A stretch of 64,000 bases of DNA, taken from the NCBI GenBank assembly GCA_020279385.1, contig GCA_020279385.1_4762.1; one strand, given 5' to 3'. Below the pieces are notes generated by a model that saw only the letters and a program-made list of their open reading frames with translations, ran no database searches and was not told where the DNA came from. The position numbers were made by a program, and so were the translations under genes. This DNA comes from a phage. Shown piece by piece: positions 1 through 64,000 of the stretch (positions within the stretch are counted from its first letter, which is position 1; each line of letters opens with the position of its first letter).

Positions 1-536
1 TGATTCTTAGTAACACCCGCCAAAAGTTCATCGGTCGCATACGGTTTAATGTGCTTCAATAACTTGTCCATATATCCCTTTTCATTAGCCAAATCGAGAT
101 AAAACCGGGCGTCATCCATATTTACACAATATGCTTTCGCCACTGCCATTAAAACCAATTTTTGGTCCAATTCTTCTGTTAGTTTAGCCCATTTACCGTA
201 TCGTTTCCCCTTAGAAATACTCTGTAAGAGATAATCAAAATGCATTTGATCTGGGAGGCCATGACCGATTAAATTCATCACATACGCGCTATATAGGCAA
301 TCTGCGTGCTGGGAAAGAGCGGTATTAATCCATCTCTGATTGTATGCAGAATTATTCCCAACATTCACGCGCTGTTTATCTAAGGTGATATGATCCATCA
401 GAGCAAATAATGCATTGTCGGTTTTCTCGGTGAATGTATCCGCTAATTCAGACACCTTTTCCCAATCACGAGAGCGCCATGCAATTTCATGCTCGTTTAA
501 TTGTGTATCATCTTCACCGAAAAATTGACCTAACAT
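1..536 (-). CDS. 62: Clamp-loader small subunit gp62, C-terminus cut by window edge
   Basis: RC translation from ATG at 536-534 gives MLGQFFGEDDTQLNEHEIAW...KRYGKWAKL, matching T4 gp62; start overlaps gp44 stop. Confidence 0.85.
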   Translation of the reverse strand, partial: MLGQFFGEDDTQLNEHEIAWRSRDWEKVSELADTFTEKTDNALFALMDHITLDKQRVNVGNNSAYNQRWINTALSQHADCLYSAYVMNLIGHGLPDQMHFDYLLQSISKGKRYGKWAKLTEELDQKLVLMAVAKAYCVNMDDARFYLDLANEKGYMDKLLKHIKPYATDELLAGVTKN

Positions 537-1525
537 TATACGAACTCCAATTCAACCATTAATTGCATTAACAAAAAGACAATGTGAATCTCTTTATCAG
601 CCGCGTGCGCAAACATCTGATTATTTTCACCGATAATCTCGGTCAGACGAATAATCGACGCTGGCTTAACTTGAGTATACAACTCATTATAAAGTTTCTT
701 GACAAATTGAGAGTATGTATTGGTATATCGCGGTGCAAGTTTACGCACATTAGCAAACTGTTTAGTTTTAAGTGCTTCCACCACTTCGGTTACTTCGGTA
801 TTGCTACTTTCGATAACCATGCTCAATACGCCAGCATCAATTTTACCATGTTTAGCGTAGCGGTCCAAAAGTTTCATTACGCGTCGGAAGTCGGGGAAGT
901 TCTGCTTAACCAATTCCGCTAATACGCGCATTTCTTCTACTGGCACACCTTCTTTATCAAGAATTGCTTTACACCGGACGATCATTTCTTTCATCATGCG
1001 AAGCTGATCATCTTTAGTCGGAGATCCAAACGTGATGGGGTCAAATCGAGATCGTAACGCTGGGATAATACCTTCTAGATCGTTTGCTGTGATAATGAAT
1101 GTCACGTTGTTTGAGTATGCCTCAGAGAAACTACGCAAGTGTCTTTGAGCGTCAGCCAACCCCGCTCGGTCATACTCATCGATAATAACAACTTTGCCTT
1201 TTTCTCTTTTTTCTTCATCGAGTGATACACTCTGCGCAAAGCGTGTAATCTCATCGCGGATAAAATCAATCTTACAATCTGCGCCGTTAACAAACAGATA
1301 ATCAACACCCACATCTTCGCAAAGCGCCTTAGCAACGGTTGTTTTACCAGTACCTGGCGATGGGCTATGCAGGATCATAGAAGGGATTCGGCCTTGCTTA
1401 ACAATCTGCGCGAAGATCTTTTTATCTGCTTCCGGCAGAATACATTCAGAAATTGATTTCGGACGGTATTTCTGTTCCCACTGAAACTCATTTTCATTAA
1501 CACTCAGCATATAATCACCTCTCAC
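536..1525 (-). CDS. 44: Clamp-loader ATPase gp44 (RFC-like AAA+)
   Basis: 329 aa; Walker A SPSPGTGKTT, DEYD Walker B, near-colinear with T4 gp44. Confidence 0.95.
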   Translation of the reverse strand: MRGDYMLSVNENEFQWEQKYRPKSISECILPEADKKIFAQIVKQGRIPSMILHSPSPGTGKTTVAKALCEDVGVDYLFVNGADCKIDFIRDEITRFAQSVSLDEEKREKGKVVIIDEYDRAGLADAQRHLRSFSEAYSNNVTFIITANDLEGIIPALRSRFDPITFGSPTKDDQLRMMKEMIVRCKAILDKEGVPVEEMRVLAELVKQNFPDFRRVMKLLDRYAKHGKIDAGVLSMVIESSNTEVTEVVEALKTKQFANVRKLAPRYTNTYSQFVKKLYNELYTQVKPASIIRLTEIIGENNQMFAHAADKEIHIVFLLMQLMVELEFV

Positions 1526-1575
1526 AAATTACATCATTAAAACGGGGAGTATTTACACTCCCCACAAACATTATA

Positions 1576-2262
1576 TTAGTCGGTGTAGCTGGAGTCAAGG
1601 TCACACGCGATCATATAAGATACGGTTTCACTTGCCAGCCATACAGCCTTACGGCGAGTGAAGCTCAGTTTGTAATCTCCGAAGTCCGTAGCAACCAGTT
1701 TCATGTTATCTTTACGAATAAAGAAATGGAAGTCGGCGGTTCCGGTATATTCGCCCATATCAAGACAAAACATCTCATTAGGATTATTTTTGTCAATCTC
1801 TTCCCAACCTTTGATCATCAGACGACCATCAATCGGTAGAAATTCAAGGCGATCCACTTTAAGCTGATTGCTCATTTTCATAAGCTGTTTCAGATCGTCG
1901 TTGCTCAGTTCGTAATCTACATCGCTTGCCGGTGGAGTAACTCGGCCTTTCGGTGATACGATAGCAGCAGCACTAGCACCAGGATAATTAATTTTCAGAC
2001 GATCATTAGACACACGAATGTTACCAGTGCGGTTATCAACCGTAATATCTGCTTCATCGCCTACCAGATTCAGAATACCCAAGAAAGAGTTAAGATCATA
2101 GATCCCAATTTCGTGTTCCAGTTCTTGATTCAGAGTCGCTTCACCATATACAACGTTTGTCATGTTTTTGGTGATCAGGACGTTTCCTTTTTTCAGGATG
2201 ATACCTGGGTTAATAGCGGAAAAGTTTTTCAGGGTAGCAATGGTTTCTTTAGTCAGTTTCAT
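1576..2262 (-). CDS. 45: Sliding clamp gp45
   Basis: MKLTKETIATLKNFSAINPGI... matches T4 gp45 (MKLSKDTTALLKNF...); ATG at 2262, ORF-track start is a TTG one codon upstream. Confidence 0.95.
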   Translation of the reverse strand: MKLTKETIATLKNFSAINPGIILKKGNVLITKNMTNVVYGEATLNQELEHEIGIYDLNSFLGILNLVGDEADITVDNRTGNIRVSNDRLKINYPGASAAAIVSPKGRVTPPASDVDYELSNDDLKQLMKMSNQLKVDRLEFLPIDGRLMIKGWEEIDKNNPNEMFCLDMGEYTGTADFHFFIRKDNMKLVATDFGDYKLSFTRRKAVWLASETVSYMIACDLDSSYTD

Positions 2263-2292
2263 CAAATCACCTTTATCATGTTAATCAATTAA

Positions 2293-2691
2293 TTACGGGT
2301 TTACTTCGTGCTCATTTTGAATCTTTAGCATTCTTTCGATAAATTTTTTCTCGGCTTCCTTATCGGATGAGTGAGTATACTTCAATCCAATGTAAGCTGT
2401 CAAGTATTGTTGCAGAGCATAGACAGTAACAGGATTCTTTGCGGTCTTTTTTCCGTCGAGATATACCAGATCACCACGAACATCAAACGCAAGTTTACGA
2501 CGAATCACATCATCAACAAATTTATCTAGGACAAAATACCACTCAATACACTCTATCCCGTGACGGTAGTTCATTACATCATTATCTTTGATATAGTCAA
2601 ACGGAATATGACATAATTTACTATTTTGTAGGATGAATAGCATTTGTTCTTTTAAGCTCATACGTTTCATTCTATCACTTCCCATCAGCAA
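2293..2691 (-). CDS. rpbA: RpbA-like RNA polymerase-binding protein (by position and size)
   Basis: 132-aa ORF immediately upstream of gene 45 as in T4; start uncertain. Confidence 0.5.
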   Translation of the reverse strand: MLMGSDRMKRMSLKEQMLFILQNSKLCHIPFDYIKDNDVMNYRHGIECIEWYFVLDKFVDDVIRRKLAFDVRGDLVYLDGKKTAKNPVTVYALQQYLTAYIGLKYTHSSDKEAEKKFIERMLKIQNEHEVNP

Positions 2692-3067
2692 TTGCGATCA
2701 GACGAGTTACTACTACGCTAGCGGCTTCAATCAGCAGTTCATCAGTGTCAATCTGATAACCCTTTTCGAGAATATCTTTACCTCGAATAGTTTTAGCGCC
2801 TTTAGCAATTGAATCATCGTAATACTTGCGCATTGCCGCGATCCATTCTTTTTGCACCATATCATCAATATGCGCGTACAGTTCAAAGCGTGCTTGCTGC
2901 GGGATAACCTTCATTTTAGCTTTCTCGCTTTCCGGCATTTGTAGTACCCACGCTTTACGGATCTTGTTCATTGCTCGGTCAAATTCGAGACTGGTTTTCT
3001 TGTTCTGAATGTCTGCTACAGTAATTTTAGCCAGGTTTGCGGAAGTAGTCATAATATTAATCTCCAA
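2675..3067 (-). CDS. Hypothetical early protein (gene 45.2 position)
   Basis: 130-aa ORF in 46-45 interval. Confidence 0.5.
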   Translation of the reverse strand: MEINIMTTSANLAKITVADIQNKKTSLEFDRAMNKIRKAWVLQMPESEKAKMKVIPQQARFELYAHIDDMVQKEWIAAMRKYYDDSIAKGAKTIRGKDILEKGYQIDTDELLIEAASVVVTRLIAIADGK

Positions 3068-3082
3068 AATAAAATCAGTATA

Positions 3083-3313
3083 TCACGTTCTAAAGTTTGT
3101 TGCAACCCCAGCATCAGGGTAATCGAGTTTATCAAAGTTGGGGACCAGCATAAACTCATGATGACGACAAGACAACATTTTTGTTATGTCTGCATCGCTG
3201 TATATGCTGTTTTTCATATCCCCCATACTAACTACATATTCTTCACCGGAATATAGATTGATTAAGGTATACAATTCTAACTCCGGCTGCGTTACTCTAT
3301 CAAATGTTAACAT
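3083..3313 (-). CDS. Hypothetical protein
   Basis: 76-aa ORF between gene 46 and 45.2-like. Confidence 0.4.
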   Translation of the reverse strand: MLTFDRVTQPELELYTLINLYSGEEYVVSMGDMKNSIYSDADITKMLSCRHHEFMLVPNFDKLDYPDAGVATNFRT

Positions 3314-4982
3314 TCATTTCAGTGAATCGCCCACGTTTAACCATCTTGAGATGACGGCTAAAATCATCAGGGTTATGGTCACGATGGCTGATAATATACA
3401 CGTTATCATCTAACTTGTCAATGATGGAATCAAGTGCTTTTACGCCCTGAACGTCCGTAGCCCCATCATAAATTTCGTCGAGTACCAACAAAGAAATATT
3501 AGTACCAGATACTTTACCAGCAACATCACGCCATGTAAAGAGCATCGCAAGGTCAATACGTGCCTTTTCGCCTTGACTGAATGATGTATACGAAAACGAT
3601 TCACGCCCCCGTGATTTGATTGTTTCGTTAAACTCTTCATCTAGCGTAAAGATATAATCCGCTTCCATGATATCAAGATAATACGCAATCCGATCATTGA
3701 AATATGGAATATATTTCTTGACGATAGACGCCTTAACACCGGAATCCTTCAACATTTCTGTTACAAATCCACGATGATATTTTTCAAGAACTAGCTTTGA
3801 TTTTTCATTAGTAATCTCTACCAGTTCGTGTTCCAGTTTAGCAAGTTCTTCGGAATTGTCAACCCTTTCTTTTTGCAATTCTTGCATTGCTTTCTGGATC
3901 TGTTTAGCCCGGCCTACAGATGCCGTTAAATTCGCTCTCTGTGACTCTATAGCGCGTTTAATTTCCAAGACCTTAGTTTGTGCTGTCTGGAAAGAATTGG
4001 CCTTCTCCGCGTATTCTACGCGTTTCTCGTCAATCAGAGACAGTTTATGTTCTGCTTGTGCTTTTTGTTCGCGTACAGCTTGATCATTACCCTGAATGAT
4101 CGGTTGTGTGCACGTAGGACAGATCCCGCCTTTCTCGTGCATATGGATAACACGGTCAAAGTTCTGGATCTGCGCACCAATCTGTGCGATAGCAGTATTA
4201 ATTTTAGCCAATGCCGCGCTAGGATCTTCCGGCATAACAACAGCCAATAGCTCATCGGTCAAGCGCGTTTCTTCGGCTTTAAATGCTTTAGCCGATTCTA
4301 CCTCTTTATCATACATATTCTGCAAACGCTGTAGATTCTCGGCACTAGCCTTGCTCGCGTCCTCTATGTACTTTTTATGAGTGTTGATTTGTTGCTGAAC
4401 GTGATTAGCTTTCATTTCCTGCATTTGGATATTCTGGGTAATCTCGCGCACATACGCTTTATTCAGTTTATCCATTTCGCCTAGCGTAGCAATATCAAGC
4501 AAATCCTCGACCAGTTTACGGCGACCCGCTGCCGGAAGACTCATAAACGGAACATAACCAGCAGTGCCTAAAACAACGATCTGTTTAAAGCTGGCTAGGT
4601 TCATTCCTATGATACCTTCAAAATATTCCTGAAAGTCTTTGGTGCTTGCGCTCTCGTCGATCTTTTGACCGTCGCGATGCACTTCGAATACTTCCGGTTT
4701 TTGACCACGTTTGATATAAAACTCTTTCCCGTCCAGTTCAAACCAGACTTCGACTAACAGTTTCTTTTTGTTGACGCTGTTAATCAATTGGCCTTTCTTG
4801 ATACTACGAAACGGTTTACCGAACAACACAAAGCAAAGCGCCTCGATCATTGTTGATTTACCAGCACCGTTAACACCAGTGATTAGTGTCTTTTTGAATC
4901 CGTCTAGCTGAATCTCTACAGGTTCAGCACCCACGCTCATTATATTTTGATAGCGCAAGGTTTTAAAATTTAACTTTGCCAT
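3300..4982 (-). CDS. 46: Recombination endonuclease subunit gp46 (SbcC/Rad50-like ATPase)
   Basis: 560 aa, N-terminal P-loop GVNGAGKST, coiled-coil middle with CPTC zinc hook, C-terminal LLVLDE signature. Confidence 0.95.
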   Translation of the reverse strand: MAKLNFKTLRYQNIMSVGAEPVEIQLDGFKKTLITGVNGAGKSTMIEALCFVLFGKPFRSIKKGQLINSVNKKKLLVEVWFELDGKEFYIKRGQKPEVFEVHRDGQKIDESASTKDFQEYFEGIIGMNLASFKQIVVLGTAGYVPFMSLPAAGRRKLVEDLLDIATLGEMDKLNKAYVREITQNIQMQEMKANHVQQQINTHKKYIEDASKASAENLQRLQNMYDKEVESAKAFKAEETRLTDELLAVVMPEDPSAALAKINTAIAQIGAQIQNFDRVIHMHEKGGICPTCTQPIIQGNDQAVREQKAQAEHKLSLIDEKRVEYAEKANSFQTAQTKVLEIKRAIESQRANLTASVGRAKQIQKAMQELQKERVDNSEELAKLEHELVEITNEKSKLVLEKYHRGFVTEMLKDSGVKASIVKKYIPYFNDRIAYYLDIMEADYIFTLDEEFNETIKSRGRESFSYTSFSQGEKARIDLAMLFTWRDVAGKVSGTNISLLVLDEIYDGATDVQGVKALDSIIDKLDDNVYIISHRDHNPDDFSRHLKMVKRGRFTEMNVNI

Positions 4983-5226
4983 TAATCCACTCCGCGATCA
5001 CACATTCCATAATATTAAATGCTAACACATCTTCATCAATGTTGTAAACACTTGCCGCCTTCACTTTAACTAGTGTGTCTCTGCGATCTGGCAACATGAT
5101 CACATAATCCAGTGTCGCCGGATCATATGTCATAAAGGGATCAATGTAAATCCCTTTATTCAATGCCAGATATTCGCGAAGACCTTCTATAACCCTGTGT
5201 CTAAGGTAGGTCATCGATAGAATCAT
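4963..5226 (-). CDS. Hypothetical protein
   Basis: 87-aa ORF in 47-46 interval. Confidence 0.45.
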   Translation of the reverse strand: MILSMTYLRHRVIEGLREYLALNKGIYIDPFMTYDPATLDYVIMLPDRRDTLVKVKAASVYNIDEDVLAFNIMECVIAEWINGKVKF

Positions 5227-5783
5227 TTTAGTTTATGTTCCTCTAAAAATTCTTCAATTTCACCTTGCAGGTCTTCCGCTTGTTGTTCCAGAATATCACG
5301 AAATTCACCTACAGTCAAGCGGTGATCACATTTCACCAGTCGATGCGGGAGAATATATCCCTTGTACATTGTCTCTGACGCTTCCAGGAATACACCGCTA
5401 TGCATGACAGAGATCCAACCTGTTAGCGTCAACGGAGTATTCGGAAAATAATATTTGCTGGATTGTTTCCACTGGACGAAAGCACCATATACAATCGGAT
5501 TATATTCACCAACCACACTCCTAATAATGGATTCTACTTTGTCTTTTACAAAGTCGCCAATGTCCATAGTTATCATCAACTCTTTTGGATGAATGATTTT
5601 AAGGTAACGACGGTAGCCGTCATCATACCACATCTTAACAACTGACCGTTCAATATTCGCTTTCAGATAGCCATAGATCGGATTCTTGTAATATGATTGT
5701 TTTAGTGTGTATGTGTGCACCAATTTAATAAAATGTTCCATTACCAGCAAATCAGAATCAGCCGCGACCATAGTCGTATTCAT
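5223..5783 (-). CDS. Hypothetical protein
   Basis: ORF with start reset to ATG 5783 preceded by GAGGAACATATT (recurrent RBS context). Confidence 0.55.
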   Translation of the reverse strand: MNTTMVAADSDLLVMEHFIKLVHTYTLKQSYYKNPIYGYLKANIERSVVKMWYDDGYRRYLKIIHPKELMITMDIGDFVKDKVESIIRSVVGEYNPIVYGAFVQWKQSSKYYFPNTPLTLTGWISVMHSGVFLEASETMYKGYILPHRLVKCDHRLTVGEFRDILEQQAEDLQGEIEEFLEEHKLK

Positions 5784-6075
5784 AATATGTTCCTCGTTCA
5801 ATCTCATATTGTTTCAGGTCTTCTAAAAGTTCATCCACTGCTTGTTTCAGCACATGACGCAGCGTAAAGTAATAACTTTCATCAAATTCTATTTCCGCGC
5901 GAGGAATAGAGCGAAACTTACACTTAACAGTAGTATCGGTGAGTCGCTTTTCGACCATCATCCGAACTTCTTCATGCTCTTTGGAATACCATACATCAAC
6001 GGAGATCCCCTTGCGTCGAGCAAACATAGGCAACGCTGCATTAAATTCCATTACTTTTTGTGCAAGTGTTTTCAT
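5758..6075 (-). CDS. Hypothetical protein
   Basis: 105-aa ORF. Confidence 0.5.
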   Translation of the reverse strand: MKTLAQKVMEFNAALPMFARRKGISVDVWYSKEHEEVRMMVEKRLTDTTVKCKFRSIPRAEIEFDESYYFTLRHVLKQAVDELLEDLKQYEIERGTYYEYDYGRG

Positions 6076-6335
6076 CGTACAGACCCCATAGATCCACGCG
6101 CAATAACATTCTGGGTAATATCAGCAACCTTACGAGATACGATGTTTGTTAGCCCCTCTTTGGTGATATTTTCACGATCAAATGGGATTTCGTCATGAGT
6201 CCACAAACCATAGTTAGACCGAAATGATAGCATATACTGACCATCTCGCACAACCTCAAATACATGGATCTTAGTGAATTTCGATAAACCTTCGTTGATT
6301 TCTTTCAGTGCATTAGTAATCATAACAACCTCCAA
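6072..6335 (-). CDS. Hypothetical protein
   Basis: 87-aa ORF downstream of early promoter at 6349-6377. Confidence 0.5.
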   Translation of the reverse strand: MEVVMITNALKEINEGLSKFTKIHVFEVVRDGQYMLSFRSNYGLWTHDEIPFDRENITKEGLTNIVSRKVADITQNVIARGSMGSVR

Positions 6336-6348
6336 TCAATTTTTAGAG

Positions 6349-6377
6349 AGTATAACGGGGATTTCTCCCCGCGTCAA
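6349..6377 (-). promoter_or_regulatory. Early promoter TTGACG-[CGGGGAGAAATCCCCGT]-TATACT (palindromic spacer)
   Basis: Read on minus strand; overlaps gene 47 stop. Confidence 0.5.
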
Positions 6378-7403
6378 CTAACTTTTTGCGTTATTTACTT
6401 CGGCTAAAAGTTCATCAGAAATACGCTTGACCGCCGCAAGTTCTTCCGGTTCTAGGTTTTGTTCTTCCAGATATTCATAGACCATCTGAATAGTGCTTTT
6501 AACTTCAATAACACCTGTTTCCTGTGATGCGCTACTCTCCAGTTTATGGACCACTTTTAGCTTGTGTACAACGGCCTCTAACGCGCTTTCTAACTTAGTT
6601 AATCCATTATCAGCGACCGTTGCGATAAGACGCACACTAAGCCCTTTAAAGCGTTCTACATCGATTTTATCATCTGACGGGTAAGTGATACGCACATGAT
6701 AAGTTTTGTCATTCTGAATAAACTCTTTTTTGTGTGTATCGGTATCGAATACCCAAAACCCACGCGGATCGTTTTCGTCACCCGCCGTTAGTGTGTATGG
6801 TGCACCAATATACGTTACGTTACCGCCATCACTGATAGTATGAAAGTGACCCGAAAACACTTCACGGTATTTCTTGAGGAAGTCCGCGCTATAACCTTCG
6901 GATTTTAGCCCTTTATAGAAATAGTAACCGGACAATTCCCAATGGCCTACACAATATTCGCTGAATGAGTTTTGAATAAACTCTAAAATCTCTGATTTAT
7001 TGTCATCACAAAACCACGGGAACAGATCAAATGATACACCATCAAAGGTAACTGTTTCAGGTTTATCAATGACCTTAATGCAATCATACTGGCTTAACAC
7101 TTCACGCGGTGCGTTAGGCTGGATCTTGTTTCGTTTAAACATATCATGATTCCCGACCGTGGTATAACAAGTAATATCAGCCTCTTCCAGTAACGGGATG
7201 ACCTTAGTACGGTTAAATTTCATGGTTTCATGGGTAATTGCTTTTCGGCAATCAAACCAATCCCCTGTTTGAATCCATGTCTTAATATTATGCTCTTTGG
7301 AGTATTCAACCGCTTTCTTGATGGTATCAAGAATATACTCATGCACCCACGGATCATCGCCACCGATACCAGTATGCAGATCACCTAAAAGCAAAATTTT
7401 CAT
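6378..7403 (-). CDS. 47: Recombination nuclease subunit gp47 (SbcD/Mre11-like phosphoesterase)
   Basis: 341 aa, MKILLLGDLH...GNHD metallophosphatase motifs. Confidence 0.95.
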   Translation of the reverse strand: MKILLLGDLHTGIGGDDPWVHEYILDTIKKAVEYSKEHNIKTWIQTGDWFDCRKAITHETMKFNRTKVIPLLEEADITCYTTVGNHDMFKRNKIQPNAPREVLSQYDCIKVIDKPETVTFDGVSFDLFPWFCDDNKSEILEFIQNSFSEYCVGHWELSGYYFYKGLKSEGYSADFLKKYREVFSGHFHTISDGGNVTYIGAPYTLTAGDENDPRGFWVFDTDTHKKEFIQNDKTYHVRITYPSDDKIDVERFKGLSVRLIATVADNGLTKLESALEAVVHKLKVVHKLESSASQETGVIEVKSTIQMVYEYLEEQNLEPEELAAVKRISDELLAEVNNAKS

Positions 7404-7448
7404 AGTCTCTTCCTCTCTTCGTTTTCGATGCTCTCACTATATCACAGA

Positions 7449-7473
7449 AAAATAAAAAGGGAAACCCCTTTCA
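7449..7473 (-). terminator. Putative intrinsic terminator
   Basis: AAAGGG-GTTT-CCCTTT hairpin followed by U-rich tract on minus strand. Confidence 0.4.
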
Positions 7474-7494
7474 GAGTCTCCCTTATAAAAGCCA

Positions 7495-7782
7495 TTACAG
7501 CATACTTAATACCGTTTGCCGTGTACTGACCCACATAGCAGAAAGCAGTTCTGGCGTGTGTGGCTGTTTGTAGATATCACGTAATTTTCCGATAGCGTAG
7601 ATATACGCATCACGGTTATCATCGATGATAGCTTGTTCAGCCCACCGCTTAAGGCGTGCAATCTCTCGCGAGTTCTTACGCAAGATCTTTTCCGCTTTCT
7701 TAGCGGCTTTAGCCTCTAGTTCTGCTTGTACTTTGTCTACTTCATTCACTGCAATCTGGTCATGCTGTTCATTGCAAGTCAT
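7495..7782 (-). CDS. Hypothetical protein
   Basis: 95-aa ORF between genes 55 and 47. Confidence 0.5.
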   Translation of the reverse strand: MTCNEQHDQIAVNEVDKVQAELEAKAAKKAEKILRKNSREIARLKRWAEQAIIDDNRDAYIYAIGKLRDIYKQPHTPELLSAMWVSTRQTVLSML

Positions 7783-7783
7783 A

Positions 7784-8017
7784 TTATTTTACCTCTGGGA
7801 TATAATCAATTATTAAAGAAAATTCATCTTCTGATACATTATAGCTATGTGAGATTGTACCCGTCAAGACCTCAAGATCCGGTGATTTGATATTGCACGG
7901 ATCGATAATCACCGGAACGCCGCAATCTCTCAAAAATAATTTGGCGAAATACGGCACGAGGTCAGTTTCAAACTCTGCTTCTTCCAGCAAACGGGAAATG
8001 TTAATTTTCAATCTCAT
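7784..8017 (-). CDS. Hypothetical protein
   Basis: 77-aa ORF between genes 55 and 47. Confidence 0.45.
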
Positions 8018-8534
8018 AAAATTGGTCCAGGCTAGGCAATTCCTCAGTCAATACATCTTCAACCTTTGGCGCTTTCGGTTTATTGACCGATTCCTCGTAG
8101 TTGTTGATTTTATCGTAAATGTCCTGTATGAATGCCTCATCAGCAATCTGGCACATATCAGCGTCGCGTTCGTCATATACATGATGCACAAAATATTTGT
8201 ATTTTGCGGCTGTCGCTGTTCTCTCTTTTTTAATGCGCTGTACAAAAGCATTAAAGCACGCTTGCGTGATGTAAGCATGAGGATTTTTATACTTTGTCTC
8301 GTCAAAATTAATCAAACCCTTGACCGCCGCTTCGATTCCGTCGTCGATCATTTCTTCGCGCCATGTTTGACTATAACCAGAAAAGTTAAAACGACGTGAT
8401 AGATTTTTAGAGATTTGCATAATTGCTAGGCCGATTTGATCGCTCATTGGAACTTGCCGACCTTCTGCTGCAATTTGTTGTTTCCAACGGCAAATTTCTT
8501 CGTAAAGCTCTTTATTGTTTACATAATCAGACAC
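8001..8534 (-). CDS. 55: Late-transcription sigma factor gp55
   Basis: YVNNKEL...[49 protein letters not shown] nearly identical to T4 gp55 blocks. Confidence 0.95.
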
Positions 8535-8574
8535 TTCGCACCCTCGCTATTATTTAGGAAATAACCCTTTCGGG

Positions 8575-10044
8575 CTATTCCCCATTGCCATTATACTTTC
8601 TTTGCTTAGTTATCCACACTCTAACCATCTCTACTGATTCACCGTCAGACGGATCAAGAGTTTTTCCTTTTTTCTTCATGCGGTACTTAAATCCGTTAAA
8701 TCTTGCATTCTCTTGCTCGTTAAAGTCGAACATCTTTTTAAATGATTTTCGCCCTTTACGCTCACCGCATTCTAGCGGAATCATTCGGTCTGTTATTACA
8801 TTGGCATCAGGTAGAAACGTTTTTAGATAATCTACCAACGCCCAATCAGGAACATATAGATTAACATTCTCCTTGCTCTCGTTGTCTCTCAGGTTACAAC
8901 GCAAACATAATTGAAATGCTGGTTCCAGATAATCAGACACATGACGCGCTTTCAAAAACTCGTTTGTTGGGAGATCGCAACTATTAGCAAGACCTTTTAA
9001 AATATCAATCTCCCATCGTTGAGGGTTAAAGCTGAACATCACAGCAACATTTTTATGATGAATGTAAGAGTTAAGACCATAAGATCCGTAAGGTATCCGC
9101 TCACCAATACCATTTGTGCACGCTTCTCGGTCCCGATTAACGGTATAAATGAAGTCATCGCCACATTCATTTTTAACCATATCAACAAGACGTTCAAAGG
9201 TATTGTTTGTTTCTGACTGGTGACGCGACCAGCGTTCGGAGTCAGTCATAAGGATGATGTTAACTCTATCTGTATTTTTATACTCTTTGAAATATAGTCT
9301 GGATTCTAGCGCACTCGGAACAAAATCGCAATTTGCATAGTATCGTAGATACTTCCCGCTATATGTATCAAAGAGATTTGCACATGCTATCGTAACCTTT
9401 TTAAAGTCTCCCCACGTACCGTGTTTGTTATCGTTCAAGAAAACAATTTTCGACCCATTCTTCCGGTGTCCTTCGTTATGTTTTACCATAACGTTGATTT
9501 TCTTCTCTAATAACGCCTCATAAAGCCCTCTAAGAGAAGAATCGATCATATCAGTACCATCCTTTGCACTTTCTATCTTTTCTTTGATAGCGGCCTTCTC
9601 AGAGTCTTTTAGAACTAAGTTCTGTAGGCATTCCGATTCGTCGGCGATTGGTTCGCAATGCTTCGTGATAAGTTCAAGATTAGACTTAAACGGATACTCA
9701 TTAAATTCAACCAGTTGAGGAACTTCATCAATGTAAAGAGCATAATCACCAAACATTTTTGAACGTTCCATATTAGATAACGCTGTATGTGTAATGAATA
9801 TCACATCAGCACCGTCTTTAACTGATTGCATTATCGACGCTTGCACTGTCTTAAGGCTTCTTAGTCTGGTGCTATCAATCAAGACAGCACGACCGCCCAT
9901 TCTTTTAAACTTATTGTAAGATTGTTCACTTAAAACACGAGATGGCGAAGCAATAACCGCTTTTTCTTTTGTCTCTAGGACGTGGGAAAGTATAGCATCA
10001 GTTTTCCCCGCCGCTGGCAATGCGATTAATGTTTCAATCTTCAT
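8575..10044 (-). CDS. P-loop NTPase of unknown family (helicase/nuclease-like?)
   Basis: 489 aa; Walker A LPAAGKTD at residues 9-16, Walker B YIDEVP about residue 110; no T4 counterpart recognised. Confidence 0.75.
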   Translation of the reverse strand: MKIETLIALPAAGKTDAILSHVLETKEKAVIASPSRVLSEQSYNKFKRMGGRAVLIDSTRLRSLKTVQASIMQSVKDGADVIFITHTALSNMERSKMFGDYALYIDEVPQLVEFNEYPFKSNLELITKHCEPIADESECLQNLVLKDSEKAAIKEKIESAKDGTDMIDSSLRGLYEALLEKKINVMVKHNEGHRKNGSKIVFLNDNKHGTWGDFKKVTIACANLFDTYSGKYLRYYANCDFVPSALESRLYFKEYKNTDRVNIILMTDSERWSRHQSETNNTFERLVDMVKNECGDDFIYTVNRDREACTNGIGERIPYGSYGLNSYIHHKNVAVMFSFNPQRWEIDILKGLANSCDLPTNEFLKARHVSDYLEPAFQLCLRCNLRDNESKENVNLYVPDWALVDYLKTFLPDANVITDRMIPLECGERKGRKSFKKMFDFNEQENARFNGFKYRMKKKGKTLDPSDGESVEMVRVWITKQRKYNGNGE

Positions 10045-10331
10045 TAGAAACCCTTACGTCGTGCTTTCTGGCATTTCTTGATCATTTTATCAGAAATTTC
10101 GCGCTTAGGTGCAATCTCTTTCACACCGAAAGCACTAATGCCAAATTCAGAGAGAATATATTCAACTAACAATTCACGCACACGCGCTTTACCGATATTC
10201 ACGCCGTTATTTTTCAGATATGTCTGGCCTTCGACTTGCATCAGATCTAAATCTGCGTCGGTAATATTGATTTCTTCCATGCGCCCAAATCGAGAATAAA
10301 CCATGTGTGCGATTGCATTGTGTACTAACAT
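10044..10331 (-). CDS. Hypothetical protein
   Basis: Start reset to ATG 10331 preceded by GAGGAATATATT. Confidence 0.5.
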   Translation of the reverse strand: MLVHNAIAHMVYSRFGRMEEINITDADLDLMQVEGQTYLKNNGVNIGKARVRELLVEYILSEFGISAFGVKEIAPKREISDKMIKKCQKARRKGF

Positions 10332-10352
10332 AATATATTCCTCACTCAAGAA

Positions 10353-10460
10353 TTACTTAATGATACTTACTTTACCAGATCCATGACAATGAGCGCAACA
10401 CCCATCACCACGCAATCCTGTTCCGTTACAGTGTTTACACTTCTTCAACGGTAAAGCCAT
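10353..10460 (-). CDS. Small zinc-finger peptide (35 aa, 2x CxxCxGxG)
   Basis: MALPLKKCKHCNGTGLRGDGCCAHCHGSGKVSIIK; below ORF-track size cut-off; no clear SD. Confidence 0.3.
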   Translation of the reverse strand: MALPLKKCKHCNGTGLRGDGCCAHCHGSGKVSIIK

Positions 10461-10500
10461 TATAGCAAATAAAGCAATAATGAATACCGAAACTAAATTC

Positions 10501-10770
10501 TCAATAATCATAAATCGCCCTCAGTTCTTTATAGCCTCCAATGTGCTCGTTGTCAATGAATATCTGGGGGTATACAAACCGGAGGCTCTTTGAGTTTAGC
10601 CTCCCCGCCAGTTCTTCAATCATATCACGGTCGGGAATAATGTCAACCCCGACCTGCTTGAATACTGGTTTAAGTGTATACGGAATACCCAGATCATCCA
10701 GTAGCTTCATTGCACTAATACAACCATAACAATGATAAGCCTCTTTCGGTATACCGTATATCTCGATCAT
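10501..10770 (-). CDS. nrdH: Glutaredoxin-like protein (NrdH-like)
   Basis: 89 aa, CYGC redox motif, C-terminal YPQIFIDNEHIGGY glutaredoxin signature. Confidence 0.8.
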   Translation of the reverse strand: MIEIYGIPKEAYHCYGCISAMKLLDDLGIPYTLKPVFKQVGVDIIPDRDMIEELAGRLNSKSLRFVYPQIFIDNEHIGGYKELRAIYDY

Positions 10771-11249
10771 TTCTCAGCCTTTAATCTTTCTAGTTCTTCT
10801 TCCAGTTCCTTGATCCGTTGGTCACGTTCAAAGTCACGCTGTAACTTAGTGGCAAATACTCGCTTAAACTGATTGTAATCATCGATTTTAAACACTTCTT
10901 CTTCGCCATAGCGACGCACAGAAACTTCGTAGTTATTGAAGAATTGTTGCATCATTGCATCAGTAGTCAGTTCTGACGACACCACTTTAAAATAACGTTC
11001 TTCTGATTGCAAAAACCAGTTGTGCGCGTATTCCCGTACATCATCAACATTGCGGCAGGGGTATACCGTGCCATCAATTTCAATCACAGAAACATAATCG
11101 ATATCTGGTTCATGGCGATCAAACGCAATAACTTTAAATGGACGGTCTCCGATAAACTCTGCTATTGCATCATTTGCAACGCTAGAGTTTGCAAAATCTT
11201 CTCTCGTTTTATAATCTTTCCACTGATAGGTCATACCAACAACAAACAT
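10767..11249 (-). CDS. Paralog family A protein (MxWExGKTY family)
   Basis: Shares FANSS..A..IGDRPFKV core and C-terminal coiled coil with next three genes; start reset to ATG 11249 after GAGG. Confidence 0.6.
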   Translation of the reverse strand: MFVVGMTYQWKDYKTREDFANSSVANDAIAEFIGDRPFKVIAFDRHEPDIDYVSVIEIDGTVYPCRNVDDVREYAHNWFLQSEERYFKVVSSELTTDAMMQQFFNNYEVSVRRYGEEEVFKIDDYNQFKRVFATKLQRDFERDQRIKELEEELERLKAEK

Positions 11250-11250
11250 A

Positions 11251-11799
11251 TTACCAACCTCGCTCTTCACCAATCAAAAATTCAACTTCACGACGTTTAA
11301 TATCTTCTTGAAGGTCTTTAATCTTCTGGCGATCTTGCATGATTTCGTCCATCTTGTCAAGTGCTGCAATAAAATCATCGAAACGTTCAAAGGTTTTACC
11401 TTCATTTGCTTCGCCAAATTTAACCATTGTCAGACCATAACGACTACTAAACAGACGTTTCAACTGTCCAACGATCTTAGAATCATCGTTCACCTTTTCT
11501 TCTGGTTCTTTCACTGTTTCAACTTCACGAAAGAATTTTCTATCGAATGGACTAAAGAAATATGTTGCAGTCCAAATGTCTTTTCCTGTAGCAGTTTTCG
11601 CCGTATGATAAACACCGTCTAGCTCTATTGCATCAATCCATCCGTTACCCTCGATCTCGATGATGGTAAATGGCTTGTCACCAATAGCTGCACTAATATC
11701 GCTGTTAAGTGGAGAAAGAACACCTTCTCCGTTAGTAATAAACTCAGTTTTAGCGTTTTCATCTTTCCAAGTGTAAGTTTTACCAATTTCCCATTTCAT
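11251..11799 (-). CDS. Paralog family A protein
   Basis: MKWEIGKTYTWKD...; tandem paralog. Confidence 0.65.
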   Translation of the reverse strand: MKWEIGKTYTWKDENAKTEFITNGEGVLSPLNSDISAAIGDKPFTIIEIEGNGWIDAIELDGVYHTAKTATGKDIWTATYFFSPFDRKFFREVETVKEPEEKVNDDSKIVGQLKRLFSSRYGLTMVKFGEANEGKTFERFDDFIAALDKMDEIMQDRQKIKDLQEDIKRREVEFLIGEERGW

Positions 11800-11811
11800 A
11801 ATATATTCCCC

Positions 11812-12276
11812 TTAACCGATTTTATCAAGTTCGTTTAATGCTTTCTCTGCTTCCTGTATAGCTTGCACCCTTTCCGGCATTTTGTCAAGAAAATCTTTCA
11901 ACTCTTCAAAACTGGAGATATGACGCAAGGCGTTAGCACCGATAGCCGCATGTGATTTGCATTCAAAGCGGATTTTATAATTATCCATCGCCAACTTGAG
12001 AAGATCAATTAATTTAGATTCTTCTGGAATAATAATTTCTTCAAATCTGCTACGGTCATGATCCAGAAACCAACAAGATAGACCTACATCGGTTGAACTC
12101 ATATAAGTTCCATCATGAAGATAAACAGACCGCACGTATCCTTTTTTCGCATCAACCGACGCAACTTTAAACGGTAATCTCAGATATTTCAAATAATCAA
12201 CATCATACCATTTAAAAAATTGGTTTGCATCTTTTACATCTTTCCACGCATAGGTCTTACCAGCTTCCCATTTCAT
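11812..12276 (-). CDS. Paralog family A protein
   Basis: MKWEAGKTYAWKD... from ATG 12276. Confidence 0.6.
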   Translation of the reverse strand: MKWEAGKTYAWKDVKDANQFFKWYDVDYLKYLRLPFKVASVDAKKGYVRSVYLHDGTYMSSTDVGLSCWFLDHDRSRFEEIIIPEESKLIDLLKLAMDNYKIRFECKSHAAIGANALRHISSFEELKDFLDKMPERVQAIQEAEKALNELDKIG

Positions 12277-12280
12277 AATA

Positions 12281-12808
12281 TCATCTCTCATTTTTGATAC
12301 GTGATTCTAATTGGATCATACGGTCGCGCGTTTGTTTGTATTCTCGGATAGCACCGATCCGGCTAGGCATACCATCCAGTACGCTCTTAATACCTTCTAG
12401 GGTAGTAATTTTGGCAATGCTATTATGTAACCCCATCTTATCGATCAACTGAATGTCGTAGGCTTCCATAAGCAGACCCAGTCGTTCTAAAGTTAGGTCT
12501 TCTTCTTTTTCTTCCGAATCTGGAATCTTAGGTTCAATAGTAACTTCGGTAAAGAAACGACGCTCACCTGCCCAAAACCACACGCCGGAACAGCCAATAG
12601 GGGATTCTTTTAACGTCATAGAGTCGAAATTACTACCAATAATAGTAATTTCTCTAACATCACCATCATCGTCAAGGTCTTCTACCCTAAACGGGCGACC
12701 AGCCAACAAGTCAACAATACATCTGTTAATAGACGACGAAAATTTAGTCAGTTCGGCTTTCGACGCTTCGCATTCAATCTTGTAAGTTTTACCAACTTCC
12801 CATTCCAT
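12281..12808 (-). CDS. Paralog family A protein
   Basis: MEWEVGKTYKIE... from ATG 12808 after GAGGTG. Confidence 0.65.
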   Translation of the reverse strand: MEWEVGKTYKIECEASKAELTKFSSSINRCIVDLLAGRPFRVEDLDDDGDVREITIIGSNFDSMTLKESPIGCSGVWFWAGERRFFTEVTIEPKIPDSEEKEEDLTLERLGLLMEAYDIQLIDKMGLHNSIAKITTLEGIKSVLDGMPSRIGAIREYKQTRDRMIQLESRIKNER

Positions 12809-12818
12809 AATAATCACC

Positions 12819-13322
12819 TCAAATAATTTTCACTGGAATACTATTAACAATCTTGTATTGTACTTGATTGTCAGACCCCCGCCACGGCTTCTTCGTTGGC
12901 ATATCTTTAATATAACGACCATCTATGAACATGTCAACTGATTCTACAATTTTTCTTTGCTCATCATTCAATTGGTCAAGGGTATAACCGGACCATAGCC
13001 AAATATCTTTATTTGGCATCCATGATTTTACTTCATCGATGATCCGCTGTACACCCTTTAAATTGCGTTTATACAGTGGATCGCCACCTAAGAATGTTAG
13101 CCCCTGAATAAAATCAGGTCTAAGCAGATCCAGAATCAATCCCATTGTATCATCTGTGAATGGTTCCCCGTTCTTAGGATTGAGTAGACTGGAATTAAAG
13201 CAACCATCACATGCGTGTGAACATCCGGTAACGTAAAGGGAGACTCTCACTCCCTCACCGTTAACCATATCACAATCTTTAATATCGGCATAGCGTAGTT
13301 TGCCGTATGTATCAGAACTCAT
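12819..13322 (-). CDS. nrdG: Anaerobic ribonucleotide reductase activating protein NrdG (radical SAM)
   Basis: CSHACDGC CxxxCxxC motif, GGDPL, WRGSDNQV as in T4 NrdG. Confidence 0.9.
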   Translation of the reverse strand: MSSDTYGKLRYADIKDCDMVNGEGVRVSLYVTGCSHACDGCFNSSLLNPKNGEPFTDDTMGLILDLLRPDFIQGLTFLGGDPLYKRNLKGVQRIIDEVKSWMPNKDIWLWSGYTLDQLNDEQRKIVESVDMFIDGRYIKDMPTKKPWRGSDNQVQYKIVNSIPVKII

Positions 13323-13464
13323 ATTCAATTACCCCGAACTCGTTTACAATCTGCGCTTTATAGTAACCACCGCGAGATGCTAATAGATAAGCTGGGCTTA
13401 GGTATTCGTATTCACGGATTTCTACTTGTGCGTTTTCAGTTTCCCAAATCAGTAAAGTCCACAT
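13312..13464 (-). CDS. Possible small ORF (49 aa) overlapping nrdG start
   Basis: ATG 13464 downstream of promoter 13507-13535 and SD GGAGAA; MWTLLIWETENAQVEIREYEY... Confidence 0.25.
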   Translation of the reverse strand: MWTLLIWETENAQVEIREYEYLSPAYLLASRGGYYKAQIVNEFGVIEYEF

Positions 13465-13506
13465 GTTCGATTCTCCTGTAAAGTTGTATCTCGTCTTGAT
13501 GAATAT

Positions 13507-13535
13507 AGTATAGGGGATCTCGCGATCCCCGTCAA
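13507..13535 (-). promoter_or_regulatory. Early promoter TTGACG-[GGGATCGCGAGATCCCC]-TATACT
   Basis: Palindrome fills spacer; upstream of nrdG. Confidence 0.5.
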
Positions 13536-13539
13536 GCGT

Positions 13540-14073
13540 TTATTTTAAATTTTTTCGAATGTATTCAGACCATTCCTTCCCTGTCATTTCGGACCCGTTC
13601 TGGAAACTGAAATATTCATACGGCATCGAGTCAAGATAAAACAGGATCATACATCGCGCCATATAATACCAATCACGATTAAAGTAAACTACGTTATCAC
13701 CAGTACCATCAGCACCTTTATCATAACCATCTCGGGTACGGGCGACCCATTGAATAGTATCATTTTTCTCACGGATAGTCACAGGTTCCCAATATCCAGC
13801 ACATCCAGCATGACCACACGAACAAGTAAGGAAATATTGCCCTTTTGCTTTGTTGTCATCCCATTCACGATGGATTGGTTCGATCTCGTGAAACAGTGCC
13901 AAACAATCATGATTATGCAACACTGGCTTACCATCAATCAATGCATGGAATGTATACAAACGACCAGTAGACAAATAGCTATCCTCGCGCTCACAGAGTT
14001 CAATAGCAATCTTTTTAGCTCGTTCTTTGTGTCGTTGTGCTTTACGTTTACGGTTTAATGATTTCATAGTCAC
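13540..14073 (-). CDS. Hypothetical protein (Cys-cluster CSCGHAGC)
   Basis: 177-aa ORF between nrdD and nrdG (mobD position in T4, no HEG motifs seen). Confidence 0.55.
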   Translation of the reverse strand: MTMKSLNRKRKAQRHKERAKKIAIELCEREDSYLSTGRLYTFHALIDGKPVLHNHDCLALFHEIEPIHREWDDNKAKGQYFLTCSCGHAGCAGYWEPVTIREKNDTIQWVARTRDGYDKGADGTGDNVVYFNRDWYYMARCMILFYLDSMPYEYFSFQNGSEMTGKEWSEYIRKNLK

Positions 14074-14084
14074 CTCACATTATT

Positions 14085-14489
14085 TCAAAGATCGCGATAT
14101 TGTACATTATGAAAATGAGAACTTGCATTACCAATATTGTAGATAATAAATTCTTCATCCGGCGCTTGCGCTACAAATTGAGTATGAGCAACCGCCACAA
14201 CCTTAAAAATACGATCCGTGATCTTGTGTTTAATTTCTGCCCCTACTTCCATAGGAACATATTCATTTGTTTCTGTTTCAGTCGCAAAACAGCCATCTTC
14301 TTCATAAGCACGAACAAATCGGTCGCAATCAGTACGCTTAACAAATTCAAGAGTATATAATTCTCGTGAATTGTCGGTATAGACCAATACAGAATTATTA
14401 TGATAGCGAATCACATACAGGTTATTATCATCGTCAATTACGCAAAAGCTACGGATTCCTTCGCCTTGACTCCAGCAGATATTAACCAC
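14085..14489 (-). CDS. Hypothetical protein
   Basis: 134-aa ORF, GTG start after GAGGAACG. Confidence 0.5.
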   Translation of the reverse strand: MVNICWSQGEGIRSFCVIDDDNNLYVIRYHNNSVLVYTDNSRELYTLEFVKRTDCDRFVRAYEEDGCFATETETNEYVPMEVGAEIKHKITDRIFKVVAVAHTQFVAQAPDEEFIIYNIGNASSHFHNVQYRDL

Positions 14490-14651
14490 CGTTCCTCTAA
14501 TAAAAAACTTTCCTTTAAATTAAAACTAGTCAATGTGCTAGCGTGCATTTTAACAACAACACCATCGCCAATTTCCAGTTTACGAAGTTTAACTTCTTTG
14601 CTCAGTACACAAAACATCATCATGTTGTCCTCTCTTTGTTTCGATGTGAGC

Positions 14652-14679
14652 ATTATACATGAGCTAATCATGTTGTCAA
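14652..14679 (-). promoter_or_regulatory. Early promoter TTGACA-N16-TATAAT
   Basis: Immediately downstream of nrdD terminator. Confidence 0.5.
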
Positions 14680-14685
14680 CACCCC

Positions 14686-14717
14686 AAAACGAAAAAGCCG
14701 ACCCTTTCGGATCGGCT
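14686..14717 (-). terminator. Intrinsic terminator after nrdD
   Basis: GCCGATCC-GAAA-GGGTCGGC hairpin plus UUUUUCGUUUU. Confidence 0.65.
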
Positions 14718-14722
14718 AAAAA

Positions 14723-16585
14723 TTACATGTGCTTAACGCGGTTTACCATCTCGGAGTGTTTCCCGTGGTTAAATGGACGCAGATCAACAGATCCAAGATA
14801 TCCACTAACGCGACGGATAACATTCATATTTTCCAGATTGTCATTTCCGCAATCAGGGCAAACAAAACCCAACTCGGTCGCTCTCATTTCCTTATTAGAT
14901 CCGCATACATGACATACATCAGAAGGAGTATTAACACCGAAGTAGTGCAATTTATCCATTGCATAGTCTACTACAGTTTCAAGACCTTTCAGGTTGTTTT
15001 TCATGTCTGGGAACTCAACATAAGAGATCATGCCACCGGACGCCAGCCAGTGATAATCTTTCTCAAAGTCGATTTTCTCAAATGGTGTGACTTTCCGGTC
15101 TACGTCAAGGTGGAATGAGTTGGTGTACCAGTCTTTATCGGTAGCACCCTTAACAATACCAAATTGCGCTCGGTCCAGTCGATTAAATCGATAGCAAAGG
15201 CTCTCGGCTGGCGTACCGTAAAGACTAAACCCAAGTCCGGTTTCATCCTTCCATTTTTCAGTATAATGACGCAAGATCTTAAGAATATGTTTACCGTATC
15301 GCTGCGCATCTTCCGAATCAAACGGATGAACACCAAACAGGACGCTCAATACCTCATGTAAACCAATATATCCAAGAGAGATACTAGCGCGACCATCTTT
15401 CAACACTTCCAAAATTTCATCGTTTTGATGAATACGGAAAAATGCACCTTCTGTATACAGCACCGGAGCAACATTGGCTTTAGCCCCTTTTAAAGCGTCT
15501 ACGCGACTCATGAGCGCATCAAAACAAATAGGCATACGATTAGCTAGCTCTTGTTCGAATAGCTCAATTCTGCGCATTACAGACGCTTTACCAGCACGAC
15601 GCGCGGCAATAATGGCAATACGCGGAAGATTTAGAGTCACAACACCTAAGTTATTACGTCCGTCTAATACTTCTTCGCCTTTCTCATTATGCCACACACC
15701 CAGGAAGCTACGACAACCCATCGGGCTAACCGGAACACTAGATCCGGTGATACTACGGTTATTCTTCGCAGAGATATAATCAGGGTAAAGACGCTTACTA
15801 GAACATTCCAATGCAAGTTGCTTAATGTCGTAGTTCGGATCTTCCGGTTTAAGGTTTAATCCTTCTTCTAAGAACATCACCAGCTTAGGAAACACCGGAG
15901 TGATACCATCTTTACCTAAACCTTTAGTTCGAACTTTCAGGATCGCTTTCTGAATCAGTTTTTCTTCCCAGCTAGTCCCCATACCAAAGGTTAAAGTCAC
16001 AAAAGGCGTTTGACCGTTGGTGGAGAACAAAGTGTTGATCTCATATTCCAACGCCTGATATCCGTCTAGCGTTTCTTTTTCTGTCTTCTCTTGTGCATAG
16101 AGAGTATCAGCTTTGATTCCGTAGGTTTCGGCATCAGCAAGGTGTTTATGATATGTTTTCTCAACGTATGGCGCTAAAACCTGATCGATGTTTGCAATTG
16201 TGGTCCCTCCATATTGATGACTCGCCACCTGTGCGATAATTTGAGCGGTTACAGCACATGCAACACCGATCGATTTCGGACTTTCGATTTGTGCGCTACC
16301 CAATTTAAAACCATTCTCTAACATGTCTTTGAGATTAACAAGACAGCAGTTAGTAAACGGCATAGCGGGTGCATAATCCATATCATGATAATGAATGTCA
16401 CCGTCTACATGCGCTTTATAGATGTGCTCAGGTAACACGGTTTTAGCAATCTGTTTAGACACAGCACCAGCAATCAGATCTCGACGTGTCGGGAATGTTC
16501 GCGCGTCTTTGTTCGCGTTCTCTTTGCTTACTTCGTTTTCTTTACCCGTTGCGATCTCTGTAATGTCTTTGATTAGTTTTTCCAT
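14723..16585 (-). CDS. nrdD: Anaerobic ribonucleoside-triphosphate reductase NrdD
   Basis: 620 aa, C-terminal glycyl-radical motif RRVSGYLG and Zn-ribbon CHVCGS..CPDCG. Confidence 0.95.
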   Translation of the reverse strand: MEKLIKDITEIATGKENEVSKENANKDARTFPTRRDLIAGAVSKQIAKTVLPEHIYKAHVDGDIHYHDMDYAPAMPFTNCCLVNLKDMLENGFKLGSAQIESPKSIGVACAVTAQIIAQVASHQYGGTTIANIDQVLAPYVEKTYHKHLADAETYGIKADTLYAQEKTEKETLDGYQALEYEINTLFSTNGQTPFVTLTFGMGTSWEEKLIQKAILKVRTKGLGKDGITPVFPKLVMFLEEGLNLKPEDPNYDIKQLALECSSKRLYPDYISAKNNRSITGSSVPVSPMGCRSFLGVWHNEKGEEVLDGRNNLGVVTLNLPRIAIIAARRAGKASVMRRIELFEQELANRMPICFDALMSRVDALKGAKANVAPVLYTEGAFFRIHQNDEILEVLKDGRASISLGYIGLHEVLSVLFGVHPFDSEDAQRYGKHILKILRHYTEKWKDETGLGFSLYGTPAESLCYRFNRLDRAQFGIVKGATDKDWYTNSFHLDVDRKVTPFEKIDFEKDYHWLASGGMISYVEFPDMKNNLKGLETVVDYAMDKLHYFGVNTPSDVCHVCGSNKEMRATELGFVCPDCGNDNLENMNVIRRVSGYLGSVDLRPFNHGKHSEMVNRVKHM

Positions 16586-16629
16586 TGTATCACCTATGAA
16601 AAAGCGGGATTTCTCCCGCTCGTTGATAG

Positions 16630-17124
16630 TTATTTTACCAGTTCTGCTAATTCTTTTTCCGCCGCTTCCAGTTCAGCTTTCAGTTGTTTGATCTCTTGTC
16701 GCTTCTTATTAGCGGCTTCCTGCTTACTATTTCGGATAATCTGATCTAGATATGAATCCCACTCCTGAATATTTTTGATAATGTAACCGTCAACATTAAT
16801 TGGTCGGAGATTTAGTACAGCTTCCAGTTTAGTTGCAAAAACTTTAATTGCTGGTGTGAAGTATTCATACTCGTTATCTTCAAACCAATAACCTAGACTT
16901 GCATTATCAATACGAAGACGAAGTTTAAGATCAAGGTCTTTATCTTCGGTGTAAAGATCTTTCACCTGCCCCATCGAGCTAACAACAACTTTAAAACGAA
17001 TTTTATCTACACCGCCAAAAACATCTTCAAGAATATCAGCAATTGAGCTATTAGCGCAAGATTGGTCGCTGAATGCGTCAAGATTTTCTTTAGTTACAGT
17101 ATACCAAATATCTTGTTTCCACAT
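16630..17124 (-). CDS. Paralog family A-like protein
   Basis: CANSSIADILEDVFGGVDKIRFKV core plus C-terminal coiled coil; conserved RBS GAGGATTATATTATG. Confidence 0.6.
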   Translation of the reverse strand: MWKQDIWYTVTKENLDAFSDQSCANSSIADILEDVFGGVDKIRFKVVVSSMGQVKDLYTEDKDLDLKLRLRIDNASLGYWFEDNEYEYFTPAIKVFATKLEAVLNLRPINVDGYIIKNIQEWDSYLDQIIRNSKQEAANKKRQEIKQLKAELEAAEKELAELVK

Positions 17125-17154
17125 AATATAATCCTCTCGTTGTTAAGTGGGAGT

Positions 17155-17182
17155 ATTATAGCATACTCCCTTTGCATGTCAA
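17155..17182 (-). promoter_or_regulatory. Early promoter TTGACA-N16-TATAAT with GGGAGTAT/ATACTCCC hairpin around -10
   Basis: Upstream of 16630-17124. Confidence 0.5.
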
Positions 17183-18357
17183 GCACCAACTTTTTTCTTT
17201 ACTGCTTTCACCTTCTGGCGAATTGCTCGAATCTCTTCGATCTCTTTTTCAGTCTCTTTAACAATTTCTTTGCGATTCTGAATATCTGTATCGAGATTAT
17301 CATCAAGTTTAGGCAGCATGTCAATCAAGAACTTTTTAAGGTCTTTCAGGTTTCGGATAACAGCACCTTCACCCATTACCGCAACACCAACACCATCCGG
17401 CAGATCACCAAACAGTTTAACCAGTTCAGACAGATGATCATGGTCTTCTAATGCTTCCTCCGGTTCAGATGGCAGTTCAACAAAGTTATAACGTTCATCA
17501 TTGCTGATCAAGTGATACCAGCAAAGCCCGAAAGATTTCGGTGTATATTCTACACCATCAATTTCAACCGCGTCAACACTTCCATAATCATCTACTTTAG
17601 TTACCTTAAATCCTTGTCCCAGCTTTTGAACAATTTCAACAACATGACTTGATACAGTTTCAGCGGTAAACCAATATGGCAAATTATGCTGATTTGGCTT
17701 GTAGCGTTCACCTACTTTAAATCTCTGACCATCCGCTTGCATAGAATGAAATTGTTGTTTCGTGATTTCCGCGAAGTATTCAAATTCGCCACCATCAAAC
17801 ACACAAGCCCATTGATCACAAAAACGATCTGCCTTAACAGTTTCACCTTTCGCGGTGATCATGGTAGCCGATCCATGAAATTCTTCTTCAACTAAAAAGC
17901 CATATTCGACAAAATCAACAAGTTTCATAGCTTCTTTGTGGTCTGGATCATGCTCTCCCCAGAATCGCTTAAATTCTTGCAAACCTTCTGGGGTAAACGA
18001 ATAACATTTACCTTTTTCAAAGTAAGTCGGCATTGCATCCTCTTTCTTGTTCATCGCTTCGTATGCCTCTTTTGAGATGCGTTTAAAGTATTTACGCTCA
18101 TTGTGCATAATCATAGTGGCCCAATAATCAACAATATCATTAGCGGAATAAACTACATCTCCAGCTTCAATAGTAATAACATGACCGTGGTCATCTTTTT
18201 CTAATACTTTAAAGCCCTTTTCTACGATTTCAGCAACCCGAATATGACCACGGCGCGAAGCATCGGTCAGAATAATTGAATAGCGAGAAAAGTCTAGAAA
18301 CTCATCTTTACCGCCTTCACGGAATGCATAGTAATGACCTTCAAAGAATTTAGCCAT
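17179..18357 (-). CDS. Paralog family B protein (internally duplicated, 392 aa)
   Basis: Contains two copies of the ...ERKYFKRI... module found in next two genes. Confidence 0.65.
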   Translation of the reverse strand: MAKFFEGHYYAFREGGKDEFLDFSRYSIILTDASRRGHIRVAEIVEKGFKVLEKDDHGHVITIEAGDVVYSANDIVDYWATMIMHNERKYFKRISKEAYEAMNKKEDAMPTYFEKGKCYSFTPEGLQEFKRFWGEHDPDHKEAMKLVDFVEYGFLVEEEFHGSATMITAKGETVKADRFCDQWACVFDGGEFEYFAEITKQQFHSMQADGQRFKVGERYKPNQHNLPYWFTAETVSSHVVEIVQKLGQGFKVTKVDDYGSVDAVEIDGVEYTPKSFGLCWYHLISNDERYNFVELPSEPEEALEDHDHLSELVKLFGDLPDGVGVAVMGEGAVIRNLKDLKKFLIDMLPKLDDNLDTDIQNRKEIVKETEKEIEEIRAIRQKVKAVKKKVGA

Positions 18358-18387
18358 AATATAATCCTCTCGTTGTTAAGTGGGAGT

Positions 18388-18416
18388 ATCTTACTACTCC
18401 CGTTTCATCATGTCAA
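18388..18416 (-). promoter_or_regulatory. Early promoter TTGACA-N17-TAAGAT with GGGAGTA/TACTCCC palindrome
   Basis: Upstream of 17179-18357. Confidence 0.45.
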
Positions 18417-18979
18417 GCGTTAAATGACTTTTGGATCTCTTTCAGTTCAGCTACTTTATCGGCGCTGAATTTAGCGTAGGTATCATGTCGAATAATTTCA
18501 CTTTCAAGAAAGGTTTCCAGCCGAGATCTATTTTCAATAAGGAACTCTTTCAGGTCTTCCGCGTTCTTGATAAAGATTTTATTGTCAGTAATGTCATCTT
18601 CAATCGCAAAGGAGATAGAGCGAACTTTACCAAACAAGTTAATCAGATCTTCCAGCGATTCTTCTTTCTTAACTGGTTTCATTTCTTCAAACTGCTTTTT
18701 AGTGATTCGTTTAAAGTATTTGCGCTCGCTTGCGTCAATCATGATTGACGCGCCCTCATAATCATGAGTTTCTACCAAATACACTTTACCCATAACATTA
18801 ACCGTAAGAACTTTAAAGCCCCTGTGAAGCACACCATACAGGAACTTGTTATGTTGTGGATAGCGTTTGATAAATTCCTCTGCGGACTCAGCATTACGGA
18901 AAGTGTAATAACGACCTCGTTCAAAAACAGCATCATTTGAAGACTTAGCTGGATACAATTTATACGTTTTCTGTACCAT
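18413..18979 (-). CDS. Paralog family B protein
   Basis: MVQKTYKLY... from ATG 18979 with GAGGATTATATT RBS; ERKYFKRITKKQFEEMK motif. Confidence 0.6.
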   Translation of the reverse strand: MVQKTYKLYPAKSSNDAVFERGRYYTFRNAESAEEFIKRYPQHNKFLYGVLHRGFKVLTVNVMGKVYLVETHDYEGASIMIDASERKYFKRITKKQFEEMKPVKKEESLEDLINLFGKVRSISFAIEDDITDNKIFIKNAEDLKEFLIENRSRLETFLESEIIRHDTYAKFSADKVAELKEIQKSFNA

Positions 18980-18993
18980 AATATAATCCTCTA

Positions 18994-19266
18994 TCATTTC
19001 ACTAATTGAACAGCACGAAACAGAATGCGGTCACACGGAAGAAGCATAAATTCCCAACGCGGATCAAAGTCTTTAGCGGTATATGTTTTCCCATCAACCG
19101 AGATTTCACTTACATAACCAATAGGTGACACTTTAAGAACAGTAAACCCATTCTTGATGACTTCGTAGGTATCTTTCAATCCTTCGTAGTCATCCTCTAG
19201 GAAGTCTTTACGTGCTTGCTCAGATTTAAAAACATAGGCCACACCGGATTTAAACATCTTACGCAT
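18994..19266 (-). CDS. Paralog family B short member
   Basis: MRKMFKSGVAYVFKSEQARKDF... from ATG 19266 after AAGGAGAATCAA. Confidence 0.5.
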   Translation of the reverse strand: MRKMFKSGVAYVFKSEQARKDFLEDDYEGLKDTYEVIKNGFTVLKVSPIGYVSEISVDGKTYTAKDFDPRWEFMLLPCDRILFRAVQLVK

Positions 19267-19297
19267 TGTTGATTCTCCTTCTTGATTAGATGGGAGT

Positions 19298-19326
19298 ATT
19301 TTACTACTCCCATTTCTTATTGTCAA
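19298..19326 (-). promoter_or_regulatory. Early promoter TTGACA-N17-TAAAAT with GGGAGTA/TACTCCC palindrome
   Basis: Upstream of 18994-19266. Confidence 0.45.
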
Positions 19327-19329
19327 CTA

Positions 19330-19803
19330 CTATCTTAATCTTTGTATAAATTGTTTCTTATACTTCTTCGTGATCTCTTCTCTTGTATCCGCGTCACAGT
19401 AATCGAAACCTTCTGCGTCCATAATAGCAACCATCTCCGAGCGTGTCAAGCGTGAAAATCGTTTTACTTTATCAACAGCATATTGAGGATGTAAATGATT
19501 GTTGGTGTAGTCTCCTTTGATGTAATTAACATAGTTTGTAGCCCAAACAACGAAATCAGCACCTAAAGCACCAACACCAAACCGTTTAAAGTCTCCGGTC
19601 AACGATCCTTCTAGGCGGTTGCAACACGAATGAAGCAATCCCCTTACGCGGCCTTGCCCTTTCCCATCTAGATCATGATCATGGTCAAGATGGTTTTTGC
19701 TCATATCCTCAAAAAGTGGCAATTGACAAAGGGGGCAAATGCCCCCCTGTTTTTCGAATAGTTCTTGTTTATACTCTTTAGCACTCTTAGCAGTCAGTAA
19801 CAT
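19330..19803 (-). CDS. 49: Endonuclease VII (Holliday junction resolvase) gp49
   Basis: 157 aa from ATG 19803; CPLC..HLDHDHDL..GKGQGRVRGLLHSCCN matches T4 endo VII. Confidence 0.9.
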   Translation of the reverse strand: MLLTAKSAKEYKQELFEKQGGICPLCQLPLFEDMSKNHLDHDHDLDGKGQGRVRGLLHSCCNRLEGSLTGDFKRFGVGALGADFVVWATNYVNYIKGDYTNNHLHPQYAVDKVKRFSRLTRSEMVAIMDAEGFDYCDADTREEITKKYKKQFIQRLR

Positions 19804-19827
19804 AAATTCACCCTCCAAAGAAGGTAT

Positions 19828-20109
19828 TTAACCATTAATCTTGTTTTTGACTACAAAGGATCGGAACTCATCAAAACCACCTATATAATCACCATTATAG
19901 AAAATCTGCGGCATGGTGGCAATAACTTCTACCCCTGCGCGATCCTGAATGTCGGCAATGATAGAATCAATCTTTACCGGACGACCGTTTTCGTCCACAC
20001 CATCATTAACCGGAATGTAGATGTAAGGGATCTTACGCGATTCACAAAGGCGCTTTGCATTCTGGCAATACTTACAGTTATAACCTTCAAAACCAAAAAT
20101 TTCTACCAT
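19828..20109 (-). CDS. nrdC: Thioredoxin/glutaredoxin NrdC
   Basis: CKYCQNAKRL redox motif and MPQIFYNGDYIGGFDEF as in T4 NrdC. Confidence 0.85.
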   Translation of the reverse strand: MVEIFGFEGYNCKYCQNAKRLCESRKIPYIYIPVNDGVDENGRPVKIDSIIADIQDRAGVEVIATMPQIFYNGDYIGGFDEFRSFVVKNKING

Positions 20110-20110
20110 G

Positions 20111-20866
20111 TTATACCTCATTCAGTTCTATATCAAGTTCATTTTCAATAATATAGGCATTAACTGCCCGTGCCGCATCATCTTCTGTGTCAAATCTTCC
20201 TATATACACACCGCGAACTTTAGCACCGTAATTACCTTGTTTTGGTACTTTGTAAACGTATCTATGACGGGAACTTGCTGCTTTTTGGAGCTTCTTGCCA
20301 TATTCAGACTTTGCATATTCTATATCATCAATCTCGTTTATACAAGACCTATCACCAAAATGTTTCAACGCTGCAAGATTATATGCATACGCCGCACCGA
20401 TCTCGGAGGGAAAATATCCTAAATGTATAGACTTCCCATCCAACATTATTGCACCAGTCCAATAACCTTTATTCTTATTAAACGACACACCTTTATACTT
20501 CGAATATGTTTTGCATTTGGTCTTGCTCATATTCATATTATTTTGTTTGCTTGTCGTCTCTCTAAGGTTTTCAATGCGGCTATTATAACGATCTCGGTCT
20601 TTATGATCTATATACTTAGGACAATGACCATGAAACATATGATAGATAACACGGTGCATACGTTCGTATCGCTCGCCAGTCCATACAATACGATACCCAT
20701 CGGGGGTATCACTTCCAGCTAATCCGTTTATAACACCTTTTCGGTGCGGGTGAATCTTCCACCTAAGAAAACCATCATCATAATAAAACCGTGAATGATA
20801 TAAATCATACAAACGTTTATCTTCTGGAGTCTTGTGTATAACATCATATTTTAACATTGGTGACAT
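20111..20866 (-). CDS. HNH homing endonuclease with tandem AP2-like DNA-binding domains
   Basis: IDHKDRDRYNSRIENLRETT HNH motif; two YKGVSF/YGAKVRGVYIGRF AP2-like modules. Confidence 0.8.
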   Translation of the reverse strand: MSPMLKYDVIHKTPEDKRLYDLYHSRFYYDDGFLRWKIHPHRKGVINGLAGSDTPDGYRIVWTGERYERMHRVIYHMFHGHCPKYIDHKDRDRYNSRIENLRETTSKQNNMNMSKTKCKTYSKYKGVSFNKNKGYWTGAIMLDGKSIHLGYFPSEIGAAYAYNLAALKHFGDRSCINEIDDIEYAKSEYGKKLQKAASSRHRYVYKVPKQGNYGAKVRGVYIGRFDTEDDAARAVNAYIIENELDIELNEV

Positions 20867-21659
20867 AAACTTCCTTAGTATCGGATTTTTTACCCCCGCT
20901 ACGATCTAAACAATATGTTTTATCCAGTTCAACAACAGAAACATCATTACGTTCGATAAAATCAAGCAAATGGTTGTTAACTTTCCCTTTGTGGTGAGTA
21001 ACATTGCTTAATCCAAACTTAGTACCGCTAGACATTAATGATTCTATCCACATGTAGAATTTAATCTCTTCTTCTTCACTCCAGAACTTATTATATTCTG
21101 CCGACGTGATCCAATATGGCGGATCAAGGAAAACGAAATCATCCGGCAAGATCTCGATCTCGTCATAGCGACCAGACGTAAAACTGATTCGACCGTCTTT
21201 GTTTTCTTCCTTAAAATTCAGGACACGCTCTACCGCGTTTTCGTTAAAAGTCCGGCGACCAAAATTAGCATTAAATTCTCCCTTCCGGTTATGGCGGTTA
21301 ATGTTGCTAAAACTGTGCTGAATCAGAACAAACAGAGATAGCGGATCTGGATTCTCGTTATACTTCTTGCGGAATGCCATGTAAGCATCTTTATCATCAC
21401 GAGACAAATCATTTTCGGCAATAATCCGCTTGATCGTAGAAACCGGATCAGGACACTCGTCAATCGCTTTGTACGCGTCAATTAAGCGGTGATCATAGTC
21501 ATTCGCCAGAACATCCCCTTCGACGTACAGAGACACGCTCAAGCCGCCACAAAAGGCATCAACAAAGCGGTTATAGTGCTTAGGGAAATACTTACTAACA
21601 CCTGGCAATAACTTTTCCTTATTGCCAGTATAGGGAATTAAACCTAATGCTTTCTTCAT
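20844..21659 (-). CDS. dam: DNA adenine methyltransferase Dam
   Basis: YTGNK, FVDAFCGGLSVSL, DPPY, FGLSNV blocks colinear with T4 Dam. Confidence 0.9.
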   Translation of the reverse strand: MKKALGLIPYTGNKEKLLPGVSKYFPKHYNRFVDAFCGGLSVSLYVEGDVLANDYDHRLIDAYKAIDECPDPVSTIKRIIAENDLSRDDKDAYMAFRKKYNENPDPLSLFVLIQHSFSNINRHNRKGEFNANFGRRTFNENAVERVLNFKEENKDGRISFTSGRYDEIEILPDDFVFLDPPYWITSAEYNKFWSEEEEIKFYMWIESLMSSGTKFGLSNVTHHKGKVNNHLLDFIERNDVSVVELDKTYCLDRSGGKKSDTKEVYVTNVKI

Positions 21660-22090
21660 TATCCCTTCCTCAAATAAGTTCGCTCAATCTCTACCAGTTC
21701 GAAAAATTCATCCCAATCACACGGAAAGTTGCAGTTTCCAAAATGGTCTTCGTTATAGAGTTCTTTACCGGATGGCAGCTTAATATCTGTTACAGTATAC
21801 CAACCGCAACAATCGCAATCACCCTCAGCAACAGAAACCTTCGTAGGAATTTGCATCATTGCTAGATAGGTCGGTACGTCAGACTGTTCAAAGATCATGT
21901 AACCTTCATGGTCAAACGAGACAAAATTGTCATCACCCAAAAAAGGAATGTAATGGTCATAATCGGTTACAGGTTGACCGTGCAATTCCCACTCTACAAT
22001 TTTAACATTACCGCTAAACTTGATACCCATAATGTCAACAAGAAAATGAGTATCGTCAATGTAAATCTTACTAGGAGTTGGATAAACCAT
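21659..22090 (-). CDS. Hypothetical protein
   Basis: 143-aa ORF. Confidence 0.5.
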   Translation of the reverse strand: MVYPTPSKIYIDDTHFLVDIMGIKFSGNVKIVEWELHGQPVTDYDHYIPFLGDDNFVSFDHEGYMIFEQSDVPTYLAMMQIPTKVSVAEGDCDCCGWYTVTDIKLPSGKELYNEDHFGNCNFPCDWDEFFELVEIERTYLRKG

Positions 22091-22100
22091 TATATAATCC

Positions 22101-22397
22101 TCATATCTCAGAGAATAGAATCTCTGTTAGCTTCACTGACTGCTCTCTGAATGTTAGCGTATACTCGAAAGGAAAGTCAACACCTAATTTCAGAAGAGAA
22201 TAGCCTACCGCCTCTTTATGCTTATCGGTTAGGGCGATCCTAACCAATTCCCGTTGAATCTCTTTAGGCGGTGAATGGATAGTAACACGGGTATCATGCA
22301 ATGTCCAGTCACCATTACGAATCAAGATTAACGGGTTATCATCATTGAAGATCACCGACCCCTTTCCGGTCGGTGAGTGTTTTATACTAATCATCAA
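22101..22397 (-). CDS. Hypothetical protein
   Basis: 98-aa ORF. Confidence 0.45.
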   Translation of the reverse strand: MMISIKHSPTGKGSVIFNDDNPLILIRNGDWTLHDTRVTIHSPPKEIQRELVRIALTDKHKEAVGYSLLKLGVDFPFEYTLTFREQSVKLTEILFSEI

Positions 22398-22608
22398 ATT
22401 CTAAGAAATATTCTGGAACGATATACCCGTTAAAGTCATTGCACTTATAAAAATGTGGTGCATTTAATGCTGGATGAGCATTAGTAAAGAGTTTACCCTC
22501 TAGAAACAGAATGTAATTAATAGGTCTAATACCTACAGAATCAGGGTCTAAACCTTTTTCTTTCAGTTCAGCCAGCGTTAAAACTCGTCCAGATCGTAAC
22601 TTAGCCAT
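22387..22608 (-). CDS. Hypothetical protein
   Basis: 73-aa ORF. Confidence 0.45.
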   Translation of the reverse strand: MAKLRSGRVLTLAELKEKGLDPDSVGIRPINYILFLEGKLFTNAHPALNAPHFYKCNDFNGYIVPEYFLEFDD

Positions 22609-22894
22609 GATTTACCCCTAATTCATCAAGATTATGTCGCAGCATTTCAGAGTATTTTTCTACTTCCTTGATCTTAGTGTGGATCTCCACGATCTCATCT
22701 TCACTATCAGATAGTTTAATGGCAATCGCGAGCGTGCTTTTACCAGCTTTCATAGTCTCTTTCCGTTCAACCAATAGATCCGCGTGTTTCAATAGCAATT
22801 CTTCACGTTGAACATAAGCGACGGTCAAAGCCTCATCAGCAATTTCTAAAGCGTTTTCAGCGACACCAACAACCATTTTACGAGTAGACAGCAT
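22601..22894 (-). CDS. Hypothetical protein
   Basis: 97-aa ORF. Confidence 0.5.
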   Translation of the reverse strand: MLSTRKMVVGVAENALEIADEALTVAYVQREELLLKHADLLVERKETMKAGKSTLAIAIKLSDSEDEIVEIHTKIKEVEKYSEMLRHNLDELGVNHG

Positions 22895-22908
22895 AAATTC
22901 ACCTCACA

Positions 22909-23217
22909 TTATTTCACGTTAACGCCGTCATCAATCCAGCCGACGCTATTTGGTTTAACAGTTTTACCATAGGATGCATACTTAATCAAGCATGGTTTAA
23001 CATCATTATCAAATCTTCCTAAACGTACTCCCAAATCAGGAATATCCATGTATGCGGCTTTATATCCCCATGTACCGTATTCAGAATCAATCTCAACCGG
23101 ACGGCCTTTAAAAGCATACACTACACCGTGACGGTCAACGATAACATAGCGATAGCCAGCCGGAAGATACACAGTTTCGCCGTAAACTTTAACTGGAGTA
23201 GCAGAAGAGATAAACAT
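22909..23217 (-). CDS. Hypothetical protein
   Basis: Start reset to ATG 23217 (GAGGATTATATTATG); promoter 23252-23280 upstream. Confidence 0.5.
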   Translation of the reverse strand: MFISSATPVKVYGETVYLPAGYRYVIVDRHGVVYAFKGRPVEIDSEYGTWGYKAAYMDIPDLGVRLGRFDNDVKPCLIKYASYGKTVKPNSVGWIDDGVNVK

Positions 23218-23251
23218 AATATAATCCTCACATCGTTCATTTGATGCGGTC

Positions 23252-23280
23252 ATTATATGATAACCGCATTTTCATGTCAA
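23252..23280 (-). promoter_or_regulatory. Early promoter TTGACA-N17-TATAAT
   Basis: GCGGT/ACCGC hairpin around -10. Confidence 0.5.
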
Positions 23281-23287
23281 CAGTTTT

Positions 23288-23596
23288 TTAAAAATCTTCT
23301 TCCGGTTTATATCGACCGTCATCGACTGGTTTTGGACTGAATCCTTTATGCGTGCGCGGCTTCGCTTCCGGTTTACCAGCAATCATCAAACCAAAACATT
23401 TCAGCCCCTTATAACACATAACAATATCAACCACGATCCACGTTATAGGCCATAAGATTGCAGCAATACAAAATGCTCCTGTATCGACCTCTTTGGTGTC
23501 CTTGTCGAATCTGGCGTACAAGCAGAATACTAGATACGAGATCATTGCACCAGTAGTCCAGATATAAAGCACATTAACAATATCTTGTGTTGTCAC
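23288..23596 (-). CDS. Hypothetical membrane protein
   Basis: Hydrophobic segments; GTG start 23596 preceded by AAGGAGGATAAT. Confidence 0.45.
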   Translation of the reverse strand: MTTQDIVNVLYIWTTGAMISYLVFCLYARFDKDTKEVDTGAFCIAAILWPITWIVVDIVMCYKGLKCFGLMIAGKPEAKPRTHKGFSPKPVDDGRYKPEEDF

Positions 23597-23606
23597 ATTA
23601 TCCTCC

Positions 23607-23885
23607 TTACATGTCTTGCAGTGCATAAAAGCATTTTTCTTCATAGTCATAGAAAATGTCAAAGTATGCTTTTTCCACATACTCGCCATTAATCCAAGCG
23701 GCAGTAACAATCAGAGTGGTCCAGTTAGATCCGCTCTCAACGGTAAAGGTTTTAATACCCAGCTTCGCTGCCAAGTCGAACGCAAACCGGACGCAACCAC
23801 GGCAGGAAGTGATATTGGAAGTTTTTATTTTAAAGCCACCGCGAGTTTTAGAAATTTCTACTTTAGCGAAAGACAGGTTGCTCAT
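23607..23885 (-). CDS. Hypothetical protein
   Basis: 92-aa ORF with GGAGAATCAAA RBS and promoter 23928-23956. Confidence 0.55.
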   Translation of the reverse strand: MSNLSFAKVEISKTRGGFKIKTSNITSCRGCVRFAFDLAAKLGIKTFTVESGSNWTTLIVTAAWINGEYVEKAYFDIFYDYEEKCFYALQDM

Positions 23886-23927
23886 TTTGATTCTCCTTAA
23901 GAAAGTGTGTTTCGTTTTGATGTGTGT

Positions 23928-23956
23928 AGTATAGGGGATACGTGATCCCCTGTCAA
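23928..23956 (-). promoter_or_regulatory. Early promoter TTGACA-[GGGGATCACGTATCCCC]-TATACT
   Basis: Palindromic spacer. Confidence 0.5.
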
Positions 23957-23964
23957 CAATTTTT

Positions 23965-24228
23965 TTATGATTTTAGTGAATTAACCACTACATCAAAATG
24001 ATGTACAGAGCACACCCTACGAAACACATATTCATCATGTTTCGGAATCGCCCCCAACCGCTTTATTTCGCTCGCTGACACGATAAACCGTTTATCAGGT
24101 GCATTTACCTTATATGCTTCAACAACGCACGGAAAACGCGTTTTAGAGAGTTCGGGATAGTTTTCTGACTCCATCAGGACAATGAATACCCTATTACATT
24201 GATTGTAGAATCCGGTTTTTGATTTCAT
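23965..24228 (-). CDS. Hypothetical protein
   Basis: ORF; start ambiguous (overlaps upstream ORF in ORF-track coordinates). Confidence 0.35.
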   Translation of the reverse strand: MKSKTGFYNQCNRVFIVLMESENYPELSKTRFPCVVEAYKVNAPDKRFIVSASEIKRLGAIPKHDEYVFRRVCSVHHFDVVVNSLKS

Positions 24229-24535
24229 CAAGTTTTCTTCTCTGTGAAATTCGTGCAATCTTCCTTTCATGATTTCGTTGGTTCTTGTCTTCACAGTTTA
24301 CCCACTCAACAAGGTCTTTGCCTAACTCGAAAGCCCATTCTCGGTCCTGCTTTACGTTTTGTAGGTATGGACTTTCCGACACTCGACGAAGTGATCTTGT
24401 CGTAACAAGAATGATCCCAGGAATGTTCGGATGTTCCTTTCCATATACAATAGGACGCGAGTCACTATCAATACCCTGTAAGAAGGTGTATCCTGAATCA
24501 CTTAGGATCATATACATTTTCATTTCATCCATCAC
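24194..24535 (-). CDS. Hypothetical protein
   Basis: 113-aa ORF. Confidence 0.45.
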   Translation of the reverse strand: MMDEMKMYMILSDSGYTFLQGIDSDSRPIVYGKEHPNIPGIILVTTRSLRRVSESPYLQNVKQDREWAFELGKDLVEWVNCEDKNQRNHERKIARISQRRKLDEIKNRILQSM

Positions 24536-24789
24536 AGTTTCCTCAACCAGTTATTAAAGCGAGTAAACCATGATGCTTTTCGTGCTTCTTTTACTTTATG
24601 TGCCCGCAAACCACTGAAACACCATTCATAATCATCACTGAAACATGATTCAACAGGAACACCCGCATTTCGTAGTTCTCTGGTCTTTATCATGAATCCT
24701 TGACATAAGGGGCGACCTTCAACAATGATAGGAAGTTTAACTTTTTCCATGAAAGTATACCCAGCACGGTCAATAATTTCAATCTTCAT
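24532..24789 (-). CDS. Paralog family C protein (KLPIIVEGRP family)
   Basis: MKIEIIDRAGYTFMEKVKLPIIVEGRP...; RBS GAGGATTATATT. Confidence 0.6.
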   Translation of the reverse strand: MKIEIIDRAGYTFMEKVKLPIIVEGRPLCQGFMIKTRELRNAGVPVESCFSDDYEWCFSGLRAHKVKEARKASWFTRFNNWLRKL

Positions 24790-24807
24790 AATATAATCCT
24801 CAATTGA

Positions 24808-25011
24808 TTACACTTCCCAGGCTTCTTTGCTAAGAAAACACCATTTATACTCAGGAGAATAACCTTTAATCGGTACTCCAGCTTTTTGTAATTCCTGCGT
24901 TTCAACAACATAATCATGCCCATACGGTCGGCCTTCCACGATGATAGGAAGTTTAACACCTTTCATGAAAGAATATCCACCATCGTCAAAAATTTCAATT
25001 TTAATTTTCAT
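24808..25011 (-). CDS. Paralog family C protein
   Basis: MKIKIEIFDDGGYSFMKGVKLPIIVEGRP... Confidence 0.6.
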   Translation of the reverse strand: MKIKIEIFDDGGYSFMKGVKLPIIVEGRPYGHDYVVETQELQKAGVPIKGYSPEYKWCFLSKEAWEV

Positions 25012-25034
25012 TTTACATTATCTCCATAGTTCTT

Positions 25035-25256
25035 TCAATCAATATCAATTTCACCAGCACGAACATCTAGGATAAGATGCGGTAGGTGTATGCAATTTTC
25101 CCAACCAATGCGCTTCATTTCTTCTACGGTAACGTAAGCCCACCCGTTCGCTGTAATAAAGTCTACTTCAACCTTGAGAGGAAAGCAAGACTTTTCTATG
25201 TCTTCAAATCCGATAATGTGTTTTGTCGTTGAATATGGAATATATCCGGTGATCAT
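25035..25256 (-). CDS. Hypothetical protein
   Basis: 73-aa ORF. Confidence 0.45.
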   Translation of the reverse strand: MITGYIPYSTTKHIIGFEDIEKSCFPLKVEVDFITANGWAYVTVEEMKRIGWENCIHLPHLILDVRAGEIDID

Positions 25257-25687
25257 TTTGTGATCTCCTTATACTCAACACACCATAAGCGGGTAGCCCA
25301 TGATAAACGCTCATAACGCTGGCAGAAATTGGACCATAGATATTGTGTACCGTCTTGCATGGTTGAAATATGCGTTTTCTCACCTAATTTCACGAAAGAA
25401 GTATTCGATTTTGTGATCTCGACCGGAGTATATCCGAAAGCGGGTTCCAACTCAACATCTGAACTAAATGCCAATTTAACAGAATTTGTTTTCCTGACCG
25501 CTGTCCGGTTTCCTTCTGGGTATAGCACAGCAGGTTTAGCGCCTAAGCGGATAAACTCAGTGTTTTTAATAAACAGAATATCATGATAACCGTCATATTC
25601 CGACACTTCCATAGTAACAGGAAAATCGATATGTGCTAAACCTGGTAGATCTCGCATATCATGAAATGTAGCCATCAACTTTTTCAT
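25253..25687 (-). CDS. Hypothetical protein
   Basis: Start reset to ATG 25687 after GAGGAATACAAG. Confidence 0.5.
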   Translation of the reverse strand: MKKLMATFHDMRDLPGLAHIDFPVTMEVSEYDGYHDILFIKNTEFIRLGAKPAVLYPEGNRTAVRKTNSVKLAFSSDVELEPAFGYTPVEITKSNTSFVKLGEKTHISTMQDGTQYLWSNFCQRYERLSWATRLWCVEYKEITK

Positions 25688-25697
25688 CTTGTATTCC

Positions 25698-25895
25698 TCA
25701 CTCTTCTGTTTCATTTCTTTTATATGGTACTATAACAGGATTAATACAGCAAGCACCAATTACGTTATGAGCACCACAATTTAAGCATTTATAATCATGG
25801 AACTTATTAAGGAATCGCCCGAACTCATAACCGACTAACGCCGCGTGTACTTGAGTCTCGATCTCATCCATATCAGCCAATGTTTTAACCTTCAT
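25698..25895 (-). CDS. Hypothetical Cys-rich protein
   Basis: MKVKTLADMDE...CLNCGAH..CC; start reset to ATG 25895 (GAGGATTATATTATG). Confidence 0.5.
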   Translation of the reverse strand: MKVKTLADMDEIETQVHAALVGYEFGRFLNKFHDYKCLNCGAHNVIGACCINPVIVPYKRNETEE

Positions 25896-25905
25896 AATAT
25901 AATCC

Positions 25906-26196
25906 TCAAATACTGGTTTTGCGAAGATGGTCATTACATGCTTTTAATGCATCAGTCGCGGTGTCATAGCGAGTATTATCATAGCACCAGTAACCATCTG
26001 TCAACTGATAAATTAATCCATCCTTTTTAGCGTCGATGAAAGACAATTCTTTGAAAGTTTCTACTTTCTTTGCTGATACTCCACGGTCACGGCGTTTATA
26101 GAGTTTAGCTAAAATGCGTTCAGCTTGTTCCTCTTTATCGCCAGACAGATCTCAGATGATGTTTCTGATATGCTTGATTAATTGTTCAGTGGTCAT
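25906..26196 (-). pseudogene. Small early gene interrupted by in-frame TGA at codon 15 (stop at 26152-26154)
   Basis: Own promoter (26227-26254), SD TAAGGAGAATCAAAT and ATG 26196; single reading frame MTTEQLIKHIRNII*DLSGDKEEQAERILAKLYKRRDRGVSAKK... continues 81 codons past the TGA. Confidence 0.45.
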
Positions 26197-26226
26197 ATTT
26201 GATTCTCCTTAGTTGGTATGGTTATC

Positions 26227-26254
26227 ATTATACGGGGATTTCTCCCCGTGTCAA
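26227..26254 (-). promoter_or_regulatory. Early promoter TTGACA-[CGGGGAGAAATCCCCG]-TATAAT
   Basis: Same palindrome as at 6355-6371; drives the TGA-interrupted gene. Confidence 0.5.
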
Positions 26255-26257
26255 CAA

Positions 26258-26479
26258 TTAAATGATCTCTGCTTCACCGTTAAGGAAGAAAGACCATGTT
26301 TTGTTAGGATAACGAAGCGCCCACGATTCAGCAGTTTTAACACCAGCTTCGAACAATTGACGGCTGGTTACTTTAGCCATACCATCTTCGATGGCAACGT
26401 TTTCAATAATCATCGGGTACTTAGCGCCACGCATGAAACCGAAGCCAGCGGAAGATTTGATAATTTTAACAGTTGCCAT
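26258..26479 (-). CDS. Paralog family C protein
   Basis: MATVKIIKSSAGFGFMRGAKYPMIIEN...; ATG 26479 after GGAGAATCAAAA. Confidence 0.6.
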   Translation of the reverse strand: MATVKIIKSSAGFGFMRGAKYPMIIENVAIEDGMAKVTSRQLFEAGVKTAESWALRYPNKTWSFFLNGEAEII

Positions 26480-26518
26480 TTTTGATTCTCCTAGAAAGTG
26501 TCGTGTTTCGATGGGTGT

Positions 26519-26547
26519 ATTATGCAATAACACCGGATCGCTGTCAA
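26519..26547 (-). promoter_or_regulatory. Early promoter TTGACA-N17-CATAAT
   Basis: GGTGT/ACACC palindrome around -10. Confidence 0.5.
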
Positions 26548-26566
26548 CACTTTCTAAGAAAAATTT

Positions 26567-26851
26567 TTAAACTAATCGAATATAACCAAGAATTTCAGCG
26601 CCTTTAGCCAGTCCTAAAACTTCCCATTCAAGGTCGCCGTAGTCATAATTTGCAACCATCAACTGACCATTTTTCATGCAGCAATCATGAGAGAAAATTT
26701 GCCCCGCATAAACTACGATAGTAATAAACTTTCCTGATTCTGGCGGTGTGGAAGACAAAGCGACCATATGACCATTCAGCTTAGTAACCAGTGATGGAAC
26801 AATAAAATTCGGGCTTACCTTAATACCGTTAAATTCGTTTGTGTCTTTCAT
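26567..26851 (-). CDS. Hypothetical protein
   Basis: 94-aa ORF. Confidence 0.5.
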   Translation of the reverse strand: MKDTNEFNGIKVSPNFIVPSLVTKLNGHMVALSSTPPESGKFITIVVYAGQIFSHDCCMKNGQLMVANYDYGDLEWEVLGLAKGAEILGYIRLV

Positions 26852-27198
26852 GCCAGACCTCGCAAAACACTAATAGCATAATCATGCTGGTTATTCATAA
26901 TATCAATTGCATTGTGATAACGAGCTAAACCATCAAGGATAAATTCTTGTTTATCCTGTTTCAGTTTGGTATCACGCGCAGCCATAAGAGCATCAAGAAC
27001 AGGTCCAAAGTGATTATCTAATTCATCTTCGGTTGCAATGTTTCCTATTGCCTCGTCGATCCGTGATTCTAATGCTTGCTTTTCGTTGATCACTTGCTGG
27101 GTATATTCCAACACATCAAGAATATCGCGGGTAACGTCGCCATGATAAGGTATTCCCGCATGAAGATGATCAATTAATCGCTGAATATCAATGTTCAT
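26848..27198 (-). CDS. Hypothetical protein
   Basis: 116-aa ORF. Confidence 0.5.
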   Translation of the reverse strand: MNIDIQRLIDHLHAGIPYHGDVTRDILDVLEYTQQVINEKQALESRIDEAIGNIATEDELDNHFGPVLDALMAARDTKLKQDKQEFILDGLARYHNAIDIMNNQHDYAISVLRGLA

Positions 27199-27533
27199 TT
27201 GTAACCCTCCTCTGAAAGCACATCCCAGATCGTTGAGTCAAGATGCATTAAATTCCACATAATAGAGTCATAACTACCGAAGCCAGAAGTAAAAATTACA
27301 TCACACTGGCGATAGGTCTTATGAAAATCGGTGGCTGTCTCTGCATCAATCGGCATATCGTCACCTGAAAGCACCAGACATTTAAGAATCATAACTCTGT
27401 TAGCCGTTGGCGCTTGCTTAGTCTTTTCAGCATATTTTTCGATGATCCGTTTTGCCTTTTCTTCTTTGATACGTCCAGACCAAATCCGGTTTCGGTATTG
27501 ATTCATAATAATTTCAATCACATCATTTTGCAT
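27195..27533 (-). CDS. Hypothetical protein
   Basis: 112-aa ORF. Confidence 0.5.
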   Translation of the reverse strand: MQNDVIEIIMNQYRNRIWSGRIKEEKAKRIIEKYAEKTKQAPTANRVMILKCLVLSGDDMPIDAETATDFHKTYRQCDVIFTSGFGSYDSIMWNLMHLDSTIWDVLSEEGYK

Positions 27534-27732
27534 TCTTCACGGTCTCCATAATGGTTTTGTAAGCCAGTTTAAGATGATCACCGAAAAACTTTGCGGTGTT
27601 ACCCTTCGGATCGCGGAGCATGGTTTCTACGATCTCATCGGCAGTAACAATTTCTCCTTTCTTTGCTGAATGTTCTACCATATACTTCAAAGTTTCTTCG
27701 GAAGCAAGTGCTGCCGCTACTGGATTAATCAT
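27523..27732 (-). CDS. Hypothetical protein
   Basis: 69-aa ORF directly downstream of promoter 27763-27791. Confidence 0.5.
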   Translation of the reverse strand: MINPVAAALASEETLKYMVEHSAKKGEIVTADEIVETMLRDPKGNTAKFFGDHLKLAYKTIMETVKNAK

Positions 27733-27762
27733 TTTTGATTCTCCTTTGTTTTCGATGTGTGC

Positions 27763-27791
27763 ATTATGCTATACCCTATTCCGGTTGTCAA
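27763..27791 (-). promoter_or_regulatory. Early promoter TTGACA-N17-CATAAT
   Basis: Directly downstream of terminator 27797-27828. Confidence 0.5.
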
Positions 27792-27796
27792 CACCT

Positions 27797-27828
27797 AAAA
27801 ACGAAAAAGCCACCCTTTCGGATGGCTT
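27797..27828 (-). terminator. Intrinsic terminator
   Basis: GCCAUCC-GAAA-GGGUGGC hairpin plus UUUUUCGUUUUU. Confidence 0.65.
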
Positions 27829-28060
27829 TTGATTATATTTTATTCACGTCCATTTGTATAGTAGTGTTTGAATCGACCTTTGCTAAACTAGTTAAACATA
27901 GTAACCAATTCACCATCCCTTTCCAATGATAACCCTTCCTCGTCTTAGACGGGTCTTCCGATTCGGCAGTAATTGAACACGCGAAAGTATGAGGAAGCCA
28001 AATAGTTGTGTTAATGCTAGTATTCTTTTACTTCTGGTATGCATCCCACGGTGACTAACA

Positions 28061-28459
28061 TTAAGACAGTCGAGTGAGTTTATAAATTGTTTTAAAACAT
28101 AGAGCTTTGATATCGTCTAAAACGCTCTGTAACGAGCTATCAACATCATTATAAATCTCACTAGCCATTTGCGTTAACTCTTGCAAATAGGCAATTTCGC
28201 TAATCTCCTTGCGGACGACCAACGTTGGCTGATAACGACCAGTGATCCCAATATTGGTTTCAGTGAAATCATCAACCAATTCTTGCATTTCAAGATAGAA
28301 CTCTTCTAGAGCCTTATGTTTTGCATAAGATCCAGGACCAGTTACCCCAAAATGCGCAGAATGCATATAAGTAACACTCATCAGACATTCACCGATAAAG
28401 CGGTCAACTTTATTAGCTTTCCCCTCTTCGGACGTCTTTCGAAAATCACTGAATTTCAT
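28061..28459 (-). CDS. Hypothetical protein
   Basis: 132-aa ORF downstream of rI. Confidence 0.5.
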   Translation of the reverse strand: MKFSDFRKTSEEGKANKVDRFIGECLMSVTYMHSAHFGVTGPGSYAKHKALEEFYLEMQELVDDFTETNIGITGRYQPTLVVRKEISEIAYLQELTQMASEIYNDVDSSLQSVLDDIKALCFKTIYKLTRLS

Positions 28460-28749
28460 GTTCTCGATTCTCCATATTTATGCAACATAACAAACTGTTG
28501 TGCGGCATATTCCCCCATAATAAAACACTGCTTAGAATCCATACATTTACTACGAGCATACATCTTCATAATATGGGCATGAAATTTCTGGCTGGTTTCA
28601 ATGGAAGGAGATATTTTGTTTACATATACTATCATTGCACCGTCGAAATAATCAGTAAAGTCACCAGTTGGATCATATTGATCAGCACTGACACTTCCGA
28701 CCGCAGTCAAGCATATTGCCGCTGTTAGAGTTTTACGAATAAATGACAT
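28456..28749 (-). CDS. rI: Lysis-inhibition regulator RI-like periplasmic protein
   Basis: 97 aa, N-terminal signal/anchor MSFIRKTLTAAICLTAVGSVSA, C-terminal KCMDSKQCFIMGEYAAQQF resembling T4 RI; adjacent to tk as in T4; late-promoter motif upstream. Confidence 0.6.
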   Translation of the reverse strand: MSFIRKTLTAAICLTAVGSVSADQYDPTGDFTDYFDGAMIVYVNKISPSIETSQKFHAHIMKMYARSKCMDSKQCFIMGEYAAQQFVMLHKYGESRT

Positions 28750-28782
28750 AAGTCATTCCCCCAGATTAAAAATATTCAGTTA

Positions 28783-28790
28783 TATTTATA
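28783..28790 (-). promoter_or_regulatory. T4-type late promoter TATAAATA upstream of rI
   Basis: TATAAATA on minus strand 33 nt upstream of rI ATG, in loop of a CCCCAGATTA/TAATCTGGGG inverted repeat. Confidence 0.4.
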
Positions 28791-28817
28791 ATCTGGGGCT
28801 TTATTTATGATTAACTC

Positions 28818-29414
28818 TTATTTGGTAGTACCGTCAATAAAATGTTTACGGCACACAGAGACATATTTATCCTCTGCACCAACTTCTATTTGAGCACCAT
28901 CGCGAATAACATTACCATCTTTATCTACGCGAAGGACCATAGTCGCTTTCTTGCCACAATGACAAATACCCTTCATTTCGACCAGTTTATCAGCAAATGC
29001 CATTAATGCCGCAGATCCTTCAAATAGATTGCCCTGAAAGTCAGTGCGAAGGCCATAGCACAGTACAGGGATATTTGCATCATCAACAAGCGCACACAAG
29101 CCTAAAACATGCTCTTTAGTCATAAATTGGGCTTCATCTACAAATACTGCATCTGGACGCCAGCGATCCGTTCTACGCTTACCTAGTGATTCACGATAAA
29201 CCAAGTCGAAAAGATCATCCGATTTAGTGAAGGTGATCGCTGGAGCACTTAGACCAATTCGGGAAACGACTTCACTTTCTGAATCTCGATTATCAATCGC
29301 TGGCTTAAGAATTAATACTCGCATATCACGTTCGGTATAGTTATAAGCACTTTGTAACAGAGAAGTTGATTTGCCAGCGTTCATAGATGCATAGTAGAAA
29401 TATAATTGCGCCAT
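28818..29414 (-). CDS. tk: Thymidine kinase
   Basis: P-loop YYASMNAGKST, VDEAQF, Zn-ribbon CHCG..C..H as in T4 Tk. Confidence 0.95.
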   Translation of the reverse strand: MAQLYFYYASMNAGKSTSLLQSAYNYTERDMRVLILKPAIDNRDSESEVVSRIGLSAPAITFTKSDDLFDLVYRESLGKRRTDRWRPDAVFVDEAQFMTKEHVLGLCALVDDANIPVLCYGLRTDFQGNLFEGSAALMAFADKLVEMKGICHCGKKATMVLRVDKDGNVIRDGAQIEVGAEDKYVSVCRKHFIDGTTK

Positions 29415-29707
29415 TAATTAATCTCCAAAAATCCAACAAGACCTAAACCGATATAAGTCCAGATACCAATAAAAAAGATGTTAATGCTCATGGCAAGGAT
29501 AAACCCTTTCAGAGTTTTGGGATACCCGACCCAATATTCCCGACCATCTTCTAACCGGATCAACTTATTTCCTTGCGAGTCCATATCAACCACAACATGT
29601 TTATTTCGAGATTGCAATAGATATTGTTTTACAATCTCTACACCCGCCATAATAACAATAACGAAAATAAAAGTCCACACAACAAGATTAATGATAGTCT
29701 CAAGCAT
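29414..29707 (-). CDS. Hypothetical membrane protein
   Basis: 97 aa, two hydrophobic helices. Confidence 0.45.
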   Translation of the reverse strand: MLETIINLVVWTFIFVIVIMAGVEIVKQYLLQSRNKHVVVDMDSQGNKLIRLEDGREYWVGYPKTLKGFILAMSINIFFIGIWTYIGLGLVGFLEIN

Positions 29708-29942
29708 TTTCTATCACCTCCACCCAATCAGGTGTTTCCTGAAAGACTCCTTCACCTTCATGATGGTCGCAACCTTTATTGCTGCAATACATCCACCAAT
29801 CCCACATTCCCCACGGTAAACGCTGCATATCGTCGTTACAGCAAGTGAAGATGATAGGCCAACCACATCTAACACATCGGCAGTTTTCCTTCATGTGAGC
29901 GGTATTAGACTTCTTCATAGATGACTCCAATATAATCGACAT
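29700..29942 (-). CDS. Hypothetical Cys-rich protein
   Basis: 80 aa with CRCVRCG...CC...C..C. Confidence 0.4.
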   Translation of the reverse strand: MSIILESSMKKSNTAHMKENCRCVRCGWPIIFTCCNDDMQRLPWGMWDWWMYCSNKGCDHHEGEGVFQETPDWVEVIENA

Positions 29943-30145
29943 TTACATTTAGGACAATGCGGTTCTTTAATATAATACCCGTCTGTCTTTGGAACACTAA
30001 CAGGAGCGGTTTTTATATTGTATTCAGTGAAACAACGAAAACAAGTTACGTTTTCTACAGACTGACGTTTCACCCAATCACCGGAATATAGATCATTTTT
30101 ATTTGTCATATTCAACCACCACAATGTTAATGTCTGGAGTAGCAA
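29915..30145 (-). CDS. Hypothetical Cys-rich protein
   Basis: 76 aa with CFRC...CPKCKC. Confidence 0.4.
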   Translation of the reverse strand: MLLQTLTLWWLNMTNKNDLYSGDWVKRQSVENVTCFRCFTEYNIKTAPVSVPKTDGYYIKEPHCPKCKCRLYWSHL

Positions 30146-30554
30146 TATTAATGATCTCTTCTACACATTCCCACTCAAGGCCACCGATACCGCAACCGAT
30201 TTTAGGAATATAGAAAGGCTGTATAGCACCTTCAAAAACATCATTGATAGTCTCAAATCCTTTCAGGATAGCACCATATTCAGCATTTGGACCCGGTCGG
30301 AATTGGGTATATAGATTCACCCCGCACCAGTTATAACCATTAACTTGATGCGTCCAGACACTAAACCCACCCAGCTTTTCTACCTTACCGCGAGAAGTTT
30401 GCTTGTCAATCTCTAACGCTTGCGGGAACTCTTTCGCGATCTTTGCAGCAATACCAGCACCCATAGTATGAAAACAATTACAACCATGAATTAAATGACC
30501 GTTTCCTTGTTTAAACAGGGCGATGAGATCGCCCTTTACAGTATCAATAATCAT
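30099..30554 (-). CDS. Macro-domain-like protein (putative ADP-ribose binding/processing)
   Basis: 151 aa; HGCNCFHTMGAGIAAKIAKEFP and IPKIGCGIGGLEWE blocks resembling macro domains. Confidence 0.6.
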   Translation of the reverse strand: MIIDTVKGDLIALFKQGNGHLIHGCNCFHTMGAGIAAKIAKEFPQALEIDKQTSRGKVEKLGGFSVWTHQVNGYNWCGVNLYTQFRPGPNAEYGAILKGFETINDVFEGAIQPFYIPKIGCGIGGLEWECVEEIINIATPDINIVVVEYDK

Positions 30555-30569
30555 AATATAAACCTCTCA

Positions 30570-30929
30570 TTAGTCACGGGAAGACAACCCAGCCATAAAA
30601 CGGCTTAACAGTGTGTCGCGATAAGCAAAGCATAATTGCTTATCAGGGGCAGTATCACAAAGGTTGCGTTTTGTTTTAGCAAAGCTGGCAATACTCAGAT
30701 CCCATGCTCGATTTTTTCGTTTTTCGTCTCGACCTTGTTTGTATGCTTCGTCAAGTTCGAGCGCGATAAAATCGCTACACATGTTATCATCATCACAGAA
30801 GGTTTTAATGATCTTTTTGTTGATCTCAAATCCTTTGTATTCGAACTTTGGATAAGGGCGCTCATTACTAGCAAGCGCACCAGCAGAGAACATCATAGCA
30901 ATCATAGCAATTATTGTCAACTTTTTCAT
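30570..30929 (-). CDS. Hypothetical secreted protein
   Basis: 119 aa, signal peptide MKKLTIIAMIAMMFSAGALA. Confidence 0.5.
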   Translation of the reverse strand: MKKLTIIAMIAMMFSAGALASNERPYPKFEYKGFEINKKIIKTFCDDDNMCSDFIALELDEAYKQGRDEKRKNRAWDLSIASFAKTKRNLCDTAPDKQLCFAYRDTLLSRFMAGLSSRD

Positions 30930-30936
30930 ATATTCC

Positions 30937-31527
30937 TCAATAGCGTTTAGTTTTAAGAATGCCTTTACTCTTTAGATGGTTAGCCTTTTTTAGTACGTCA
31001 TCAGCATAACCTAAACCGGCTTTATAGTTCCACCCAGCATTGTAAGAAGCTAGCGCGAGTCGGATATTACCGTTTCGAACATCCAGCCAGTATGCTAACT
31101 CATCCATCGCGTAGAATGCAGAAACCTCGCGATTCATGATAAAGTTGATAGTCTGGCGATCACTCATTTTAACACCGCGCTTTGCATTTTTCGCTTTCAC
31201 CGTTTTAAGGTAATTTTGAAATAATCCATAAGCATGATGATTTTTCTTTGGTGCTAAGTTTGCACCCGCGCTTGATTCTTGCCATGCGATACCCGCCAGG
31301 ATGTGACCTAAACCCTTTCCGTTATAGCGAATATTCGGATGGTACTTTTTCAACTTACCGCTTTTCTCGAATTGCTCGCCGTATTGATAGGCGAAATGTA
31401 AATTATCTAGTTGGTGTGCTGTAAAGTTGTCTATCGGCGCTTTTTTGATCGGTGCGCTAGTCGATGCGTGTGTAGCACCAACGGCTAGTGACAGACTCAA
31501 TAATATCGCTTTTAGAACTTTTAACAT
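30937..31527 (-). CDS. Secreted lytic-transglycosylase-like protein
   Basis: Signal peptide; AWQESSAG..GLFQ..YNAG motifs of SLT domain. Confidence 0.65.
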   Translation of the reverse strand: MLKVLKAILLSLSLAVGATHASTSAPIKKAPIDNFTAHQLDNLHFAYQYGEQFEKSGKLKKYHPNIRYNGKGLGHILAGIAWQESSAGANLAPKKNHHAYGLFQNYLKTVKAKNAKRGVKMSDRQTINFIMNREVSAFYAMDELAYWLDVRNGNIRLALASYNAGWNYKAGLGYADDVLKKANHLKSKGILKTKRY

Positions 31528-31613
31528 TAATTTCTCCTGTTTGGCTTAACTTTCTGATTCCATAATATAGCCAGATCACCAGAAAGTCAAGCATTATTTT
31601 TAACCAATTTCCA

Positions 31614-32036
31614 TTATTGGTCTACCTTCAAAACAACCGCCGACATTTTACCCGCCAGTCGTTTTGGATTCTCTATAATCATTCGGCAGCATAGACCGTG
31701 ATATGGCTTACCCTCTTCGATTAGATCTACTGTCATCCCGATCCACATGTTACCGTCAGTAATTTCTAATCGATTCGGTCGGTCTTCCATTTTCAGGAAG
31801 TCGAAGATCTCCGGCAAACGAGTTTCTATCTTATTGAATAGTTCCATTGTCTTATGTTCATCAATATGACGATCGGTTAGACGGTCGATCATATGCGGAC
31901 TAAAGCGAATGAAAATATACTCACCGTAACCATCATTCAAGCACTTTTCTTTGATCTGCGCATTGGTTTTGCGCATTTCGGTTTCGAAGAATCTACGCAG
32001 CTTACTACGGCGAACATGTACGTTAATTGTTTCCAT
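31614..32036 (-). CDS. regB: Endoribonuclease RegB
   Basis: METINVHVRRSKLRRFFE...NRLEITDGNMW..CRMIIENPKRLAGK matches T4 RegB; ATG 32036. Confidence 0.85.
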   Translation of the reverse strand: METINVHVRRSKLRRFFETEMRKTNAQIKEKCLNDGYGEYIFIRFSPHMIDRLTDRHIDEHKTMELFNKIETRLPEIFDFLKMEDRPNRLEITDGNMWIGMTVDLIEEGKPYHGLCCRMIIENPKRLAGKMSAVVLKVDQ

Positions 32037-32040
32037 TTTA

Positions 32041-32376
32041 TTATCCTTTCTTAAACAAATTGCGAATCCAGTATACAAACGGGATTTCTTTAAACTTGAA
32101 TTTCTCTATAGTTAATTCTTTAGTAGCAAAATGAATACCATAAGCATCATGTGTAACTATATGCCATTTTCTATAGTCCAAATGTGAACAACCGTCTGGA
32201 TCTAGGTTAATAATAGTTTCTCGCTCACTAGGATTATTTTTCCACAATTTTGTAATAGGATCGCACATAATTCGACCTAGCGTACCATGAATAATCTCAC
32301 AACGGTAAAGTTTTCCAGCAGTGAGATAGGCGCACCCGTCATAGTCGGTATAAACAAACACTTCTTTAACACTCAT
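32041..32376 (-). CDS. Paralog family D protein (GCSHL motif)
   Basis: 111 aa; DPDGCSHLDYRKW motif shared with next two ORFs; promoter 32408-32437. Confidence 0.5.
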   Translation of the reverse strand: MSVKEVFVYTDYDGCAYLTAGKLYRCEIIHGTLGRIMCDPITKLWKNNPSERETIINLDPDGCSHLDYRKWHIVTHDAYGIHFATKELTIEKFKFKEIPFVYWIRNLFKKG

Positions 32377-32407
32377 TTTAATACTCCTTTGTTGTTTCGA
32401 TGGGGGT

Positions 32408-32437
32408 ATATTACTACCCCCCGATCATGTGTGTCAA
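32408..32437 (-). promoter_or_regulatory. Early promoter TTGACA-N18-TAATAT with GGGGGTA/TACCCCC palindrome
   Basis: Upstream of 32041-32376. Confidence 0.45.
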
Positions 32438-32683
32438 CTACTTTTTCAAGATTTTTTTGATTGCATTCCAAAGACCTTTATTTCCAGGTTGTTTTGGTTC
32501 TTCGATCAGTGTCCATGTTCGACCGTCTAAGTGTGCACAATTTTTAAGGCAAATAAAAATCTGGTGTCCCTTATCAGCACGGATATAACCACTATTCGCA
32601 AATCTTTCATGTGGTGTATATTCATACAGTGTATTAGGTGTAATATACTTGCGGTTACTATAAGGTGTCATCACATACATCAT
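32438..32683 (-). CDS. Paralog family D protein
   Basis: KNCAHLDGRTW motif. Confidence 0.5.
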   Translation of the reverse strand: MMYVMTPYSNRKYITPNTLYEYTPHERFANSGYIRADKGHQIFICLKNCAHLDGRTWTLIEEPKQPGNKGLWNAIKKILKK

Positions 32684-32874
32684 GGTACTAACTCCCAACG
32701 ATCACCGCGAAGATGAGAACATCCACCATCAAGAAGTATCGTAATACGATAACCTATATCATCTTTGATGTAACCGATTGTCGGTGGATTTTCGTCGTCT
32801 CGTGCCGGGGTAAAATCATACATCTTTCCGGGCGTAATATCTTGTCCTTTATTGCTATTGGTATAAACTTGCAT
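32680..32874 (-). CDS. Paralog family D protein
   Basis: LDGGCSHLRGDRW motif. Confidence 0.45.
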   Translation of the reverse strand: MQVYTNSNKGQDITPGKMYDFTPARDDENPPTIGYIKDDIGYRITILLDGGCSHLRGDRWELVP

Positions 32875-32895
32875 TTTCTTAATCTCCTATATTAA

Positions 32896-33594
32896 CTAAC
32901 CACGGGTATAGTGTTCCAGAACAACGGTCAGATGAATATATTCTAATAAATCCTTCCAAAAGTCAACATCTGGTCCTTCCGGCATACCGTTTTTCTTTGC
33001 CTCTTCACGCGCGAGTTTAACACGCTCGTAGAGATCTTTCAATTCTTCCCGCACATTATCAAAGGTTCTTTCTCCTAACTTACACGCTAAAATAGAAGAA
33101 CGTCGCGCGAGCGGGAATTGTAGATCACCTGTCTGATAGATTTCAAGTAGCTGATAACCAACACGCAGAGCATGAGAAAGATCTTTCCAGTTACTGAAAT
33201 ACTTTTCAGATTTTGCTACCTGTTTCTTGAGATAACCAGACAAACCCCACATACCAACATGATAGAATTTATCGCGATGTGTTCGGATGTATTCCCATTC
33301 TCTGGAGGATTCAACCAACATGTTACTAGGCGCGTGCACCATGTCAATAGCGCCGATATCGCCTTTACATGCCAGATTGATAAACCGTTTTAGACTGAAC
33401 ATATTAACATCAATATCGTCTTTGGTGTTCTTGATACCTTGACCGCTAGTGCTTTGGTCATAGTGTTCTTTCATCGATCCTAAGATAATTTCTTTCGCAG
33501 TCGGAACAAAGATACCACGATAATCTTTATCTGAATTTTCAGTATCGAGGCCATATAAGTGAGATCCGAAGACCATTTTAACCATTGTATGCAT
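32896..33594 (-). CDS. Minimal nucleotidyltransferase (Pol-beta superfamily) with C-terminal helical domain
   Basis: 232 aa; FGSHLYGLDTENSDKD fits the hG[GS]x3Gx5SDxD nucleotidyltransferase signature. Confidence 0.65.
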   Translation of the reverse strand: MHTMVKMVFGSHLYGLDTENSDKDYRGIFVPTAKEIILGSMKEHYDQSTSGQGIKNTKDDIDVNMFSLKRFINLACKGDIGAIDMVHAPSNMLVESSREWEYIRTHRDKFYHVGMWGLSGYLKKQVAKSEKYFSNWKDLSHALRVGYQLLEIYQTGDLQFPLARRSSILACKLGERTFDNVREELKDLYERVKLAREEAKKNGMPEGPDVDFWKDLLEYIHLTVVLEHYTRG

Positions 33595-33637
33595 AATTAA
33601 ACCCTCAGTTGATTAAGAGATTGCATCATATCATCAT

Positions 33638-33670
33638 AAAAAGAAAAAGCCAACCCTTTTTGGATTGGCT
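33638..33670 (-). terminator. Intrinsic terminator after GrcA-like gene
   Basis: GCCAATCC-AAAAA-GGGTTGGC hairpin plus UUUUUCUUUUU. Confidence 0.65.
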
Positions 33671-33680
33671 TGATGAAAAA

Positions 33681-34097
33681 TTAGAGAGATTCGGTAAAGG
33701 TACGAGCGATAACATCACGTTGCTGGTCTGGAGTCAGACTATTGAAGCGCACTGCGTAACCAGAAACGCGAATTGTAAGCTGCGGGTACTTCTCAGGATG
33801 TTCAACAGCGTCCAGCAACATTTCTCGTAACAATACGTTAACATTCAAATGCTGACCACCTTCGACAACCGGAGCACCATTATCTACAATGACAGGACGG
33901 AAGCTAGTTGTGTGCAGTGCCAGCGAATCGACGTCTTCTGCGGTGATCACATGGTCTTCTGCGAAAGTTTTACTAACAATTACTTTAGCGCCGATCAGTG
34001 CTTTCGGTTCGGATACCAGAATCATAGGCGCGAAGTGTCCACCAATAATAGTACCTTTATGCTCACCTTTCATGATTTGAATTGCTTTAAATTCCAT
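33681..34097 (-). CDS. Autonomous glycyl-radical cofactor (GrcA/YfiD-like)
   Basis: 138 aa ending ...[16 protein letters not shown], the glycyl-radical motif. Confidence 0.8.
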
Positions 34098-34232
34098 AAT
34101 TCACCTCTTATAGATCAGGACGTTCGTCATTAATTTTACCAACCAAAACACCATAGAGTTTATCAGGTTGGATTTTACGATTCTTTTTAATTGTAGCACG
34201 AAATCGACGAGCTACGCTATCTTTATTTTTCA

Positions 34233-34718
34233 TTAGTTGATACCTAAGCCAATGAAAATAGGTTGGTCTTCTACACTACCCCTTCCAACACTAAGTCGAT
34301 TCAATTCTAAAAACTGCAATACGCTGTCAGTAAATCCGCGCATGGTAGTATCTAGGATAAAGATTGTTCTGTCAAGACTACGACCTCGCCATGTGATCGG
34401 ATTCAGGAAAGTTCGGATCGACGTGCAATCTACATTTGAAATATTGACATTTTCACCACGACCGCGATCTCGGATCGTTTTGGCATGTTCCCGCGTCGTT
34501 GAAACGATAAAGACACTATAGCCTTTTCTCGTATAATGGTCATATAACTTGATTGTAGCGTCTGTATGCCCTGTCTGACGTCCTAAATTGATTGAGACAA
34601 TGGAATCTAGGTCATCAGCAAAATTGCGTCGCTTACGACGTTCTATGATGCCATTTACGGCAGATACACACGCAGCATAAATCAAATCTTTACTTTCCAA
34701 TTTTACATCAATATTCAT
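34233..34718 (-). CDS. Hypothetical protein
   Basis: 161-aa ORF. Confidence 0.5.
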   Translation of the reverse strand: MNIDVKLESKDLIYAACVSAVNGIIERRKRRNFADDLDSIVSINLGRQTGHTDATIKLYDHYTRKGYSVFIVSTTREHAKTIRDRGRGENVNISNVDCTSIRTFLNPITWRGRSLDRTIFILDTTMRGFTDSVLQFLELNRLSVGRGSVEDQPIFIGLGIN

Positions 34719-34780
34719 GGTAAAGTCTCCAGTGAACGGGGAGAGATCCTTAGATTGTCTCCCCGTTGATGGTTAATATT

Positions 34781-35170
34781 TTATTTTGGATCTGGGTATT
34801 TGCTGTGTGGTAGCTGAAAATGAACACCGTCTTTAAAACTAGTCCAATCCCCGCCCCATTCAACAGGAACACCCAATTCTCGACCAGCTTGTTTAAATGC
34901 ATCAGCGATCATGCGGTAATATTTCATGTTCCATGTATCCTTATCTTTCGGATACGCTACAACGTCAACCGCGAAACCGTGAAGATGACGAGATTTCATA
35001 GTCTTAGATTTACCTTCCGCAACATATTTCTTTTGCGTTTCTAGACTACGCACACCTTCCGTAATGCCAAAATCGACCGGAGTCAGTTCTAATGCACGAT
35101 GAACGACTTTTACCAGATCAGGATGCACACCAACAAGCCGATCTTTGCTTCTTTGAGATAATCTAAACAT
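34781..35170 (-). CDS. Peptidase M15-type cell-wall hydrolase (candidate endolysin)
   Basis: 129 aa; SRHLHGFAVDV and DGVHFQ zinc-binding motifs of M15/VanY-like peptidases; sits where T4 has e. Confidence 0.7.
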   Translation of the reverse strand: MFRLSQRSKDRLVGVHPDLVKVVHRALELTPVDFGITEGVRSLETQKKYVAEGKSKTMKSRHLHGFAVDVVAYPKDKDTWNMKYYRMIADAFKQAGRELGVPVEWGGDWTSFKDGVHFQLPHSKYPDPK

Positions 35171-35198
35171 TATTCACCCCCTTTGTGAGTGATAATAT

Positions 35199-35390
35199 TT
35201 AGATTCCGGCGATCCTGCATAGAGTTCTTGTATTAGCACCAATAAGGATAGCATTAACGACAACCATTCCCCAATCAACCCACGGATTATTATAAATGCT
35301 AAATCCGTTTGCTAGGCCAAATACAAGCATTCCGGTACACATACTCAGAGCAATAATCAACATCACGGTAAAACCAAATGCAAATCTCAT
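35199..35390 (-). CDS. Small hydrophobic protein
   Basis: 63 aa, predicted transmembrane. Confidence 0.4.
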   Translation of the reverse strand: MRFAFGFTVMLIIALSMCTGMLVFGLANGFSIYNNPWVDWGMVVVNAILIGANTRTLCRIAGI

Positions 35391-35391
35391 A

Positions 35392-35658
35392 TTATTTTCC
35401 TTTTCTCTGTTTACGTTTATAAAAGTAATACATTACCTCATCGCGTCCGGTGATCCAACATGCTATGGCAGTAAACAGGTTTACAATTCCCAACACACCT
35501 ACGGATGCGGCACTATCAACGGACATAGGAACAGTAAAGGCCATTGCTAGCATAGCAACGCCACAAATGACATTAAGCACCATTATAATAAGACCGAAGA
35601 AAACCATTGTCAATCCTCCGACACAAGAAAACCAACAATCACGCCAGTGATAAGACAT
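35392..35658 (-). CDS. Small hydrophobic protein
   Basis: 88 aa, predicted transmembrane. Confidence 0.4.
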   Translation of the reverse strand: MSYHWRDCWFSCVGGLTMVFFGLIIMVLNVICGVAMLAMAFTVPMSVDSAASVGVLGIVNLFTAIACWITGRDEVMYYFYKRKQRKGK

Positions 35659-35801
35659 GATGCGCCGCTAATCAGACAACCCGCACCAAGTGATTCCCAC
35701 CAGATCAGAGAAGCGACAATAACACAGAATCCCCATACTACCGCAATCACAACATAGGCAAGGGTCGCCCAAAACATATATTTGTTCATAATAAACCCCA
35801 T
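35610..35801 (-). CDS. Small hydrophobic protein
   Basis: 63 aa; start uncertain. Confidence 0.35.
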   Translation of the reverse strand: MGFIMNKYMFWATLAYVVIAVVWGFCVIVASLIWWESLGAGCLISGASCLITGVIVGFLVSED

Positions 35802-35974
35802 TCACCAAACAAATAAGAAAAAAGCCATATCAACAGAAACGAGGCAATTGATCCGGCAAGCAAAATGATATTAGAGAATCCGCCGTCTATCCAGGCGACA
35901 AAACAGAATACACCAGTATAGAAGCATAAACCCAGTACAAAGCATACTATAAGCAACCATAGACAAAACGCCAT
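35786..35974 (-). CDS. Small hydrophobic protein
   Basis: 62 aa. Confidence 0.4.
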   Translation of the reverse strand: MAFCLWLLIVCFVLGLCFYTGVFCFVAWIDGGFSNIILLAGSIASFLLIWLFSYLFGEWGLL

Positions 35975-36035
35975 AGAAAGCCCTCCAGTGAGCTAATTTA
36001 GTGCGGGTAGTACATTACCCTACCCATATTGTTAA

Positions 36036-36194
36036 TCATCGCAGAGCTTCTTCTAGCGCGATCCCAAACCATCCACAAACAACGCCCATACAGACAGCTA
36101 CAAGAAGATTCATTCTCTCTTTAGGGATCATTGCAATCATAACAACAACCATACAGAAAGCCATTACCATTGAAGTTAACATTTGTTCAACCAT
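36036..36194 (-). CDS. Small hydrophobic protein (52 aa)
   Basis: ATG 36194 after AAAGGTG; MVEQMLTSMVMAFCMVVVMIAMIPK...; below ORF-track cut-off. Confidence 0.3.
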   Translation of the reverse strand: MVEQMLTSMVMAFCMVVVMIAMIPKERMNLLVAVCMGVVCGWFGIALEEALR

Positions 36195-36196
36195 TA

Positions 36197-36535
36197 TCAC
36201 ACCTTTAAAGTCATAGACGCATAAACATTAATGCCAGGCCAGTTAGGATCGCAATTATACTCAACATCCCACAAATAAAGCGGTTTAGATGTATCAGCCA
36301 AGTTTTTAAAATCTTCTACCCACATTTCAAGGCTATATGATGGATAAACTAGGCTATCATATCCGCCGTAACGTTGGCCTACTGGTCGGTCAGTAAAAAC
36401 TACATCAAGATCCGGTAATTCTTTTTCAAGGATAACCACCAGCGCATAAATCAGACGGTCTTCCTTGTTACGCTGCCGAAGGACCGTTGTCAGTTGGTTT
36501 TTCTGGTTCACTAGCAAGCACCTCCACATTTTCAC
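36197..36535 (-). CDS. Hypothetical protein
   Basis: 112-aa ORF. Confidence 0.45.
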   Translation of the reverse strand: MKMWRCLLVNQKNQLTTVLRQRNKEDRLIYALVVILEKELPDLDVVFTDRPVGQRYGGYDSLVYPSYSLEMWVEDFKNLADTSKPLYLWDVEYNCDPNWPGINVYASMTLKV

Positions 36536-36788
36536 AGAATGAAATTTTCACAGACACAATTTTACCATAAGTGAAGAATGAATATACATTATCGATATAT
36601 TCAACGTCACCTACAATCACATCAAACTGCGGATCAGCAACCGCCGCAACATATTCTACCAGTTCATCAAGAGAATGCAACTTAATTTCATCAATTCGGC
36701 TGTATTTGGTTGCATCTTTAATTTTAAAACCACGTTCTTTCAGTTTGTCAATCAGAATTTCACGCGGAGTTTCAAACAGTTTGCTCAT
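36468..36788 (-). CDS. Hypothetical protein
   Basis: 106-aa ORF. Confidence 0.45.
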   Translation of the reverse strand: MSKLFETPREILIDKLKERGFKIKDATKYSRIDEIKLHSLDELVEYVAAVADPQFDVIVGDVEYIDNVYSFFTYGKIVSVKISFCENVEVLASEPEKPTDNGPSAA

Positions 36789-36810
36789 AGTATAATCCTC
36801 ACATAGTTAA

Positions 36811-37005
36811 TCAATGGTCAATAATCTTGCACATTATAACAGAAAGAACAAAGACCGCAACCCACATATAGATCCCAGCAATCAATGCAATTTCAATATC
36901 ACAATATCCAAGATATACAACAGGAATAAAAACAAACATACAGACCAGCGCAAAGAAACTAGCAAAGGCGCTCGAAAATCCGATGGCAGTATTACTAATC
37001 TTCAT
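36811..37005 (-). CDS. Small hydrophobic protein
   Basis: 64 aa. Confidence 0.4.
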   Translation of the reverse strand: MKISNTAIGFSSAFASFFALVCMFVFIPVVYLGYCDIEIALIAGIYMWVAVFVLSVIMCKIIDH

Positions 37006-37006
37006 G

Positions 37007-37189
37007 TTAACAATCCTCGCGGCTTAAGTCAACAGCAATTGCATACAGAATAATGAATATACTAGCAGATCCGAGAATCAACGCACCGTCACATTTTGAA
37101 ACTCGCTCATCAAAATGTAACATTATCCATCCGAGGATGTTAAAGGCGCAGACCGCGCCTATGTTCGCTAACCAATTAATCTTTTTCAT
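37007..37189 (-). CDS. Small hydrophobic protein
   Basis: 60 aa. Confidence 0.4.
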   Translation of the reverse strand: MKKINWLANIGAVCAFNILGWIMLHFDERVSKCDGALILGSASIFIILYAIAVDLSREDC

Positions 37190-37197
37190 AATATACC

Positions 37198-37524
37198 TTA
37201 GAAAGAAACAGTTTTCAAGAAATCCAGATTTTCAGTACCGAAAACAGAAAAGTAGTGTTTTCCTTTTTCGGTTTTAGAGAAAGCGATTGTCTTCTCTACA
37301 TGGTGACGGAAGCCAGACAGACGATCACCCAGGTCAAGGCGGCAAGCGTAAGTAGTGCCGTTTTCGAAAGTAACCTCGATTTGAGTTTTGTCATATTCGC
37401 TTTCATAGGCTTTTGCTGCCGCTTCCAGTGCTTTACGCTCGAAGTCTTCGAAGTGGAATACTTCGTTTGCGTTAGCGAATACAGAAGATTCAGAGAAGAT
37501 AACTTTAACAGATACTGGTTTCAT
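37198..37524 (-). CDS. Hypothetical protein
   Basis: 108 aa; RBS TAAGGAGTATCAAA. Confidence 0.55.
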   Translation of the reverse strand: MKPVSVKVIFSESSVFANANEVFHFEDFERKALEAAAKAYESEYDKTQIEVTFENGTTYACRLDLGDRLSGFRHHVEKTIAFSKTEKGKHYFSVFGTENLDFLKTVSF

Positions 37525-37621
37525 TTTGATACTCCTTAGTGTGTTTCGTTTCGATGAGGTAACTATACTCTAGCCACCTCATTAAGTTTTAACAAAAAGT
37601 GCTATTTTCTAGTTTAATGTA

Positions 37622-37765
37622 TCAATCCCAGACAATCCAAACCTGTATAGAAGACTTTGCATCTGGGTTATCTTTAAGGATTTTATCAATGGCATTGTTT
37701 AGCTTCTCTCTTGTTTTGAACAAACCAACAATACAACCCATTGCTTGTAATTTAAAAACTGGCAT
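37622..37765 (-). CDS. Small ORF (47 aa)
   Basis: Promoter 37799-37827, SD GGGGGT, ATG 37765; MPVFKLQAMGCIVGLFK... Confidence 0.3.
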   Translation of the reverse strand: MPVFKLQAMGCIVGLFKTREKLNNAIDKILKDNPDAKSSIQVWIVWD

Positions 37766-37798
37766 TTTACCCCCATATCTTCTCGTTTCGATGGGTGT

Positions 37799-37827
37799 AT
37801 TATGCTATACACCATCTCGTATGTCAA
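37799..37827 (-). promoter_or_regulatory. Early promoter TTGACA-N17-CATAAT
   Basis: GGTGTAT/ATACACC palindrome around -10. Confidence 0.5.
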
Positions 37828-37834
37828 CAACTTT

Positions 37835-38023
37835 TTAGTCTTTTTTCATAATTTCTAGAGCAGTTTCTACAGCACCTTTCCAACCCTCCCACATAATGGA
37901 CATAGTAATGAAGTTAAAGCACCCACAGGAATCAACCTTTTTAGAGATAAACCATTCTACAAACGCTTCGCTCATACCATGCTCTTTAGCGGATTCGCGT
38001 AATTGTTCAATTTGGTCTTCCAT
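37835..38023 (-). CDS. Hypothetical protein
   Basis: 62 aa; RBS GAGGTGATACT. Confidence 0.45.
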   Translation of the reverse strand: MEDQIEQLRESAKEHGMSEAFVEWFISKKVDSCGCFNFITMSIMWEGWKGAVETALEIMKKD

Positions 38024-38045
38024 AGTATCACCTCAACAATTAACG

Positions 38046-38240
38046 TTATTCAAACTCAAACGGTTTATTCAACCTACTGTAAAAGTACATATAACAAGCA
38101 TAGTTTTGTTTTGGCTGTACCGTATCAGATAGACACGCTTTTACAGCCTCGCGGTCCGATGGATCTACACCCTCAGCTTTAAGTAATGCTAAAATCTGGT
38201 TATAGCGTACTCTTAGTTGTACTAATGGTTTATCCCCCAT
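38046..38240 (-). CDS. Hypothetical protein
   Basis: 64 aa. Confidence 0.45.
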   Translation of the reverse strand: MGDKPLVQLRVRYNQILALLKAEGVDPSDREAVKACLSDTVQPKQNYACYMYFYSRLNKPFEFE

Positions 38241-38249
38241 ATTACCCCC

Positions 38250-38471
38250 TTATAGTTGATCAGCGATGTAAGCGTGACAAGCGCGGAGTTTCATTAATGC
38301 ACTACCTTTCACTTCGCCTACGATGTTCATAACTTCTAAGCGGTCGGATGGATTCATCTTAGAGCACCAGATCTGGTTAGCCAATTCCAGTTTACTCATA
38401 TTTGGTTCCATCTCAAACAGTTCGCGCTCAAAGTCGATAATTTCTTTTGCTGCGTCTTTAAAGTTAATCAT
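38250..38471 (-). CDS. Hypothetical protein
   Basis: 73 aa; GGAGAATCAAA RBS; promoter 38501-38529. Confidence 0.5.
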   Translation of the reverse strand: MINFKDAAKEIIDFERELFEMEPNMSKLELANQIWCSKMNPSDRLEVMNIVGEVKGSALMKLRACHAYIADQL

Positions 38472-38500
38472 TTTGATTCTCCCGTTTCGTTGATGGTTGT

Positions 38501-38529
38501 ATTGTAGGGGAGTTATCCTCCCCTGTCAA
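38501..38529 (-). promoter_or_regulatory. Early promoter TTGACA-[GGGGAGGATAACTCCCC]-TACAAT
   Basis: Palindromic spacer. Confidence 0.5.
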
Positions 38530-38537
38530 CACTTTTA

Positions 38538-38723
38538 TCAGAAATATGCAATATAGTTTGCCAGTCCTACAGAGTCATCATTCGGCATTGCTTTTACTGC
38601 CAGTTCAAACCCTGCTTCAACTTTCTGTTTAGCGGATTCTTCGTTATAACCCCAGATTACCAGAATAGCTACTACGTTTTCTTTGCTTACTTCTTTCAGT
38701 GCTTTAGTGATGCGACGTGCCAT
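38538..38723 (-). CDS. Hypothetical protein
   Basis: 61 aa; GGAGAATCAAATT RBS; promoter 38770-38798. Confidence 0.5.
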   Translation of the reverse strand: MARRITKALKEVSKENVVAILVIWGYNEESAKQKVEAGFELAVKAMPNDDSVGLANYIAYF

Positions 38724-38769
38724 AATTTGATTCTCCGTTTAAGAAAGTGTGTTTCGTTTCGATGGGTGT

Positions 38770-38798
38770 ATTATGCTATAGGCCGGATCTGGTGTCAA
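38770..38798 (-). promoter_or_regulatory. Early promoter TTGACA-N17-CATAAT
   Basis: Directly downstream of terminator 38822-38851. Confidence 0.5.
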
Positions 38799-38821
38799 CA
38801 ACTTTTTTAAAAAAATTTTAG

Positions 38822-38851
38822 GCAATAAAAAAGCCACTCCGAAGAGTGGCT
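38822..38851 (-). terminator. Intrinsic terminator
   Basis: GCCACTC-TTCG-GAGTGGC hairpin plus UUUUUUAUU. Confidence 0.7.
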
Positions 38852-39001
38852 TATAGGGAAGGTAGCGAATCTTCCTTGTCTCCAACCTGCTAGCGGCCTA
38901 GCAAGTGAATGCTTTAGCGTACCGGATAGCCCACATACGCTGTAATAAATGCGGCTAGGTGACGTCCAAATCATTCTAACCGCGCTGTCTTTAGTTCACT
39001 A

Positions 39002-39220
39002 TTATTTATATCGCTTTCTCTCGCGACGTTTTTTATCTTCTTCCTTGATAGAGTTAAATGCATCAAAAAGACACATGACACTAATAATAAACATAACCGT
39101 ATTTTCTACGATATCCCACGGCTTCGCATCAGTACAGATCCCCCAAACGGTAAGAAATGCAAATAAGGCAGAAGAGATCACAAGCATGATACTTGCTAAG
39201 ATATAAAAAGTCATTTTCAT
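39002..39220 (-). CDS. Small hydrophobic protein
   Basis: 72 aa. Confidence 0.4.
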   Translation of the reverse strand: MKMTFYILASIMLVISSALFAFLTVWGICTDAKPWDIVENTVMFIISVMCLFDAFNSIKEEDKKRRERKRYK

Positions 39221-39411
39221 GGTTTTACCTCAATTCTTCGATATTCATCACACATCCACGCAGTAAGCAAGAATCCCAACACATAAGCAACAAAATACGT
39301 TAATGCTTCTTCTGGTTCGGTGCTATGCGTCATCATCAGACTAGCGAGAAAGGTCTTAACAATTACATTTAAAATAATTAGCCACGCAAATAATTTCATC
39401 GTTTGCCCCAT
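39217..39411 (-). CDS. Small hydrophobic protein
   Basis: 64 aa. Confidence 0.4.
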   Translation of the reverse strand: MGQTMKLFAWLIILNVIVKTFLASLMMTHSTEPEEALTYFVAYVLGFLLTAWMCDEYRRIEVKP

Positions 39412-39635
39412 TTCGGTCGAGTCTTTTCAAACTTATACATTCCGTAACAATCTCGAATCATCCACGTAACAAGAGCACCAGTCAACACAGACAATACACA
39501 GAAGAAGTAAAACGGTCCGGTTGCATTATCAACATGAGCAAGCCAGGTAAAGAAAACACATGCTAAGAATGTAAAGATCATCATAAAGCACAAGAAAGCG
39601 AAATATTTTATACTACTCATAGCGCCACCATACAA
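39396..39635 (-). CDS. Small hydrophobic protein
   Basis: 79 aa. Confidence 0.4.
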   Translation of the reverse strand: MYGGAMSSIKYFAFLCFMMIFTFLACVFFTWLAHVDNATGPFYFFCVLSVLTGALVTWMIRDCYGMYKFEKTRPKWGKR

Positions 39636-39723
39636 AAGATCATAAGAAAACCCAACGCAATAAGAATTGCATCAAATTTAGTGAACTCCGGTCCACCTAT
39701 CAACATCATTCGTTCTATTTCGT

Positions 39724-39966
39724 TCATAGCGTACAAAGCCATTTAAAAGCACCACATAAAGCGAGCAGAATACTAGGTATAAACGAGACCATAACAAGTT
39801 TGCAAAAATCATCTAAGGTAACACCGGAATAGCTACCTACTGTAACAACACCGATCATCAGACACAGAAAGAAAACAAATGCAATCATAAACAAAGTATT
39901 GCTAAACAGTTTAGTGATCATTAGACACCCCACGACGATCAATTTCAAAAACTTTTTTATCATCAA
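39724..39966 (-). CDS. Small hydrophobic protein
   Basis: 80 aa; start uncertain. Confidence 0.4.
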   Translation of the reverse strand: MMIKKFLKLIVVGCLMITKLFSNTLFMIAFVFFLCLMIGVVTVGSYSGVTLDDFCKLVMVSFIPSILLALCGAFKWLCTL

Positions 39967-40114
39967 CGAAGCATGTCACAACTGCCTCGTTGACTTCCGC
40001 AAATTGTTGTGTCACCCACTTAAGGTCAGAGCGAAACAATGTTCTATTAATAACAAATGTTTTACCGCTCTTATCCTTACCCATAAATTTTGCTTTAACC
40101 ATATCCAATTCCAT
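39911..40114 (-). CDS. Hypothetical protein
   Basis: 67 aa. Confidence 0.4.
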   Translation of the reverse strand: MELDMVKAKFMGKDKSGKTFVINRTLFRSDLKWVTQQFAEVNEAVVTCFVDDKKVFEIDRRGVSNDH

Positions 40115-40123
40115 ATTATCACC

Positions 40124-40282
40124 TTATTTGCTAATCGCTAAACCCAATCCGAAGAGAGCACCCGATGCTACAGTATACCCGAAAGTTTCAAAGGCAGTAA
40201 AGATATCTAAGCCACCAGCTAACAGAGTTGCAGTAAACAGAGTACCAGCTACGAACATAAAAGTTTTACCGATGAATTTCAT
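40124..40282 (-). CDS. Small hydrophobic protein (52 aa)
   Basis: Promoter 40314-40342, SD GGAGAATCAAA, ATG 40282; MKFIGKTFMFVAGTLF...; below ORF-track cut-off. Confidence 0.35.
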   Translation of the reverse strand: MKFIGKTFMFVAGTLFTATLLAGGLDIFTAFETFGYTVASGALFGLGLAISK

Positions 40283-40313
40283 TTTGATTCTCCTTTCGTT
40301 TGTTTGTGGGGGT

Positions 40314-40342
40314 ATCTTACTACCCCCGTTTCATGTTGTCAA
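40314..40342 (-). promoter_or_regulatory. Early promoter TTGACA-N17-TAAGAT with GGGGGTA/TACCCCC palindrome
   Basis: Upstream of 40124-40282. Confidence 0.45.
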
Positions 40343-40348
40343 CTATTT

Positions 40349-40726
40349 TTAAGAATATTTTACTTCGTCTACAATGTCTTTCATGACATTGATTTCCATT
40401 CCGGTCAGAACACGTTGGAACATGTGCTGCACATACGCTTTCAGGTATTCATTTGATGGCTTGCTATCGAAAGTCTTTTTAGTGTAGTAGTCATCACCGA
40501 AAGCTACTGTAATTATATTTTCGTCGTCGTTCCAAGCGATATAAGCAAATTTGCCGTTATCCCAGAAGCGAGCACTAATTGCTACTTTTGTTGAATCGAA
40601 TCCTACTTCGCTGTGAGATTCAAGAACTACTTGCGTGCCAGTTTCTTTATGAATGTAGTAGCGGGATACTAAGTCAAAGTTACGGGTGTAGTGACATTCG
40701 AATTTATCTTTAAACATCATCATCAT
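40349..40726 (-). CDS. Hypothetical protein
   Basis: 125 aa; promoter 40764-40792. Confidence 0.55.
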   Translation of the reverse strand: MMMMFKDKFECHYTRNFDLVSRYYIHKETGTQVVLESHSEVGFDSTKVAISARFWDNGKFAYIAWNDDENIITVAFGDDYYTKKTFDSKPSNEYLKAYVQHMFQRVLTGMEINVMKDIVDEVKYS

Positions 40727-40763
40727 TTTGATTCTCCTAAGTGTGTTTCGTTTCTATGTGTGC

Positions 40764-40792
40764 ATTATGCTATAGTCGTTTATGGTTGTCAA
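40764..40792 (-). promoter_or_regulatory. Early promoter TTGACA-N17-CATAAT
   Basis: Directly downstream of terminator 40798-40828. Confidence 0.5.
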
Positions 40793-40797
40793 CAACT

Positions 40798-40828
40798 AAA
40801 AACAAAAAACCCCGAAAAATTTTCGGGG
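40798..40828 (-). terminator. Intrinsic terminator after 57B
   Basis: CCCCGAAAA-UU-UUUCGGGG hairpin plus UUUUUUGUUUUU. Confidence 0.65.
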
Positions 40829-40835
40829 TATAAAA

Positions 40836-41306
40836 TTACAGTTTGGTCGTCCACTCCAGGTCTAGATCTTCGACATACTCATGAGATCGGACAATCTCTA
40901 AATCGAACTCTAGGTCAGTGCCAAATTTACGCGCACCAACATCATAAGAAAGCGTGATATGCGGTACATATTCAGGATAATCCCACGTCGCACCTAAAGC
41001 AGTGCCGATATCGTGTCTGAATTGCATGTAGTCGCTTTCAAATGCCAGCACAAGCGCATTAGTACCGGATTGAGTTTCAAACACTTTCAGATGGCATAGA
41101 GAGCCTAAGAACTTCTCCCCTTCTTCTGGGATAAACGGAACATAGACACGAGAATATAAGATAGTGCTATGCAGTTTATCACGAGGAACGGCATTAGGCA
41201 GATCGTAGAACTCCTGCAATTTTTCAATGCGGTCTAGTGTATCCTCAGTGAATTTAACCGCCGCATATGTACCTTTAACGGATTCTCTAAACGGGGTCAT
41301 AATCAA
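40836..41306 (-). CDS. 57B: 2H phosphodiesterase, Acb1/gp57B-like (anti-CBASS candidate)
   Basis: 156 aa; two HxTx motifs (KLHSTILYS, PHITLSY); sits directly upstream of 57A as T4 57B does. Confidence 0.7.
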   Translation of the reverse strand: MIMTPFRESVKGTYAAVKFTEDTLDRIEKLQEFYDLPNAVPRDKLHSTILYSRVYVPFIPEEGEKFLGSLCHLKVFETQSGTNALVLAFESDYMQFRHDIGTALGATWDYPEYVPHITLSYDVGARKFGTDLEFDLEIVRSHEYVEDLDLEWTTKL

Positions 41307-41569
41307 GCCTCCGTGATCAGTTCTACTTCCTCTTCTGCGTCTTCCGCTGCTTTGTCTTTAGGGAGAAGTGCTTTCACTTCTTCGACAATAGCATCAAGGG
41401 AAACAGTGCCGTTTTCGTCTGGCTGAATACCCAGAATGCGTACCAGTTCCATCAATACACGCTCACGATCTTTCAGTTGGCCTTCTAAGAATGCGGCCTT
41501 TTCTTGAGTGTCAAACAGACGTACTTTCAGGACATTAATCATTTGTTCATGCTGATTGGACATATTCAC
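41303..41569 (-). CDS. 57A: Tail-fibre assembly chaperone gp57A
   Basis: 88 aa acidic coiled-coil protein at the 57A position; LDAIVEEVKAL resembles T4 gp57A. Confidence 0.75.
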   Translation of the reverse strand: MNMSNQHEQMINVLKVRLFDTQEKAAFLEGQLKDRERVLMELVRILGIQPDENGTVSLDAIVEEVKALLPKDKAAEDAEEEVELITEA

Positions 41570-41595
41570 ATCTCCTACTTGTTGATAACTTTTTA

Positions 41596-42252
41596 TTAAA
41601 TGTTCGCGAGAATCGCGCTTTCAAATTCTTCTAATGTACCATTATTTATGATAATGGTTTCACCGTCAATAGGCAAAATTCCTTTTTCGGTGGAGTGAGT
41701 CGATACAATACCAGTATCACGCTGAATATGCAACACCTTAGCACCCATAGCACGCATGAGAGCAATTTCAATAGGCTGACGCACATCAACCACTACAAAA
41801 TACCCTTCTTCATTTTTGCGCTTCATAAACTCATTCACGAAGAGATTACACCAATAAAGCGGATTGATCAAGTTAACCATTATATCAGTACCGAGAGTGG
41901 TTAACATGAGACGAATAGACCAGACGTTATTATGTTTTTCGCCGATCTCATTAACGACCTTGTAAATCTCAGCCAGACGATCACAAGTAAAGGAACTACC
42001 GCCATACTTCGAATCTAGCATAAGCAGACACTGAATAAACCACTTATGCGCGGTATAGGTATCAATACCTAGATCGGCTTCTCTGTCACGCCCTAACCCG
42101 TCAAAGTCAAGATAAGTCAGACCTAAGTCTGGTTGACATTCGCATAAGATTTCTTTGATCGGTGCTGCCAGTTGATAACTATGTCCATCAATTATTAACG
42201 CGGCAGTGTCTTTTCCTACTCGCTTTTTACCACAAAGTGCAATCAATTTCAT
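41596..42252 (-). CDS. 1: dNMP kinase gp1
   Basis: MKLIALCGKKRVGKDT P-loop and colinearity with T4 gp1. Confidence 0.9.
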   Translation of the reverse strand: MKLIALCGKKRVGKDTAALIIDGHSYQLAAPIKEILCECQPDLGLTYLDFDGLGRDREADLGIDTYTAHKWFIQCLLMLDSKYGGSSFTCDRLAEIYKVVNEIGEKHNNVWSIRLMLTTLGTDIMVNLINPLYWCNLFVNEFMKRKNEEGYFVVVDVRQPIEIALMRAMGAKVLHIQRDTGIVSTHSTEKGILPIDGETIIINNGTLEEFESAILANI

Positions 42253-42267
42253 TATATAAGCCTCTTA

Positions 42268-42858
42268 TTACTTTCTAAAAGCAGGGTGCATAGCTTTAAT
42301 ACCTTCCACCCGTTGACGATCCGCCGCCTGAATTGCTGGGCGAGGAACGATCAGTTGACCATCACGTTCAATGCTCATTGTTTTAAAGGGAAGAATTGCA
42401 GTACACACCAGAGATTCATGCATATCATCGGTGTATGTTAACTCAAGTTCCCCCAATTGTGAACACCAACAACCATAAAAGTTAAAAGTGCACACAATGT
42501 TACGTCGTTCGTTGTCCATCATGTGAACTTGAACGGCTTCCGGCATTGAATCCTTCCACGCAGTGGAGTTACCGTTATTGTAGTCTACTATAGAAAGCAT
42601 CCATGTGTAAAGGTTTAGATAGCTTTCCAAATGCTCATCGACAATAAACCGGACTACCAACGGGTCAAACTCCACATGACTAGACGGATAATCAGCGACC
42701 GCCAAACCATATTGACCAGCAACTTGCTTAGTCGGTGGAATGGTTATAGCCGGGAGTGTAACACCTTGAGCATTTAAAGTAAAGCCTTTTGTTAGTTGTC
42801 CATCTGGAATATTGATCTGCCAGTTGCTGGGGTTAGCATAGTTAAAGAGATTAGACAT
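42268..42858 (-). CDS. 3: Tail completion/sheath stabiliser gp3 (by synteny)
   Basis: 196-aa ORF at the gene 3 position between gene 1 and gene 2; late-promoter-like TAATAAATA upstream. Confidence 0.6.
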   Translation of the reverse strand: MSNLFNYANPSNWQINIPDGQLTKGFTLNAQGVTLPAITIPPTKQVAGQYGLAVADYPSSHVEFDPLVVRFIVDEHLESYLNLYTWMLSIVDYNNGNSTAWKDSMPEAVQVHMMDNERRNIVCTFNFYGCWCSQLGELELTYTDDMHESLVCTAILPFKTMSIERDGQLIVPRPAIQAADRQRVEGIKAMHPAFRK

Positions 42859-42879
42859 TACTGATTCCTCAAATGAAAA

Positions 42880-42888
42880 TATTTATTA
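42880..42888 (-). promoter_or_regulatory. Late-promoter-like TAATAAATA (gene 3)
   Basis: One mismatch to TATAAATA, about 22 nt upstream of gene 3 ATG. Confidence 0.35.
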
Positions 42889-43012
42889 ACAATTGTCGCT
42901 TTGCGACGTGCCGGAGGCACTGACTACTTTTTAACCGAAACAAATTTTTATTATTCTAAAGATCTTTCTTCGTTTTGGTTATGTTTTAACCAATAACTAT
43001 ATTTTTATACAG

Positions 43013-43021
43013 TAATAAATA
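43013..43021 (+). promoter_or_regulatory. Late-promoter-like TAATAAATA (84-aa ORF)
   Basis: Same 9-mer as at gene 3, divergent orientation. Confidence 0.35.
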
Positions 43022-43047
43022 AAACGGGTACTATACGAGGACTTCTT

Positions 43048-43302
43048 ATGACAGAAGACATTTTGTTAAAACTCTATGATCGTCTGGATAACGAATTAGC
43101 AACATTGCGGGGTGAAGTTCTCTATTTGTCTAAATGCAATACAGATCTGCTTAAGCAGATTGCAGAAAGGGATGATCAAATAAAATCCCTTTCAGGTGCA
43201 TTACGTGATCGCGACAAGGCATTAGAGATTTTACAGCGTGTTACCAATAAGGAAGAATTAAAAGACTTCTTACATGGTTATGCTCATGCTATCGATCTAT
43301 AA
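43048..43302 (+). CDS. Hypothetical coiled-coil protein
   Basis: 84-aa plus-strand ORF with TAATAAATA late-promoter-like motif 27 nt upstream and terminator hairpin downstream. Confidence 0.5.
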   Translation: MTEDILLKLYDRLDNELATLRGEVLYLSKCNTDLLKQIAERDDQIKSLSGALRDRDKALEILQRVTNKEELKDFLHGYAHAIDL

Positions 43303-43305
43303 TAA

Positions 43306-43330
43306 AAAAGCCCGTCATTGACGGGCTTAA
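43306..43330. terminator. Bidirectional terminator between convergent genes
   Basis: AAGCCCGTCA-aT-GACGGGCTT hairpin, U-rich on both sides. Confidence 0.6.
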
Positions 43331-43332
43331 TT

Positions 43333-44361
43333 TTAATATGTATCAGCTAATTTAATTATGTTATCAAGTTCCGTGATTGGTAAAGTTTCTGTGTATCCAT
43401 CTTTCAACATGGATTTATCAACAACGCCACAATGATAAGTTCTCTTTATTTCCTTTTCAAGTTCCCACGGAATCCTGCCATCAACACTTTGTTTGACGTA
43501 AACAAGTTTGTGAACAAACTTAGATTTCTGCATATGTTGTTTCATTCTGGTTTCCGGTAATTCATTGGTTACACCAAACTTTATAAATTTATCATCTAAC
43601 GTCTGGATATAAAAATATCCCATCTCAGATGGACGATAGCCAGAAGAACTACATTTCGGACACCCTTTAGCGTTTCTGTTGAACGTACAATATCTTACAG
43701 AATTTTCTGCGTCATGTTTTGTACATTTAAGTTTTATCCATGAATTTGCAGTACCTATCCATTCACCATCGACACCTATATATTCATACCCTAACTTTTT
43801 ACATTTATCTTCTATTCTAGATAGTGCATCTTCCACGGGAACGACATATTCCGTCTTAAATTGTTCAGCCGCACATTTCTTACAACCACATGTACCATGA
43901 TTTTTAAAATCAAAGAACTTTGTATTCTTCCAAATATGGTCATGTTTCTTGCATCTAAGAATCATCTTAGTAACTTGTGATTTCCAGCCACCAACAAATC
44001 CCAAAAATTCATAATCAAGATCTTTACATTTTTCTTCAATGAATTTGGTTGCTTCCTCTTCTGTCATAACTCCCCTACATTGAGGGCAACCAACAATAAC
44101 CTTTTTAGCATAGAAACTATTACTGGAAACATCATAGACAGTTCCATGCTTATTGCATTGGATAACAGATCTAGTCAATTTTCCTTTCCATTCTCCAGAA
44201 AATCCTAAGAATGTATGGTCGACAAGTTTACACCTTTCAATAACTTTATCCGCAAATTCTCTAGGAGATTTTGTTACCTTGTTTACTCTGTATTCTATTT
44301 TTTCCGGTTGACGAAGATAATAAACGTGGGGATTGCTCCCCACGGAATTAATATTAAGCAT
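43333..44361 (-). CDS. Putative homing-endonuclease-like nuclease (three Zn-ribbon repeats + C-terminal GIY-YIG-like motif)
   Basis: 342 aa from ATG 44361 just after gene 2 stop; three about 45-aa repeats (GxWxG..CxKH..CxxC) and GYFYIQT...KFGVT; inserted between genes 3 and 2. Confidence 0.6.
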   Translation of the reverse strand: MLNINSVGSNPHVYYLRQPEKIEYRVNKVTKSPREFADKVIERCKLVDHTFLGFSGEWKGKLTRSVIQCNKHGTVYDVSSNSFYAKKVIVGCPQCRGVMTEEEATKFIEEKCKDLDYEFLGFVGGWKSQVTKMILRCKKHDHIWKNTKFFDFKNHGTCGCKKCAAEQFKTEYVVPVEDALSRIEDKCKKLGYEYIGVDGEWIGTANSWIKLKCTKHDAENSVRYCTFNRNAKGCPKCSSSGYRPSEMGYFYIQTLDDKFIKFGVTNELPETRMKQHMQKSKFVHKLVYVKQSVDGRIPWELEKEIKRTYHCGVVDKSMLKDGYTETLPITELDNIIKLADTY

Positions 44362-45175
44362 CCTTCCACACCTTCCTTGCATCATAGTTTTTACCTTTAG
44401 AAACAAATTTATATGTGTTAAGGTAGATAATATTGCTCCAGTCTTTCGGGCTAATCTCAACAAGTTTTGTTTTAATGTGTCCCGGAAGATATGCTTTGAT
44501 CATGTGGTCACTACCACGCATACCTTTTACATCGCTCCATTTGATTTTTAAGCGTGTTTTATTACTCAAGGTAGGAGTAGATGCATATTGCTTTAAAAGT
44601 GCCTCTAAAAACTGCTGACGGGCTTTAGGCGTTACATAGTGTAAGTTAAGACCCAGCATTACAGTATTACCCGCCTTTGTCTTAGAATCACCCAGACAAA
44701 TGATCAGCGGGAAAACATCCCAATATGGCAAAGTGTCTTTATACTTCGCATCATACATAAAGGTATAGATTCGACCTACTTGCGGTTTTACAATCTGGTG
44801 TCCCTTTATTCCCGCTTTTATTGTTTTAGTAAACCACTCCTGTGATTTTTCTTTAGGACGACTCTTTGATACAGCACGCATAGACGCACGAAAATCATTA
44901 ATCATCATCATTGCGCGTTGCTGCTTATTGAGACCCTTTGCACCTTTCCCTTTTAGTTTTTCAACTTCTATTGCTGTTTTAATTTCGCTTGCATAACGAG
45001 ACATACTTTTAGTGAAAGTCGCATAGGCTATTCCCTTAGAATCTGCAAATGCTTTAGCTGTCATTCCTTTGGCTTTTGCTTTCGCAAATTCTACACCCAA
45101 TTCGACCCACTGTTTAGACTTTCTTTTTTGGGGAGACGGCTTTTCGTCTTCTGTGATTATTTCAAATACGCTCAT
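44354..45175 (-). CDS. 2: DNA end-protector protein gp2 (by synteny and composition)
   Basis: 273-aa Lys-rich ORF at gene 2 position (T4 gp2 is 274 aa). Confidence 0.65.
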   Translation of the reverse strand: MSVFEIITEDEKPSPQKRKSKQWVELGVEFAKAKAKGMTAKAFADSKGIAYATFTKSMSRYASEIKTAIEVEKLKGKGAKGLNKQQRAMMMINDFRASMRAVSKSRPKEKSQEWFTKTIKAGIKGHQIVKPQVGRIYTFMYDAKYKDTLPYWDVFPLIICLGDSKTKAGNTVMLGLNLHYVTPKARQQFLEALLKQYASTPTLSNKTRLKIKWSDVKGMRGSDHMIKAYLPGHIKTKLVEISPKDWSNIIYLNTYKFVSKGKNYDARKVWKDA

Positions 45176-45186
45176 AATATTATCCT

Positions 45187-45660
45187 CTATTTGTTAAGCC
45201 CTTTAAAGCCAAACACTTTCTTTAATGCATGTTCGGTGATGATCTTAAACTCCATGTTATGCTTTTGGCATAATTTCACGGCAGCTAACCATTTTTCAGT
45301 ATTTTTTGTGTATGTCCATACTTCATGCATATATCGTTGCTTTGTCTTCGCGGTCATTCTTTTTGGCTTTTCCGGTGGCCTTGTCTCTTTAGCTGGTTTA
45401 ACTTCCCATAAATGCTCCTTGCCATCATCAAACTTAACGTAAAAATCCATAAAGTATCTGTGTCTTTTCCCGTCTGTCGATGACTCATAAGGAATTACTA
45501 CGGTCTCAGATCCCCATTTTGCAACTCTAGGATTGCGGTCTAGCCACTGCATGATCCATCTTTCCCAGCTTGAACGGTATGTGATCTTACGTATATCCCC
45601 TTTATACTTTTCCTTATTCTCAGGAACATACTTGCCCTTATAAGTGTTAGATCCTCCCAT
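45187..45660 (-). CDS. 4: Head completion protein gp4 (by synteny)
   Basis: 157-aa ORF at gene 4 position, divergent from gene 53. Confidence 0.65.
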   Translation of the reverse strand: MGGSNTYKGKYVPENKEKYKGDIRKITYRSSWERWIMQWLDRNPRVAKWGSETVVIPYESSTDGKRHRYFMDFYVKFDDGKEHLWEVKPAKETRPPEKPKRMTAKTKQRYMHEVWTYTKNTEKWLAAVKLCQKHNMEFKIITEHALKKVFGFKGLNK

Positions 45661-45675
45661 TTTAGCACCCTTTAT

Positions 45676-45683
45676 TATAAATA
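45676..45683 (+). promoter_or_regulatory. T4-type late promoter TATAAATA (gene 53)
   Basis: TATAAATA 33 nt upstream of gene 53 ATG. Confidence 0.55.
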
Positions 45684-45715
45684 CATAATACTATTTATCA
45701 ATTGAGGGTGATAAA

Positions 45716-46270
45716 ATGCTCTTTTCTTTCTTCCCTGCCATTGAATACAACGGCAAGATGATTACTGACATTGTGCGCAATTACCGCGCATATTTCAACG
45801 CAATAATTTCTGATTATAACATACAAACATATTACATTCAAGGTAGTCCACGACCGGAACAAGTTGCATATGAAGTATACGGAAACCAACAACTTTATTG
45901 GATCTTGCTGATGCTTAATGACGTATACGATCCGTTCCATGACTGGATCACTGATCAAGAGACAGCATATGAATCAGCCGAACAACGATATGCAAACGTA
46001 GGAGGAAATCAAGTATTATACCACGTTGATATTGACGGAAACAAGTATTGGAATCTTACCGAATATCCGAAAGGATCAAGCAATTGGTATGATAAAGGGG
46101 ATATTCATCACCGTTATTTGCAGTTTCATGGTGCATTGTCGGCGGTAGACACACTGGAAGATGCGATCCTCCGTAATGAGGAACGACGCAAGATCAAGAT
46201 CATAGATCCTACACAAATTAAACAATTTATTAACGCATTCATTCGAGAAATGGAAAAGGCTGATGTGTAA
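45716..46270 (+). CDS. 53: Baseplate wedge protein gp53
   Basis: MLFSFFPAIEY...YYIQGSPRPEQVAYEVYGNQQLYWILLM matches T4 gp53; TATAAATA late promoter upstream. Confidence 0.9.
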   Translation: MLFSFFPAIEYNGKMITDIVRNYRAYFNAIISDYNIQTYYIQGSPRPEQVAYEVYGNQQLYWILLMLNDVYDPFHDWITDQETAYESAEQRYANVGGNQVLYHVDIDGNKYWNLTEYPKGSSNWYDKGDIHHRYLQFHGALSAVDTLEDAILRNEERRKIKIIDPTQIKQFINAFIREMEKADV

Positions 46271-46281
46271 GGTGATTAATT

Positions 46282-48084
46282 ATGCTAATGTTTAATAACT
46301 CCGTTAAATGGTTTACCGGAATTGTAGAAAACAGGGAAGACCCATTAATGCTGGGGCGTGTTCAGGTTAGGATTCATGGTATACACCCCTCGCTATCCGC
46401 ACACGGTGACATTCAAGGTCTTCCAACCGAAGATCTATTATGGATTACGCCAGTACAAGATATTACAAGCGCGGCGATCTCCGGTATAGGTCAAAGCCCT
46501 ACTGGTATTGTTGAAGGTTCAATGGTATTTGGTTTGGCTTTAGATGAACGTTATTTAAACTGCGTTATTCTGGGTACTATTGCCGGACAATATACAGAGA
46601 AACCACTCACTACAGAAGGGTTTTGCGACCCTTCTGGTGCATATCCTCGTTATATTGGTAATGATGTTAATATTCTTGCTCGTGGCGGTATTAACCCAGA
46701 AACCGGACAAACAACAAAACCTGATAGTGTCTATATTCGAGATGAAAACACTGGAGTTGCAGTAAATCCAGACGACGAGCCATTAGACCAAATTCCGGTT
46801 GATGATAATCCTGATTTTACAATAGAAAAAATGTTGCGTGGCGATGAGGGATATCGCGAGAAATGGTATCTTGATTCAGAAGGATATCCGACAATAGGCA
46901 TCGGGCATTTGATCATTTATAAGAAAACCAGTGATCTTGGTATTATCAATAATGAACTTTCTAAGCTGGTAGGGCGTGAAGTTACAAACGGAAGACTTAC
47001 CGCCGAAGAAGTTAGTAAAGTATTTGCTGACGATATAGAAAAGACTCGTCGTGATATGCGCAAACATCCACGAATTGCACCTGTCTATAATAAATGTAAT
47101 GCCTCACGTCGTATGGCATTAGAAAATATGGCGTTTCAAATGGGTGTTGGTGGATTGGGTAAATTTAAGAATAGTCTTGCTGCGATGTTAGCGGAAGAAT
47201 GGAAACAAGCCTATGATGGATTACGTCAATCGGTATGGGCTAACCAAACTCCAGGACGCTCCAGCCGTGTTTCTAAAATTATTTTAACTGGTAACTTAGA
47301 ATCATATGGCGTAATTGCTCCAAAGAAAGAGGAATCAATTTCTGATGATCCGCGAGCACGTTTGAGAAATGCCCGTATTGCTGCCTATAAGACGCAGAGA
47401 GCAGAAGAAGAAGACCCAGAAGCACCGTTTACCCCACAAGACACACGAATCATGTTTAAAGAGCCTAAGAGTTCGTATTCTGCTAGGTATCCTTATAACC
47501 ATGTGTACGAGTCAGAGAGCGGTCATATTATCGAGATTGATGATACTCCTTCTCATGAGCGATATCATCGTAAACATCCTTCGGGTACATTTGAAGAAAC
47601 CAGACCGGACGGAACGAGGGTAGAAAAGATTGAAGGCGATGATTATCTGATCGTTAAACAAGGCCGGAAAGTAAACGTCAAGGGTAATTTGCAAGTTGTT
47701 GTTGAAGGTGACGCGCAAGTTTATTATATGGGTAATGTGATGCAAACCGTTGATGGTAACGTCACTGAATTTATTCGTGGCAATGTTAATCAGACCGTTG
47801 AAGGTACTGCTAACATGCATGTTGTAGGTGATGTTACCGCTCAGCTTGACGCTAATTTAACGGCTAATGTCAAGGGTAATGCTGAATTAATGATCGAGGG
47901 TAACACTACCGAAACAATTAAAGGTAACTATGATTTAACCGTTGAGGGTAATTTTAATATGACAGTCAATGGCACTAAATCAGATCAGGTTAATGGTGAC
48001 TGGTCCCGTAATTGTGGTGCAAGCGTTAAAGATATTGCATCTGGTACAGTTAAAATTGATGGTAGCCGTATTGATCTTGGGTGA
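46282..48084 (+). CDS. 5: Baseplate hub and tail lysozyme gp5
   Basis: 600 aa; N-terminal OB fold, central lysozyme block EGYPTIGIGHLI, C-terminal VxGxxxxxx beta-helix repeats. Confidence 0.95.
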   Translation: MLMFNNSVKWFTGIVENREDPLMLGRVQVRIHGIHPSLSAHGDIQGLPTEDLLWITPVQDITSAAISGIGQSPTGIVEGSMVFGLALDERYLNCVILGTIAGQYTEKPLTTEGFCDPSGAYPRYIGNDVNILARGGINPETGQTTKPDSVYIRDENTGVAVNPDDEPLDQIPVDDNPDFTIEKMLRGDEGYREKWYLDSEGYPTIGIGHLIIYKKTSDLGIINNELSKLVGREVTNGRLTAEEVSKVFADDIEKTRRDMRKHPRIAPVYNKCNASRRMALENMAFQMGVGGLGKFKNSLAAMLAEEWKQAYDGLRQSVWANQTPGRSSRVSKIILTGNLESYGVIAPKKEESISDDPRARLRNARIAAYKTQRAEEEDPEAPFTPQDTRIMFKEPKSSYSARYPYNHVYESESGHIIEIDDTPSHERYHRKHPSGTFEETRPDGTRVEKIEGDDYLIVKQGRKVNVKGNLQVVVEGDAQVYYMGNVMQTVDGNVTEFIRGNVNQTVEGTANMHVVGDVTAQLDANLTANVKGNAELMIEGNTTETIKGNYDLTVEGNFNMTVNGTKSDQVNGDWSRNCGASVKDIASGTVKIDGSRIDLG

Positions 48085-48092
48085 GGTAACTA

Positions 48093-48659
48093 ATGGTTGA
48101 AATTCTTCCGATGAGTTCAAAATTGGAGGATATCAGCGAGCGAGAAATCTTTGAGGTGGTGTTCTCTTATAAAGCAACGCCACCGGATGCAAATACCACA
48201 TACACGATTAAAGAGTTTAAGATCAGCGAGTATCGCCCTAATAAGGGCGTTACCGTTGAAGAAACTAAAATATCTGGTGAGTATCGGGATAGTTTTTCGC
48301 TTGGCGCGGATTCTCTTAAATATATAACGAAAGATAGAATTAAAAAATCTGCCGGAAGTTTTGATGATTTACCAGATCCAACTACCGCAGATCTATATTA
48401 TTTTAACGCTCCTACACGTCTACAGGAGGTTTATACTTATAAAGTAACCCTAACCTATATCCAATCTGTTTCAGAGTCTTCTGGTGGTTCCGGTGAAGGA
48501 AATAGTGGTGGTTCCAATAGCCGAGAGGGTGCTGGTGAAACTAATCCGCCTCCGGTAGTAACCGAACACACAATAGAGAAAGTTTATACTCAAACCGTTT
48601 TTGGAAATTGGGATGTGTGGAGCAAACAGTTAAGAGATTATGTACATAGGGGTGTTTAA
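48093..48659 (+). CDS. 5.1: Hypothetical protein (gene 5.1 position)
   Basis: 188-aa ORF between genes 5 and 5.4. Confidence 0.55.
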
Positions 48660-48952
48660 TGGCTGGATTATCCTACGATAAAGCTAAAACTACAGGGCAC
48701 GGAAACTACCCACCTACGGTAATTAATGCAACTCAATCTAAGGTATTTGTTGAGGGTATCCCTGTATTAGTCGAAGGAGACCCAATTACACCACATACAA
48801 AAACAACAAAGCCTTATGATACACACGGGGGAACTACGGTCGCCAGTACCCCGAAAGTATTTGTTACCGGAAAGAAAGCAATTCAAATGGCAGATCGTAT
48901 TAGCTGTGGCGATACCGTCGCTATGGCATCACCGAAGGTATTCATAAAATGA
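48659..48952 (+). CDS. 5.4: PAAR-like spike-tip protein gp5.4
   Basis: 97 aa, same size and position as T4 gp5.4. Confidence 0.7.
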
Positions 48953-50853
48953 CAAAGCAAAAGATTACACAAATTCCTGATATTTTTAATGCTGCTACAT
49001 TCGATGAAATTAAAAGCGCATTAACAGACTGGATGAGAAACCAGGAAGAATTTAAAGATTTTGATTTTAATGGTGCTGGTATTAACGTATTGATGGACTT
49101 GCTCGCATATAACACTCTGTATATTCAGCAATTCGCTAACGCCGCGCTATATGAATCTTTTATCAGAACGGCAATTAAGCGTAGTTCAGTTGTTCAAGCC
49201 GCGCAAGATTTAGGATATTTGCCAGCAAGTAAAACTAGTGCATCGACTACAATTATGTTGCACGTAACACATCCTCGAAATCCGGCAAGTATTCGAATCC
49301 CACGAGGAACTAAATTTATTGCAAGTGTGGATCGCCAGACTTCTTACCCGTTTGTGACTACAGAAGACGTTGTGAGCGTTTTAGGTTCAAATGGTTTATA
49401 TACGCCTATGCTTAAAGTCGCACAAGGTCGTATTGTTCGTACAGAAATGTTATTTGATCCGAAGAAACAAATTCTGATCCGTGATCCTGATATTGACCGC
49501 GCTCAGGTTAAGTTGTGGGTAGATGGTGCTGAATGGAAAGACTGGACACGAGAAAGCATTGTTAACGCAACTGGTGCAAGCAATATTTTCTATATGCGTG
49601 AAACCGTAGACGGTCATACAGAAATCTTCTTTGGTGAAGGTGAATCAACTTTATCTGCTGCTGGCGGTGCACTGGAAGCAAATTATATTGGTGGACTTAA
49701 GCCGTCAACTGGTGCTAATATTGTTATCGAATATATCAGCACTAAGGGCGCGGAAGCAAACGGATCTGTCAATTTCACATACGCGGATACATTGGCATCT
49801 ATCTCTATTGTTAAAATTATTGAGAATCCGACAAATGATCGTGATTATGTCGGTGCAGATGGTGGTGGTGATCCTGAATCAATCGAACGTATCCGTGAAC
49901 TTGCTCCGGTAATGCGTGAATCTCAGCGTCGTTGTGTAACTGCTTCCGACTATGAGGCTTTTGTTTCCAGCCGATTTGGTAGTATTGTTCAGGCGGTACA
50001 ATGTTTCACCGATCGAGAAAAACCAGGTTATGCTTTTGTTGCTGTTAAGCCTAAATCGGGTTTGCGATTGACAACTGTTCAAAAAGAAGATATGCGGGAT
50101 TATCTGGCAAAATATAACCTTGCCCCTATCACACCGAGCATCATTGACCCTAACTATCTGTATATTAAACAGAATATTAAAGTTTCATATTCAATCAATG
50201 ACTTGTCAGAATCAGAGCAGTGGTTGCGCGGTGCGGTTATTGATCAGATTGATGCATATTATACCGACGAAGTGGAAATTTTTAACCAGACATTTAGTAA
50301 GTCTAAAATGCTTGCTCGTATTGACAAAGCTGATGTATCTGTGATAGGTTCTAGTGCAGAAATCGAGATGGTGCGAGAGATCGACAACTTCTATAAAGCA
50401 CCGATGGCGGGAATCAAGTTTTTAAACCAGTATAAGAGCGGAATCAAGTCTAGTTCATTCAACTTCGAAAAGGACGACAAGCAATATCCGATCCATTATG
50501 TAAGTACAGAAATGAACAAAGAATCCGGTTTAGCTAAATTGCTGGTTGGACCTTTCCCTGTTGATTCTACAATCGCTTTACCGCACTATTCCGGCACTGA
50601 TTTTGATAAAGAGGTTATTGACGGGGCGGACCTATACTTTGAGGTTGGAGAGGTTCAGCATTATGAAGACCTTATTTCATGGGATCTGGGTAAACTGAAT
50701 ATCAATAGCGATCGCTTTACGGGTTCATATATTGAGTTGACAGCTAAACCGATTGCTGATAACATCTTTACTAAAGACGGTTCTTTGATCGTGTTTGAAA
50801 ACGATCTCCGTCCTCAGTACACAACTATTAGTCTGGAGGCAATTGCTCAATGA
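48949..50853 (+). CDS. 6: Baseplate wedge protein gp6
   Basis: 634-aa ORF in the gp6 position, translationally coupled to 5.4 and 7. Confidence 0.85.
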
Positions 50854-53800
50854 TTAAAGCGCCTAGTGTAACTAGCTTGACAATAGAAAAATTGTCTGCT
50901 AATCAGGCGTATATCACATGGGATGACGTAGGCGAAAACTTCTTTTATTTTGTGGAGTTAGCCGAAACCAGAACACGAGACGGGGAGATCATCCCCGTCG
51001 ATGAGTTAAGCTGGATAAACCTGGGATATACTGCCGACCAAAACTGGTTTGAGGACAAAAAAAACCTTTTTCCAGAATATTATTACAAGTTTCGTGTAGC
51101 AGTAGCCGCAGAAGGATTTGAACAAAGTAAATGGATTGAAACAGAAGAGTTTCAGACATTTAAAACAAACGCATATAATTTTTCTATGATGCGAGAGTTC
51201 AACCTTGCAAACGAGTTTATAAAGGAAAAATTTACATACGATAATAGAGAGTATGTCAAGTTTAATACTGACCTGATTCAAGCATCATTGATGAAGGAAG
51301 ATTTTGTCTTTAGTCCTGAATATGCAAACATGACAAATATATCAAACTACATTGTAGTTGATGGGAACTTTCATGAAATACAGGATCATATAGAAAAAGT
51401 TTGTACTGATATAAACCGCACGATGTTAGCGGAAATGAACGGTGTTTTGTACCTTTTCGAACGGTTCCAGCCGATTGTGAAGGTGTCGAACGATAAAGGC
51501 CAATCATGGAAAGCATACAAGGCTTTTAATGACCGTGTAGGCAATCCGGTTTCCCGCACATGCGTTTATCAGTCTAAAACCACTACTTACGTTTTAGGAT
51601 ATGACCGAATCTTTTACGGACGACAAGCTAGCGATACTCGGTGGAGCGCGGACGATGTTCGATTTAGTGATGATACGATCACTTTTGCAAAGGTTGGTGA
51701 CGAAAACGATTTAGGCTTTGACGTTGAGGTCTTTGGTGTATTTTCCAGATTAACAGGGGACACCACAAAATACGCAGAAGCTATGGCGTGCAGTGATGAC
51801 TATTTGTGGGTTGGTGCTAAAGATGTTATTCGCCGGATTCGTCTTAAGAATACTCCTGTTGATACCGTACAGGGTTCGCCTACGTTTGGAGAAAAAATAT
51901 TCGATCCTGATGTTATCCGAGTAACAGGAAATGATAAAGCTGTCATTCAGAAAATGGATGTGATCGACGGTAAATTGCTTGTATTTGTTACGGGTGAAGT
52001 TAAACAGCGTTATCAAGATCCAACTAAACCAGAAAACGTTGTTCCGTCAGATGATGCGGGTGTATACTTAATAGGGAGTGATGGTCTGTCTTTTCAGAGA
52101 GTATTTGGCAACACTCCGCAGGAAAGGGAATATATTCAGCATGGGTTCAGTAATATGTCAACCAATGGTGATGAGGTGTTCATAAGCCATTATAATCATC
52201 ACTTCGAAAGCATTTTACCTGATCCAGAAACTGCCGCGAAATATGAATTGGGCGAAGCTGTAAAATATTCTCAGGAGCCAACTTATCTAACTGATAAGAA
52301 AATACATCAAACTACTTTCAGAGCAAGTTATGATGATTTGCGTATTTGGGAGTTAGGACCGCAAGCGTATTATAATGAGGCCGATTATACATGGATGCGT
52401 CGAAACGGTGTCCGTGTGTGGATCACAAATGATAATCGCCCGTTGGTTGTTTATCCAGAGGTTATCTATACTCAAGAAGTTGATACATCTGGCATTCTTG
52501 ACCAAAATAGGGTCAACCGAGAAGTTTATGATAAAGGGACCGTGACCTGTTATCTTAACAATGTTAAATTTGAAGGATTCAAACAATATGCATCCGGTGT
52601 AATGTTCCATAAAAACACAGGAGAGATCATAGGATTCTATCAATTTAACTATCGCGTTCGTGATCAGGTTGGTGTATATTGGAAGCCTACAAATGTAGCA
52701 TTTGTTGCTGAACTGCAAAATCAGGTCCGAGAGGTTCCCTGGGTTCCGGTTCACTACGATCGAGAGCAAGATCCAGATTTGCGGCCTTTACTGAATAAGA
52801 TGACACCGGATAGCTTTTTGCTTGAGAACGAAAATTTCAGAAAATTCTCTGAATATTATCTGCAATTCTTAAGTGATGGTTCAGGAACATATTATAATAA
52901 ACTAAAAAATCTGATTAAAAACAAATATCCACGCGAGCAAGATGCATATGAGTATCTTTGGTCAGAGATGAACAAACGAAACATCTATGCAGATAAAAAC
53001 AAGCGAGATGCGGTAGTAAGATTCTTTGAATCCCGCAAATCAGATTTTTATTCCACTAAGGGCGTGGAGGCTTCTTACAAGTTCTTGTTTAAGTTACTTT
53101 ATAATGAAGATGTGGAAATTGAGGTTGAATCACAAGCCGGACTAGAGTATGATATTGTTGTTAGTTCAACGAACATTGACGAGGATATCGTAGGTCGCAC
53201 GATTTATACTCCAACCGGACGGGCTAACGTGACGTATCTTGAAAGGGAATATGAAGGTGGTCGCCTACGCTGGCGCGTAACCATTCATAACCTGATCGGG
53301 CGGTTCGAAGAAGGACAAGTGATCAAATCAGAGAAAACAGCGTTTGAAGGGATGATCCTTGTTGGTGTACGTGGTAAAGAGTTGTTGAGTAGTTCAATCG
53401 ACTATATCAACCGCTCACGAAGCCAATACACCATGAAGATTAAAAGTGCATTGCCAGTTTCGCGCTATGCAAATGATGTAATGCGATTCGTTCATCCTGT
53501 CGGCTTTGGGTTTATCGGTGTTACCCTGCTTACGATGTTCATTAACAGCGGGTTGAGCATGAAGCACACCGAGACGATAATTCAATCTCTGAAAAATTAT
53601 AAGTTTGACAGCGGATTGCCTAGCGTGTATCCTGATCGGGTGGCAGACCTTGACGTTGACGGAAACATTAAGAAAGACCCGCTTACCGGAAAAGCATTAT
53701 ATTTGACTTCACCTTTAATTGGTGAAGAATTTCCGGTTCCTCCTGAATATGATCAGGAGAACAGCGAATTGTTCCACGGACTTAAAGCAAGCGAACGAAG

Positions 53801-53939
53801 ATTTGCAATGAGTCCACTGTTTGACCAGTCGGCGGTAACATTCTCTATGTTCCGTGAACTTGTGGATAAACGGTTGAAGGATAATATAGGGAATCCACGC
53901 GATCCGAAGAATCCGACACAGAGGAAAATTAATGGCTAA
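50850..53939 (+). CDS. 7: Baseplate wedge initiator gp7
   Basis: 1029 aa (T4 gp7 is 1032 aa), conserved position. Confidence 0.85.
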   Translation: MIKAPSVTSLTIEKLSANQAYITWDDVGENFFYFVELAETRTRDGEIIPVDELSWINLGYTADQNWFEDKKNLFPEYYYKFRVAVAAEGFEQSKWIETEEFQTFKTNAYNFSMMREFNLANEFIKEKFTYDNREYVKFNTDLIQASLMKEDFVFSPEYANMTNISNYIVVDGNFHEIQDHIEKVCTDINRTMLAEMNGVLYLFERFQPIVKVSNDKGQSWKAYKAFNDRVGNPVSRTCVYQSKTTTYVLGYDRIFYGRQASDTRWSADDVRFSDDTITFAKVGDENDLGFDVEVFGVFSRLTGDTTKYAEAMACSDDYLWVGAKDVIRRIRLKNTPVDTVQGSPTFGEKIFDPDVIRVTGNDKAVIQKMDVIDGKLLVFVTGEVKQRYQDPTKPENVVPSDDAGVYLIGSDGLSFQRVFGNTPQEREYIQHGFSNMSTNGDEVFISHYNHHFESILPDPETAAKYELGEAVKYSQEPTYLTDKKIHQTTFRASYDDLRIWELGPQAYYNEADYTWMRRNGVRVWITNDNRPLVVYPEVIYTQEVDTSGILDQNRVNREVYDKGTVTCYLNNVKFEGFKQYASGVMFHKNTGEIIGFYQFNYRVRDQVGVYWKPTNVAFVAELQNQVREVPWVPVHYDREQDPDLRPLLNKMTPDSFLLENENFRKFSEYYLQFLSDGSGTYYNKLKNLIKNKYPREQDAYEYLWSEMNKRNIYADKNKRDAVVRFFESRKSDFYSTKGVEASYKFLFKLLYNEDVEIEVESQAGLEYDIVVSSTNIDEDIVGRTIYTPTGRANVTYLEREYEGGRLRWRVTIHNLIGRFEEGQVIKSEKTAFEGMILVGVRGKELLSSSIDYINRSRSQYTMKIKSALPVSRYANDVMRFVHPVGFGFIGVTLLTMFINSGLSMKHTETIIQSLKNYKFDSGLPSVYPDRVADLDVDGNIKKDPLTGKALYLTSPLIGEEFPVPPEYDQENSELFHGLKASERRFAMSPLFDQSAVTFSMFRELVDKRLKDNIGNPRDPKNPTQRKING

Positions 53940-54927
53940 TGAAAATAGTGTGATCTATCGCTCAATCATTACTAGTAAATTCAGAACGGAAAAACTTCTG
54001 AATTTCTATAATTCTGTAGGCGATGGGGCAAATCAAATTACAATTTATGGAACGTTTGGACGTTCGGAGCCGTGGTCAGAAAACGAAAAAGAGGTGGGCT
54101 TTGCCCCACCTTATCCGACCGATTCAACGGCTGGTGTTGTTGACATGTGGACCCATATGATGGGGGCGGTTAAGATTAACAAATCACTTCTTGATGCGGT
54201 TATCCCTCGTAAAGATTGGGGTGATACCGGACAGGATAACCCGCGCACATTCTTTATCAATGACATTGTTGTTGTCAACTCAGCACCATATAACCGAACT
54301 GATGTTGGTAGCGGCTGGATGGTGTATCGCGTAACCGATGTTCCTGATCGCGGTTACTGCTCTATTTCAAGCATTGACGCTAAAGTAGAGTGTTTGAAGC
54401 TGGGCGGAAAGTGGACCCCCACTCATGAATCAATTGCGCCACCTGTAGGAAAGGGCGATTCTATTGATATGGGTGATGGGTATCGTTGGGAATATCTGTA
54501 CACAATTCCACCTGATGCGGCGATCAACCGTTGCACCAATGAACATATTGTTGTACCGTTCCCCGATGAACTGCGACAAGATCCGGCGCGTTGGGGCTAT
54601 GACAATGTGATCACATGGTATAATGACTATAATCTTCTTTATCGGCTGAAAGTAGTAACTTTGCGTTTTCAGGCTTATATGGACTCTGCGCAATTCCCAA
54701 CTACCGCGTTAGTGGGTAATACTGGTTTCCGTCAGTTAAGCATTATCCTTAACCCATTGGAAAAGAAAGCACGCCCTAGCGATCCAGACGTTAAAGCGGT
54801 TAAAGATCAGTACCGTCCGCAAGACTTAGAGCCACACTCAGGAGAAATGATCTACATGGAAAACCGACAACCTATCGTTCGGTCATTAGATCAAACAGAA
54901 CTTGTTTCTGTATTGTTTGAGTTCTAA
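53932..54927 (+). CDS. 8: Baseplate wedge protein gp8
   Basis: SVIYRSIITSKFRTEKLLNFYNS...FGRSEPWSENEKEVGFAPPYPTDS nearly identical to T4 gp8. Confidence 0.95.
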   Translation: MANENSVIYRSIITSKFRTEKLLNFYNSVGDGANQITIYGTFGRSEPWSENEKEVGFAPPYPTDSTAGVVDMWTHMMGAVKINKSLLDAVIPRKDWGDTGQDNPRTFFINDIVVVNSAPYNRTDVGSGWMVYRVTDVPDRGYCSISSIDAKVECLKLGGKWTPTHESIAPPVGKGDSIDMGDGYRWEYLYTIPPDAAINRCTNEHIVVPFPDELRQDPARWGYDNVITWYNDYNLLYRLKVVTLRFQAYMDSAQFPTTALVGNTGFRQLSIILNPLEKKARPSDPDVKAVKDQYRPQDLEPHSGEMIYMENRQPIVRSLDQTELVSVLFEF

Positions 54928-54941
54928 GTGTATGATTTAAA

Positions 54942-54975
54942 AGCCAATTCGAGAGAGTTGGCTTTTTCCATTTTT
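54942..54975 (+). terminator. Intrinsic terminator after gene 8
   Basis: GCCAATTC-GAGA-GAGTTGGC hairpin followed by TTTTTCCATTTTT. Confidence 0.6.
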
Positions 54976-54979
54976 GGTG

Positions 54980-55007
54980 TTGACAATCTTATTTGGTAAG
55001 GTATAAT
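54980..55007 (+). promoter_or_regulatory. Sigma70 consensus promoter TTGACA-N16-TATAAT driving the gene 8-9 cassette
   Basis: Perfect -35 and -10 hexamers on plus strand inside the late structural module. Confidence 0.6.
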
Positions 55008-55036
55008 ACACACATCTAAACAACGGAGGATAAATT

Positions 55037-55294
55037 ATGGCACGTCGTAAATTTACAGATAATTGTGAAGCAATTCAGGTATCCCCTTGCGGTTGGGATG
55101 TGATCGCGAACGGTGAAAAGATCGGAGAGATCATCGATCATACTCATTCATCATTAGCCGATTACACCGATGAACTATGGGAGGGTATCAACTTCATGAA
55201 TGACACTAAACGATTCAAGACTATCGACGAAGCTATCTATTTTGTGTATAATCCAACTTTCGGTATGTGGGGAACTAGAAAATGGCACGCGTAA
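55037..55294 (+). CDS. Hypothetical protein (cassette gene 1)
   Basis: 85 aa; SD GGAGGA; downstream of TTGACA-N16-TATAAT promoter. Confidence 0.5.
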   Translation: MARRKFTDNCEAIQVSPCGWDVIANGEKIGEIIDHTHSSLADYTDELWEGINFMNDTKRFKTIDEAIYFVYNPTFGMWGTRKWHA

Positions 55295-55614
55295 ATATTA
55301 AATTGCATTACACAATGAATAAAGCTAAGTTCCCAATGCAAAAGCATTACTATGGTCTACGTGCACAAGATCCTAAACTCTATGGTACTCATTGGTTTTG
55401 TAAACATGATAACCAATGGCACACATACGAAGAAATGCACGAGATGATGAAACAGGGTATTGAATTTAGTTATTCTAATTATGACCATCGTATAACTTGC
55501 ATTCGAAAATTGAAACGATGGATTCGTAAGAATCCGCAATTTAAAAACTTTGTGTTCTTTATGTCTCATGTTTATTTGGGACATAGCGTTACCGTCACAG
55601 CAAAGGTTAAATAA
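55282..55614 (+). CDS. Hypothetical protein (cassette gene 2)
   Basis: 110 aa; overlaps gene 1 stop. Confidence 0.5.
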   Translation: MARVNIKLHYTMNKAKFPMQKHYYGLRAQDPKLYGTHWFCKHDNQWHTYEEMHEMMKQGIEFSYSNYDHRITCIRKLKRWIRKNPQFKNFVFFMSHVYLGHSVTVTAKVK

Positions 55615-56453
55615 TGGCACGACTTTCTAAACAAGAACAAAAATTACACGATCGGGTGATGGAGTTGATTAATTCAGATCGCCCATTGACATATGAAGAA
55701 AAAGAATTTTGCTATAGTAACTATCATGGCGATGGTCTAGGCGGTTCAGGTGCATTCTTTACCCCAGAAGGGCTTGCATGGGATTTTACCATCGATGCAC
55801 ATTGCACAGGAAAAGTATTAGATCTTTGTGCTGGGATCGGTCGATTATCTTTTTGTATGTTACATCGTTGTAAGCCAGAAAAGATCGTATGCGTCGAACT
55901 CAATCCAGAATTTGCGCGGATCGGTAAACGACTATTACCGGAAGCAGAATGGATCACCAGCGATATATTCGAATTTGAGTCAAACGAAAAATTCGATGTT
56001 GTGATCAGCAATCCACCTTTCGGGAAAATCAATACTACCGACACAAAGGATGTATTTGAGTACACTGGCGGCGAATTTGAATTTAAGGTTATGACATTAG
56101 GCCAGAAGTTTGCCGATGTAGGTTATTTTATTGTTCCTGTTGGTTCCGCTGGTTTTGCCTATTCCGGTAGACCTTATTATGACGGGAGCATGAAGTCTAA
56201 TAAATATCTAAAATGGAGCAGACAAACTGGTTTGGCGACTTACGCCGGATGTGGGATCGATACATCAATCTATCGCGATGAATGGCATAGTACCAACGTT
56301 TTAACAGAAGTGGTTGAGGTTCGGTATTACGAGAAAGAAGCCGTAGAAGCGCCTAAATCACGTCCTAACGAACAAATAGAAGAAAGTAAGGAGATTACCT
56401 TACCGAAACAGGAAAGCGAGTCTGGGACGCTCTCAGATTTGTTTGACATTTAA
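55614..56453 (+). CDS. SAM-dependent methyltransferase, NPPF type (cassette gene 3)
   Basis: 279 aa; FFTP, VLDLCAGIGRLS (SAM-binding) and VVISNPPFG blocks in that order (gamma-class arrangement). Confidence 0.7.
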   Translation: MARLSKQEQKLHDRVMELINSDRPLTYEEKEFCYSNYHGDGLGGSGAFFTPEGLAWDFTIDAHCTGKVLDLCAGIGRLSFCMLHRCKPEKIVCVELNPEFARIGKRLLPEAEWITSDIFEFESNEKFDVVISNPPFGKINTTDTKDVFEYTGGEFEFKVMTLGQKFADVGYFIVPVGSAGFAYSGRPYYDGSMKSNKYLKWSRQTGLATYAGCGIDTSIYRDEWHSTNVLTEVVEVRYYEKEAVEAPKSRPNEQIEESKEITLPKQESESGTLSDLFDI

Positions 56454-56457
56454 TTAT

Positions 56458-56484
56458 AAGCCGTCCTTGTGGGCGGCTTTTTTG
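56458..56484 (+). terminator. Intrinsic terminator after cassette methyltransferase
   Basis: GCCGTCC-TTGT-GGGCGGC hairpin plus TTTTTT. Confidence 0.7.
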
Positions 56485-56503
56485 TATGTATTTTATAAAT
56501 AAT

Positions 56504-56511
56504 ACATCATA
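56504..56511 (+). promoter_or_regulatory. T4-type late promoter TATAAATA (gene 9)
   Basis: TATAAATA 18 nt upstream of gene 9 ATG, after cassette terminator. Confidence 0.55.
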
Positions 56512-56528
56512 ACATGAGGAATTAAACA

Positions 56529-57383
56529 ATGGCACAAGTTCCAAAGAAAAGAATAGACACAGGTACTGTCGGCAATCCATCGACTGGCGATATCTTATAT
56601 GATGGCGGTAATAAAATTAACGATAACTTTGATTCAATATATGACGCATTTGCTGATCAACGTCTAAAAGAGATTGATCACGGTGCTGGTCGAATGGTTA
56701 TTCATGCAACTGGATACTATCAGAAACACCCACGACAAAGCTATGCAGGATCTGCGGTAGAGATTGGTAGCCTACATGATATTGACACAACTCAAGGCGC
56801 ATTAATAGCAATTCTTCCTAAAGCTAAAGTTGGTGAGGGTGTTGTGTTCATAAATAGTAACGGTAGCTTTTCGGCAACAACACCACTAAACATTAGAACT
56901 CAAGCCGGAGATTCTATTAGCGGGTATTCAGGTGACGCGGTAATAACTCAACCTTTCTCAAAAGTCACCGTCTGGTGTACTGCCGTCGAAGGTAGTAGAG
57001 TTACTTGGCGGCTGGGCATCGAAAGTATGTTTACCGACACAACTACACCACTAGATAGGACCGTTAATGTAACTGGAGTTGCAACCAACGTTGCTATTGC
57101 AGCAAAAACAGAATATGTATCAATTAAACTATTAACAACCGCTAGCAATACGACGGGTTCAAAAATGCGCTCAAGCGAAACTCTATTGATGATTGATGCC
57201 AGAGCCGGAAAAGTTTACGCGACAGAATATGCGGTTTTACAGAAAACAGAAGACGAATTATACACGGTTCGTTATTTCATTGGTTCCGGCGATAAAGTAT
57301 ATGCAGAGTATAAGGCTACTGGCGAAAATATTCGTTTAGCAGTTAAAGCCACAGACACTATTAAAATCGGGGTTGCTACATGA
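56529..57383 (+). CDS. 9: Baseplate long-tail-fibre attachment protein gp9
   Basis: KKRIDTGTVGNPSTGDILYDGGNKIN matches T4 gp9 N-terminus. Confidence 0.9.
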   Translation: MAQVPKKRIDTGTVGNPSTGDILYDGGNKINDNFDSIYDAFADQRLKEIDHGAGRMVIHATGYYQKHPRQSYAGSAVEIGSLHDIDTTQGALIAILPKAKVGEGVVFINSNGSFSATTPLNIRTQAGDSISGYSGDAVITQPFSKVTVWCTAVEGSRVTWRLGIESMFTDTTTPLDRTVNVTGVATNVAIAAKTEYVSIKLLTTASNTTGSKMRSSETLLMIDARAGKVYATEYAVLQKTEDELYTVRYFIGSGDKVYAEYKATGENIRLAVKATDTIKIGVAT

Positions 57384-59182
57384 AACAATTAATTAATATC
57401 GGTAACGTTGTAGATGACGGTACTGGTGATTATCTAAGAAAAGGCGGTCAAAAGATCAACGACAACTTTTCTGAACTTTATACTAAGCTGGGGGACGGCG
57501 ATACCCCCCACGCATCCGGTGCATGGAAAACGCACACAGCACCATTATTAAAGCCTAATTTTGGTGATGCGTGGGCTATCAATACAACAAACAACGCGGT
57601 GTCGGTAGAGCTTCCTAAAGGTGGAGTTGGTGATTATAACAAGACAATTAAACTTCGTGATGTTTGGCGCTCGTGGGCGTCTCATAACGTAACATTGAAG
57701 CCAGCACAAGGTGATACCATTAAGGGATCTCCAATCGACCGTGAGTTGTATAAAGATTTTATGGATGTTGAACTGGTTTATTGTGCGCCTGGACGCTGGG
57801 AATATATCGAAAACAAGCGAGTTGACACGATCACCACGTCTGACCTAAGCACAGTAGCTAAGGAAGTTTATATTGCCACAGAAGGGCAAACAGATTTCCC
57901 TAATGTATTTGGTTCTAACACATATAACACTCGAAATGTTGAAGTATATTATCGAGGAAACCTTTTATATTATGGCAAGTCTTTTAGTAATGACTCTAAC
58001 TACGGTTCAATTGGTGAGGATGGATCACTTGTTGAACTTGATGGCAAAAGCATAAAACTTCGTTTTCCTTGTTCGGCTGGGGATACCGTTCAAATTATTA
58101 CATATATGGACGGAATTGCATCATTCCGATCTAGTTATATCACACACACAATTAGAGTGTATGATACTGGAATGACAGCACTAGAAACTATTCCGGGTGA
58201 AGTGTGGGTAGGTGATTTATCGACGAAAAAAGAATTTACCAATGCTGATTTGGGAGTTAGTAAACGTGATATAATTAACCCAAATTCATTTGAGTTATTA
58301 ATAAATGGTACTCAAATGATTAAAGCTGGTGATGCTGATCTTCCTTCGTTTGTTTGTGAAGGTGCTGACGGAGAAACCGAAGAGAGTTGCGCACTTGCTG
58401 GCGGTCAGTGGGTACAGTCTGGAGAAGATTATTCACTGGTATTTGATGAGAATAGCATTGTAACAGGGATTAAATTAGCTAAAGCGTTGGACAATAGAGA
58501 TACTATAACAATTCGTTGGTTTAATAACGATATCGGAACTCTATTAGAATGGGATGGTGTCGGAGGAATTAAAGAAAAAGCAGACAAGATTTATCTCAAT
58601 AACGAAGACGAAGTTAATTTAACAAAACAAATTGAATATACTGACTTCCAGAATCCTAGCCAGAAAAACACTCGTCCGGCAGAAGAGTATTCAGGTCGAA
58701 TTATGGATATATATGCACTGTTTGATATTTTCCATCCGATCGGCACGATATACGAAAACGCACATAACCCAGCTAACCCAGCGACATATATGGGTATTGG
58801 TATCTGGGTTCGGTATGCGGAAGGAGAATTTCTTGCTGGTTGGTCTTCCGATGCCAGCGACCAGAATTTTGCATTAAACAATAACGATCTTGATATTCAT
58901 GGACAACCTACACACACCGCTGGTGGTACTGGTGGTGAAGTTGCCTATCAAATCAAGAAAGATATGATTCCTGAATTACAATCCAGCGATCGTGTTTTGG
59001 TGAAAGACGATACAGGGTCAATTATCATTGGTGGTTGTCAAGTTGATCCTGATGCGGCAGGTCCAGCGTTTACGAAATATAGAGAGGATATCGTAAAAGT
59101 TAATTCTGGAAATGCTGATCCATCAATGATGGGTATTCTTCCTCCATATCGCACCGTTCATCGCTGGTTAAGGGTAGGTTAA
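57380..59182 (+). CDS. 10: Baseplate wedge protein gp10
   Basis: 600 aa (T4 gp10 is 602 aa), conserved position. Confidence 0.9.
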   Translation: MKQLINIGNVVDDGTGDYLRKGGQKINDNFSELYTKLGDGDTPHASGAWKTHTAPLLKPNFGDAWAINTTNNAVSVELPKGGVGDYNKTIKLRDVWRSWASHNVTLKPAQGDTIKGSPIDRELYKDFMDVELVYCAPGRWEYIENKRVDTITTSDLSTVAKEVYIATEGQTDFPNVFGSNTYNTRNVEVYYRGNLLYYGKSFSNDSNYGSIGEDGSLVELDGKSIKLRFPCSAGDTVQIITYMDGIASFRSSYITHTIRVYDTGMTALETIPGEVWVGDLSTKKEFTNADLGVSKRDIINPNSFELLINGTQMIKAGDADLPSFVCEGADGETEESCALAGGQWVQSGEDYSLVFDENSIVTGIKLAKALDNRDTITIRWFNNDIGTLLEWDGVGGIKEKADKIYLNNEDEVNLTKQIEYTDFQNPSQKNTRPAEEYSGRIMDIYALFDIFHPIGTIYENAHNPANPATYMGIGIWVRYAEGEFLAGWSSDASDQNFALNNNDLDIHGQPTHTAGGTGGEVAYQIKKDMIPELQSSDRVLVKDDTGSIIIGGCQVDPDAAGPAFTKYREDIVKVNSGNADPSMMGILPPYRTVHRWLRVG

Positions 59183-59183
59183 T

Positions 59184-59828
59184 ATGATTTCTAAAACACG
59201 TTCTAAAGCAAGCGTATTTTCTAGCGACGCAGCATTCATTTCATACGATCCGGGGTCGAAAGACCCCATTATTGGTGACATTCGCCCAATTGGTGGATTA
59301 AACGTAGACCAATCTCGCAAAGGTTCTTTTATTAACAACGTACAATCAGCCATTGATGATTTGTATAGCATTTCTATGCTTAATGTCGGTGATGTATTGG
59401 TAACTACAAATTCAACTCCACCGGAAGCGGCGGGACAAATAGAAACTCTTTCTTTCACTGGAACGGTAACAAATAAACACGATCCAGCCGCGACAAAAGT
59501 TGTAATTGAAGTTTTGGGTTATCCATTTGTTGTTAATGTTGGAACATCGAATGTTGCATTATGCGAAATGGTCACAACAAAATTTACTGAATTGAAAGAC
59601 AAAAGTATCTTATTCTCTAGAGTTGAGAGGAAAGGTACTGGCAACGATAAAATAGAGATTCAGTATATTGATTCAAACGCACACGAAGCAACGGTCGTAG
59701 AAAAATATGGTATTAGCGTTCGTGGGGAAATAAATTCCCCTGCTCGTTATGGTTATGGTGCATGGTCCAGATTGGGAACGGAAGAAAAATTTGATTCAAC
59801 ACTATTTTATTTTAAGCGTATTGCGTAA
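59184..59828 (+). CDS. 11: Baseplate wedge / short-fibre attachment protein gp11
   Basis: 214 aa, C-terminus ...FYFKRIA resembles T4 gp11 ...FYHFERTA. Confidence 0.9.
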   Translation: MISKTRSKASVFSSDAAFISYDPGSKDPIIGDIRPIGGLNVDQSRKGSFINNVQSAIDDLYSISMLNVGDVLVTTNSTPPEAAGQIETLSFTGTVTNKHDPAATKVVIEVLGYPFVVNVGTSNVALCEMVTTKFTELKDKSILFSRVERKGTGNDKIEIQYIDSNAHEATVVEKYGISVRGEINSPARYGYGAWSRLGTEEKFDSTLFYFKRIA

Positions 59829-59839
59829 GGTGTAAAATT

Positions 59840-61243
59840 ATGAATAACACTATTAATCACGTAAAAGACGATGCACAGTATGTTAAGTTTGACCCTACCG
59901 GAAATTGGCCTAGCAATATAAAAAACGTACAAGCGGCATTAGCCGCTATTCAGGGATTTGCGATTGCAGGTCTTCCAACTGCAACCGAAGAAACAGCGGG
60001 TATTGCTGAAATTGCTACTCAACAAGAAGTAGATGATGGGTTGGATGGAACTAAAATTGTTACCCCAAAAACATTGGCTGTTAAGCTGTCAAGACCGGAC
60101 GCAACAAAACTTGTCAAAGGGATCACTCGCTATGCTAATAACGATGAAGCTATGGGCGATACTCCAAATATTGCAATTGGTCCTGATACATTAACCCATG
60201 TATTCGAGAACAAGAAAGCAACGGAAACCGTACAGGGTACAATTAAAATCTGTTCTATGGACGCGGCAAAAATCGGTAGCGATGACACTATGGCAGTTAC
60301 GCCTAAAAAGATGCACGCTGCTATTGCTCAGATTGTTCCTGGATTGATTCCAGAGCAAAATACCGCGTCAGAAGCCCGTGAGGGTTTAGTTAGACTGGCA
60401 ACAAGCCAACAAACGCTTGCTGGGACTATCAGAGAAGGATTTGCCGTTAGTCCATATGCGTTTTCCAACGCAAGAGCAAATGAAAATCAGGCGGGTACTG
60501 TTAAAATTGCGTCATCCCAACAAATGATTGACGGAAATGACAACACAGTAGTAGTATCAGCACAAAAATTTGCAAACACTAAAGCAACCACTGGACAATT
60601 CGGTGTTGTTAAGCTAACAGATAATCCCGGTTCCGGTGAAGCAAATGCTGCATTATCTGCAAATGCTCGTGTATTGCCTCTAAGCGGTGGTGTCGTTACT
60701 GGTGATGTTTATCGTCATAATGGAGGTGACGGAAACCAGTTTACCACTAAAAACGAAATGGATGCATGGTGTATGCCAATTGGTGCAATTATTCTAACTG
60801 CATTCAATAGCAATGATCACGGTGCATTTAAAATTTGTAACGGTCAATGGTTGAATAAACACCAATATCCTACGCTATTTGCTCGCATCGGATTTACATA
60901 TGGTGGTGACGGTGGAGATCATTTCGCTGTTCCAGATATGCGCGGTCTTGTTGCTCGTGGGTGCGATTGGGGAAGGGGTTTAGACCCAGGTCGTGGATTT
61001 GGTACATATCAAGACGATACTATGCAACGGATAAATGGTCAATTCCCGGTAGCTAACCGCTATCGTGGATGGGCTAATGGCGCATTTAGTCTCATTGGTG
61101 GTCAGTGGAACACCAACTACAAAAACGGTAAGGGTGATGATTGGGGTGCTATAGTAGACTTTGACAGCGCAAGACAGGTTAGAACGTCTGGCGAAACTCG
61201 CGTTAAAAGCCTTGCATTAAACTACGTTATAAGGGTACAATAA
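59840..61243 (+). CDS. 12: Short tail fibre gp12
   Basis: YVKFDPTGNWP..; repeated TxxKITRYANNDEA-type blocks; C-terminal GQWLNKHQYPTLFARIGFTYGG..PDMRGLVARG as T4 gp12. Confidence 0.9.
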   Translation: MNNTINHVKDDAQYVKFDPTGNWPSNIKNVQAALAAIQGFAIAGLPTATEETAGIAEIATQQEVDDGLDGTKIVTPKTLAVKLSRPDATKLVKGITRYANNDEAMGDTPNIAIGPDTLTHVFENKKATETVQGTIKICSMDAAKIGSDDTMAVTPKKMHAAIAQIVPGLIPEQNTASEAREGLVRLATSQQTLAGTIREGFAVSPYAFSNARANENQAGTVKIASSQQMIDGNDNTVVVSAQKFANTKATTGQFGVVKLTDNPGSGEANAALSANARVLPLSGGVVTGDVYRHNGGDGNQFTTKNEMDAWCMPIGAIILTAFNSNDHGAFKICNGQWLNKHQYPTLFARIGFTYGGDGGDHFAVPDMRGLVARGCDWGRGLDPGRGFGTYQDDTMQRINGQFPVANRYRGWANGAFSLIGGQWNTNYKNGKGDDWGAIVDFDSARQVRTSGETRVKSLALNYVIRVQ

Positions 61244-63012
61244 TGATCGAACAATTAAACATTCGAAAGATCCCTAACGTCGATGGTGTCCCTGGAGAGG
61301 GACAACATTCTATTAGCTGGATTAAAAATGGTGAATGTCTAAGCGCAGCAACCACAGAAACAGGACACGAGGGGACGCTTAATCGCGCCCCTTATGCGAT
61401 TCAAGAAAATATTGTTCGTCTGGATGAAAATTCTAAGACAACGGTAACAAAAGTTAACGAAGTTGTTACAGCAGTTAATGATATTAAAACTACTTTAGGC
61501 GCGGTTGCTGATGGTAGTATTATTGATATTGTCAATCAAACTATTGCAAAGGTTGAGTCTGTAGAAGAAAATTTAGGAGAAACTTCAAGGACATTACAAA
61601 CCACAGTAGATGAACTGGCGGAGACAGGAAAGAAAATTGGTGTTCGTCCGGCAGCAGATCCGAGTACACGAACAATATATGATGATATTTCTTTCATCAA
61701 ACAAGAATTGGGTGCTTTCCCTAACTTCACTATCAACGGTTCTCCAGATCCGGGTAGTTCAGGTTCCGGTATCAAATATCGAGTTATCCAGAATACGGAA
61801 GCATTAAACAACCACGGTCAGCGAATCCGCCAACTAGAAAACGACTGGCAAGATTCTGACGTTGGAGAGCTAACAAAACAAGTTAACAAAATGCGAAGCG
61901 AGCTAGGCGATACATCACTAGCAACACAGGACAATGTTTATCTTCGTCTTCGCACAAATACTCGCAATATCGCTAGTATATCAAACGAAGTTCAGGAAGT
62001 AAAGAAAGCGATTCTATTTGAATCAATTCCTGATATCGGGACTAAAGTAACTAAGCTACAATCTGATTATACACAGCTTAATGATGAAGTCAACGGCGTT
62101 GACGCTGGTATCCGTCCTCGTTTAACTCTTCTGGAAAATACGATTGGCAGTCCTCAAGCCGCTGGAAGTATTGATTATAGATTGACTAATCAAGAACGGG
62201 AATTTGTAGATCTTAAATCTATTGTCGGTGTTAGTGGTGCTGATGGCCTACGTGGTGAGGTTGCACGAATCTCTAACACAGTTGGTACTGATAGTGAGCG
62301 TCATACTATCGCAGGTCGTCTAAAAATTGTAGAAAATACACAGGGACGACTAGAAGCTAGCGTACAGGATATCGAGCAAATGATCGGCGATCGAGATTCC
62401 GGTCTAACCGCCGGGGTTATTAAGCTGTCAAGCGACATGTACGGCAATCCAGAAGGAAGCACGCAGCTTGAACAAGATGGGATCGTGAAAACTGTTAAGG
62501 AATTGAGCACATCAAATGCAAGCAAGGTAACAGACGTTCCTGATGATGGTTTCCATTATCTACGTAAGCACGGGGAATGGGTTCAGGTCGCATGGGCGGC
62601 TGGTGCATTTAAAAACACCGCTCAGATTGATATTACTCTCGACGGACAAGATCAATACAAAGGAATCCCGCTAAACGATATGACCGAAGAAGTTCCTGCG
62701 CGTGGAATGGTTAAGAGCGAATCTCTTGTTACGGTTAACGACAAAGGCTTATTCCGTTGTGATTTCCGTTGTTCTGTAAATGCGGTACATAACGCTACTT
62801 TCGTAGTCGGTATTGCTAAAAATGGTCTGATTGTACATGAGGTACGAAATGGTCATTATGGACCTGATGATTTAATTAGCTATTCTACCAGTGCTTTCCT
62901 AAATATTGAAAAGGGCGACCGGATCGATATTCGCATTAAGGGCGTATCCGAAGAAGCATTAGCGCAACAGCTACAAATTAAAGAGTTCCTCTTTGGAATT
63001 TCTCCGGTATAA
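61243..63012 (+). CDS. wac: Fibritin (whisker) Wac with extra C-terminal domain
   Basis: N-terminus VDGVPGEGQHSISWIKNGE as T4 Wac; coiled-coil body; foldon-like GFHYLRKHGEWV followed by about 125 extra residues. Confidence 0.9.
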   Translation: MIEQLNIRKIPNVDGVPGEGQHSISWIKNGECLSAATTETGHEGTLNRAPYAIQENIVRLDENSKTTVTKVNEVVTAVNDIKTTLGAVADGSIIDIVNQTIAKVESVEENLGETSRTLQTTVDELAETGKKIGVRPAADPSTRTIYDDISFIKQELGAFPNFTINGSPDPGSSGSGIKYRVIQNTEALNNHGQRIRQLENDWQDSDVGELTKQVNKMRSELGDTSLATQDNVYLRLRTNTRNIASISNEVQEVKKAILFESIPDIGTKVTKLQSDYTQLNDEVNGVDAGIRPRLTLLENTIGSPQAAGSIDYRLTNQEREFVDLKSIVGVSGADGLRGEVARISNTVGTDSERHTIAGRLKIVENTQGRLEASVQDIEQMIGDRDSGLTAGVIKLSSDMYGNPEGSTQLEQDGIVKTVKELSTSNASKVTDVPDDGFHYLRKHGEWVQVAWAAGAFKNTAQIDITLDGQDQYKGIPLNDMTEEVPARGMVKSESLVTVNDKGLFRCDFRCSVNAVHNATFVVGIAKNGLIVHEVRNGHYGPDDLISYSTSAFLNIEKGDRIDIRIKGVSEEALAQQLQIKEFLFGISPV

Positions 63013-63017
63013 GAAAT

Positions 63018-63042
63018 TAAAGGGGCGTTAAGCCCCTTTTCC
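63018..63042 (+). terminator. Intrinsic terminator after wac
   Basis: AGGGGC-GTTA-AGCCCCT hairpin plus TTTT. Confidence 0.6.
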
Positions 63043-63058
63043 GTTTATAGGTGATATT

Positions 63059-63991
63059 ATGTCAGGATATGTAACCAATAACCCAAGAGAATTAAAAGAC
63101 GCTATTCTGCGTCGTTTAGGCGCACCAGTAATTAACGTAGAAGTCACAGAAGACCAGATTTACGATTGTATTCAGAGAGCACTAGAACTCTATGGGGAAT
63201 ATCATTTCGATGGTGTGAATAAAGGATATAAAGTATTTCGTGTTAGTGCAGAGCAAGCTCAACACGGGGTATTTGATTTAAGCGATTCTGGTGTATTCGC
63301 AGTAACTAAAATAATTCGAACAAACGTAGGTAGCGCGGCTACGATGGATGGTACTGCCGTTTATCCGTGGTTTACTGACTTTCTGTTGGGTTTAGCGGGT
63401 GTAAATGGCGGTTTAGGATCTGGCTGTAGTAAATTTTATGGTCCAAATGCGATGGGCGGTGATCTGGGATATTTCGAACAGCTTATGAGCTATCGCGCAA
63501 CTATGCAAAACATGCTTAATCCGCTGCCAGATTATTGGTATAATAGCGCAAACGGACAACTTAAGATCACTGGTAATTTTCGAGAAGGTGATCTCATTGT
63601 TGTTGAATTATATGTTAAAAGCTATGTAGACGTTCCTGATATGATCGGCGCGGTTGCTGGTTATGCTCATGCGGGAGGATGTTCTACCGCTGGCGGGATT
63701 AGCGCCGTTTATGATAATCCAACTGCTGGTTTAAGCGGGATTGTTGCTGGCATGGGACCGATCAGTGAGAACAAGCAGGGCGCATATAATAACCGTTGGG
63801 TTAAAGACATGGCAACCGCTTTCACTAAGGAGGTGTGGGGGTCCATCATGGCTAAACATCAAGGTCTGCAATTACCCGGCGGTGTCACTGTTGATGGTAT
63901 CCGAATCATTGAAGAAGCACGCGCCGACATTGAGAAATTGCGACAAGAACTAGAATTATTAGATCCTCCGTTCGGCATCCTCATGATTTGA
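63059..63991 (+). CDS. 13: Neck protein gp13
   Basis: [52 protein letters not shown] nearly identical to T4 gp13. Confidence 0.95.
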
Positions 63992-64000
63992 TTTATTGGG

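Follow-up and report, generated by a model that had tools for sequence, protein, structure and literature searches.

Early promoters of an RB49-like coliphage with embedded hairpins, as members of the known promoter-early stem-loop class

Minus-strand early promoters of a phage DNA stretch of 64,000 nucleotides (the whole of which is called the window here) had been described as having GC-rich palindromes that occupy the spacer or enclose the -10 element, which raises the question of whether these are operators for a dimeric regulator or structures formed in read-through RNA. The source of the window is an RB49-like coliphage (Krischvirus), with 95-99% identity to many isolates. Judged from their sequences, the promoters between positions 6349 and 40792 are PeSL (promoter-early stem-loop) cassettes, a class known from RB49/phi1-type phages. 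The observation is genuine yet already known: PeSLs were named by Arbiol et al. in 2010, with the same positional subclasses (PMC2839356). The additions made here are quantitative only, and concern exclusivity with terminators, the link with stop codon distance, missing U-tracts, and conservation of stems versus loops.

All 17 minus-strand promoters of the preliminary description were found, the first at 6377 to 6349 and the last at 40792 to 40764, and near-consensus σ70 early promoters do recur on this strand. Each matches 10-12 of the 12 σ70 consensus positions (TTGACA, a 16-18 nt spacer, and a TATAAT-like element). That all 17 carry a palindrome was only partly borne out: significant hairpins are present at 12 promoters (in the spacer in five cases, and around the -10 in seven), pairing at the promoter starting at 26547 is marginal, and four promoters have no palindrome. 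The tally of PeSLs for the whole window is five with the hairpin in the spacer, seven with -10 overlap (plus the marginal one), five with the hairpin upstream, and one with the hairpin downstream.

The proposed spacer class was confirmed, and consists of the promoters at 6349-6377 (TTGACG-17-TATACT; hairpin GCGGGGAgaaaTCCCCGT at 6355-6372, z = -2.9), where the upstream stop codon (6378-6380) abuts the -35 element, 13507-13535 (TTGACG-17-TATACT; hairpin GGGGATCgcgaGATCCCC at 13513-13530, z = -2.7), 23928-23956 (TTGACA-17-TATACT; hairpin AGGGGATcacgtATCCCCT at 23933-23951, z = -1.8), 26227-26254 (TTGACA-16-TATAAT; hairpin ACGGGGAgaaaTCCCCGT at 26232-26249, z = -3.0), and 38501-38529 (TTGACA-17-TACAAT; hairpin AGGGGAGgataaCTCCCCT at 38506-38524, z = -4.6). 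The class with a palindrome around the -10 was likewise real. It includes elements at 17149-17182 (TTGACA-16-TATAAT; GGGAGTATgctataATACTCCC at 17149-17170, z = -4.5) and 18382-18416 (TTGACA-17-TAAGAT; GGGAGTAgtaagaTACTCCC at 18382-18401, z = -3.2), in both of which the upstream stop codon, TGA, lies within the -35 hexamer; 19290-19326 (TTGACA-17-TAAAAT; ATGGGAGTAgtaaaaTACTCCCAT at 19290-19313, z = -4.4); 23244-23280 (TTGACA-17-TATAAT; ATGCGGTTATcatataATGACCGCAT at 23244-23269, z = -3.6), with one U.G pair that has a U-A alternative in relatives; 32402-32437 (TTGACA-18-TAATAT; GGGGGTAgtaataTACCCCC at 32402-32421, z = -1.9), where the upstream stop codon abuts the -35; and 40308-40342 (TTGACA-17-TAAGAT; GGGGGTAgtaagaTACCCCC at 40308-40327, z = -3.2). 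The element at 37794-37827 (TTGACA-17-CATAAT; GGTGTATagcataATACACC at 37794-37813, z = -2.7), which heads an extra cassette of ca. 47 amino acids, also belongs here. A third class, GGTGTAT..ATACACC, held up at this last element, where the palindrome is true, and weakly at 26514-26547 (TTGACA-17-CATAAT), where GGTGT..ACACC forms 5 bp around an 11-nt loop (z = -0.5, not significant); at the other CATAAT promoters, ACACCC/GCACAC is the conserved discriminator.

Terminator-promoter punctuation, also noted earlier, was found at the four promoters without a palindrome, each of which has a canonical terminator with a T-tract 12-35 nt upstream of the -35. These elements span 14652-14717 (terminator 14696-14717, GAAA loop; TTGACA-16-TATAAT at 14652-14679, with a weak AT-rich spacer palindrome only), 27763-27830 (terminator 27805-27830, GAAA loop; TTGACA-17-CATAAT at 27763-27791), 38770-38852 (terminator 38831-38852, UUCG loop; TTGACA-17-CATAAT at 38770-38798), and 40764-40829 (terminator 40809-40829; TTGACA-17-CATAAT at 40764-40792). 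Outside this range, a minus-strand element of the downstream subclass lies at 1542-1598 (TTGACT-17-TATAAT at 1570-1598, then GTGGGGAGTGtaaaTACTCCCCGT at 1542-1565), and a plus-strand terminator and promoter at 54939-55007 (terminator 54939-54966, with a GAGA loop and a T-rich tail; TTGACA-16-TATAAT at 54980-55007). The genes neighbouring the promoters are annotated as small hypothetical proteins.

The excess of hairpins over chance was assessed by folding the 39-nt cores of the 47 minus-strand sites in positions 1-46000 that agree with the consensus at 10 or more of its 12 positions. Twelve of the 47 cores fold at -10 kcal/mol or below, while 200 shuffles averaged 1.4 and reached at most 6; 4.8% of random 39-mers fold this well (binomial P ~1.5e-6). 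Folding z-scores range from -1.8 to -4.6 at the 12 hairpin sites. A hairpin of -9 kcal/mol or below is present within -60 to +35 at 17 of 22 likely real promoters, versus 11% of random 125-mers.

The 28 unique stems can be grouped by sequence into ca. 10 families; their arms measure 5-11 bp and their loops 3-10 nt, they occupy several positions, and no conserved half-site at a fixed spacing or position was found among them. GNRA loops occur in five of the six unique embedded stem-loops with 4-nt loops, and also in the canonical terminators of the window. G.U mismatches outnumber A.C mismatches (5 versus 2), an excess that would mark a sense-strand RNA hairpin but is not significant. All stems have the polarity 5'-GGG...CCC-3', which could also be compatible with protein recognition. 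The ACTCCC, ACCCCC, or ACACCC motif, which provides the 3' arm in the -10-overlap class, is the discriminator, and is conserved even in hairpin-less promoters.

Orthologous promoters from eight relatives were aligned, and variable columns were counted for each promoter part. The palindromes, on whose presence in close relatives the preliminary description had depended, were kept. Variable columns amounted to 0/96 in the -35 and 1/96 in the -10 hexamers, 11/185 in stems, 9/35 in loops, and 24/115 (21%) in the remaining spacer. No variable column disrupts pairing in the core GC stems, where the sole changes are U-A/U.G interchanges. Differences in loops and spacers are multi-base block replacements. 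Gene-content differences between relatives begin at PeSLs, as with the 37827 cassette, which is absent from RB49, and the 26254 locus, which is present in one of the eight relatives.

About 51-52 PeSLs have been reported per RB49/phi1 genome, with stem-loops mostly between the -35 and -10 or over the -10, while the others lie upstream, across the -35, or downstream (Arbiol, Comeau, Kutateladze, Adamia, and Krisch 2010, Genome Biol Evol 2:140; PMC2839356). They are like the window elements in phage group, anatomy, stem-loop positions, and GGGG..CCCC stems, likewise stand before small, functionally uncharacterised genes in hyperplastic regions, and are likewise linked to gene-content differences; there is no essential difference. 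About 70 nt of the window (23956-23887) match RB49 PeSL211/210 in promoter, hairpin, and leader, and a GGGGATC..GATCCCC family comprises RB49 PeSL206/205, PeSL210/209, and the window element at 13535. The published work showed by experiment how strong the promoter is and that a spacer-class stem-loop affects downstream expression: the promoter of PeSL206/205, a spacer-class element, gave ca. 13,000 Miller units in a lacZ fusion, and when the PeSL211/210 stem-loop was assayed for terminator function, lacZ fell to a similar degree as with rrnB T1 (PMC2839356). The reporter evidence concerns this one spacer-class stem-loop, with termination not separated from RNA destabilisation or translational effects (PMC2839356). 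We infer that the -10-overlap class acts like the spacer class, and that the effect is true termination. Rfam covariance models gave no match in the whole window at gathering thresholds, and the literature yielded no data on transcript 3' ends in Krischvirus phages.

PeSL-like elements are also known from T4/PST and KVP40/nt-1 (Comeau et al. 2014, PMC4122927) and from the T-even internal-protein loci. They too combine terminator and promoter in a repeat, lie on either side of variable genes, and mediate their shuffling; their authors consider them analogues rather than homologues, with early promoters of the T4 type and with stems that are weaker, richer in AT, and free of polyG/polyC. Arbiol et al. 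also drew a comparison with morons and integron cassettes, in which a small accessory gene carries its own expression signals; unlike in those systems, the regulatory repeat of a PeSL is the recombination substrate, and there is neither an integrase nor an attC-type site.

The tests favour a single-strand hairpin in read-through transcripts over a protein operator, in agreement with the second alternative of the preliminary description and with the published interpretation of PeSLs. It is probable that the hairpin acts on read-through RNA from the upstream gene, attenuating or terminating it or stabilising its 3' end. A cassette, ca. 100 bp long, would start with the stop codon of the upstream gene within an AT-rich (UP-like) stretch, followed by a near-consensus σ70 promoter that unmodified host RNA polymerase would serve immediately after infection, and then by a GC-rich stem-loop and a C/A-rich leader, which is conserved; at the 3' end, a small early gene would begin with its GGAG Shine-Dalgarno sequence and start codon. 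The AT content upstream of the promoters is 0.6-0.95, the distance from the -35 to the ATG is 51-75 nt, and leader and discriminator are common to the cassettes. With the transcription start placed by inference ca. 7 nt past the -10, both hairpin arms lie upstream of +1, and the hairpin is thus impossible in the cassette's own mRNA. It would form only in the nascent RNA of polymerases arriving from the upstream gene; read-through would be attenuated or terminated there, or at minimum a stable 3' end would be made, and the small early gene would be expressed chiefly from its own promoter. With ca. 45 nt or more of intergenic space, an ordinary hairpin and U-tract terminator would precede the -35; with a stop codon that touches or runs into the -35, the hairpin would be built into the promoter, within its spacer or enclosing the -10. 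The repeated cassettes would also offer patches of homology through which related phages gain, lose, and exchange small genes.

The complete genome of a relative has 58 likely promoters, of which 25 carry an embedded hairpin and nine an upstream one; the two never occur together (Fisher p = 0.007). This exclusivity argues that embedded hairpins and canonical terminators are functional substitutes. Promoters with an embedded hairpin have the upstream stop codon -4 to +8 nt from the -35, the marginal 26547 has it at 19 nt, and three of the four upstream-terminator promoters have it at 41-43 nt; the distance is 8 nt at the fourth, 38798, where the small open reading frame is probably spurious. 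Embedded hairpins lie 6-25 nt past the upstream stop codon. The upstream class has the GC hairpin and U-tract of intrinsic (Rho-independent) terminators, and the canonical arrangement of terminator and promoter is exactly matched by four elements of the range and the plus-strand element. The embedded hairpins resemble such terminators in stem and loop style, but lie inside the next promoter and do not have the U-tract: the 8 nt 3' of the stem contain a mean of 1.8 T residues (0-4; 0-2 in the -10-overlap class), versus 5.7 (5-7) in the upstream class. Efficient intrinsic termination is thus unexpected from their sequence, and they may be other than ordinary terminators.

The missing U-tracts and the positions just past stop codons would also suit a different role, which we regard as possible but doubtful: read-through RNA would be cleaved further downstream, such as by RegB at the Shine-Dalgarno GGAG of the following gene, and the hairpin would block 3'-to-5' exonucleases, stabilising each upstream cistron separately. 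The window contains regB, and nine of its PeSL-driven genes carry GGAGAATCAA (0.23 expected), which agrees with the RegB/S1 consensus GGAGRAYARAA in 10 of its 11 positions (PMC1702504). The mismatch, however, is a C at position 8, where A is favoured, and in the published reporter cells, which had no RegB, the stem-loop still reduced downstream lacZ. This points to an effect on read-through or downstream RNA, and not solely to protection of upstream RNA.

It is unlikely that the hairpins serve primarily as a DNA-level recombination signal, in which a hairpin, arising by extrusion or in the single-stranded DNA of a fork, would be targeted by a structure- or sequence-specific phage protein or cause template switching, leading to PeSL-to-PeSL recombination and mini-circles, with any transcriptional effect secondary. 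An RB49 mini-circle crossover was mapped inside a loop, a GGGG..CCCC-binding protein was speculated on, and PeSL stem-loops were found to stall the sequencing polymerase on single-stranded DNA (Arbiol et al., PMC2839356). The block replacements in loops and spacers, and the gene-content differences that start at PeSLs, point the same way. Against this, a stem of 7-10 bp is short for extruding a cruciform, cassettes of 70-100 bp already offer the short homology that is all T4-type recombination requires, and selection for evolvability is a second-order effect; exclusivity with upstream terminators and GNRA loops would be left unexplained. Such a signal is compatible with a read-through hairpin rather than exclusive of it. 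We consider it improbable that a structure-specific phage protein recognises the embedded GGGG...CCCC hairpins, whether these are RNA or DNA in extruded or single-stranded form, and couples early-promoter shut-off without MotA to PeSL recombination and mini-circles.

The lead reading of the preliminary description, that the palindromes are duplex-DNA sites through which a dimeric phage or host regulator shuts off early promoters, was not supported, and we consider it very improbable. Its appeal lies in the overlap with the -35/-10 region, the recurrent GGGG..CCCC core, conserved arms with a variable centre, as is typical of operators, and the fact that RB49-type phages have neither MotA nor middle promoters. 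However, the arms belong to about 10 unrelated sequences, the classes differ in where the palindrome sits with respect to the hexamers, a palindrome is missing from some promoters, and symmetry-breaking substitutions are tolerated where U.G pairing is kept; the GNRA tetraloops and the mutual exclusivity with upstream RNA terminators also speak against it. Operators over promoters, such as lambda OR/OL and LexA boxes, share an inverted repeat across the polymerase footprint, but PeSLs differ in having no conserved half-site, fixed spacing, or fixed position. We know of no cognate repressor for PeSL palindromes. Finally, a stem-loop identical to that at 23956 lowers downstream lacZ in uninfected E. 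coli, where phage proteins are absent.

That the pairing is a functionless by-product of promoter preferences, such as that for a C-rich discriminator, can practically be dismissed: it would fit the conserved 3' arm of the -10-overlap class and the shuffle-like pairing at 26547, but not 12 hairpins where 1.4 are expected, the conservation of complementary 5' arms next to variable spacer bases, or the spacer-class hairpins, which involve no discriminator.

How hairpins without a U-tract, located inside promoters, lower read-through is of moderate specialist interest, and can be addressed by transcript-end mapping. PeSLs would pack terminator and promoter functions into ca. 30 bp between closely spaced small early genes of a T4-type phage. 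As repeated regulatory cassettes, they may be portable linkers for swaps of accessory genes, with a bearing on phage modular evolution and host adaptation.

A megablast search with positions 20000-40000 of the window matched 66 phage records, 55 of them at 95-99% identity, all RB49-like T4-type coliphages of the genus Krischvirus; the named relatives included KMB43, GEC-3S, JSE, RB49 and Phi1. In the search for more distant relatives, GenBank matches were Krischvirus throughout (94-97% identity), and a RegB scan of IMG/VR returned a single locus. By RB49 annotation, the window falls between gene 47 and the baseplate genes; its first 46 kb or so carry early and small genes on the minus strand, followed by late genes on the plus strand.

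In the promoter scan, the -35 element had to match at 5 or more of its 6 positions, and the two hexamers together at 10 or more of 12. Every one of the 17 minus-strand promoters quoted in the preliminary description was recovered, from 6377->6349 to 40792->40764 (sites are named below by the first base of the -35 element). The figure of 17 therefore stands as a count of promoters but not of palindromes, since a convincing palindrome was present at 12 sites. The hairpin lies in the spacer at 6377, 13535, 23956, 26254 and 38529, and encloses the -10 element at 17182, 18416, 19326, 23280, 32437, 40342 and 37827; the hairpin at 26547 is marginal. Promoters 14679, 27791, 38798 and 40792 have no palindrome, and a canonical hairpin-plus-T-tract terminator precedes their -35 element by 12-35 nt. 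A proposed third class, GGTGTAT..ATACACC around CATAAT, is a real palindrome at 37827 only; in the remaining CATAAT promoters, ACACCC or GCACAC after the -10 element is a conserved discriminator of the promoter family. Promoter-like sites in the two halves of the window numbered 76 and 99, versus 56±7.5 and 60±7.6 in shuffles, and nearly all of the top-scoring ones were on the minus strand.

Two further minus-strand regions, 7440-7484 and 33625-33671, contain canonical terminators directly followed by extended -10-like motifs (TGATATAGT and TGATATGAT), with the usual catcgaaaac-type leader present and a good -35 element absent. They may be promoter-early stem-loops (PeSLs, see below) of the subclass with the stem-loop over the -35 element, missed by the consensus scan. 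At 43308-43328, between convergent genes, a perfect 9-bp hairpin (AAGCCCGTCaatGACGGGCTT) with T-rich/AT-rich tails on both strands looks like a bidirectional terminator; its GEC-3S counterpart is annotated on both strands.

The association of promoters with hairpins was confirmed to be highly non-random. Among 47 strong minus-strand promoter matches in positions 1..46000, 12 had a 39-nt core folding at -10 kcal/mol or below, while 200 shuffles of the spacer and downstream bases averaged 1.4 such hairpins and never gave more than 6. Of 39-mers drawn at random from that strand, 4.8% reached this threshold (binomial P about 1.5e-6). Fold z-scores ranged from -1.8 to -4.6 at the 12 sites and were -0.5 at 26547. 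In a subset of 22 promoters, for which an AT-rich upstream region and a downstream Shine-Dalgarno sequence with ATG were also required, 17 had a simple hairpin of -9 kcal/mol or below within -60..+35, versus 11% of random 125-mers.

Such cassettes have been described as promoter-early stem-loops (PeSLs), of which RB49 and phi1 contain about 51-52 each (Arbiol et al. 2010; PMC2839356). A PeSL combines a σ70 consensus promoter, an AT-rich upstream region that holds the upstream stop codon, and a stable, often polyG/polyC stem-loop; the next gene's Shine-Dalgarno sequence and start codon form its 3' end (PMC2839356). The spacer and -10 classes correspond to the stem-loop positions published by Arbiol et al. 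2010. Window element 23956 matches RB49 PeSL211/210 (TTGACAGGGGATCACGTATCCCCTATACTacacacatcaaaacgaaacacactttctta, from an RB49 intergenic region) over about 70 nt; the two occupy non-orthologous loci. Inserted downstream of a strong promoter and ahead of lacZ, the PeSL211/210 stem-loop reduced expression to an extent similar to that seen with rrnB T1 (PMC2839356). RB49 PeSL206/205 (TTGACAGGGGATCGGTGATCCCCTATAAT, also intergenic) is of the spacer class, and its promoter yields about 13,000 Miller units (PMC2839356). Most clones of such promoters acquired -35 or -10 mutations, from which the authors inferred a native promoter strength too great to be tolerated (PMC2839356). Nolan et al. found neither a motA gene nor middle promoters, and Comeau et al. 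2014 (PMC4122927) extended the PeSL concept to T4/PST and KVP40/nt-1. The window elements match no Rfam family. They are members of the already known PeSL family, with sequence identity to an experimentally tested copy.

Orthologues of 16 sites were aligned, with up to 8 relatives per site (RB49, GEC-3S, JK32, SSG23, Makalu_003, two unannotated assemblies and one IMG/VR contig), and the palindromes were retained in all relatives aligned; their absence from orthologous promoters, which the preliminary description named as a refuting outcome, was thus not observed. Variable columns amounted to 0/96 in -35 elements, 1/96 in -10 elements, 11/185 in stems, 9/35 in loops and 24/115 in the rest of the spacer, with 15% in the 50 nt upstream and 9% in the 50 nt downstream. 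Stem changes mostly affected peripheral pairs of weak folds. Four core-stem changes, at 19326 in GEC-3S, in two adjacent pairs at 23280 and at 26547 in the IMG/VR contig, were all U-A <-> U.G, a number too small for reliance. The 28 unique stems from 9 genomes fall into about ten sequence families, with arms of 5-11 bp and loops of 3-10 nt; among unique stem-loops with 4-nt loops, 5/6 were GNRA (GAAA, GCGA, GGGA), which agrees in style with the GAAA, GAGA, GCAA and UUCG loops of canonical terminators in the window. The asymmetry of wobble pairs in these 28 stems (G.U 5 versus A.C 2) was not significant and was rejected as proof that the hairpin forms in RNA rather than in DNA.

GATC, the Dam site, occurs 20 times in the spacers of 58 early promoters of the complete relative OZ035808.1, versus 4.6 expected (about 4-fold), and in window spacers such as 13513-13530, 23933-23951, 26535-26541, 32421-32428 and 38785-38792. 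Dam is encoded by the phage, and GATC is over-represented throughout OZ035808.1 (929 versus about 587 expected from base composition). A selected Dam-methylation feature was rejected, since stems of the GGGGATC..GATCCCC family account for the spacer excess and GATC sites elsewhere in the spacers (31590, 32437, 26547) are not conserved among orthologues.

A role of the hairpin in recombination at the DNA level, proposed by Arbiol et al. (PMC2839356), is compatible with our data. Loops frequently vary by multi-base blocks, that of 23956 having four variants in nine genomes. At 23956, 13535, 32437, 27791 and 38798, loop and non-stem spacer bases are block-replaced among phages 95-97% identical, with stems and hexamers invariant in the orthologous alignments; such replacements suggest that paralogous PeSLs exchange sequence, or that templates are switched at the hairpins. 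A single PeSL separates gene 55.3 from ORF113c in RB49 (L001 32359-32437), while the window counterpart (37525-37834, minus) holds PeSL 37827 and an ORF of ~47 aa (ATG 37764), followed by a second PeSL, degenerate, near 37610-37560 (GAGGT..TATAGT..ACCTC, then catcgaaacgaaacacac). This extra cassette clearly illustrates the gain or loss of a gene bounded by PeSLs. Of eight relatives, just one has the 26254 element.

That the hairpin mainly protects a 3' end left by downstream cleavage is a possible reading, less probable than the terminator-like role described below. Nine PeSL-driven genes carry GGAGAATCAA in the Shine-Dalgarno region (19269, 23887, 26199, 26482, 27735, 38473, 38727, 40284 and 40728, minus strand; 0.23 expected), and regB itself lies in the window at about 31617-32036. 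Because GGAGAATCAA agrees with the RegB/S1 consensus GGAGRAYARAA at 10/11 positions (PMC1702504), the mRNAs of these nine early genes are probably RegB targets.

The suggestion that the palindromes are operators for dimeric regulators is not supported: they have no common half-site, spacing or position, substitutions are tolerated where symmetry is lost and pairing preserved, the loops belong to a hairpin-stabilising type, and an identical stem-loop is active in cells without phage infection. Termination by collision with a promoter-bound polymerase was rejected by inference from geometry, because an incoming polymerase meets the bound one well before transcribing the hairpin.

The alternative suggestions of the preliminary description, structures in read-through transcripts and terminator-promoter punctuation, agree with published PeSL work. 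Assuming a start about 7 nt past the -10 element, with which the C-rich stretch that Nolan et al. noted at -3..-1 is consistent, both arms of spacer and -10-overlap hairpins lie upstream of +1; the hairpin is therefore possible only in transcripts arriving from upstream. No study of Krischvirus transcript ends was found in the literature. Among 58 likely early promoters of OZ035808.1, 25 had an embedded hairpin (in the spacer or around the -10 element), 9 an upstream hairpin, none both and 24 neither (Fisher p=0.007). Embedded hairpins are without U-tracts: T residues in the 8 nt after the stem averaged 1.8, versus 5.7 for upstream hairpins (Mann-Whitney p=6e-4). The label "effective terminator" derives from one reporter experiment, in which termination and RNA-level effects were not separated.

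Where the hairpin is embedded, 0-8 nt separate the end of the upstream stop codon from the -35 element. At 17182 (TGA 17179-17181) and 18416 (TGA 18413-18415) the stop codon is within TTGACA, and at 6377 and 32437 it adjoins the -35 element; gene end and promoter are extremely compacted at these four sites. The corresponding gap was 41-43 nt at three of the four upstream-terminator promoters, and the 8 nt computed for 38798 is an underestimate, because the ORF closest upstream of it is probably spurious. The results as a whole are consistent with a single-strand hairpin substituting for upstream terminators. Such a hairpin would, as upstream terminators do, mark the transcript 3' end of the preceding gene, and would be folded into the next promoter where intergenic space has run out.

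Follow-up and report, generated by a model that had tools for sequence, protein, structure and literature searches.

Family genes between nrdH and gene 49

The window, that is, the whole stretch of 64,000 nucleotides that was analysed, belongs to the genome of an RB49-like coliphage of the T4 type, a Krischvirus; its nucleotide identity to RB49 is approximately 96-97%. Eight genes of one protein family lie on the minus strand between nrdH and gene 49. They contain 10 copies of an N-terminal domain of about 90 residues (N-domain), which is common to all eight proteins; genome-wide, RB49 has nine family genes and 12 N-domain copies. The gene order is conserved in 59 Krischvirus records. ATG codons slightly inside the longest open reading frames are taken as the likely starts, because of the ribosome-binding sites and the RB49 annotation.

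The genes A1-A4 are spaced 1-12 nt apart, directly downstream of nrdG, i.e., between nrdG and nrdH. A1 (10767-11249; 160 aa), the orthologue of RB49p048, has an ATG start with a ribosome-binding site and is composed of a predicted SH3-like N-domain (approximately 10962-11249) and a C-terminal helix-strand-strand-helix part; it matches phrog_5347 with an E value of 1.3e-55 and the N-domain profile with 84 bits. A2 (11251-11799; 182 aa) has one N-domain. A3 (11812-12276; 154 aa) matches phrog_5347 (1.7e-59) and the N-domain profile (61 bits). In A4 (12281-12808; 175 aa), the protein chosen for modelling, the N-domain (residues 1-94, approximately) is followed by a disordered acidic linker; the C-terminal part then consists of one helix, two strands, and a final helix of 38 residues. 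A5 (16630-17124; 164 aa; phrog_15067) is directly downstream of nrdD, and its N-domain has an insertion before the RFKV strand.

These five open reading frames had been flagged in the initial annotation as a local paralog expansion. All of them are present on the minus strand and are true homologues. The expansion is real, but its size was understated, since the adjacent B6, B7, and B8 were missed. B6 (17179-18357, minus strand; 392 aa) consists of three tandem N-domains (18046-18357, 17734-18045, and 17443-17733) and the shared C-terminal part (17179-17442), as indicated by three domain matches of 52-64 bits and by matches to phrog_8944 (3.5e-213) and the C-terminal profile (4.7e-26). Its annotation in RB49 is "frd.2 / goF mRNA metabolism modulator". 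B7 (18413-18979, minus strand; 188 aa) combines a basic N-domain (pI 9.5) with the shared C-terminal part, and B8 (18994-19266, minus strand; 90 aa; phrog_16115, 9.8e-63; N-domain profile, 73 bits) is an N-domain alone. After the N-domain, seven of the eight proteins continue with a disordered acidic linker and a C-terminal part made of a helix, two strands, and a long amphipathic helix.

An all-vs-all comparison bore out the claimed relationship of A1-A4: pairwise BLASTP gave significant, full-length similarity at 23-29% identity (best E values of 2.6e-12 for A3/A4, 4e-11 for A1/A2, and 8.5e-9 for A2/A4), and all four proteins match phrog_5347 (1e-50 to 4e-66). A5 gave no significant pairwise BLASTP match to A1-A4, and its E value against the A1-A4 profile was 1.7. 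An N-domain profile of 93 sequences, from which every A5-like sequence had been left out, matched A5 with 37.4 bits (E value of 8.4e-11 over the 625 open reading frames of the window). Profile-profile comparison of the A5 subfamily with the remainder gave a probability of 98.4% (E value of 4e-15), and the C-terminal part of A5 is weakly similar to its A1-A4 counterpart (profile-profile probability of 64%). As judged from these profiles, A5 is a much more distant member of the family.

The motifs by which the five proteins had been grouped hold in part. The M(K/E)WExGKTY motif is literal in A2-A4, but A1 starts with MFVVGMTY and A5 with MWKQDIWY; the "ANSS" block is found in A1 and A5 and is absent from the other flagged members. 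The proposed C-terminal coiled coil is consistent with the 38-residue terminal helix in the A4 model and with a heptad-like pattern.

A5, B6, and B8 are each preceded by their own promoter-plus-stem-loop cassette on the minus strand (17149-17182, 18382-18416, and 19292-19326, respectively), as found by promoter and stem-loop search. In the A5 cassette, TTGACA and TATAAT are separated by 16 nt (12/12 promoter match), and the -10 box is in the loop of GGGAGTA...TACTCCC. The stem sequence of the cassettes has only three occurrences across the 64-kb window, and it was absent from all of 100 shuffles. Judging from their sequence, the cassettes fit the definition of PeSLs (Arbiol et al. 2010, PMC2839356): a putative sigma-70 consensus promoter together with a stable stem-loop, at an intergenic position in a hyperplastic region. 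The stem-loop search detected no PeSL between the genes A1-A4, and no late-promoter motif was found in the region of 10-20 kb.

Predicted fold and relatives of the N-domain

The AlphaFold2 model of A4 had a pLDDT of 82.8, with values of 79-95 for the blocks of the N-domain and below 50 for residues 97-107 of the linker. In this model, the N-domain is predicted to be an SH3-like β-barrel of the FeoA-like kind whose strands 1 and 2 are separated by a helical hairpin. A Foldseek search of the PDB gave no significant match, and the best neighbour of the modelled barrel among solved structures was FeoA. A search of predicted viral protein structures (BFVD) gave 68 matches at E values up to 1e-3. 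The best 50 or so of these were nearly all from T4-like phages; the named ones were uncharacterised proteins, Dc2 of ECD7 being the sole named entry. The likeness to FeoA and to the SH3-like domains of DtxR/IdeR is one of fold only (12-15% identity), and the Krischvirus proteins differ from them in the helical hairpin insert and in the phage context. Membership in the FeoA family was rejected: there is no Pfam FeoA match, and the genes lie in a phage early region without feoB.

An N-domain profile made from the window only matched T4 GoF (34 bits; E value of 8.7e-10) and Frd.2 (18.8 bits; 4.9e-5), and weakly MotB.1 (9.8 bits), whereas the T4 neighbours Cef, Frd.1, Frd.3, and MotB.2, used as negative controls, had zero score. 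[quoted passage not shown] Cross-matches to the goF families phrog_8944, 13003, and 2980 were also obtained. When 1.84 billion representative proteins were searched exhaustively, only 84 matches came back, including the GoF orthologue P0098. FeoA and DtxR-type SH3 domains are the structural neighbours reported for the GoF family by Kim et al. (2025, PMC12152347), who named the fold "LSm-like". Because the window-only profiles match GoF and Frd.2 and the neighbours of our model agree with those in that paper, the array proteins are new members of the known GoF/Frd.2/MotB.1 early-protein family of T4-like phages.

The Krischvirus proteins share with the T4 trio the profile-level homology of the N-domain, the predicted SH3-like barrel with its FeoA and DtxR-type neighbours, and the order of N-domain, flexible linker, and variable C-terminal part, as well as small size, sigma-70-type promoters, and confinement to large T4-like phages. 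They differ in that their C-terminal part is undetectable in the T4 proteins, in that they carry one, two, or three tandem N-domains, and in that eight genes are clustered here, at another genomic site, versus three dispersed in T4. It should be mentioned that Krischvirus lies outside the subfamily Tevenvirinae according to the taxonomy lines of the records, and that RB49 is not mentioned in Kim et al. (2025, PMC12152347).

The small, bent antiparallel β-barrel is also a feature of Hfq/Sm-like proteins, a comparison made in the 2025 paper (PMC12152347). Assignment to LSm/Hfq was rejected by sequence, the eight proteins having no Pfam LSM or Hfq match even at E values up to 1, and by structure: an N-terminal helix with a five-stranded barrel and Sm/Hfq proteins among the closest structures was not what the model presented. 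The N-domains might still act as LSm/Hfq-like RNA chaperones that bind RNA directly, perhaps as rings, with paralogs differing in RNA specificity. Kim et al. (PMC12152347) count Hfq as a structural neighbour of the N-domain of GoF, and GoF(D25Y) stabilises RNA; the N-domain of B7 is basic, and B8 and A3 have nearly neutral ones. Most N-domains have a pI of 4.4-4.9 and a net charge of -6 to -10; this acidity makes it less likely that most copies bind RNA directly. No confident AlphaFold3 multimers were obtained for the T4 family proteins (Kim et al. 2025, PMC12152347). This RNA chaperone role seems improbable.

The location next to nrdG, nrdH, and nrdD, together with FeoA as the best structural neighbour, would suit accessory factors of the anaerobic ribonucleotide reductase or of iron handling. 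However, T4 keeps nrdH-nrdG-nrdD-49 without a family member and has its three members elsewhere, Dc2 of RB49 adjoins gene 41, and the metal-binding histidines are absent (Kim et al., PMC12152347). In addition, NrdD and NrdG are 99% conserved, and hypervariable N-domains are not expected in their partners. This role is extremely unlikely.

Variation and selection among strains

The comparison of strains covered 13-14 Krischvirus genomes and, for A4, 35 orthologues from metagenomes. The initial annotation had described diversified C-terminal tails. The opposite was observed: between strains, the N-domain varies (44-97% identity), whereas the C-terminal part stays at 89-100%. The N-domains fall into allele classes with 44-60% amino-acid identity and saturated dS, inside genomes that are otherwise approximately 99% identical, and whole N-domain alleles sit between nearly identical C-terminal coding segments. 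For A3, two N-domain allele classes occur among 13 genomes, and the C-terminal part is 100% identical.

The number of N-domains varies as well. Among the 13 other genomes sampled, 11 encode an A2 orthologue of 274-277 aa with two N-domains in tandem; A2 of ELT4 and E26 has a single one, as in the window. This indel is clean, in frame, and 92 aa in length, and its edges are formed by a repeated DRKFFREVE motif. N-domains are gained or lost in frame at this conserved boundary.

B7 of phage Whisky showed the reverse pattern: its C-terminal part was swapped (65% identity), and its N-domain was 99% identical.

The modular shuffling mediated by PeSLs that is described for RB49 and phi1 (Arbiol et al. 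2010, PMC2839356; Comeau et al. 2014, PMC4122927) concerns the same phage group and the same kind of setting, a hyperplastic region. As in that system, there are cassettes, here before A5, B6, and B8, and strains differ by replaced sequence blocks. The difference is in the unit. The swapped unit there is a whole orphan gene bounded by PeSLs; the unit here is an intragenic protein domain flanked by conserved coding sequence. The whole-gene shuffling known from RB49-like phages is now extended to domains inside genes.

The dN/dS check carried no signature of positive selection: the highest pairwise dN/dS was 0.66, always below 1. Pooled pN/pS was 0.21-0.29 for the N-domains and 0.00-0.09 for the C-terminal parts. 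Purifying selection acts throughout. The arms-race function suggested earlier remains compatible with the old alleles at the same locus, the sigma-70-type promoters, and the hyperplastic region, but it finds no backing in dN/dS or in any link to a known defence or anti-defence family.

One form of such a function would be that of counter-defence or host-factor decoys, in which each N-domain allele would bind some variable protein of the host (for instance, an immunity sensor or a nuclease) and neutralise it, the allele classes being maintained by frequency-dependent selection across E. coli strains. Deep N-domain classes in nearly identical genomes are the pattern expected under long-term balancing selection, and the copy-number variation at the domain level, the promoters, and the position in the hyperplastic region point the same way; acidic surfaces suit proteins that bind proteins or mimic nucleic acids. 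On the other hand, dN/dS is low, and no sampled Krischvirus strain lacks any of the eight genes, in which they differ from many accessory anti-defence genes. For the eight proteins, no match at the family level was obtained with PADLOC (seven were without any match) and none above the cut-offs with Pfam or NCBIfam, and no anti-defence phenotype of GoF, Frd.2, or MotB.1 is reported in the literature found. The decoy function is rather unlikely.

The single PADLOC match was between A5 and HerA (15.1 bits; E value of 0.0016), with residues 4-146 aligned to positions 308-445 of the 686 in the profile. It is regarded as a chance match, because nothing else about A5 supports HerA.

Possible mode of action

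Probably, the GoF/Frd.2/MotB.1 family has expanded in tandem at this locus specifically in Krischvirus, and the genes encode early binder proteins whose N-domains are swapped by recombination. Judging from the promoter sequences, the genes would be transcribed early from sigma-70-type promoters, and the products may be abundant, non-enzymatic binders with the N-terminal barrel as the recognition module. The monomer model and the heptad count suggest that the long C-terminal helix might dimerise the protein. By analogy with T4 GoF, the proteins might act during host takeover at the post-transcriptional level, either on the fate of mRNA itself or on a host factor governing it. Homology arms for swaps by ordinary phage recombination could be provided by the conserved C-terminal coding segments that flank each N-domain. 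Our best guess is that the proteins are abundant early dimeric binders acting on host or RNA-metabolism targets.

In T4, goF was originally found, decades ago, as a suppressor of host rho alleles. GoF, also called ComC-alpha, is an early protein of approximately 20,000 copies per cell that runs as monomer plus dimer, and the stabilisation of a reporter RNA by GoF(D25Y) does not depend on Hfq (PMC12152347). Experimental data on the relatives concern mRNA stability in a T4 goF mutant only (PMC12152347). No host partner was dominant in the pull-down with GoF, which counts against the binder model (PMC12152347). The proteins might instead modulate RNA polymerase or termination, the barrel docking on RNA polymerase or Rho like the Tudor- or KOW-like domains of CarD, UvrD/PcrA, and NusG/Spt5; this is very improbable.

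A more far-reaching form of the binder model is speculative and rather doubtful. The array would be a recombination-driven system for swapping specificity, in which a constant dimerising C-terminal scaffold carries one to three interchangeable SH3-like heads, maintained as ancient allele classes and multiplied in frame. It would work as an integrase-free cassette array with C-terminal homology arms, and the targets of the heads would be host factors that are polymorphic, for example immunity proteins or the RNA-decay machinery. If so, the head repertoire would help decide which E. coli strains Krischvirus exploits. If the proteins are ordinary redundant early factors, the outcome is only the correct annotation of eight hypothetical proteins.

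The array, with eight paralogs and 10 heads, is a natural experiment on the GoF family, since it offers naturally swapped N-domain alleles on constant C-terminal parts and natural one-, two-, and three-domain versions. In a recent genome-wide CRISPRi-ART screen, no T4 gene of unknown function other than frd.2 was scored as relevant to fitness (PMC11879866).

A paralog array beside the nrd genes

The initial annotation had proposed a tandem family of five paralogs, and all five ORFs are present on the minus strand: A1 (10767-11249), A2 (11251-11799), A3 (11812-12276), A4 (12281-12808), and A5 (16630-17124). Ribosome-binding sites and the annotation of RB49 place their likely ATG starts at 11249, 11799, 12276, 12808, and 17124, respectively. 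In the all-vs-all alignment, A1-A4 are alike over their full length, with 23-29% identity (BLASTP); the best E values are 2.6e-12 (A3/A4), 4e-11 (A1/A2), and 8.5e-9 (A2/A4). All four belong to phrog_5347 (E values of 1e-50 to 4e-66). The literal motifs by which the family had been recognized occur in some members and are absent from others. A5 has no significant BLASTP match to A1-A4 and gives an E value of 1.7 against the A1-A4 profile. Against a 93-sequence profile of the N-terminal SH3-like domain (N-domain), purged of A5-like sequences, it scores 37.4 bits (E value of 8.4e-11, with the 625 window ORFs of 40 aa or longer as the search space), and the profile-profile probability between the A5 subfamily and the rest of the family is 98.4%. 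By these profiles, A5 is a real but far more distant member.

The expansion is real, but five genes were too few. The A1-A4 profile matches three adjacent minus-strand genes at better E values than A5: B6 (17179-18357), encoding a 392-aa protein with three tandem N-domains and the same C-terminal part; B7 (18413-18979; 188 aa); and B8 (18994-19266), whose 90-aa product is the N-domain alone. Beyond these eight genes, no ORF in the window is significant against the family profiles; 36471-36806, 40352-40753, and 23610-23972 reached E values of only 0.05-0.07 and were not accepted. Scanning all of RB49 gave the same eight genes and Dc2, that is, nine genes with twelve N-domains.

The source is a Krischvirus, one of the T4-type myoviruses of the Straboviridae. 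Over the 8.9 kb around the array, its identity to Escherichia phage RB49 and to upwards of 50 further Krischvirus genomes is 95-97%, and the GC content around the locus is uniform at about 40%. The RB49 gene order is kept, with all genes on the minus strand: gene 55, a 489-aa ORF, 55.2, nrdH (10501-10770), A1-A4, nrdG (12819-13328), three small ORFs, nrdD (14723-16585), A5-B8, gene 49 (19330-19818), and nrdC. The 489-aa ORF (8575-10044, minus strand), the orthologue of the hypothetical RB49p044, is 99% conserved across Krischvirus genomes; a Walker-A-like stretch, ALPAAGKT, at its start suggests that the product may be an NTPase. Between nrdG and nrdD, on the minus strand, the conserved ORFs 13540-14073 (177 aa, phrog_8242) and 13312-13464 (50 aa) show no kinship to the array. 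The orthologue of RB49p055 (178 aa) in the same interval (14085-14671, minus strand) is broken into two ORFs, 14438-14671 and 14085-14489, because of a 1-nt deletion in a T run near 14490 (six T here, seven in RB49). The split may reflect a homopolymer sequencing error, a pseudogene, or a site of frameshifting.

Membership of the GoF/Frd.2/MotB.1 family

No match above the cut-offs was found in Pfam, NCBIfam, or Rfam. PADLOC gave only one weak match, of A5 to HerA (15.1 bits), which was regarded as chance. The profile search against PDB sequences gave no significant match (best E value of 0.043, RepX), nor did Foldseek against the PDB, and word-indexed homologue searches reached no further than close Krischvirus relatives, which added little to the set of A4 orthologues. 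PHROGs ties the window proteins to three "goF mRNA metabolism modulator" families, and B6 and B7 carry this label in RefSeq. A profile made from the window's nine N-domains only detects the T4 early proteins GoF (34 bits, E value of 8.7e-10), Frd.2 (18.8 bits, 4.9e-5), and MotB.1 (9.8 bits), and four neighbouring T4 proteins gave no score against it. With a broader profile, the three scored 63, 41, and 26 bits, respectively. The homologue search that reached GoF was exhaustive, with a profile run against 1.84 billion representative proteins. It gave only 84 matches, one of them a GoF orthologue; nearly all are 120-280 aa long with the domain at the N terminus, in two or three copies in some. 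The named relatives and BFVD structural matches, ECD7 Dc2 among the latter, belong to T4-like phages infecting Aeromonas, Edwardsiella, Proteus, Serratia, Providencia, Klebsiella, and others, and a few to phAPEC8-like phages.

The GoF/Frd.2/MotB.1 family was defined by Kim et al. 2025 (PMC12152347) from AlphaFold3 models. They described an N-terminal "LSm-like" or SH3-topology barrel, with FeoA and DtxR/IdeR-type domains as the nearest PDB neighbours, connected through a linker to variable C-terminal domains; RB49, paralog arrays, and tandem domains are not mentioned there. Based on the profile matches and this definition, the window genes are therefore assigned to GoF/Frd.2/MotB.1, and not to LSm/Hfq or FeoA. 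New in them are a distinct C-terminal part and tandem-domain variants of an already known family.

T4 has three dispersed members, whereas the Krischvirus genes are clustered. The T4 scan covered 61 kb, and the count of three is otherwise that of Kim et al. 2025 (PMC12152347). Within the 61 kb scanned, the T4 nrdH-nrdG-nrdD-49 region contains no family member. A rival reading takes the array proteins as Nrd or iron accessory factors; they are encoded among nrd genes here, and it is in this same region that T4 has none. The entire T4 block goF-cef-motB-motB.1-motB.2 is missing between gene 39 and dexA in RB49 (NC_005066 5000-6000), which leaves Krischvirus without a positional orthologue of either goF or motB.1. 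RB49 also has no family member between frd and gene 32. The positions in T4 and RB49 thus differ, and the Krischvirus array is a lineage-specific expansion at a new site.

Domain architecture and exchange between strains

The AlphaFold2 model of A4 (85-sequence alignment; mean pLDDT of 82.8) has a high-confidence β-barrel at residues 1-96, in which strand 1 is followed by an insertion of two helices. A disordered stretch (97-107) separates the barrel from residues 110-177, where a helix and two short strands lead into a helix of 38 residues. A1-A4, B6, B7, and a few further phage proteins have homologous C-terminal parts; in A5 this homology is only weakly detectable. In the best 21-residue windows, 4-6 of the 6 a/d positions are hydrophobic, a heptad-like pattern that would fit the coiled coil suggested initially.

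When compared with RB49, Whisky, and UPWr_E1, core genes show protein identity of 97-100%, dS of 0.01-0.19, and dN/dS of at most 0.17. The family genes show identity of either ~99% or ~70%. Analysis domain by domain explained this split, because the divergence sits in one domain. Divergent alleles differ almost solely in the N-domain (47-60% identity, dS of 0.9-1.8, dN/dS of 0.22-0.43), and the C-terminal part of the same genes is 92-100% identical (dS of 0.06-0.36). In the 75-nt identity map, the low-identity blocks are the segments coding for N-domains. Among 13-14 genomes, the N-domains of A1, A3, and A4 fall into two or three allele classes and their C-terminal parts into one, the sole exception being A4 of ECD7. 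The 34 A4 orthologue clusters from genomes and metagenomes gave N-domain identity of 49-97% and C-terminal identity of 89-100%; the variable positions of A4 are scattered across the surface of the N-domain, whose core residues do not vary. Therefore, the "diversified tails" of the initial annotation are in fact near-constant between strains. Expansion and diversification are both real, but it is the head that is diversified.

The alternative N-domain alleles are nearest to the allele of the same locus (44-57% identity, versus 28-37% to paralogs). Gene conversion from other paralogs was rejected as their source, since each is closest to its own-locus allele. B7 in Whisky is the reverse case: its C-terminal part has been exchanged, and the N-domain is conserved. 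A2, which is 95-96% identical between strains apart from a domain indel, corresponds to RB49p049 without its second N-domain. This clean 92-aa in-frame indel is flanked by a repeated DRKFFREVE motif, and the single-domain form is also found in ELT4 and E26. The A3 orthologue in FL15 and the A1 orthologue in ELT4 are each annotated as two short ORFs, which points to frameshifting or sequencing errors in the family genes of some strains.

The arms-race role proposed at first is a possible one; rapid positive selection was not seen: dN/dS was at most 0.66 in every pair, and pooled pN/pS ranged from 0.21 to 0.29 in N-domains and from 0.00 to 0.09 in the C-terminal parts. For the paralogs inside the window, at 20-30% amino-acid identity, synonymous sites are saturated. 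The pattern is one of domain-level exchange and duplication under purifying selection. Counter-defence decoys are a rival reading of these proteins, whose heads vary between strains and yield these low ratios.

Promoters and possible function

A5, B6, and B8 are each immediately preceded by a perfect or near-perfect σ70 promoter. In each, the -10 region is within a GGGAGTA...TACTCCC stem-loop, after which come a conserved leader and a ribosome-binding site; this stem has only three copies in the 64-kb window. These stem-loops match the promoter-early stem-loop (PeSL) cassettes that had been reported from RB49 and phi1 (PMC2839356). A1-A4, with gaps of 1-12 nt between them, come after nrdG, and co-transcription with nrdG is therefore probable. 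The T4 late-promoter motif is absent from 10-20 kb of the window. This absence and the σ70/PeSL promoters suggest that the family genes are expressed early. A5 and B6 have an identical leader, ACTTAACAACGAGAGGATTATATT, right before the ATG (17124-17160 and 18357-18393, minus strand), and the B7 leader (18979-19000, minus strand) has the same last part, GAGGATTATATT-ATG. The shared leader suggests that the translation-initiation region was duplicated together with the cassettes.

In addition, a strong intrinsic terminator (9-bp stem, six G-C pairs, T-run) lies just after nrdD on the minus strand. Immediately past it, in front of the RB49p055 orthologue, is a 12/12 σ70 promoter on the same strand. 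This pair (14696-14717 and 14652-14679) resembles PeSL, but the stem differs.

The array proteins might be abundant early, non-enzymatic binders: the N-terminal barrel would recognize the target, and the long C-terminal helix would dimerize the protein. T4 GoF amounts to ~20,000 copies per cell, and it runs as a monomer and a dimer. The sole lead on function comes from GoF(D25Y), which stabilizes an mRNA post-transcriptionally and independently of Hfq; wild-type GoF and MotB.1 have little effect, and mutants plate normally (PMC12152347). In a CRISPRi-ART screen, frd.2 scored as fitness-relevant (PMC11879866). Rival readings are true RNA chaperones and modulators of RNA polymerase or Rho. The N-domains are mostly acidic (pI 4.4-4.9), that of B7 being basic. 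Protein targets are therefore favoured for most copies, and direct RNA binding by N-domains is a minority possibility.

It should be mentioned that Dc2 (RB49p021, 211 aa; NC_005066 11993-12628), the ninth family member in RB49 (N-domain profile E value of 1.8e-8), is directly upstream of the gene 41 helicase. Kinship with T4 gp61.2, which has a similar position, was rejected, as no similarity was found. GoF(D25Y) raises the level of gene 41 mRNA in T4; the placement of Dc2 beside gene 41 may be a coincidence.

Follow-up and report, generated by a model that had tools for sequence, protein, structure and literature searches.

Members of the GoF/Frd.2/MotB.1 family of T4-like phages, described as having an 'LSm-like fold', were recognised as such only in 2025 (Kim et al. 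2025, PMC12152347). They carry an N-terminal domain (NTD) of ~80-90 aa, which forms a bent five-stranded antiparallel beta-sheet or barrel, and a flexible linker joins this domain to a structurally variable C-terminal domain; T4 Frd.2 (128 aa) and MotB.1 (119 aa) belong to the same NTD family (PMC12152347). The D25Y mutant of T4 GoF stabilises gene 41 mRNA post-transcriptionally, an mRNA-stability effect seen only with that mutant, and AF3 yielded no confident GoF multimers (PMC12152347). Also described in this group of phages is the PeSL, an intergenic strong sigma-70-like promoter with a stable stem-loop, found as near-identical repeats in the hyperplastic regions of RB49 and phi1 (Arbiol et al. 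2010, PMC2839356). PeSLs lie upstream of non-essential genes, and terminator activity as well as recombination or mini-circle formation between copies are among the traits ascribed to them (PMC2839356).

We analysed a 64,000-nucleotide stretch of phage DNA from assembly GCA_020279385.1 (the window). The phage is a Krischvirus (Straboviridae), an RB49/JSE-like, T4-type coliphage whose nucleotide sequence is 97.8% identical to those of JSE and RB49 (97-98% overall). Three adjacent genes on the minus strand, at the coordinates of a preliminary description, were the starting point: p392 (17179-18357; 392 aa), p188 (18413-18979) and p90 (18994-19266; 90 aa). The product of the middle gene had been given as 189 aa and is corrected here to 188 aa, a start backed by the RB49 annotation and by a repeated RBS/ATG cassette. 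The RB49p060 orthologue p90, which matches phrog_16115, 5347 and 622, is a lone GoF/Frd.2-type beta-barrel module without a C-terminal domain. In p188, whose orthologue RB49p059 bears the RefSeq name 'goF mRNA metabolism modulator', a barrel module at aa ~20-100 is followed by a helix, a beta-hairpin, a helix and a long amphipathic helix, and p392 places three tandem barrels on one p188-like tail. A fourth local member, p164 (16630-17124, minus strand; 164 aa; RB49p057 orthologue), has a diverged barrel and tail and lies outside the range first described. Four more adjacent paralogs, termed family A (10767-12817, minus strand), sit between a glutaredoxin-like gene and nrdG with one barrel and tail each: 10767-11249 (160 aa), 11251-11799 (182 aa), 11812-12291 (154-159 aa, according to which start is used) and 12281-12808 (175 aa). 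The JSE and RB49 counterparts of these genes are annotated as frd.2 or goF mRNA metabolism modulator. Per Krischvirus genome we counted nine GoF-type genes with 11-12 barrels, including Dc2. Immediately upstream of helicase gene 41, Dc2 adjoins the gene whose mRNA is affected by T4 GoF(D25Y).

The preliminary description had linked p392, p188 and p90 through a shared ERKYFKRI(S/T)K motif. The shared module, ~90 aa long, was borne out by BLASTP, Smith-Waterman z-scores, HMM searches and AlphaFold2 (AF2), but the literal string is found at a single site in each of p392 (aa 87-96) and p188; the remaining copies have GEFEYFAEITK or DERYNFVELPS as the equivalent, and p90 has CDRILFRAVQ. By BLASTP, the N-terminal module of p188 aligned to three sites in p392 (2-124, 113-207 and 246-385). 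Smith-Waterman comparison against 200 shuffles gave z-scores of 17.7 (module 1-module 2) and 12.9 (module 1-module 3) within p392, of 14.2 and 9.5 for modules 1 and 2 against the p188 module, and of 10.9 and 10.1 for modules 1 and 3 against p90. An HMM of 91 distant relatives, built without window or Krischvirus sequences though the relatives themselves were picked with the window-derived profile A1, found three domains in p392, at 3-108 (59 bits), 113-207 (45 bits) and 213-374 (94 bits). It recovered all 8 window paralogs: p188, p90 (E 4.1e-19) and p164 (E 1e-18, over hmm 3-158) at E <= 1e-18 and the family-A genes at E 1e-23 to 1e-39, with the next window ORF at E 0.077.

The pairwise identities in the module alignment are low (18-38%), neither Pfam nor NCBIfam has a family for it, and an HMM made from family A only is blind to p164, all of which would suit a chance or compositional likeness among unrelated small ORFs. 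The probability of such a likeness is negligible in our view, being refuted by the shuffle z-scores of up to 17.7, by the recovery of all members with the window-free HMM and its clean gap before the next ORF, and by the confident AF2 fold with its repeats in p392; the orthologues are, moreover, conserved with dN/dS below 0.4. Scans of the proteins against Pfam and NCBIfam returned only sub-threshold noise (RecT, KIB1-4 propeller, LYR and others), which was discarded as chance. The family profile retrieved nothing meaningful in a PDB sequence search, the best match being Mediator Med22 (E 0.014) on the helical tail, and Rfam had no match over 10000-20500 at E <= 0.1. Word-indexed homologue searches reached close orthologues only, of at least 64% identity for p188 and at least 82% for p392. 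Distant relatives were reachable only via exhaustive profile search, and even then only 107 representatives at E <= 1e-3 were found among 1.84 billion proteins.

Formal alignment detected the internal repeat proposed for p392 (z 12.9-17.7 between modules), yet the module is present there three times rather than twice (aa 3-108, 113-207 and 213-299), as found by HMM, BLASTP and AF2. In the AF2 model of p392, one strand/helix pattern recurs at 9-102, 118-209 and 218-295; with a pTM of 0.35, this model informs on the individual barrels and not on their mutual arrangement. On the minus strand, module 1 (18034-18351) holds the literal ERKYFKRISK string, and module 2 (17737-18021) has 75% of its positions invariant among 9 orthologues. 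Module 3 (17461-17721) is the copy most like T4 Frd.2 and lies within the 94-bit HMM domain that extends over the tail. All three modules are under purifying selection, with omega values of 0.27, 0.16 and 0.11, respectively (overall range 0.11-0.27). The C-terminal domain (aa 300-392; 17182-17460, minus strand) consists of a helix, a low-confidence segment and an amphipathic helix of ~55 residues, the two helices being modelled at 306-317 and 337-391. Hydrophobic residues occupy 0.69 of the heptad a/d positions in the tail, against a background of 0.36. The long predicted helix and this moderate heptad enrichment are the basis for a putative coiled-coil or oligomerisation role of the tail.

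According to the models, the ~90-aa module folds into an SH3/LSm-like beta-barrel of five strands, the first two of which are separated by a helical insert. In p188 the AF2 barrel has pLDDT > 92 and the order b1, two helices, b2-b5, with strands at 24-27, 55-60, 66-70, 77-81 and 89-92. The NTD barrel that defines the family is thus seen once in the p188 model and thrice in that of p392, and the flexible linker corresponds to low pLDDT at p188 aa 100-123 and p392 aa 299-307. Usually the barrel leads through a flexible acidic linker into a C-terminal domain made up of a helix, a beta-hairpin, a second helix and a long amphipathic helix. The tails of the window proteins differ from those of the T4 proteins (z about 0). 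The closest solved folds were FeoA, the MIB repeat and Tudor; FeoA, the closest PDB neighbour of the barrel model (13% identity), agrees with the FeoA-type SH3-like relatives of the family. Pfam LSM/Hfq models gave no match even at E <= 1.

The three genes belong to the GoF/Frd.2/MotB.1 small beta-barrel family and are fast-evolving, predicted early genes. A profile of only the window's 10 module copies scored T4 GoF at 38.9, Frd.2 at 19.4 and MotB.1 at 12.5 bits and five other small T4 proteins below 0, and the distant-relative HMM scored the same three at 77, 47 and 23 bits. The goF-labelled PHROGs 8944 and 13003 match, and the structural neighbours in BFVD are nearly all from T4-like phages, with one named GoF. 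The restriction of the family to early genes of T4-like phages is reflected in the identity of the phage, in the relatives found and in sigma-70-type promoters, from which the timing is predicted. The modules of p188, A168 and A182 (the 182-aa protein) are the most GoF-like (z 9.4-11.3), and p392 module 3 resembles Frd.2 in particular (z 9.2 to the T4 Frd.2 NTD), which explains the old RB49 gene name 'frd.2'.

Whether 'family A' and 'family B' are separate bears on the origin of p392, for which fusion and domain shuffling between two families had been proposed. All-against-all BLASTP ties the family-A proteins to p188, p90 and p392, and the families were co-aligned in alignment A1. An HMM built from only the four proteins at 10767-12817 matched p392 at E 6.9e-18, p90 at 8.6e-9 and p188 at 3.3e-8; it missed p392 module 2 and p164 (E 0.4), both of which needed the broader profile. 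Because of these matches, A and B form one superfamily with the same barrel-plus-tail architecture, and a fusion between them is unnecessary. Families A and B, p164 and Dc2 merit one family label in annotation. The paralogy and the internal tandem duplication in the original proposal stand; the fusion of two distinct families is not supported.

A chimeric p392 with a coiled-coil tail from family A would be consistent with the end-to-end alignment of the family-A HMM (hmm 3-170) with aa 213-381, with a region rich in PeSL cassettes, known mediators of modular shuffling, and with the module indel and replaced linker in the family-A gene at 11251-11799. This history is nevertheless very unlikely, since the homology of A and B extends over both domains and the tail is already present in p188 and p164. 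The p392 tail, earlier called family-A-like, is in fact nearest to the p188 tail (z 8.9), followed by the p164 tail (z 4.5) and the family-A tails (z <= 3.5). PeSLs sit between genes and would therefore move whole genes, not domains. With p188 having a helix/beta-hairpin/helix/long-helix C-terminal domain of its own, we infer as the simplest history that the N-terminal module multiplied in frame in a p188-like ancestor, without domain gain from family A.

Multiplication of the module is also seen elsewhere in the family. In JSE, Phi1 and PHB13, the counterpart of the window's 182-aa gene (11251-11799) encodes 274 aa with two modules. A simple deletion between the DRKFFREVE-coding repeats was considered as the source of the one-module allele but was discarded, since the linker beyond the junction differs too. 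Proteins with two and three matched stretches occur among the profile-search representatives, and two-module relatives of P0056 are present in Enterobacter, Klebsiella and Yersinia T4-like phages, some under goF-labelled features. The metagenomic three-module protein P0053 had no match in a tblastn search of the phage collection.

The locus lies in a hyperplastic Krischvirus region, predicted to be transcribed early, in which each transcription unit is headed by a PeSL promoter/stem-loop cassette. All three cassettes are on the minus strand directly upstream of their genes and fit the published description (PMC2839356), with promoter scores of 10 to 12/12; their hairpins fold at -12 to -15 kcal/mol, with z of -3 to -4. 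The cassette upstream of p90 (19286-19326) combines TTGACA, a 17-nt spacer and TAAAAT (score 11/12) with an overlapping stem-loop, GGGAGTA..TACTCCC (-13.8 kcal/mol, z -4.0), and repeats that upstream of p392 (18376-18416; score 10/12, hairpin z -3.0, exact stem-loop motif) with 83% identity over 41 nt. The cassette upstream of p164 (17143-17182) scored 12/12 with an extended -10 TG and a hairpin of -15.2 kcal/mol (z -4.1). A 35-nt segment comprising 5' UTR, RBS and ATG is 100% identical between 17122-17156 and 18355-18389 (repeat family D1). The stem-loop motif occurs 4 times against 0.05 expected; GGGGGTA-type stem-loop copies are found at 32402 and 40308. The window cassettes depart from the published PeSL in that the GGGAGTA/TACTCCC stem overlaps the -10 hexamer, in place of a separate GGGG...CCCC element.

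The dN/dS of the eight paralogs ranges from 0.10 to 0.37, compared with 0.02-0.045 for nrdC, endoVII, nrdD and nrdG. The paralogs are genuine genes under purifying selection, but their rate of evolution is 5-15 times that of the nucleotide-metabolism genes on either side. Since the values stay below 0.4, there is no gene-wide positive selection. The fastest-evolving member is p164 (63% aa identity, omega 0.28), p90 has a dN/dS of 0.10 against a divergent relative, and the eight-gene synteny is kept in a relative with only 63-87% identity. Only core hydrophobic residues and glycines are conserved, and the surfaces diverge. Most modules are acidic (pI 4.5-6) and p392 has a net charge of -20, with only the p188 barrel being basic (pI 9.4). 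Such acidity is atypical of RNA binders and counts against an RNA-binding mode.

Taken as a whole, we consider it probable that in this GoF/Frd.2/MotB.1 paralog expansion p392 arose by in-frame tandem multiplication and the barrels serve as ligand-binding adaptors, most likely in early RNA control. The adaptors would have diversified surfaces, the tail helix would mediate self-association, and tandem barrels would raise valency. By homology to T4 GoF, the most likely arena would be early post-transcriptional control of RNA, either through RNA binding or through blocking of a host RNA-processing factor. An RNA-stability role for the family would derive solely from the T4 GoF(D25Y) mutant.

The same family and architecture could instead provide barrels that bind host proteins, as host-takeover or anti-defence adaptors expanded in an arms race. 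This is possible, though we think it rather unlikely. It would accord with the protein-interaction-type SH3-like or Tudor-like barrels among the closest solved folds (FeoA, MIB repeat, Tudor), the acidity of most modules, the conservation of core residues alone with diverging surfaces, the dN/dS raised relative to neighbouring genes, the early, PeSL-flanked setting in a hyperplastic region, and the wild-type GoF without a clear RNA effect. However, the sole functional datum in the family, from GoF(D25Y), is RNA stabilisation, no protein partner is known, and dN/dS stays under 0.4.

D25 and G84, the suppressor positions at which mutation gives T4 GoF its RNA-stabilising activity, lie on the surface and vary across the family. 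The D25 column is aromatic in 4/10 window modules compared with 14/103 distant modules, and the G84 column is basic in 5/10 compared with 32/102; the residues are F/K in p392 module 1, F/R in A178 and Y/K in the second module of the 274-aa allele. These native suppressor-like residues are a weak lead only, because both columns are simply variable. It would be a bolder proposal, and an improbable one, that the Krischvirus barrels are a toolkit of natively active post-transcriptional regulators in which a tail-oligomerised p392 would chaperone or protect RNA in a multivalent manner, like a tandem-repeat Sm ring.

The nine paralogs in one genus, including a stable three-barrel protein, are natural variants with which to probe barrel ligand and valency, and the one- versus two-barrel polymorphism within the genus adds another natural comparison. 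The locus is also a clear case of how T4-like hyperplastic regions evolve in modular fashion on two levels, with PeSL-bounded whole genes and with in-frame domain multiplication inside genes. For annotation, a single family label is needed; neither Pfam nor NCBIfam has a model for the family.

Among the closest known systems, T4 GoF (comC-alpha, 141 aa), the product of an early gene, shares with the window proteins the N-terminal ~90-aa beta-barrel, the anchors (W/F)xxGxxY, F, PF.V, G.V, W and (E/D)Rx(F/Y)F, and a beta-hairpin-plus-helix after an acidic linker. GoF differs in having a single barrel, and its short tail lacks the long terminal helix. The loci differ as well: in T4, goF lies between 39 and dexA, a position that is empty in RB49. 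T4 Frd.2 and MotB.1 have a single module and unrelated short tails, and the likeness of MotB.1 to the window modules is marginal in the window-only profile (12.5 bits). FeoA/SH3-like and Sm/LSm (Hfq) barrels resemble the modules without sequence similarity (13% identity, no Pfam match), and in Sm/LSm/Hfq proper the helix is N-terminal, before the five strands, whereas the p188 helices lie between b1 and b2. Sm/LSm/Hfq proteins are further marked by Sm1/Sm2 sequence motifs and by assembly into hexameric or heptameric rings. Two-module GoF-like proteins, such as that of Yersinia phage MHG19 (246 aa) and others in Enterobacter, Klebsiella, Edwardsiella, Kosakonia, Pectobacterium and Cronobacter phages, resemble p392 in that a single polypeptide carries this barrel in tandem. 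They have two modules instead of three, a tail made of a short GoF-like beta-hairpin and helix (...RLxAIxxL...) instead of a long amphipathic helix, identities of only ~20-30%, and a different locus. The family itself was already known; p392 is an unusual three-barrel architecture within it and not a new kind of system, and what is new here is this architectural variant together with the large paralog expansion.

We found that Escherichia phages JSE and RB49 (Straboviridae, Krischvirus) are 97–98% identical to the window over this region. The genes p90 (18994–19266; RB49p060 in RB49, 90 aa, hypothetical), p188 (18413–18979; RB49p059, 188 aa), and p392 (17179–18357; RB49p058, 392 aa, gene name frd.2) are encoded on the minus strand, flanked by endonuclease VII (gene 49; 19330–19818) and nrdD (14723–16585). 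The RB49 counterparts of p188 and p392 both carry the RefSeq product name "goF mRNA metabolism modulator". A fourth minus-strand gene, p164 (16630–17124; RB49p057), sits between p392 and nrdD.

The preliminary description of p90, p188, and p392 reported a shared ERKYFKRI(T/S)K module, present twice in the 392-aa protein. The shared module and the internal repeat both held up on formal alignment, but p392 contains three copies, not two. BLASTP matched the N-terminal part of p188 to p392 at aa 2–124, 113–207, and 246–385, with the third alignment running on through the C-terminus. Smith-Waterman scores against 200 shuffles were z = 17.7 for p392 modules 1 and 2, 12.9 for modules 1 and 3, 14.2 for module 1 against p188, and 9–11 for pairs involving p90. 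We also searched with an HMM built only from 91 distant relatives, excluding window sequences and proteins at least 40% identical to them, although it is not fully independent in that these relatives were selected with a window-derived profile. This HMM placed domains in p392 at 3–108 (59 bits), 113–207 (45 bits), and 213–374 (94 bits) and recovered p188, p90, and p164 at E ≤ 1e-18 among the 166 window ORFs, the next best being E 0.077. The outside model PHROG 622 likewise had three matching stretches in p392. In the AlphaFold2 model of p392, the same order of elements (strand, helices, three strands, short helix, strand, helix) recurs at 9–102, 118–209, and 218–295, followed by the helical tail. 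Of the literal string ERKYFKRI(S/T)K, p392 and p188 each have a single occurrence, with diverged versions in the remaining copies. The triple-barrel architecture of p392 is old and maintained; every orthologue recovered, in 8 clusters at ≥82% identity, is 391–392 aa long, and purifying selection acts on each part (omega of 0.27, 0.16, and 0.11 for barrels 1, 2, and 3, and 0.18 for the tail).

An all-against-all BLASTP of window ORFs identified four further neighboring paralogs (family A) at 10767–12817, between a glutaredoxin-like gene and nrdG, which cross-match p188, p90, and p392 (family B) at E 1e-4 to 1e-6. An HMM from the four family-A proteins alone aligned end to end with the C-terminal part of p392 (E 6.9e-18; HMM 3–170 against aa 213–381) and matched p90 and p188 at about 1e-8. 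In a joint alignment, the two families have in common both the tail and the barrel anchors (W/F)xxGxxY, an invariant F, (P/G)F.V, G.V, W, and (E/D)Rx(F/Y)F. The tail modeled for p188 consists of a helix (109–118), a hairpin (124–137), a helix (140–149), and a long helix (151–187). The C-terminal coiled coil of p392 had been described as family-A-like, suggesting fusion and shuffling between the families; its tail instead resembles the p188 tail most (z 8.9), followed by that of p164 (z 4.5), with family-A tails at z ≤ 3.5. Families A and B are thus branches of a single family that have diverged, and p392 can be explained without a donor from family A; the idea of shuffling is not supported. 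The original observation is confirmed in a sharper form, with three copies, p164 as a fourth neighboring member, and A and B unified.

Glutaredoxin/thioredoxin-like paralogs at 10501–10770 and 19828–20121 (32% identical to each other) each border one of the two clusters, beside nrdG/nrdD (anaerobic ribonucleotide reductase). A 251-aa minus-strand ORF between nrdC and dam (20111–20866), with HNH-like (HKDRDRYNSRIENLR) and AP2-like motifs, looks like an inserted free-standing homing endonuclease; in RB49, nrdC adjoins dam with no counterpart of this ORF. In the metagenomic Krischvirus relative L009 (7437–8238), dam methyltransferase is called in two pieces (49 and 177 aa), compared with a single 271-aa gene in the window, and is possibly disrupted or interrupted.

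The modules are members of the phage GoF/Frd.2 family. A profile made solely from the ten module copies of the window scored 38.9 bits for T4 GoF, 19.4 for Frd.2, and 12.5 for MotB.1, and below 0 for five unrelated small T4 proteins used as controls. The nearest PDB neighbors of the family are FeoA-type SH3-like barrels, and none of the three T4 genes is essential under laboratory conditions (Kim et al., 2025; PMC12152347). Since no Hfq/Sm chain was among the top 60 structural neighbors and no Pfam LSM/Hfq model matched the module proteins, the resemblance to Sm/LSm is only fold-like. Structural neighbors in the viral library BFVD came almost all from T4-like phages of Aeromonas, Serratia, Citrobacter, Acinetobacter, Pectobacterium, Proteus, Edwardsiella, and others, and include one protein named GoF. 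In an exhaustive profile search, just 107 representative clusters among 1.84 billion reached E ≤ 1e-3. The family has no model in Pfam or NCBIfam (scanned) and no solved structure in the PDB (searched). The family to which the p392, p188, and p90 genes belong has thus been described before, and RefSeq product names already reflect it.

All eight paralogs of the window are present, in the same order, in a 170-kb metagenomic relative. They are 63–87% identical to their counterparts there with dN/dS of 0.10–0.37, compared with 96–99% and 0.02–0.045 for nrdC, endonuclease VII, nrdD, and nrdG; selection on the paralogs is purifying but relaxed, and synteny is conserved. Invariant or near-invariant module columns (Y, F, F, G, F, G, W) are core positions, and both GoF suppressor columns (D25, G84) are highly variable across the family. 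Such a pattern is what a scaffold that stays conserved while its surfaces diversify would give. Some modules have aromatic or basic residues at the D25 and G84 columns, which is only a lead because both columns vary so widely.

The barrels would act as binding modules, with tandem copies raising valency. The amphipathic terminal helix may mediate self-association, as its heptads have a/d hydrophobic occupancy of 0.55–0.69 against a background of 0.33–0.40. Our best guess for the arena is early post-transcriptional control, because the sole functional precedent is stabilization of mRNA with the gene 41 5' UTR by the GoF(D25Y) mutant (Kim et al., 2025; PMC12152347). Nearly as likely, the barrels bind proteins in host takeover, given that the modules are mostly acidic (p392 net charge −20) and wild-type GoF was inactive in the published assay.

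Strong early-type, sigma-70-type promoters lie directly upstream of p90, p392, and p164 (scan scores of 11/12, 10/12, and 12/12, respectively), each overlapped by a GGGAGTA...TACTCCC stem-loop (−12 to −15 kcal/mol, z −3 to −4). A 35-nt stretch spanning the 3' stem arm, 5' UTR, RBS, and ATG is 100% identical upstream of p164 (17122–17156) and p392 (18355–18389), and the promoter/stem cassettes of p392 (18376–18416) and p90 (19286–19326) are 83% identical. These match the promoter-early stem-loop (PeSL) cassettes of RB49 and phi1, which combine promoter and terminator, mark hyperplastic regions, and recombine so that whole ORFs are excised or inserted (PMC2839356). With such cassettes upstream of p90, p392, and p164, the predicted transcription units are p90 plus p188, p392, and p164, each PeSL-bounded, which would explain modularity at the gene level. 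Multiplication of modules inside genes is a separate process. GGGGGTA-type stem-loop copies also occur at 32402–32421 and 40308–40327. Other small paralog sets of hypothetical early ORFs, unrelated to the GoF family, were found at 24532–24789, 24808–25011, and 26258–26533 and at 32438–32698 and 32680–32874 (BLASTP E 1e-22 to 1e-4 over all such sets). At about 45700–46300, the sign of the GC skew flips and coding moves from the minus to the plus strand, the border of the early/hyperplastic region with a block of large plus-strand genes.

Copy number within genes varies elsewhere in the family. Several representatives from the exhaustive search had two or three profile-matching stretches, and their sequences comprise two or three barrels and then a tail. 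One is a Yersinia phage MHG19 protein with roughly 30%-identical relatives in Enterobacter, Klebsiella, Edwardsiella, Kosakonia, Pectobacterium, and Cronobacter phages; in some of these records the match falls under features labeled goF. The family-A gene at 11251–11799 (182 aa) is longer, with 274 aa and two barrels, in JSE, Phi1, KFS-EC, Sf20, and PHB13, unlike p392 with its constant length across orthologues. Compared with PHB13 (1255–2079), the alleles are near-identical save for a replaced linker and an in-frame block of 276 nt, which corresponds to one module and is edged by copies of DRKFFREVE-coding sequence. The short form appears to be shared by phage ELT4. Krischvirus genomes have 11 barrels, or 12 where this gene has two modules. 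Over the rest of the RB49 genome, the distant-relative HMM found one more member (E 2.8e-10), Dc2 (RB49p021, 211 aa; RB49 11993–12628, outside the window), immediately upstream of helicase gene 41. Between 39 and dexA, where goF lies in T4, RB49 lacks a gene. That Dc2 adjoins gene 41, whose mRNA T4 GoF(D25Y) acts on, may or may not be coincidence.

The p392 locus is a new architecture within a known family and of modest interest. The three-barrel architecture, long-helix tail, one-/two-barrel polymorphism, and Krischvirus expansion are undescribed in the literature we found on the family; Krischvirus has nine family genes, compared with three in T4.
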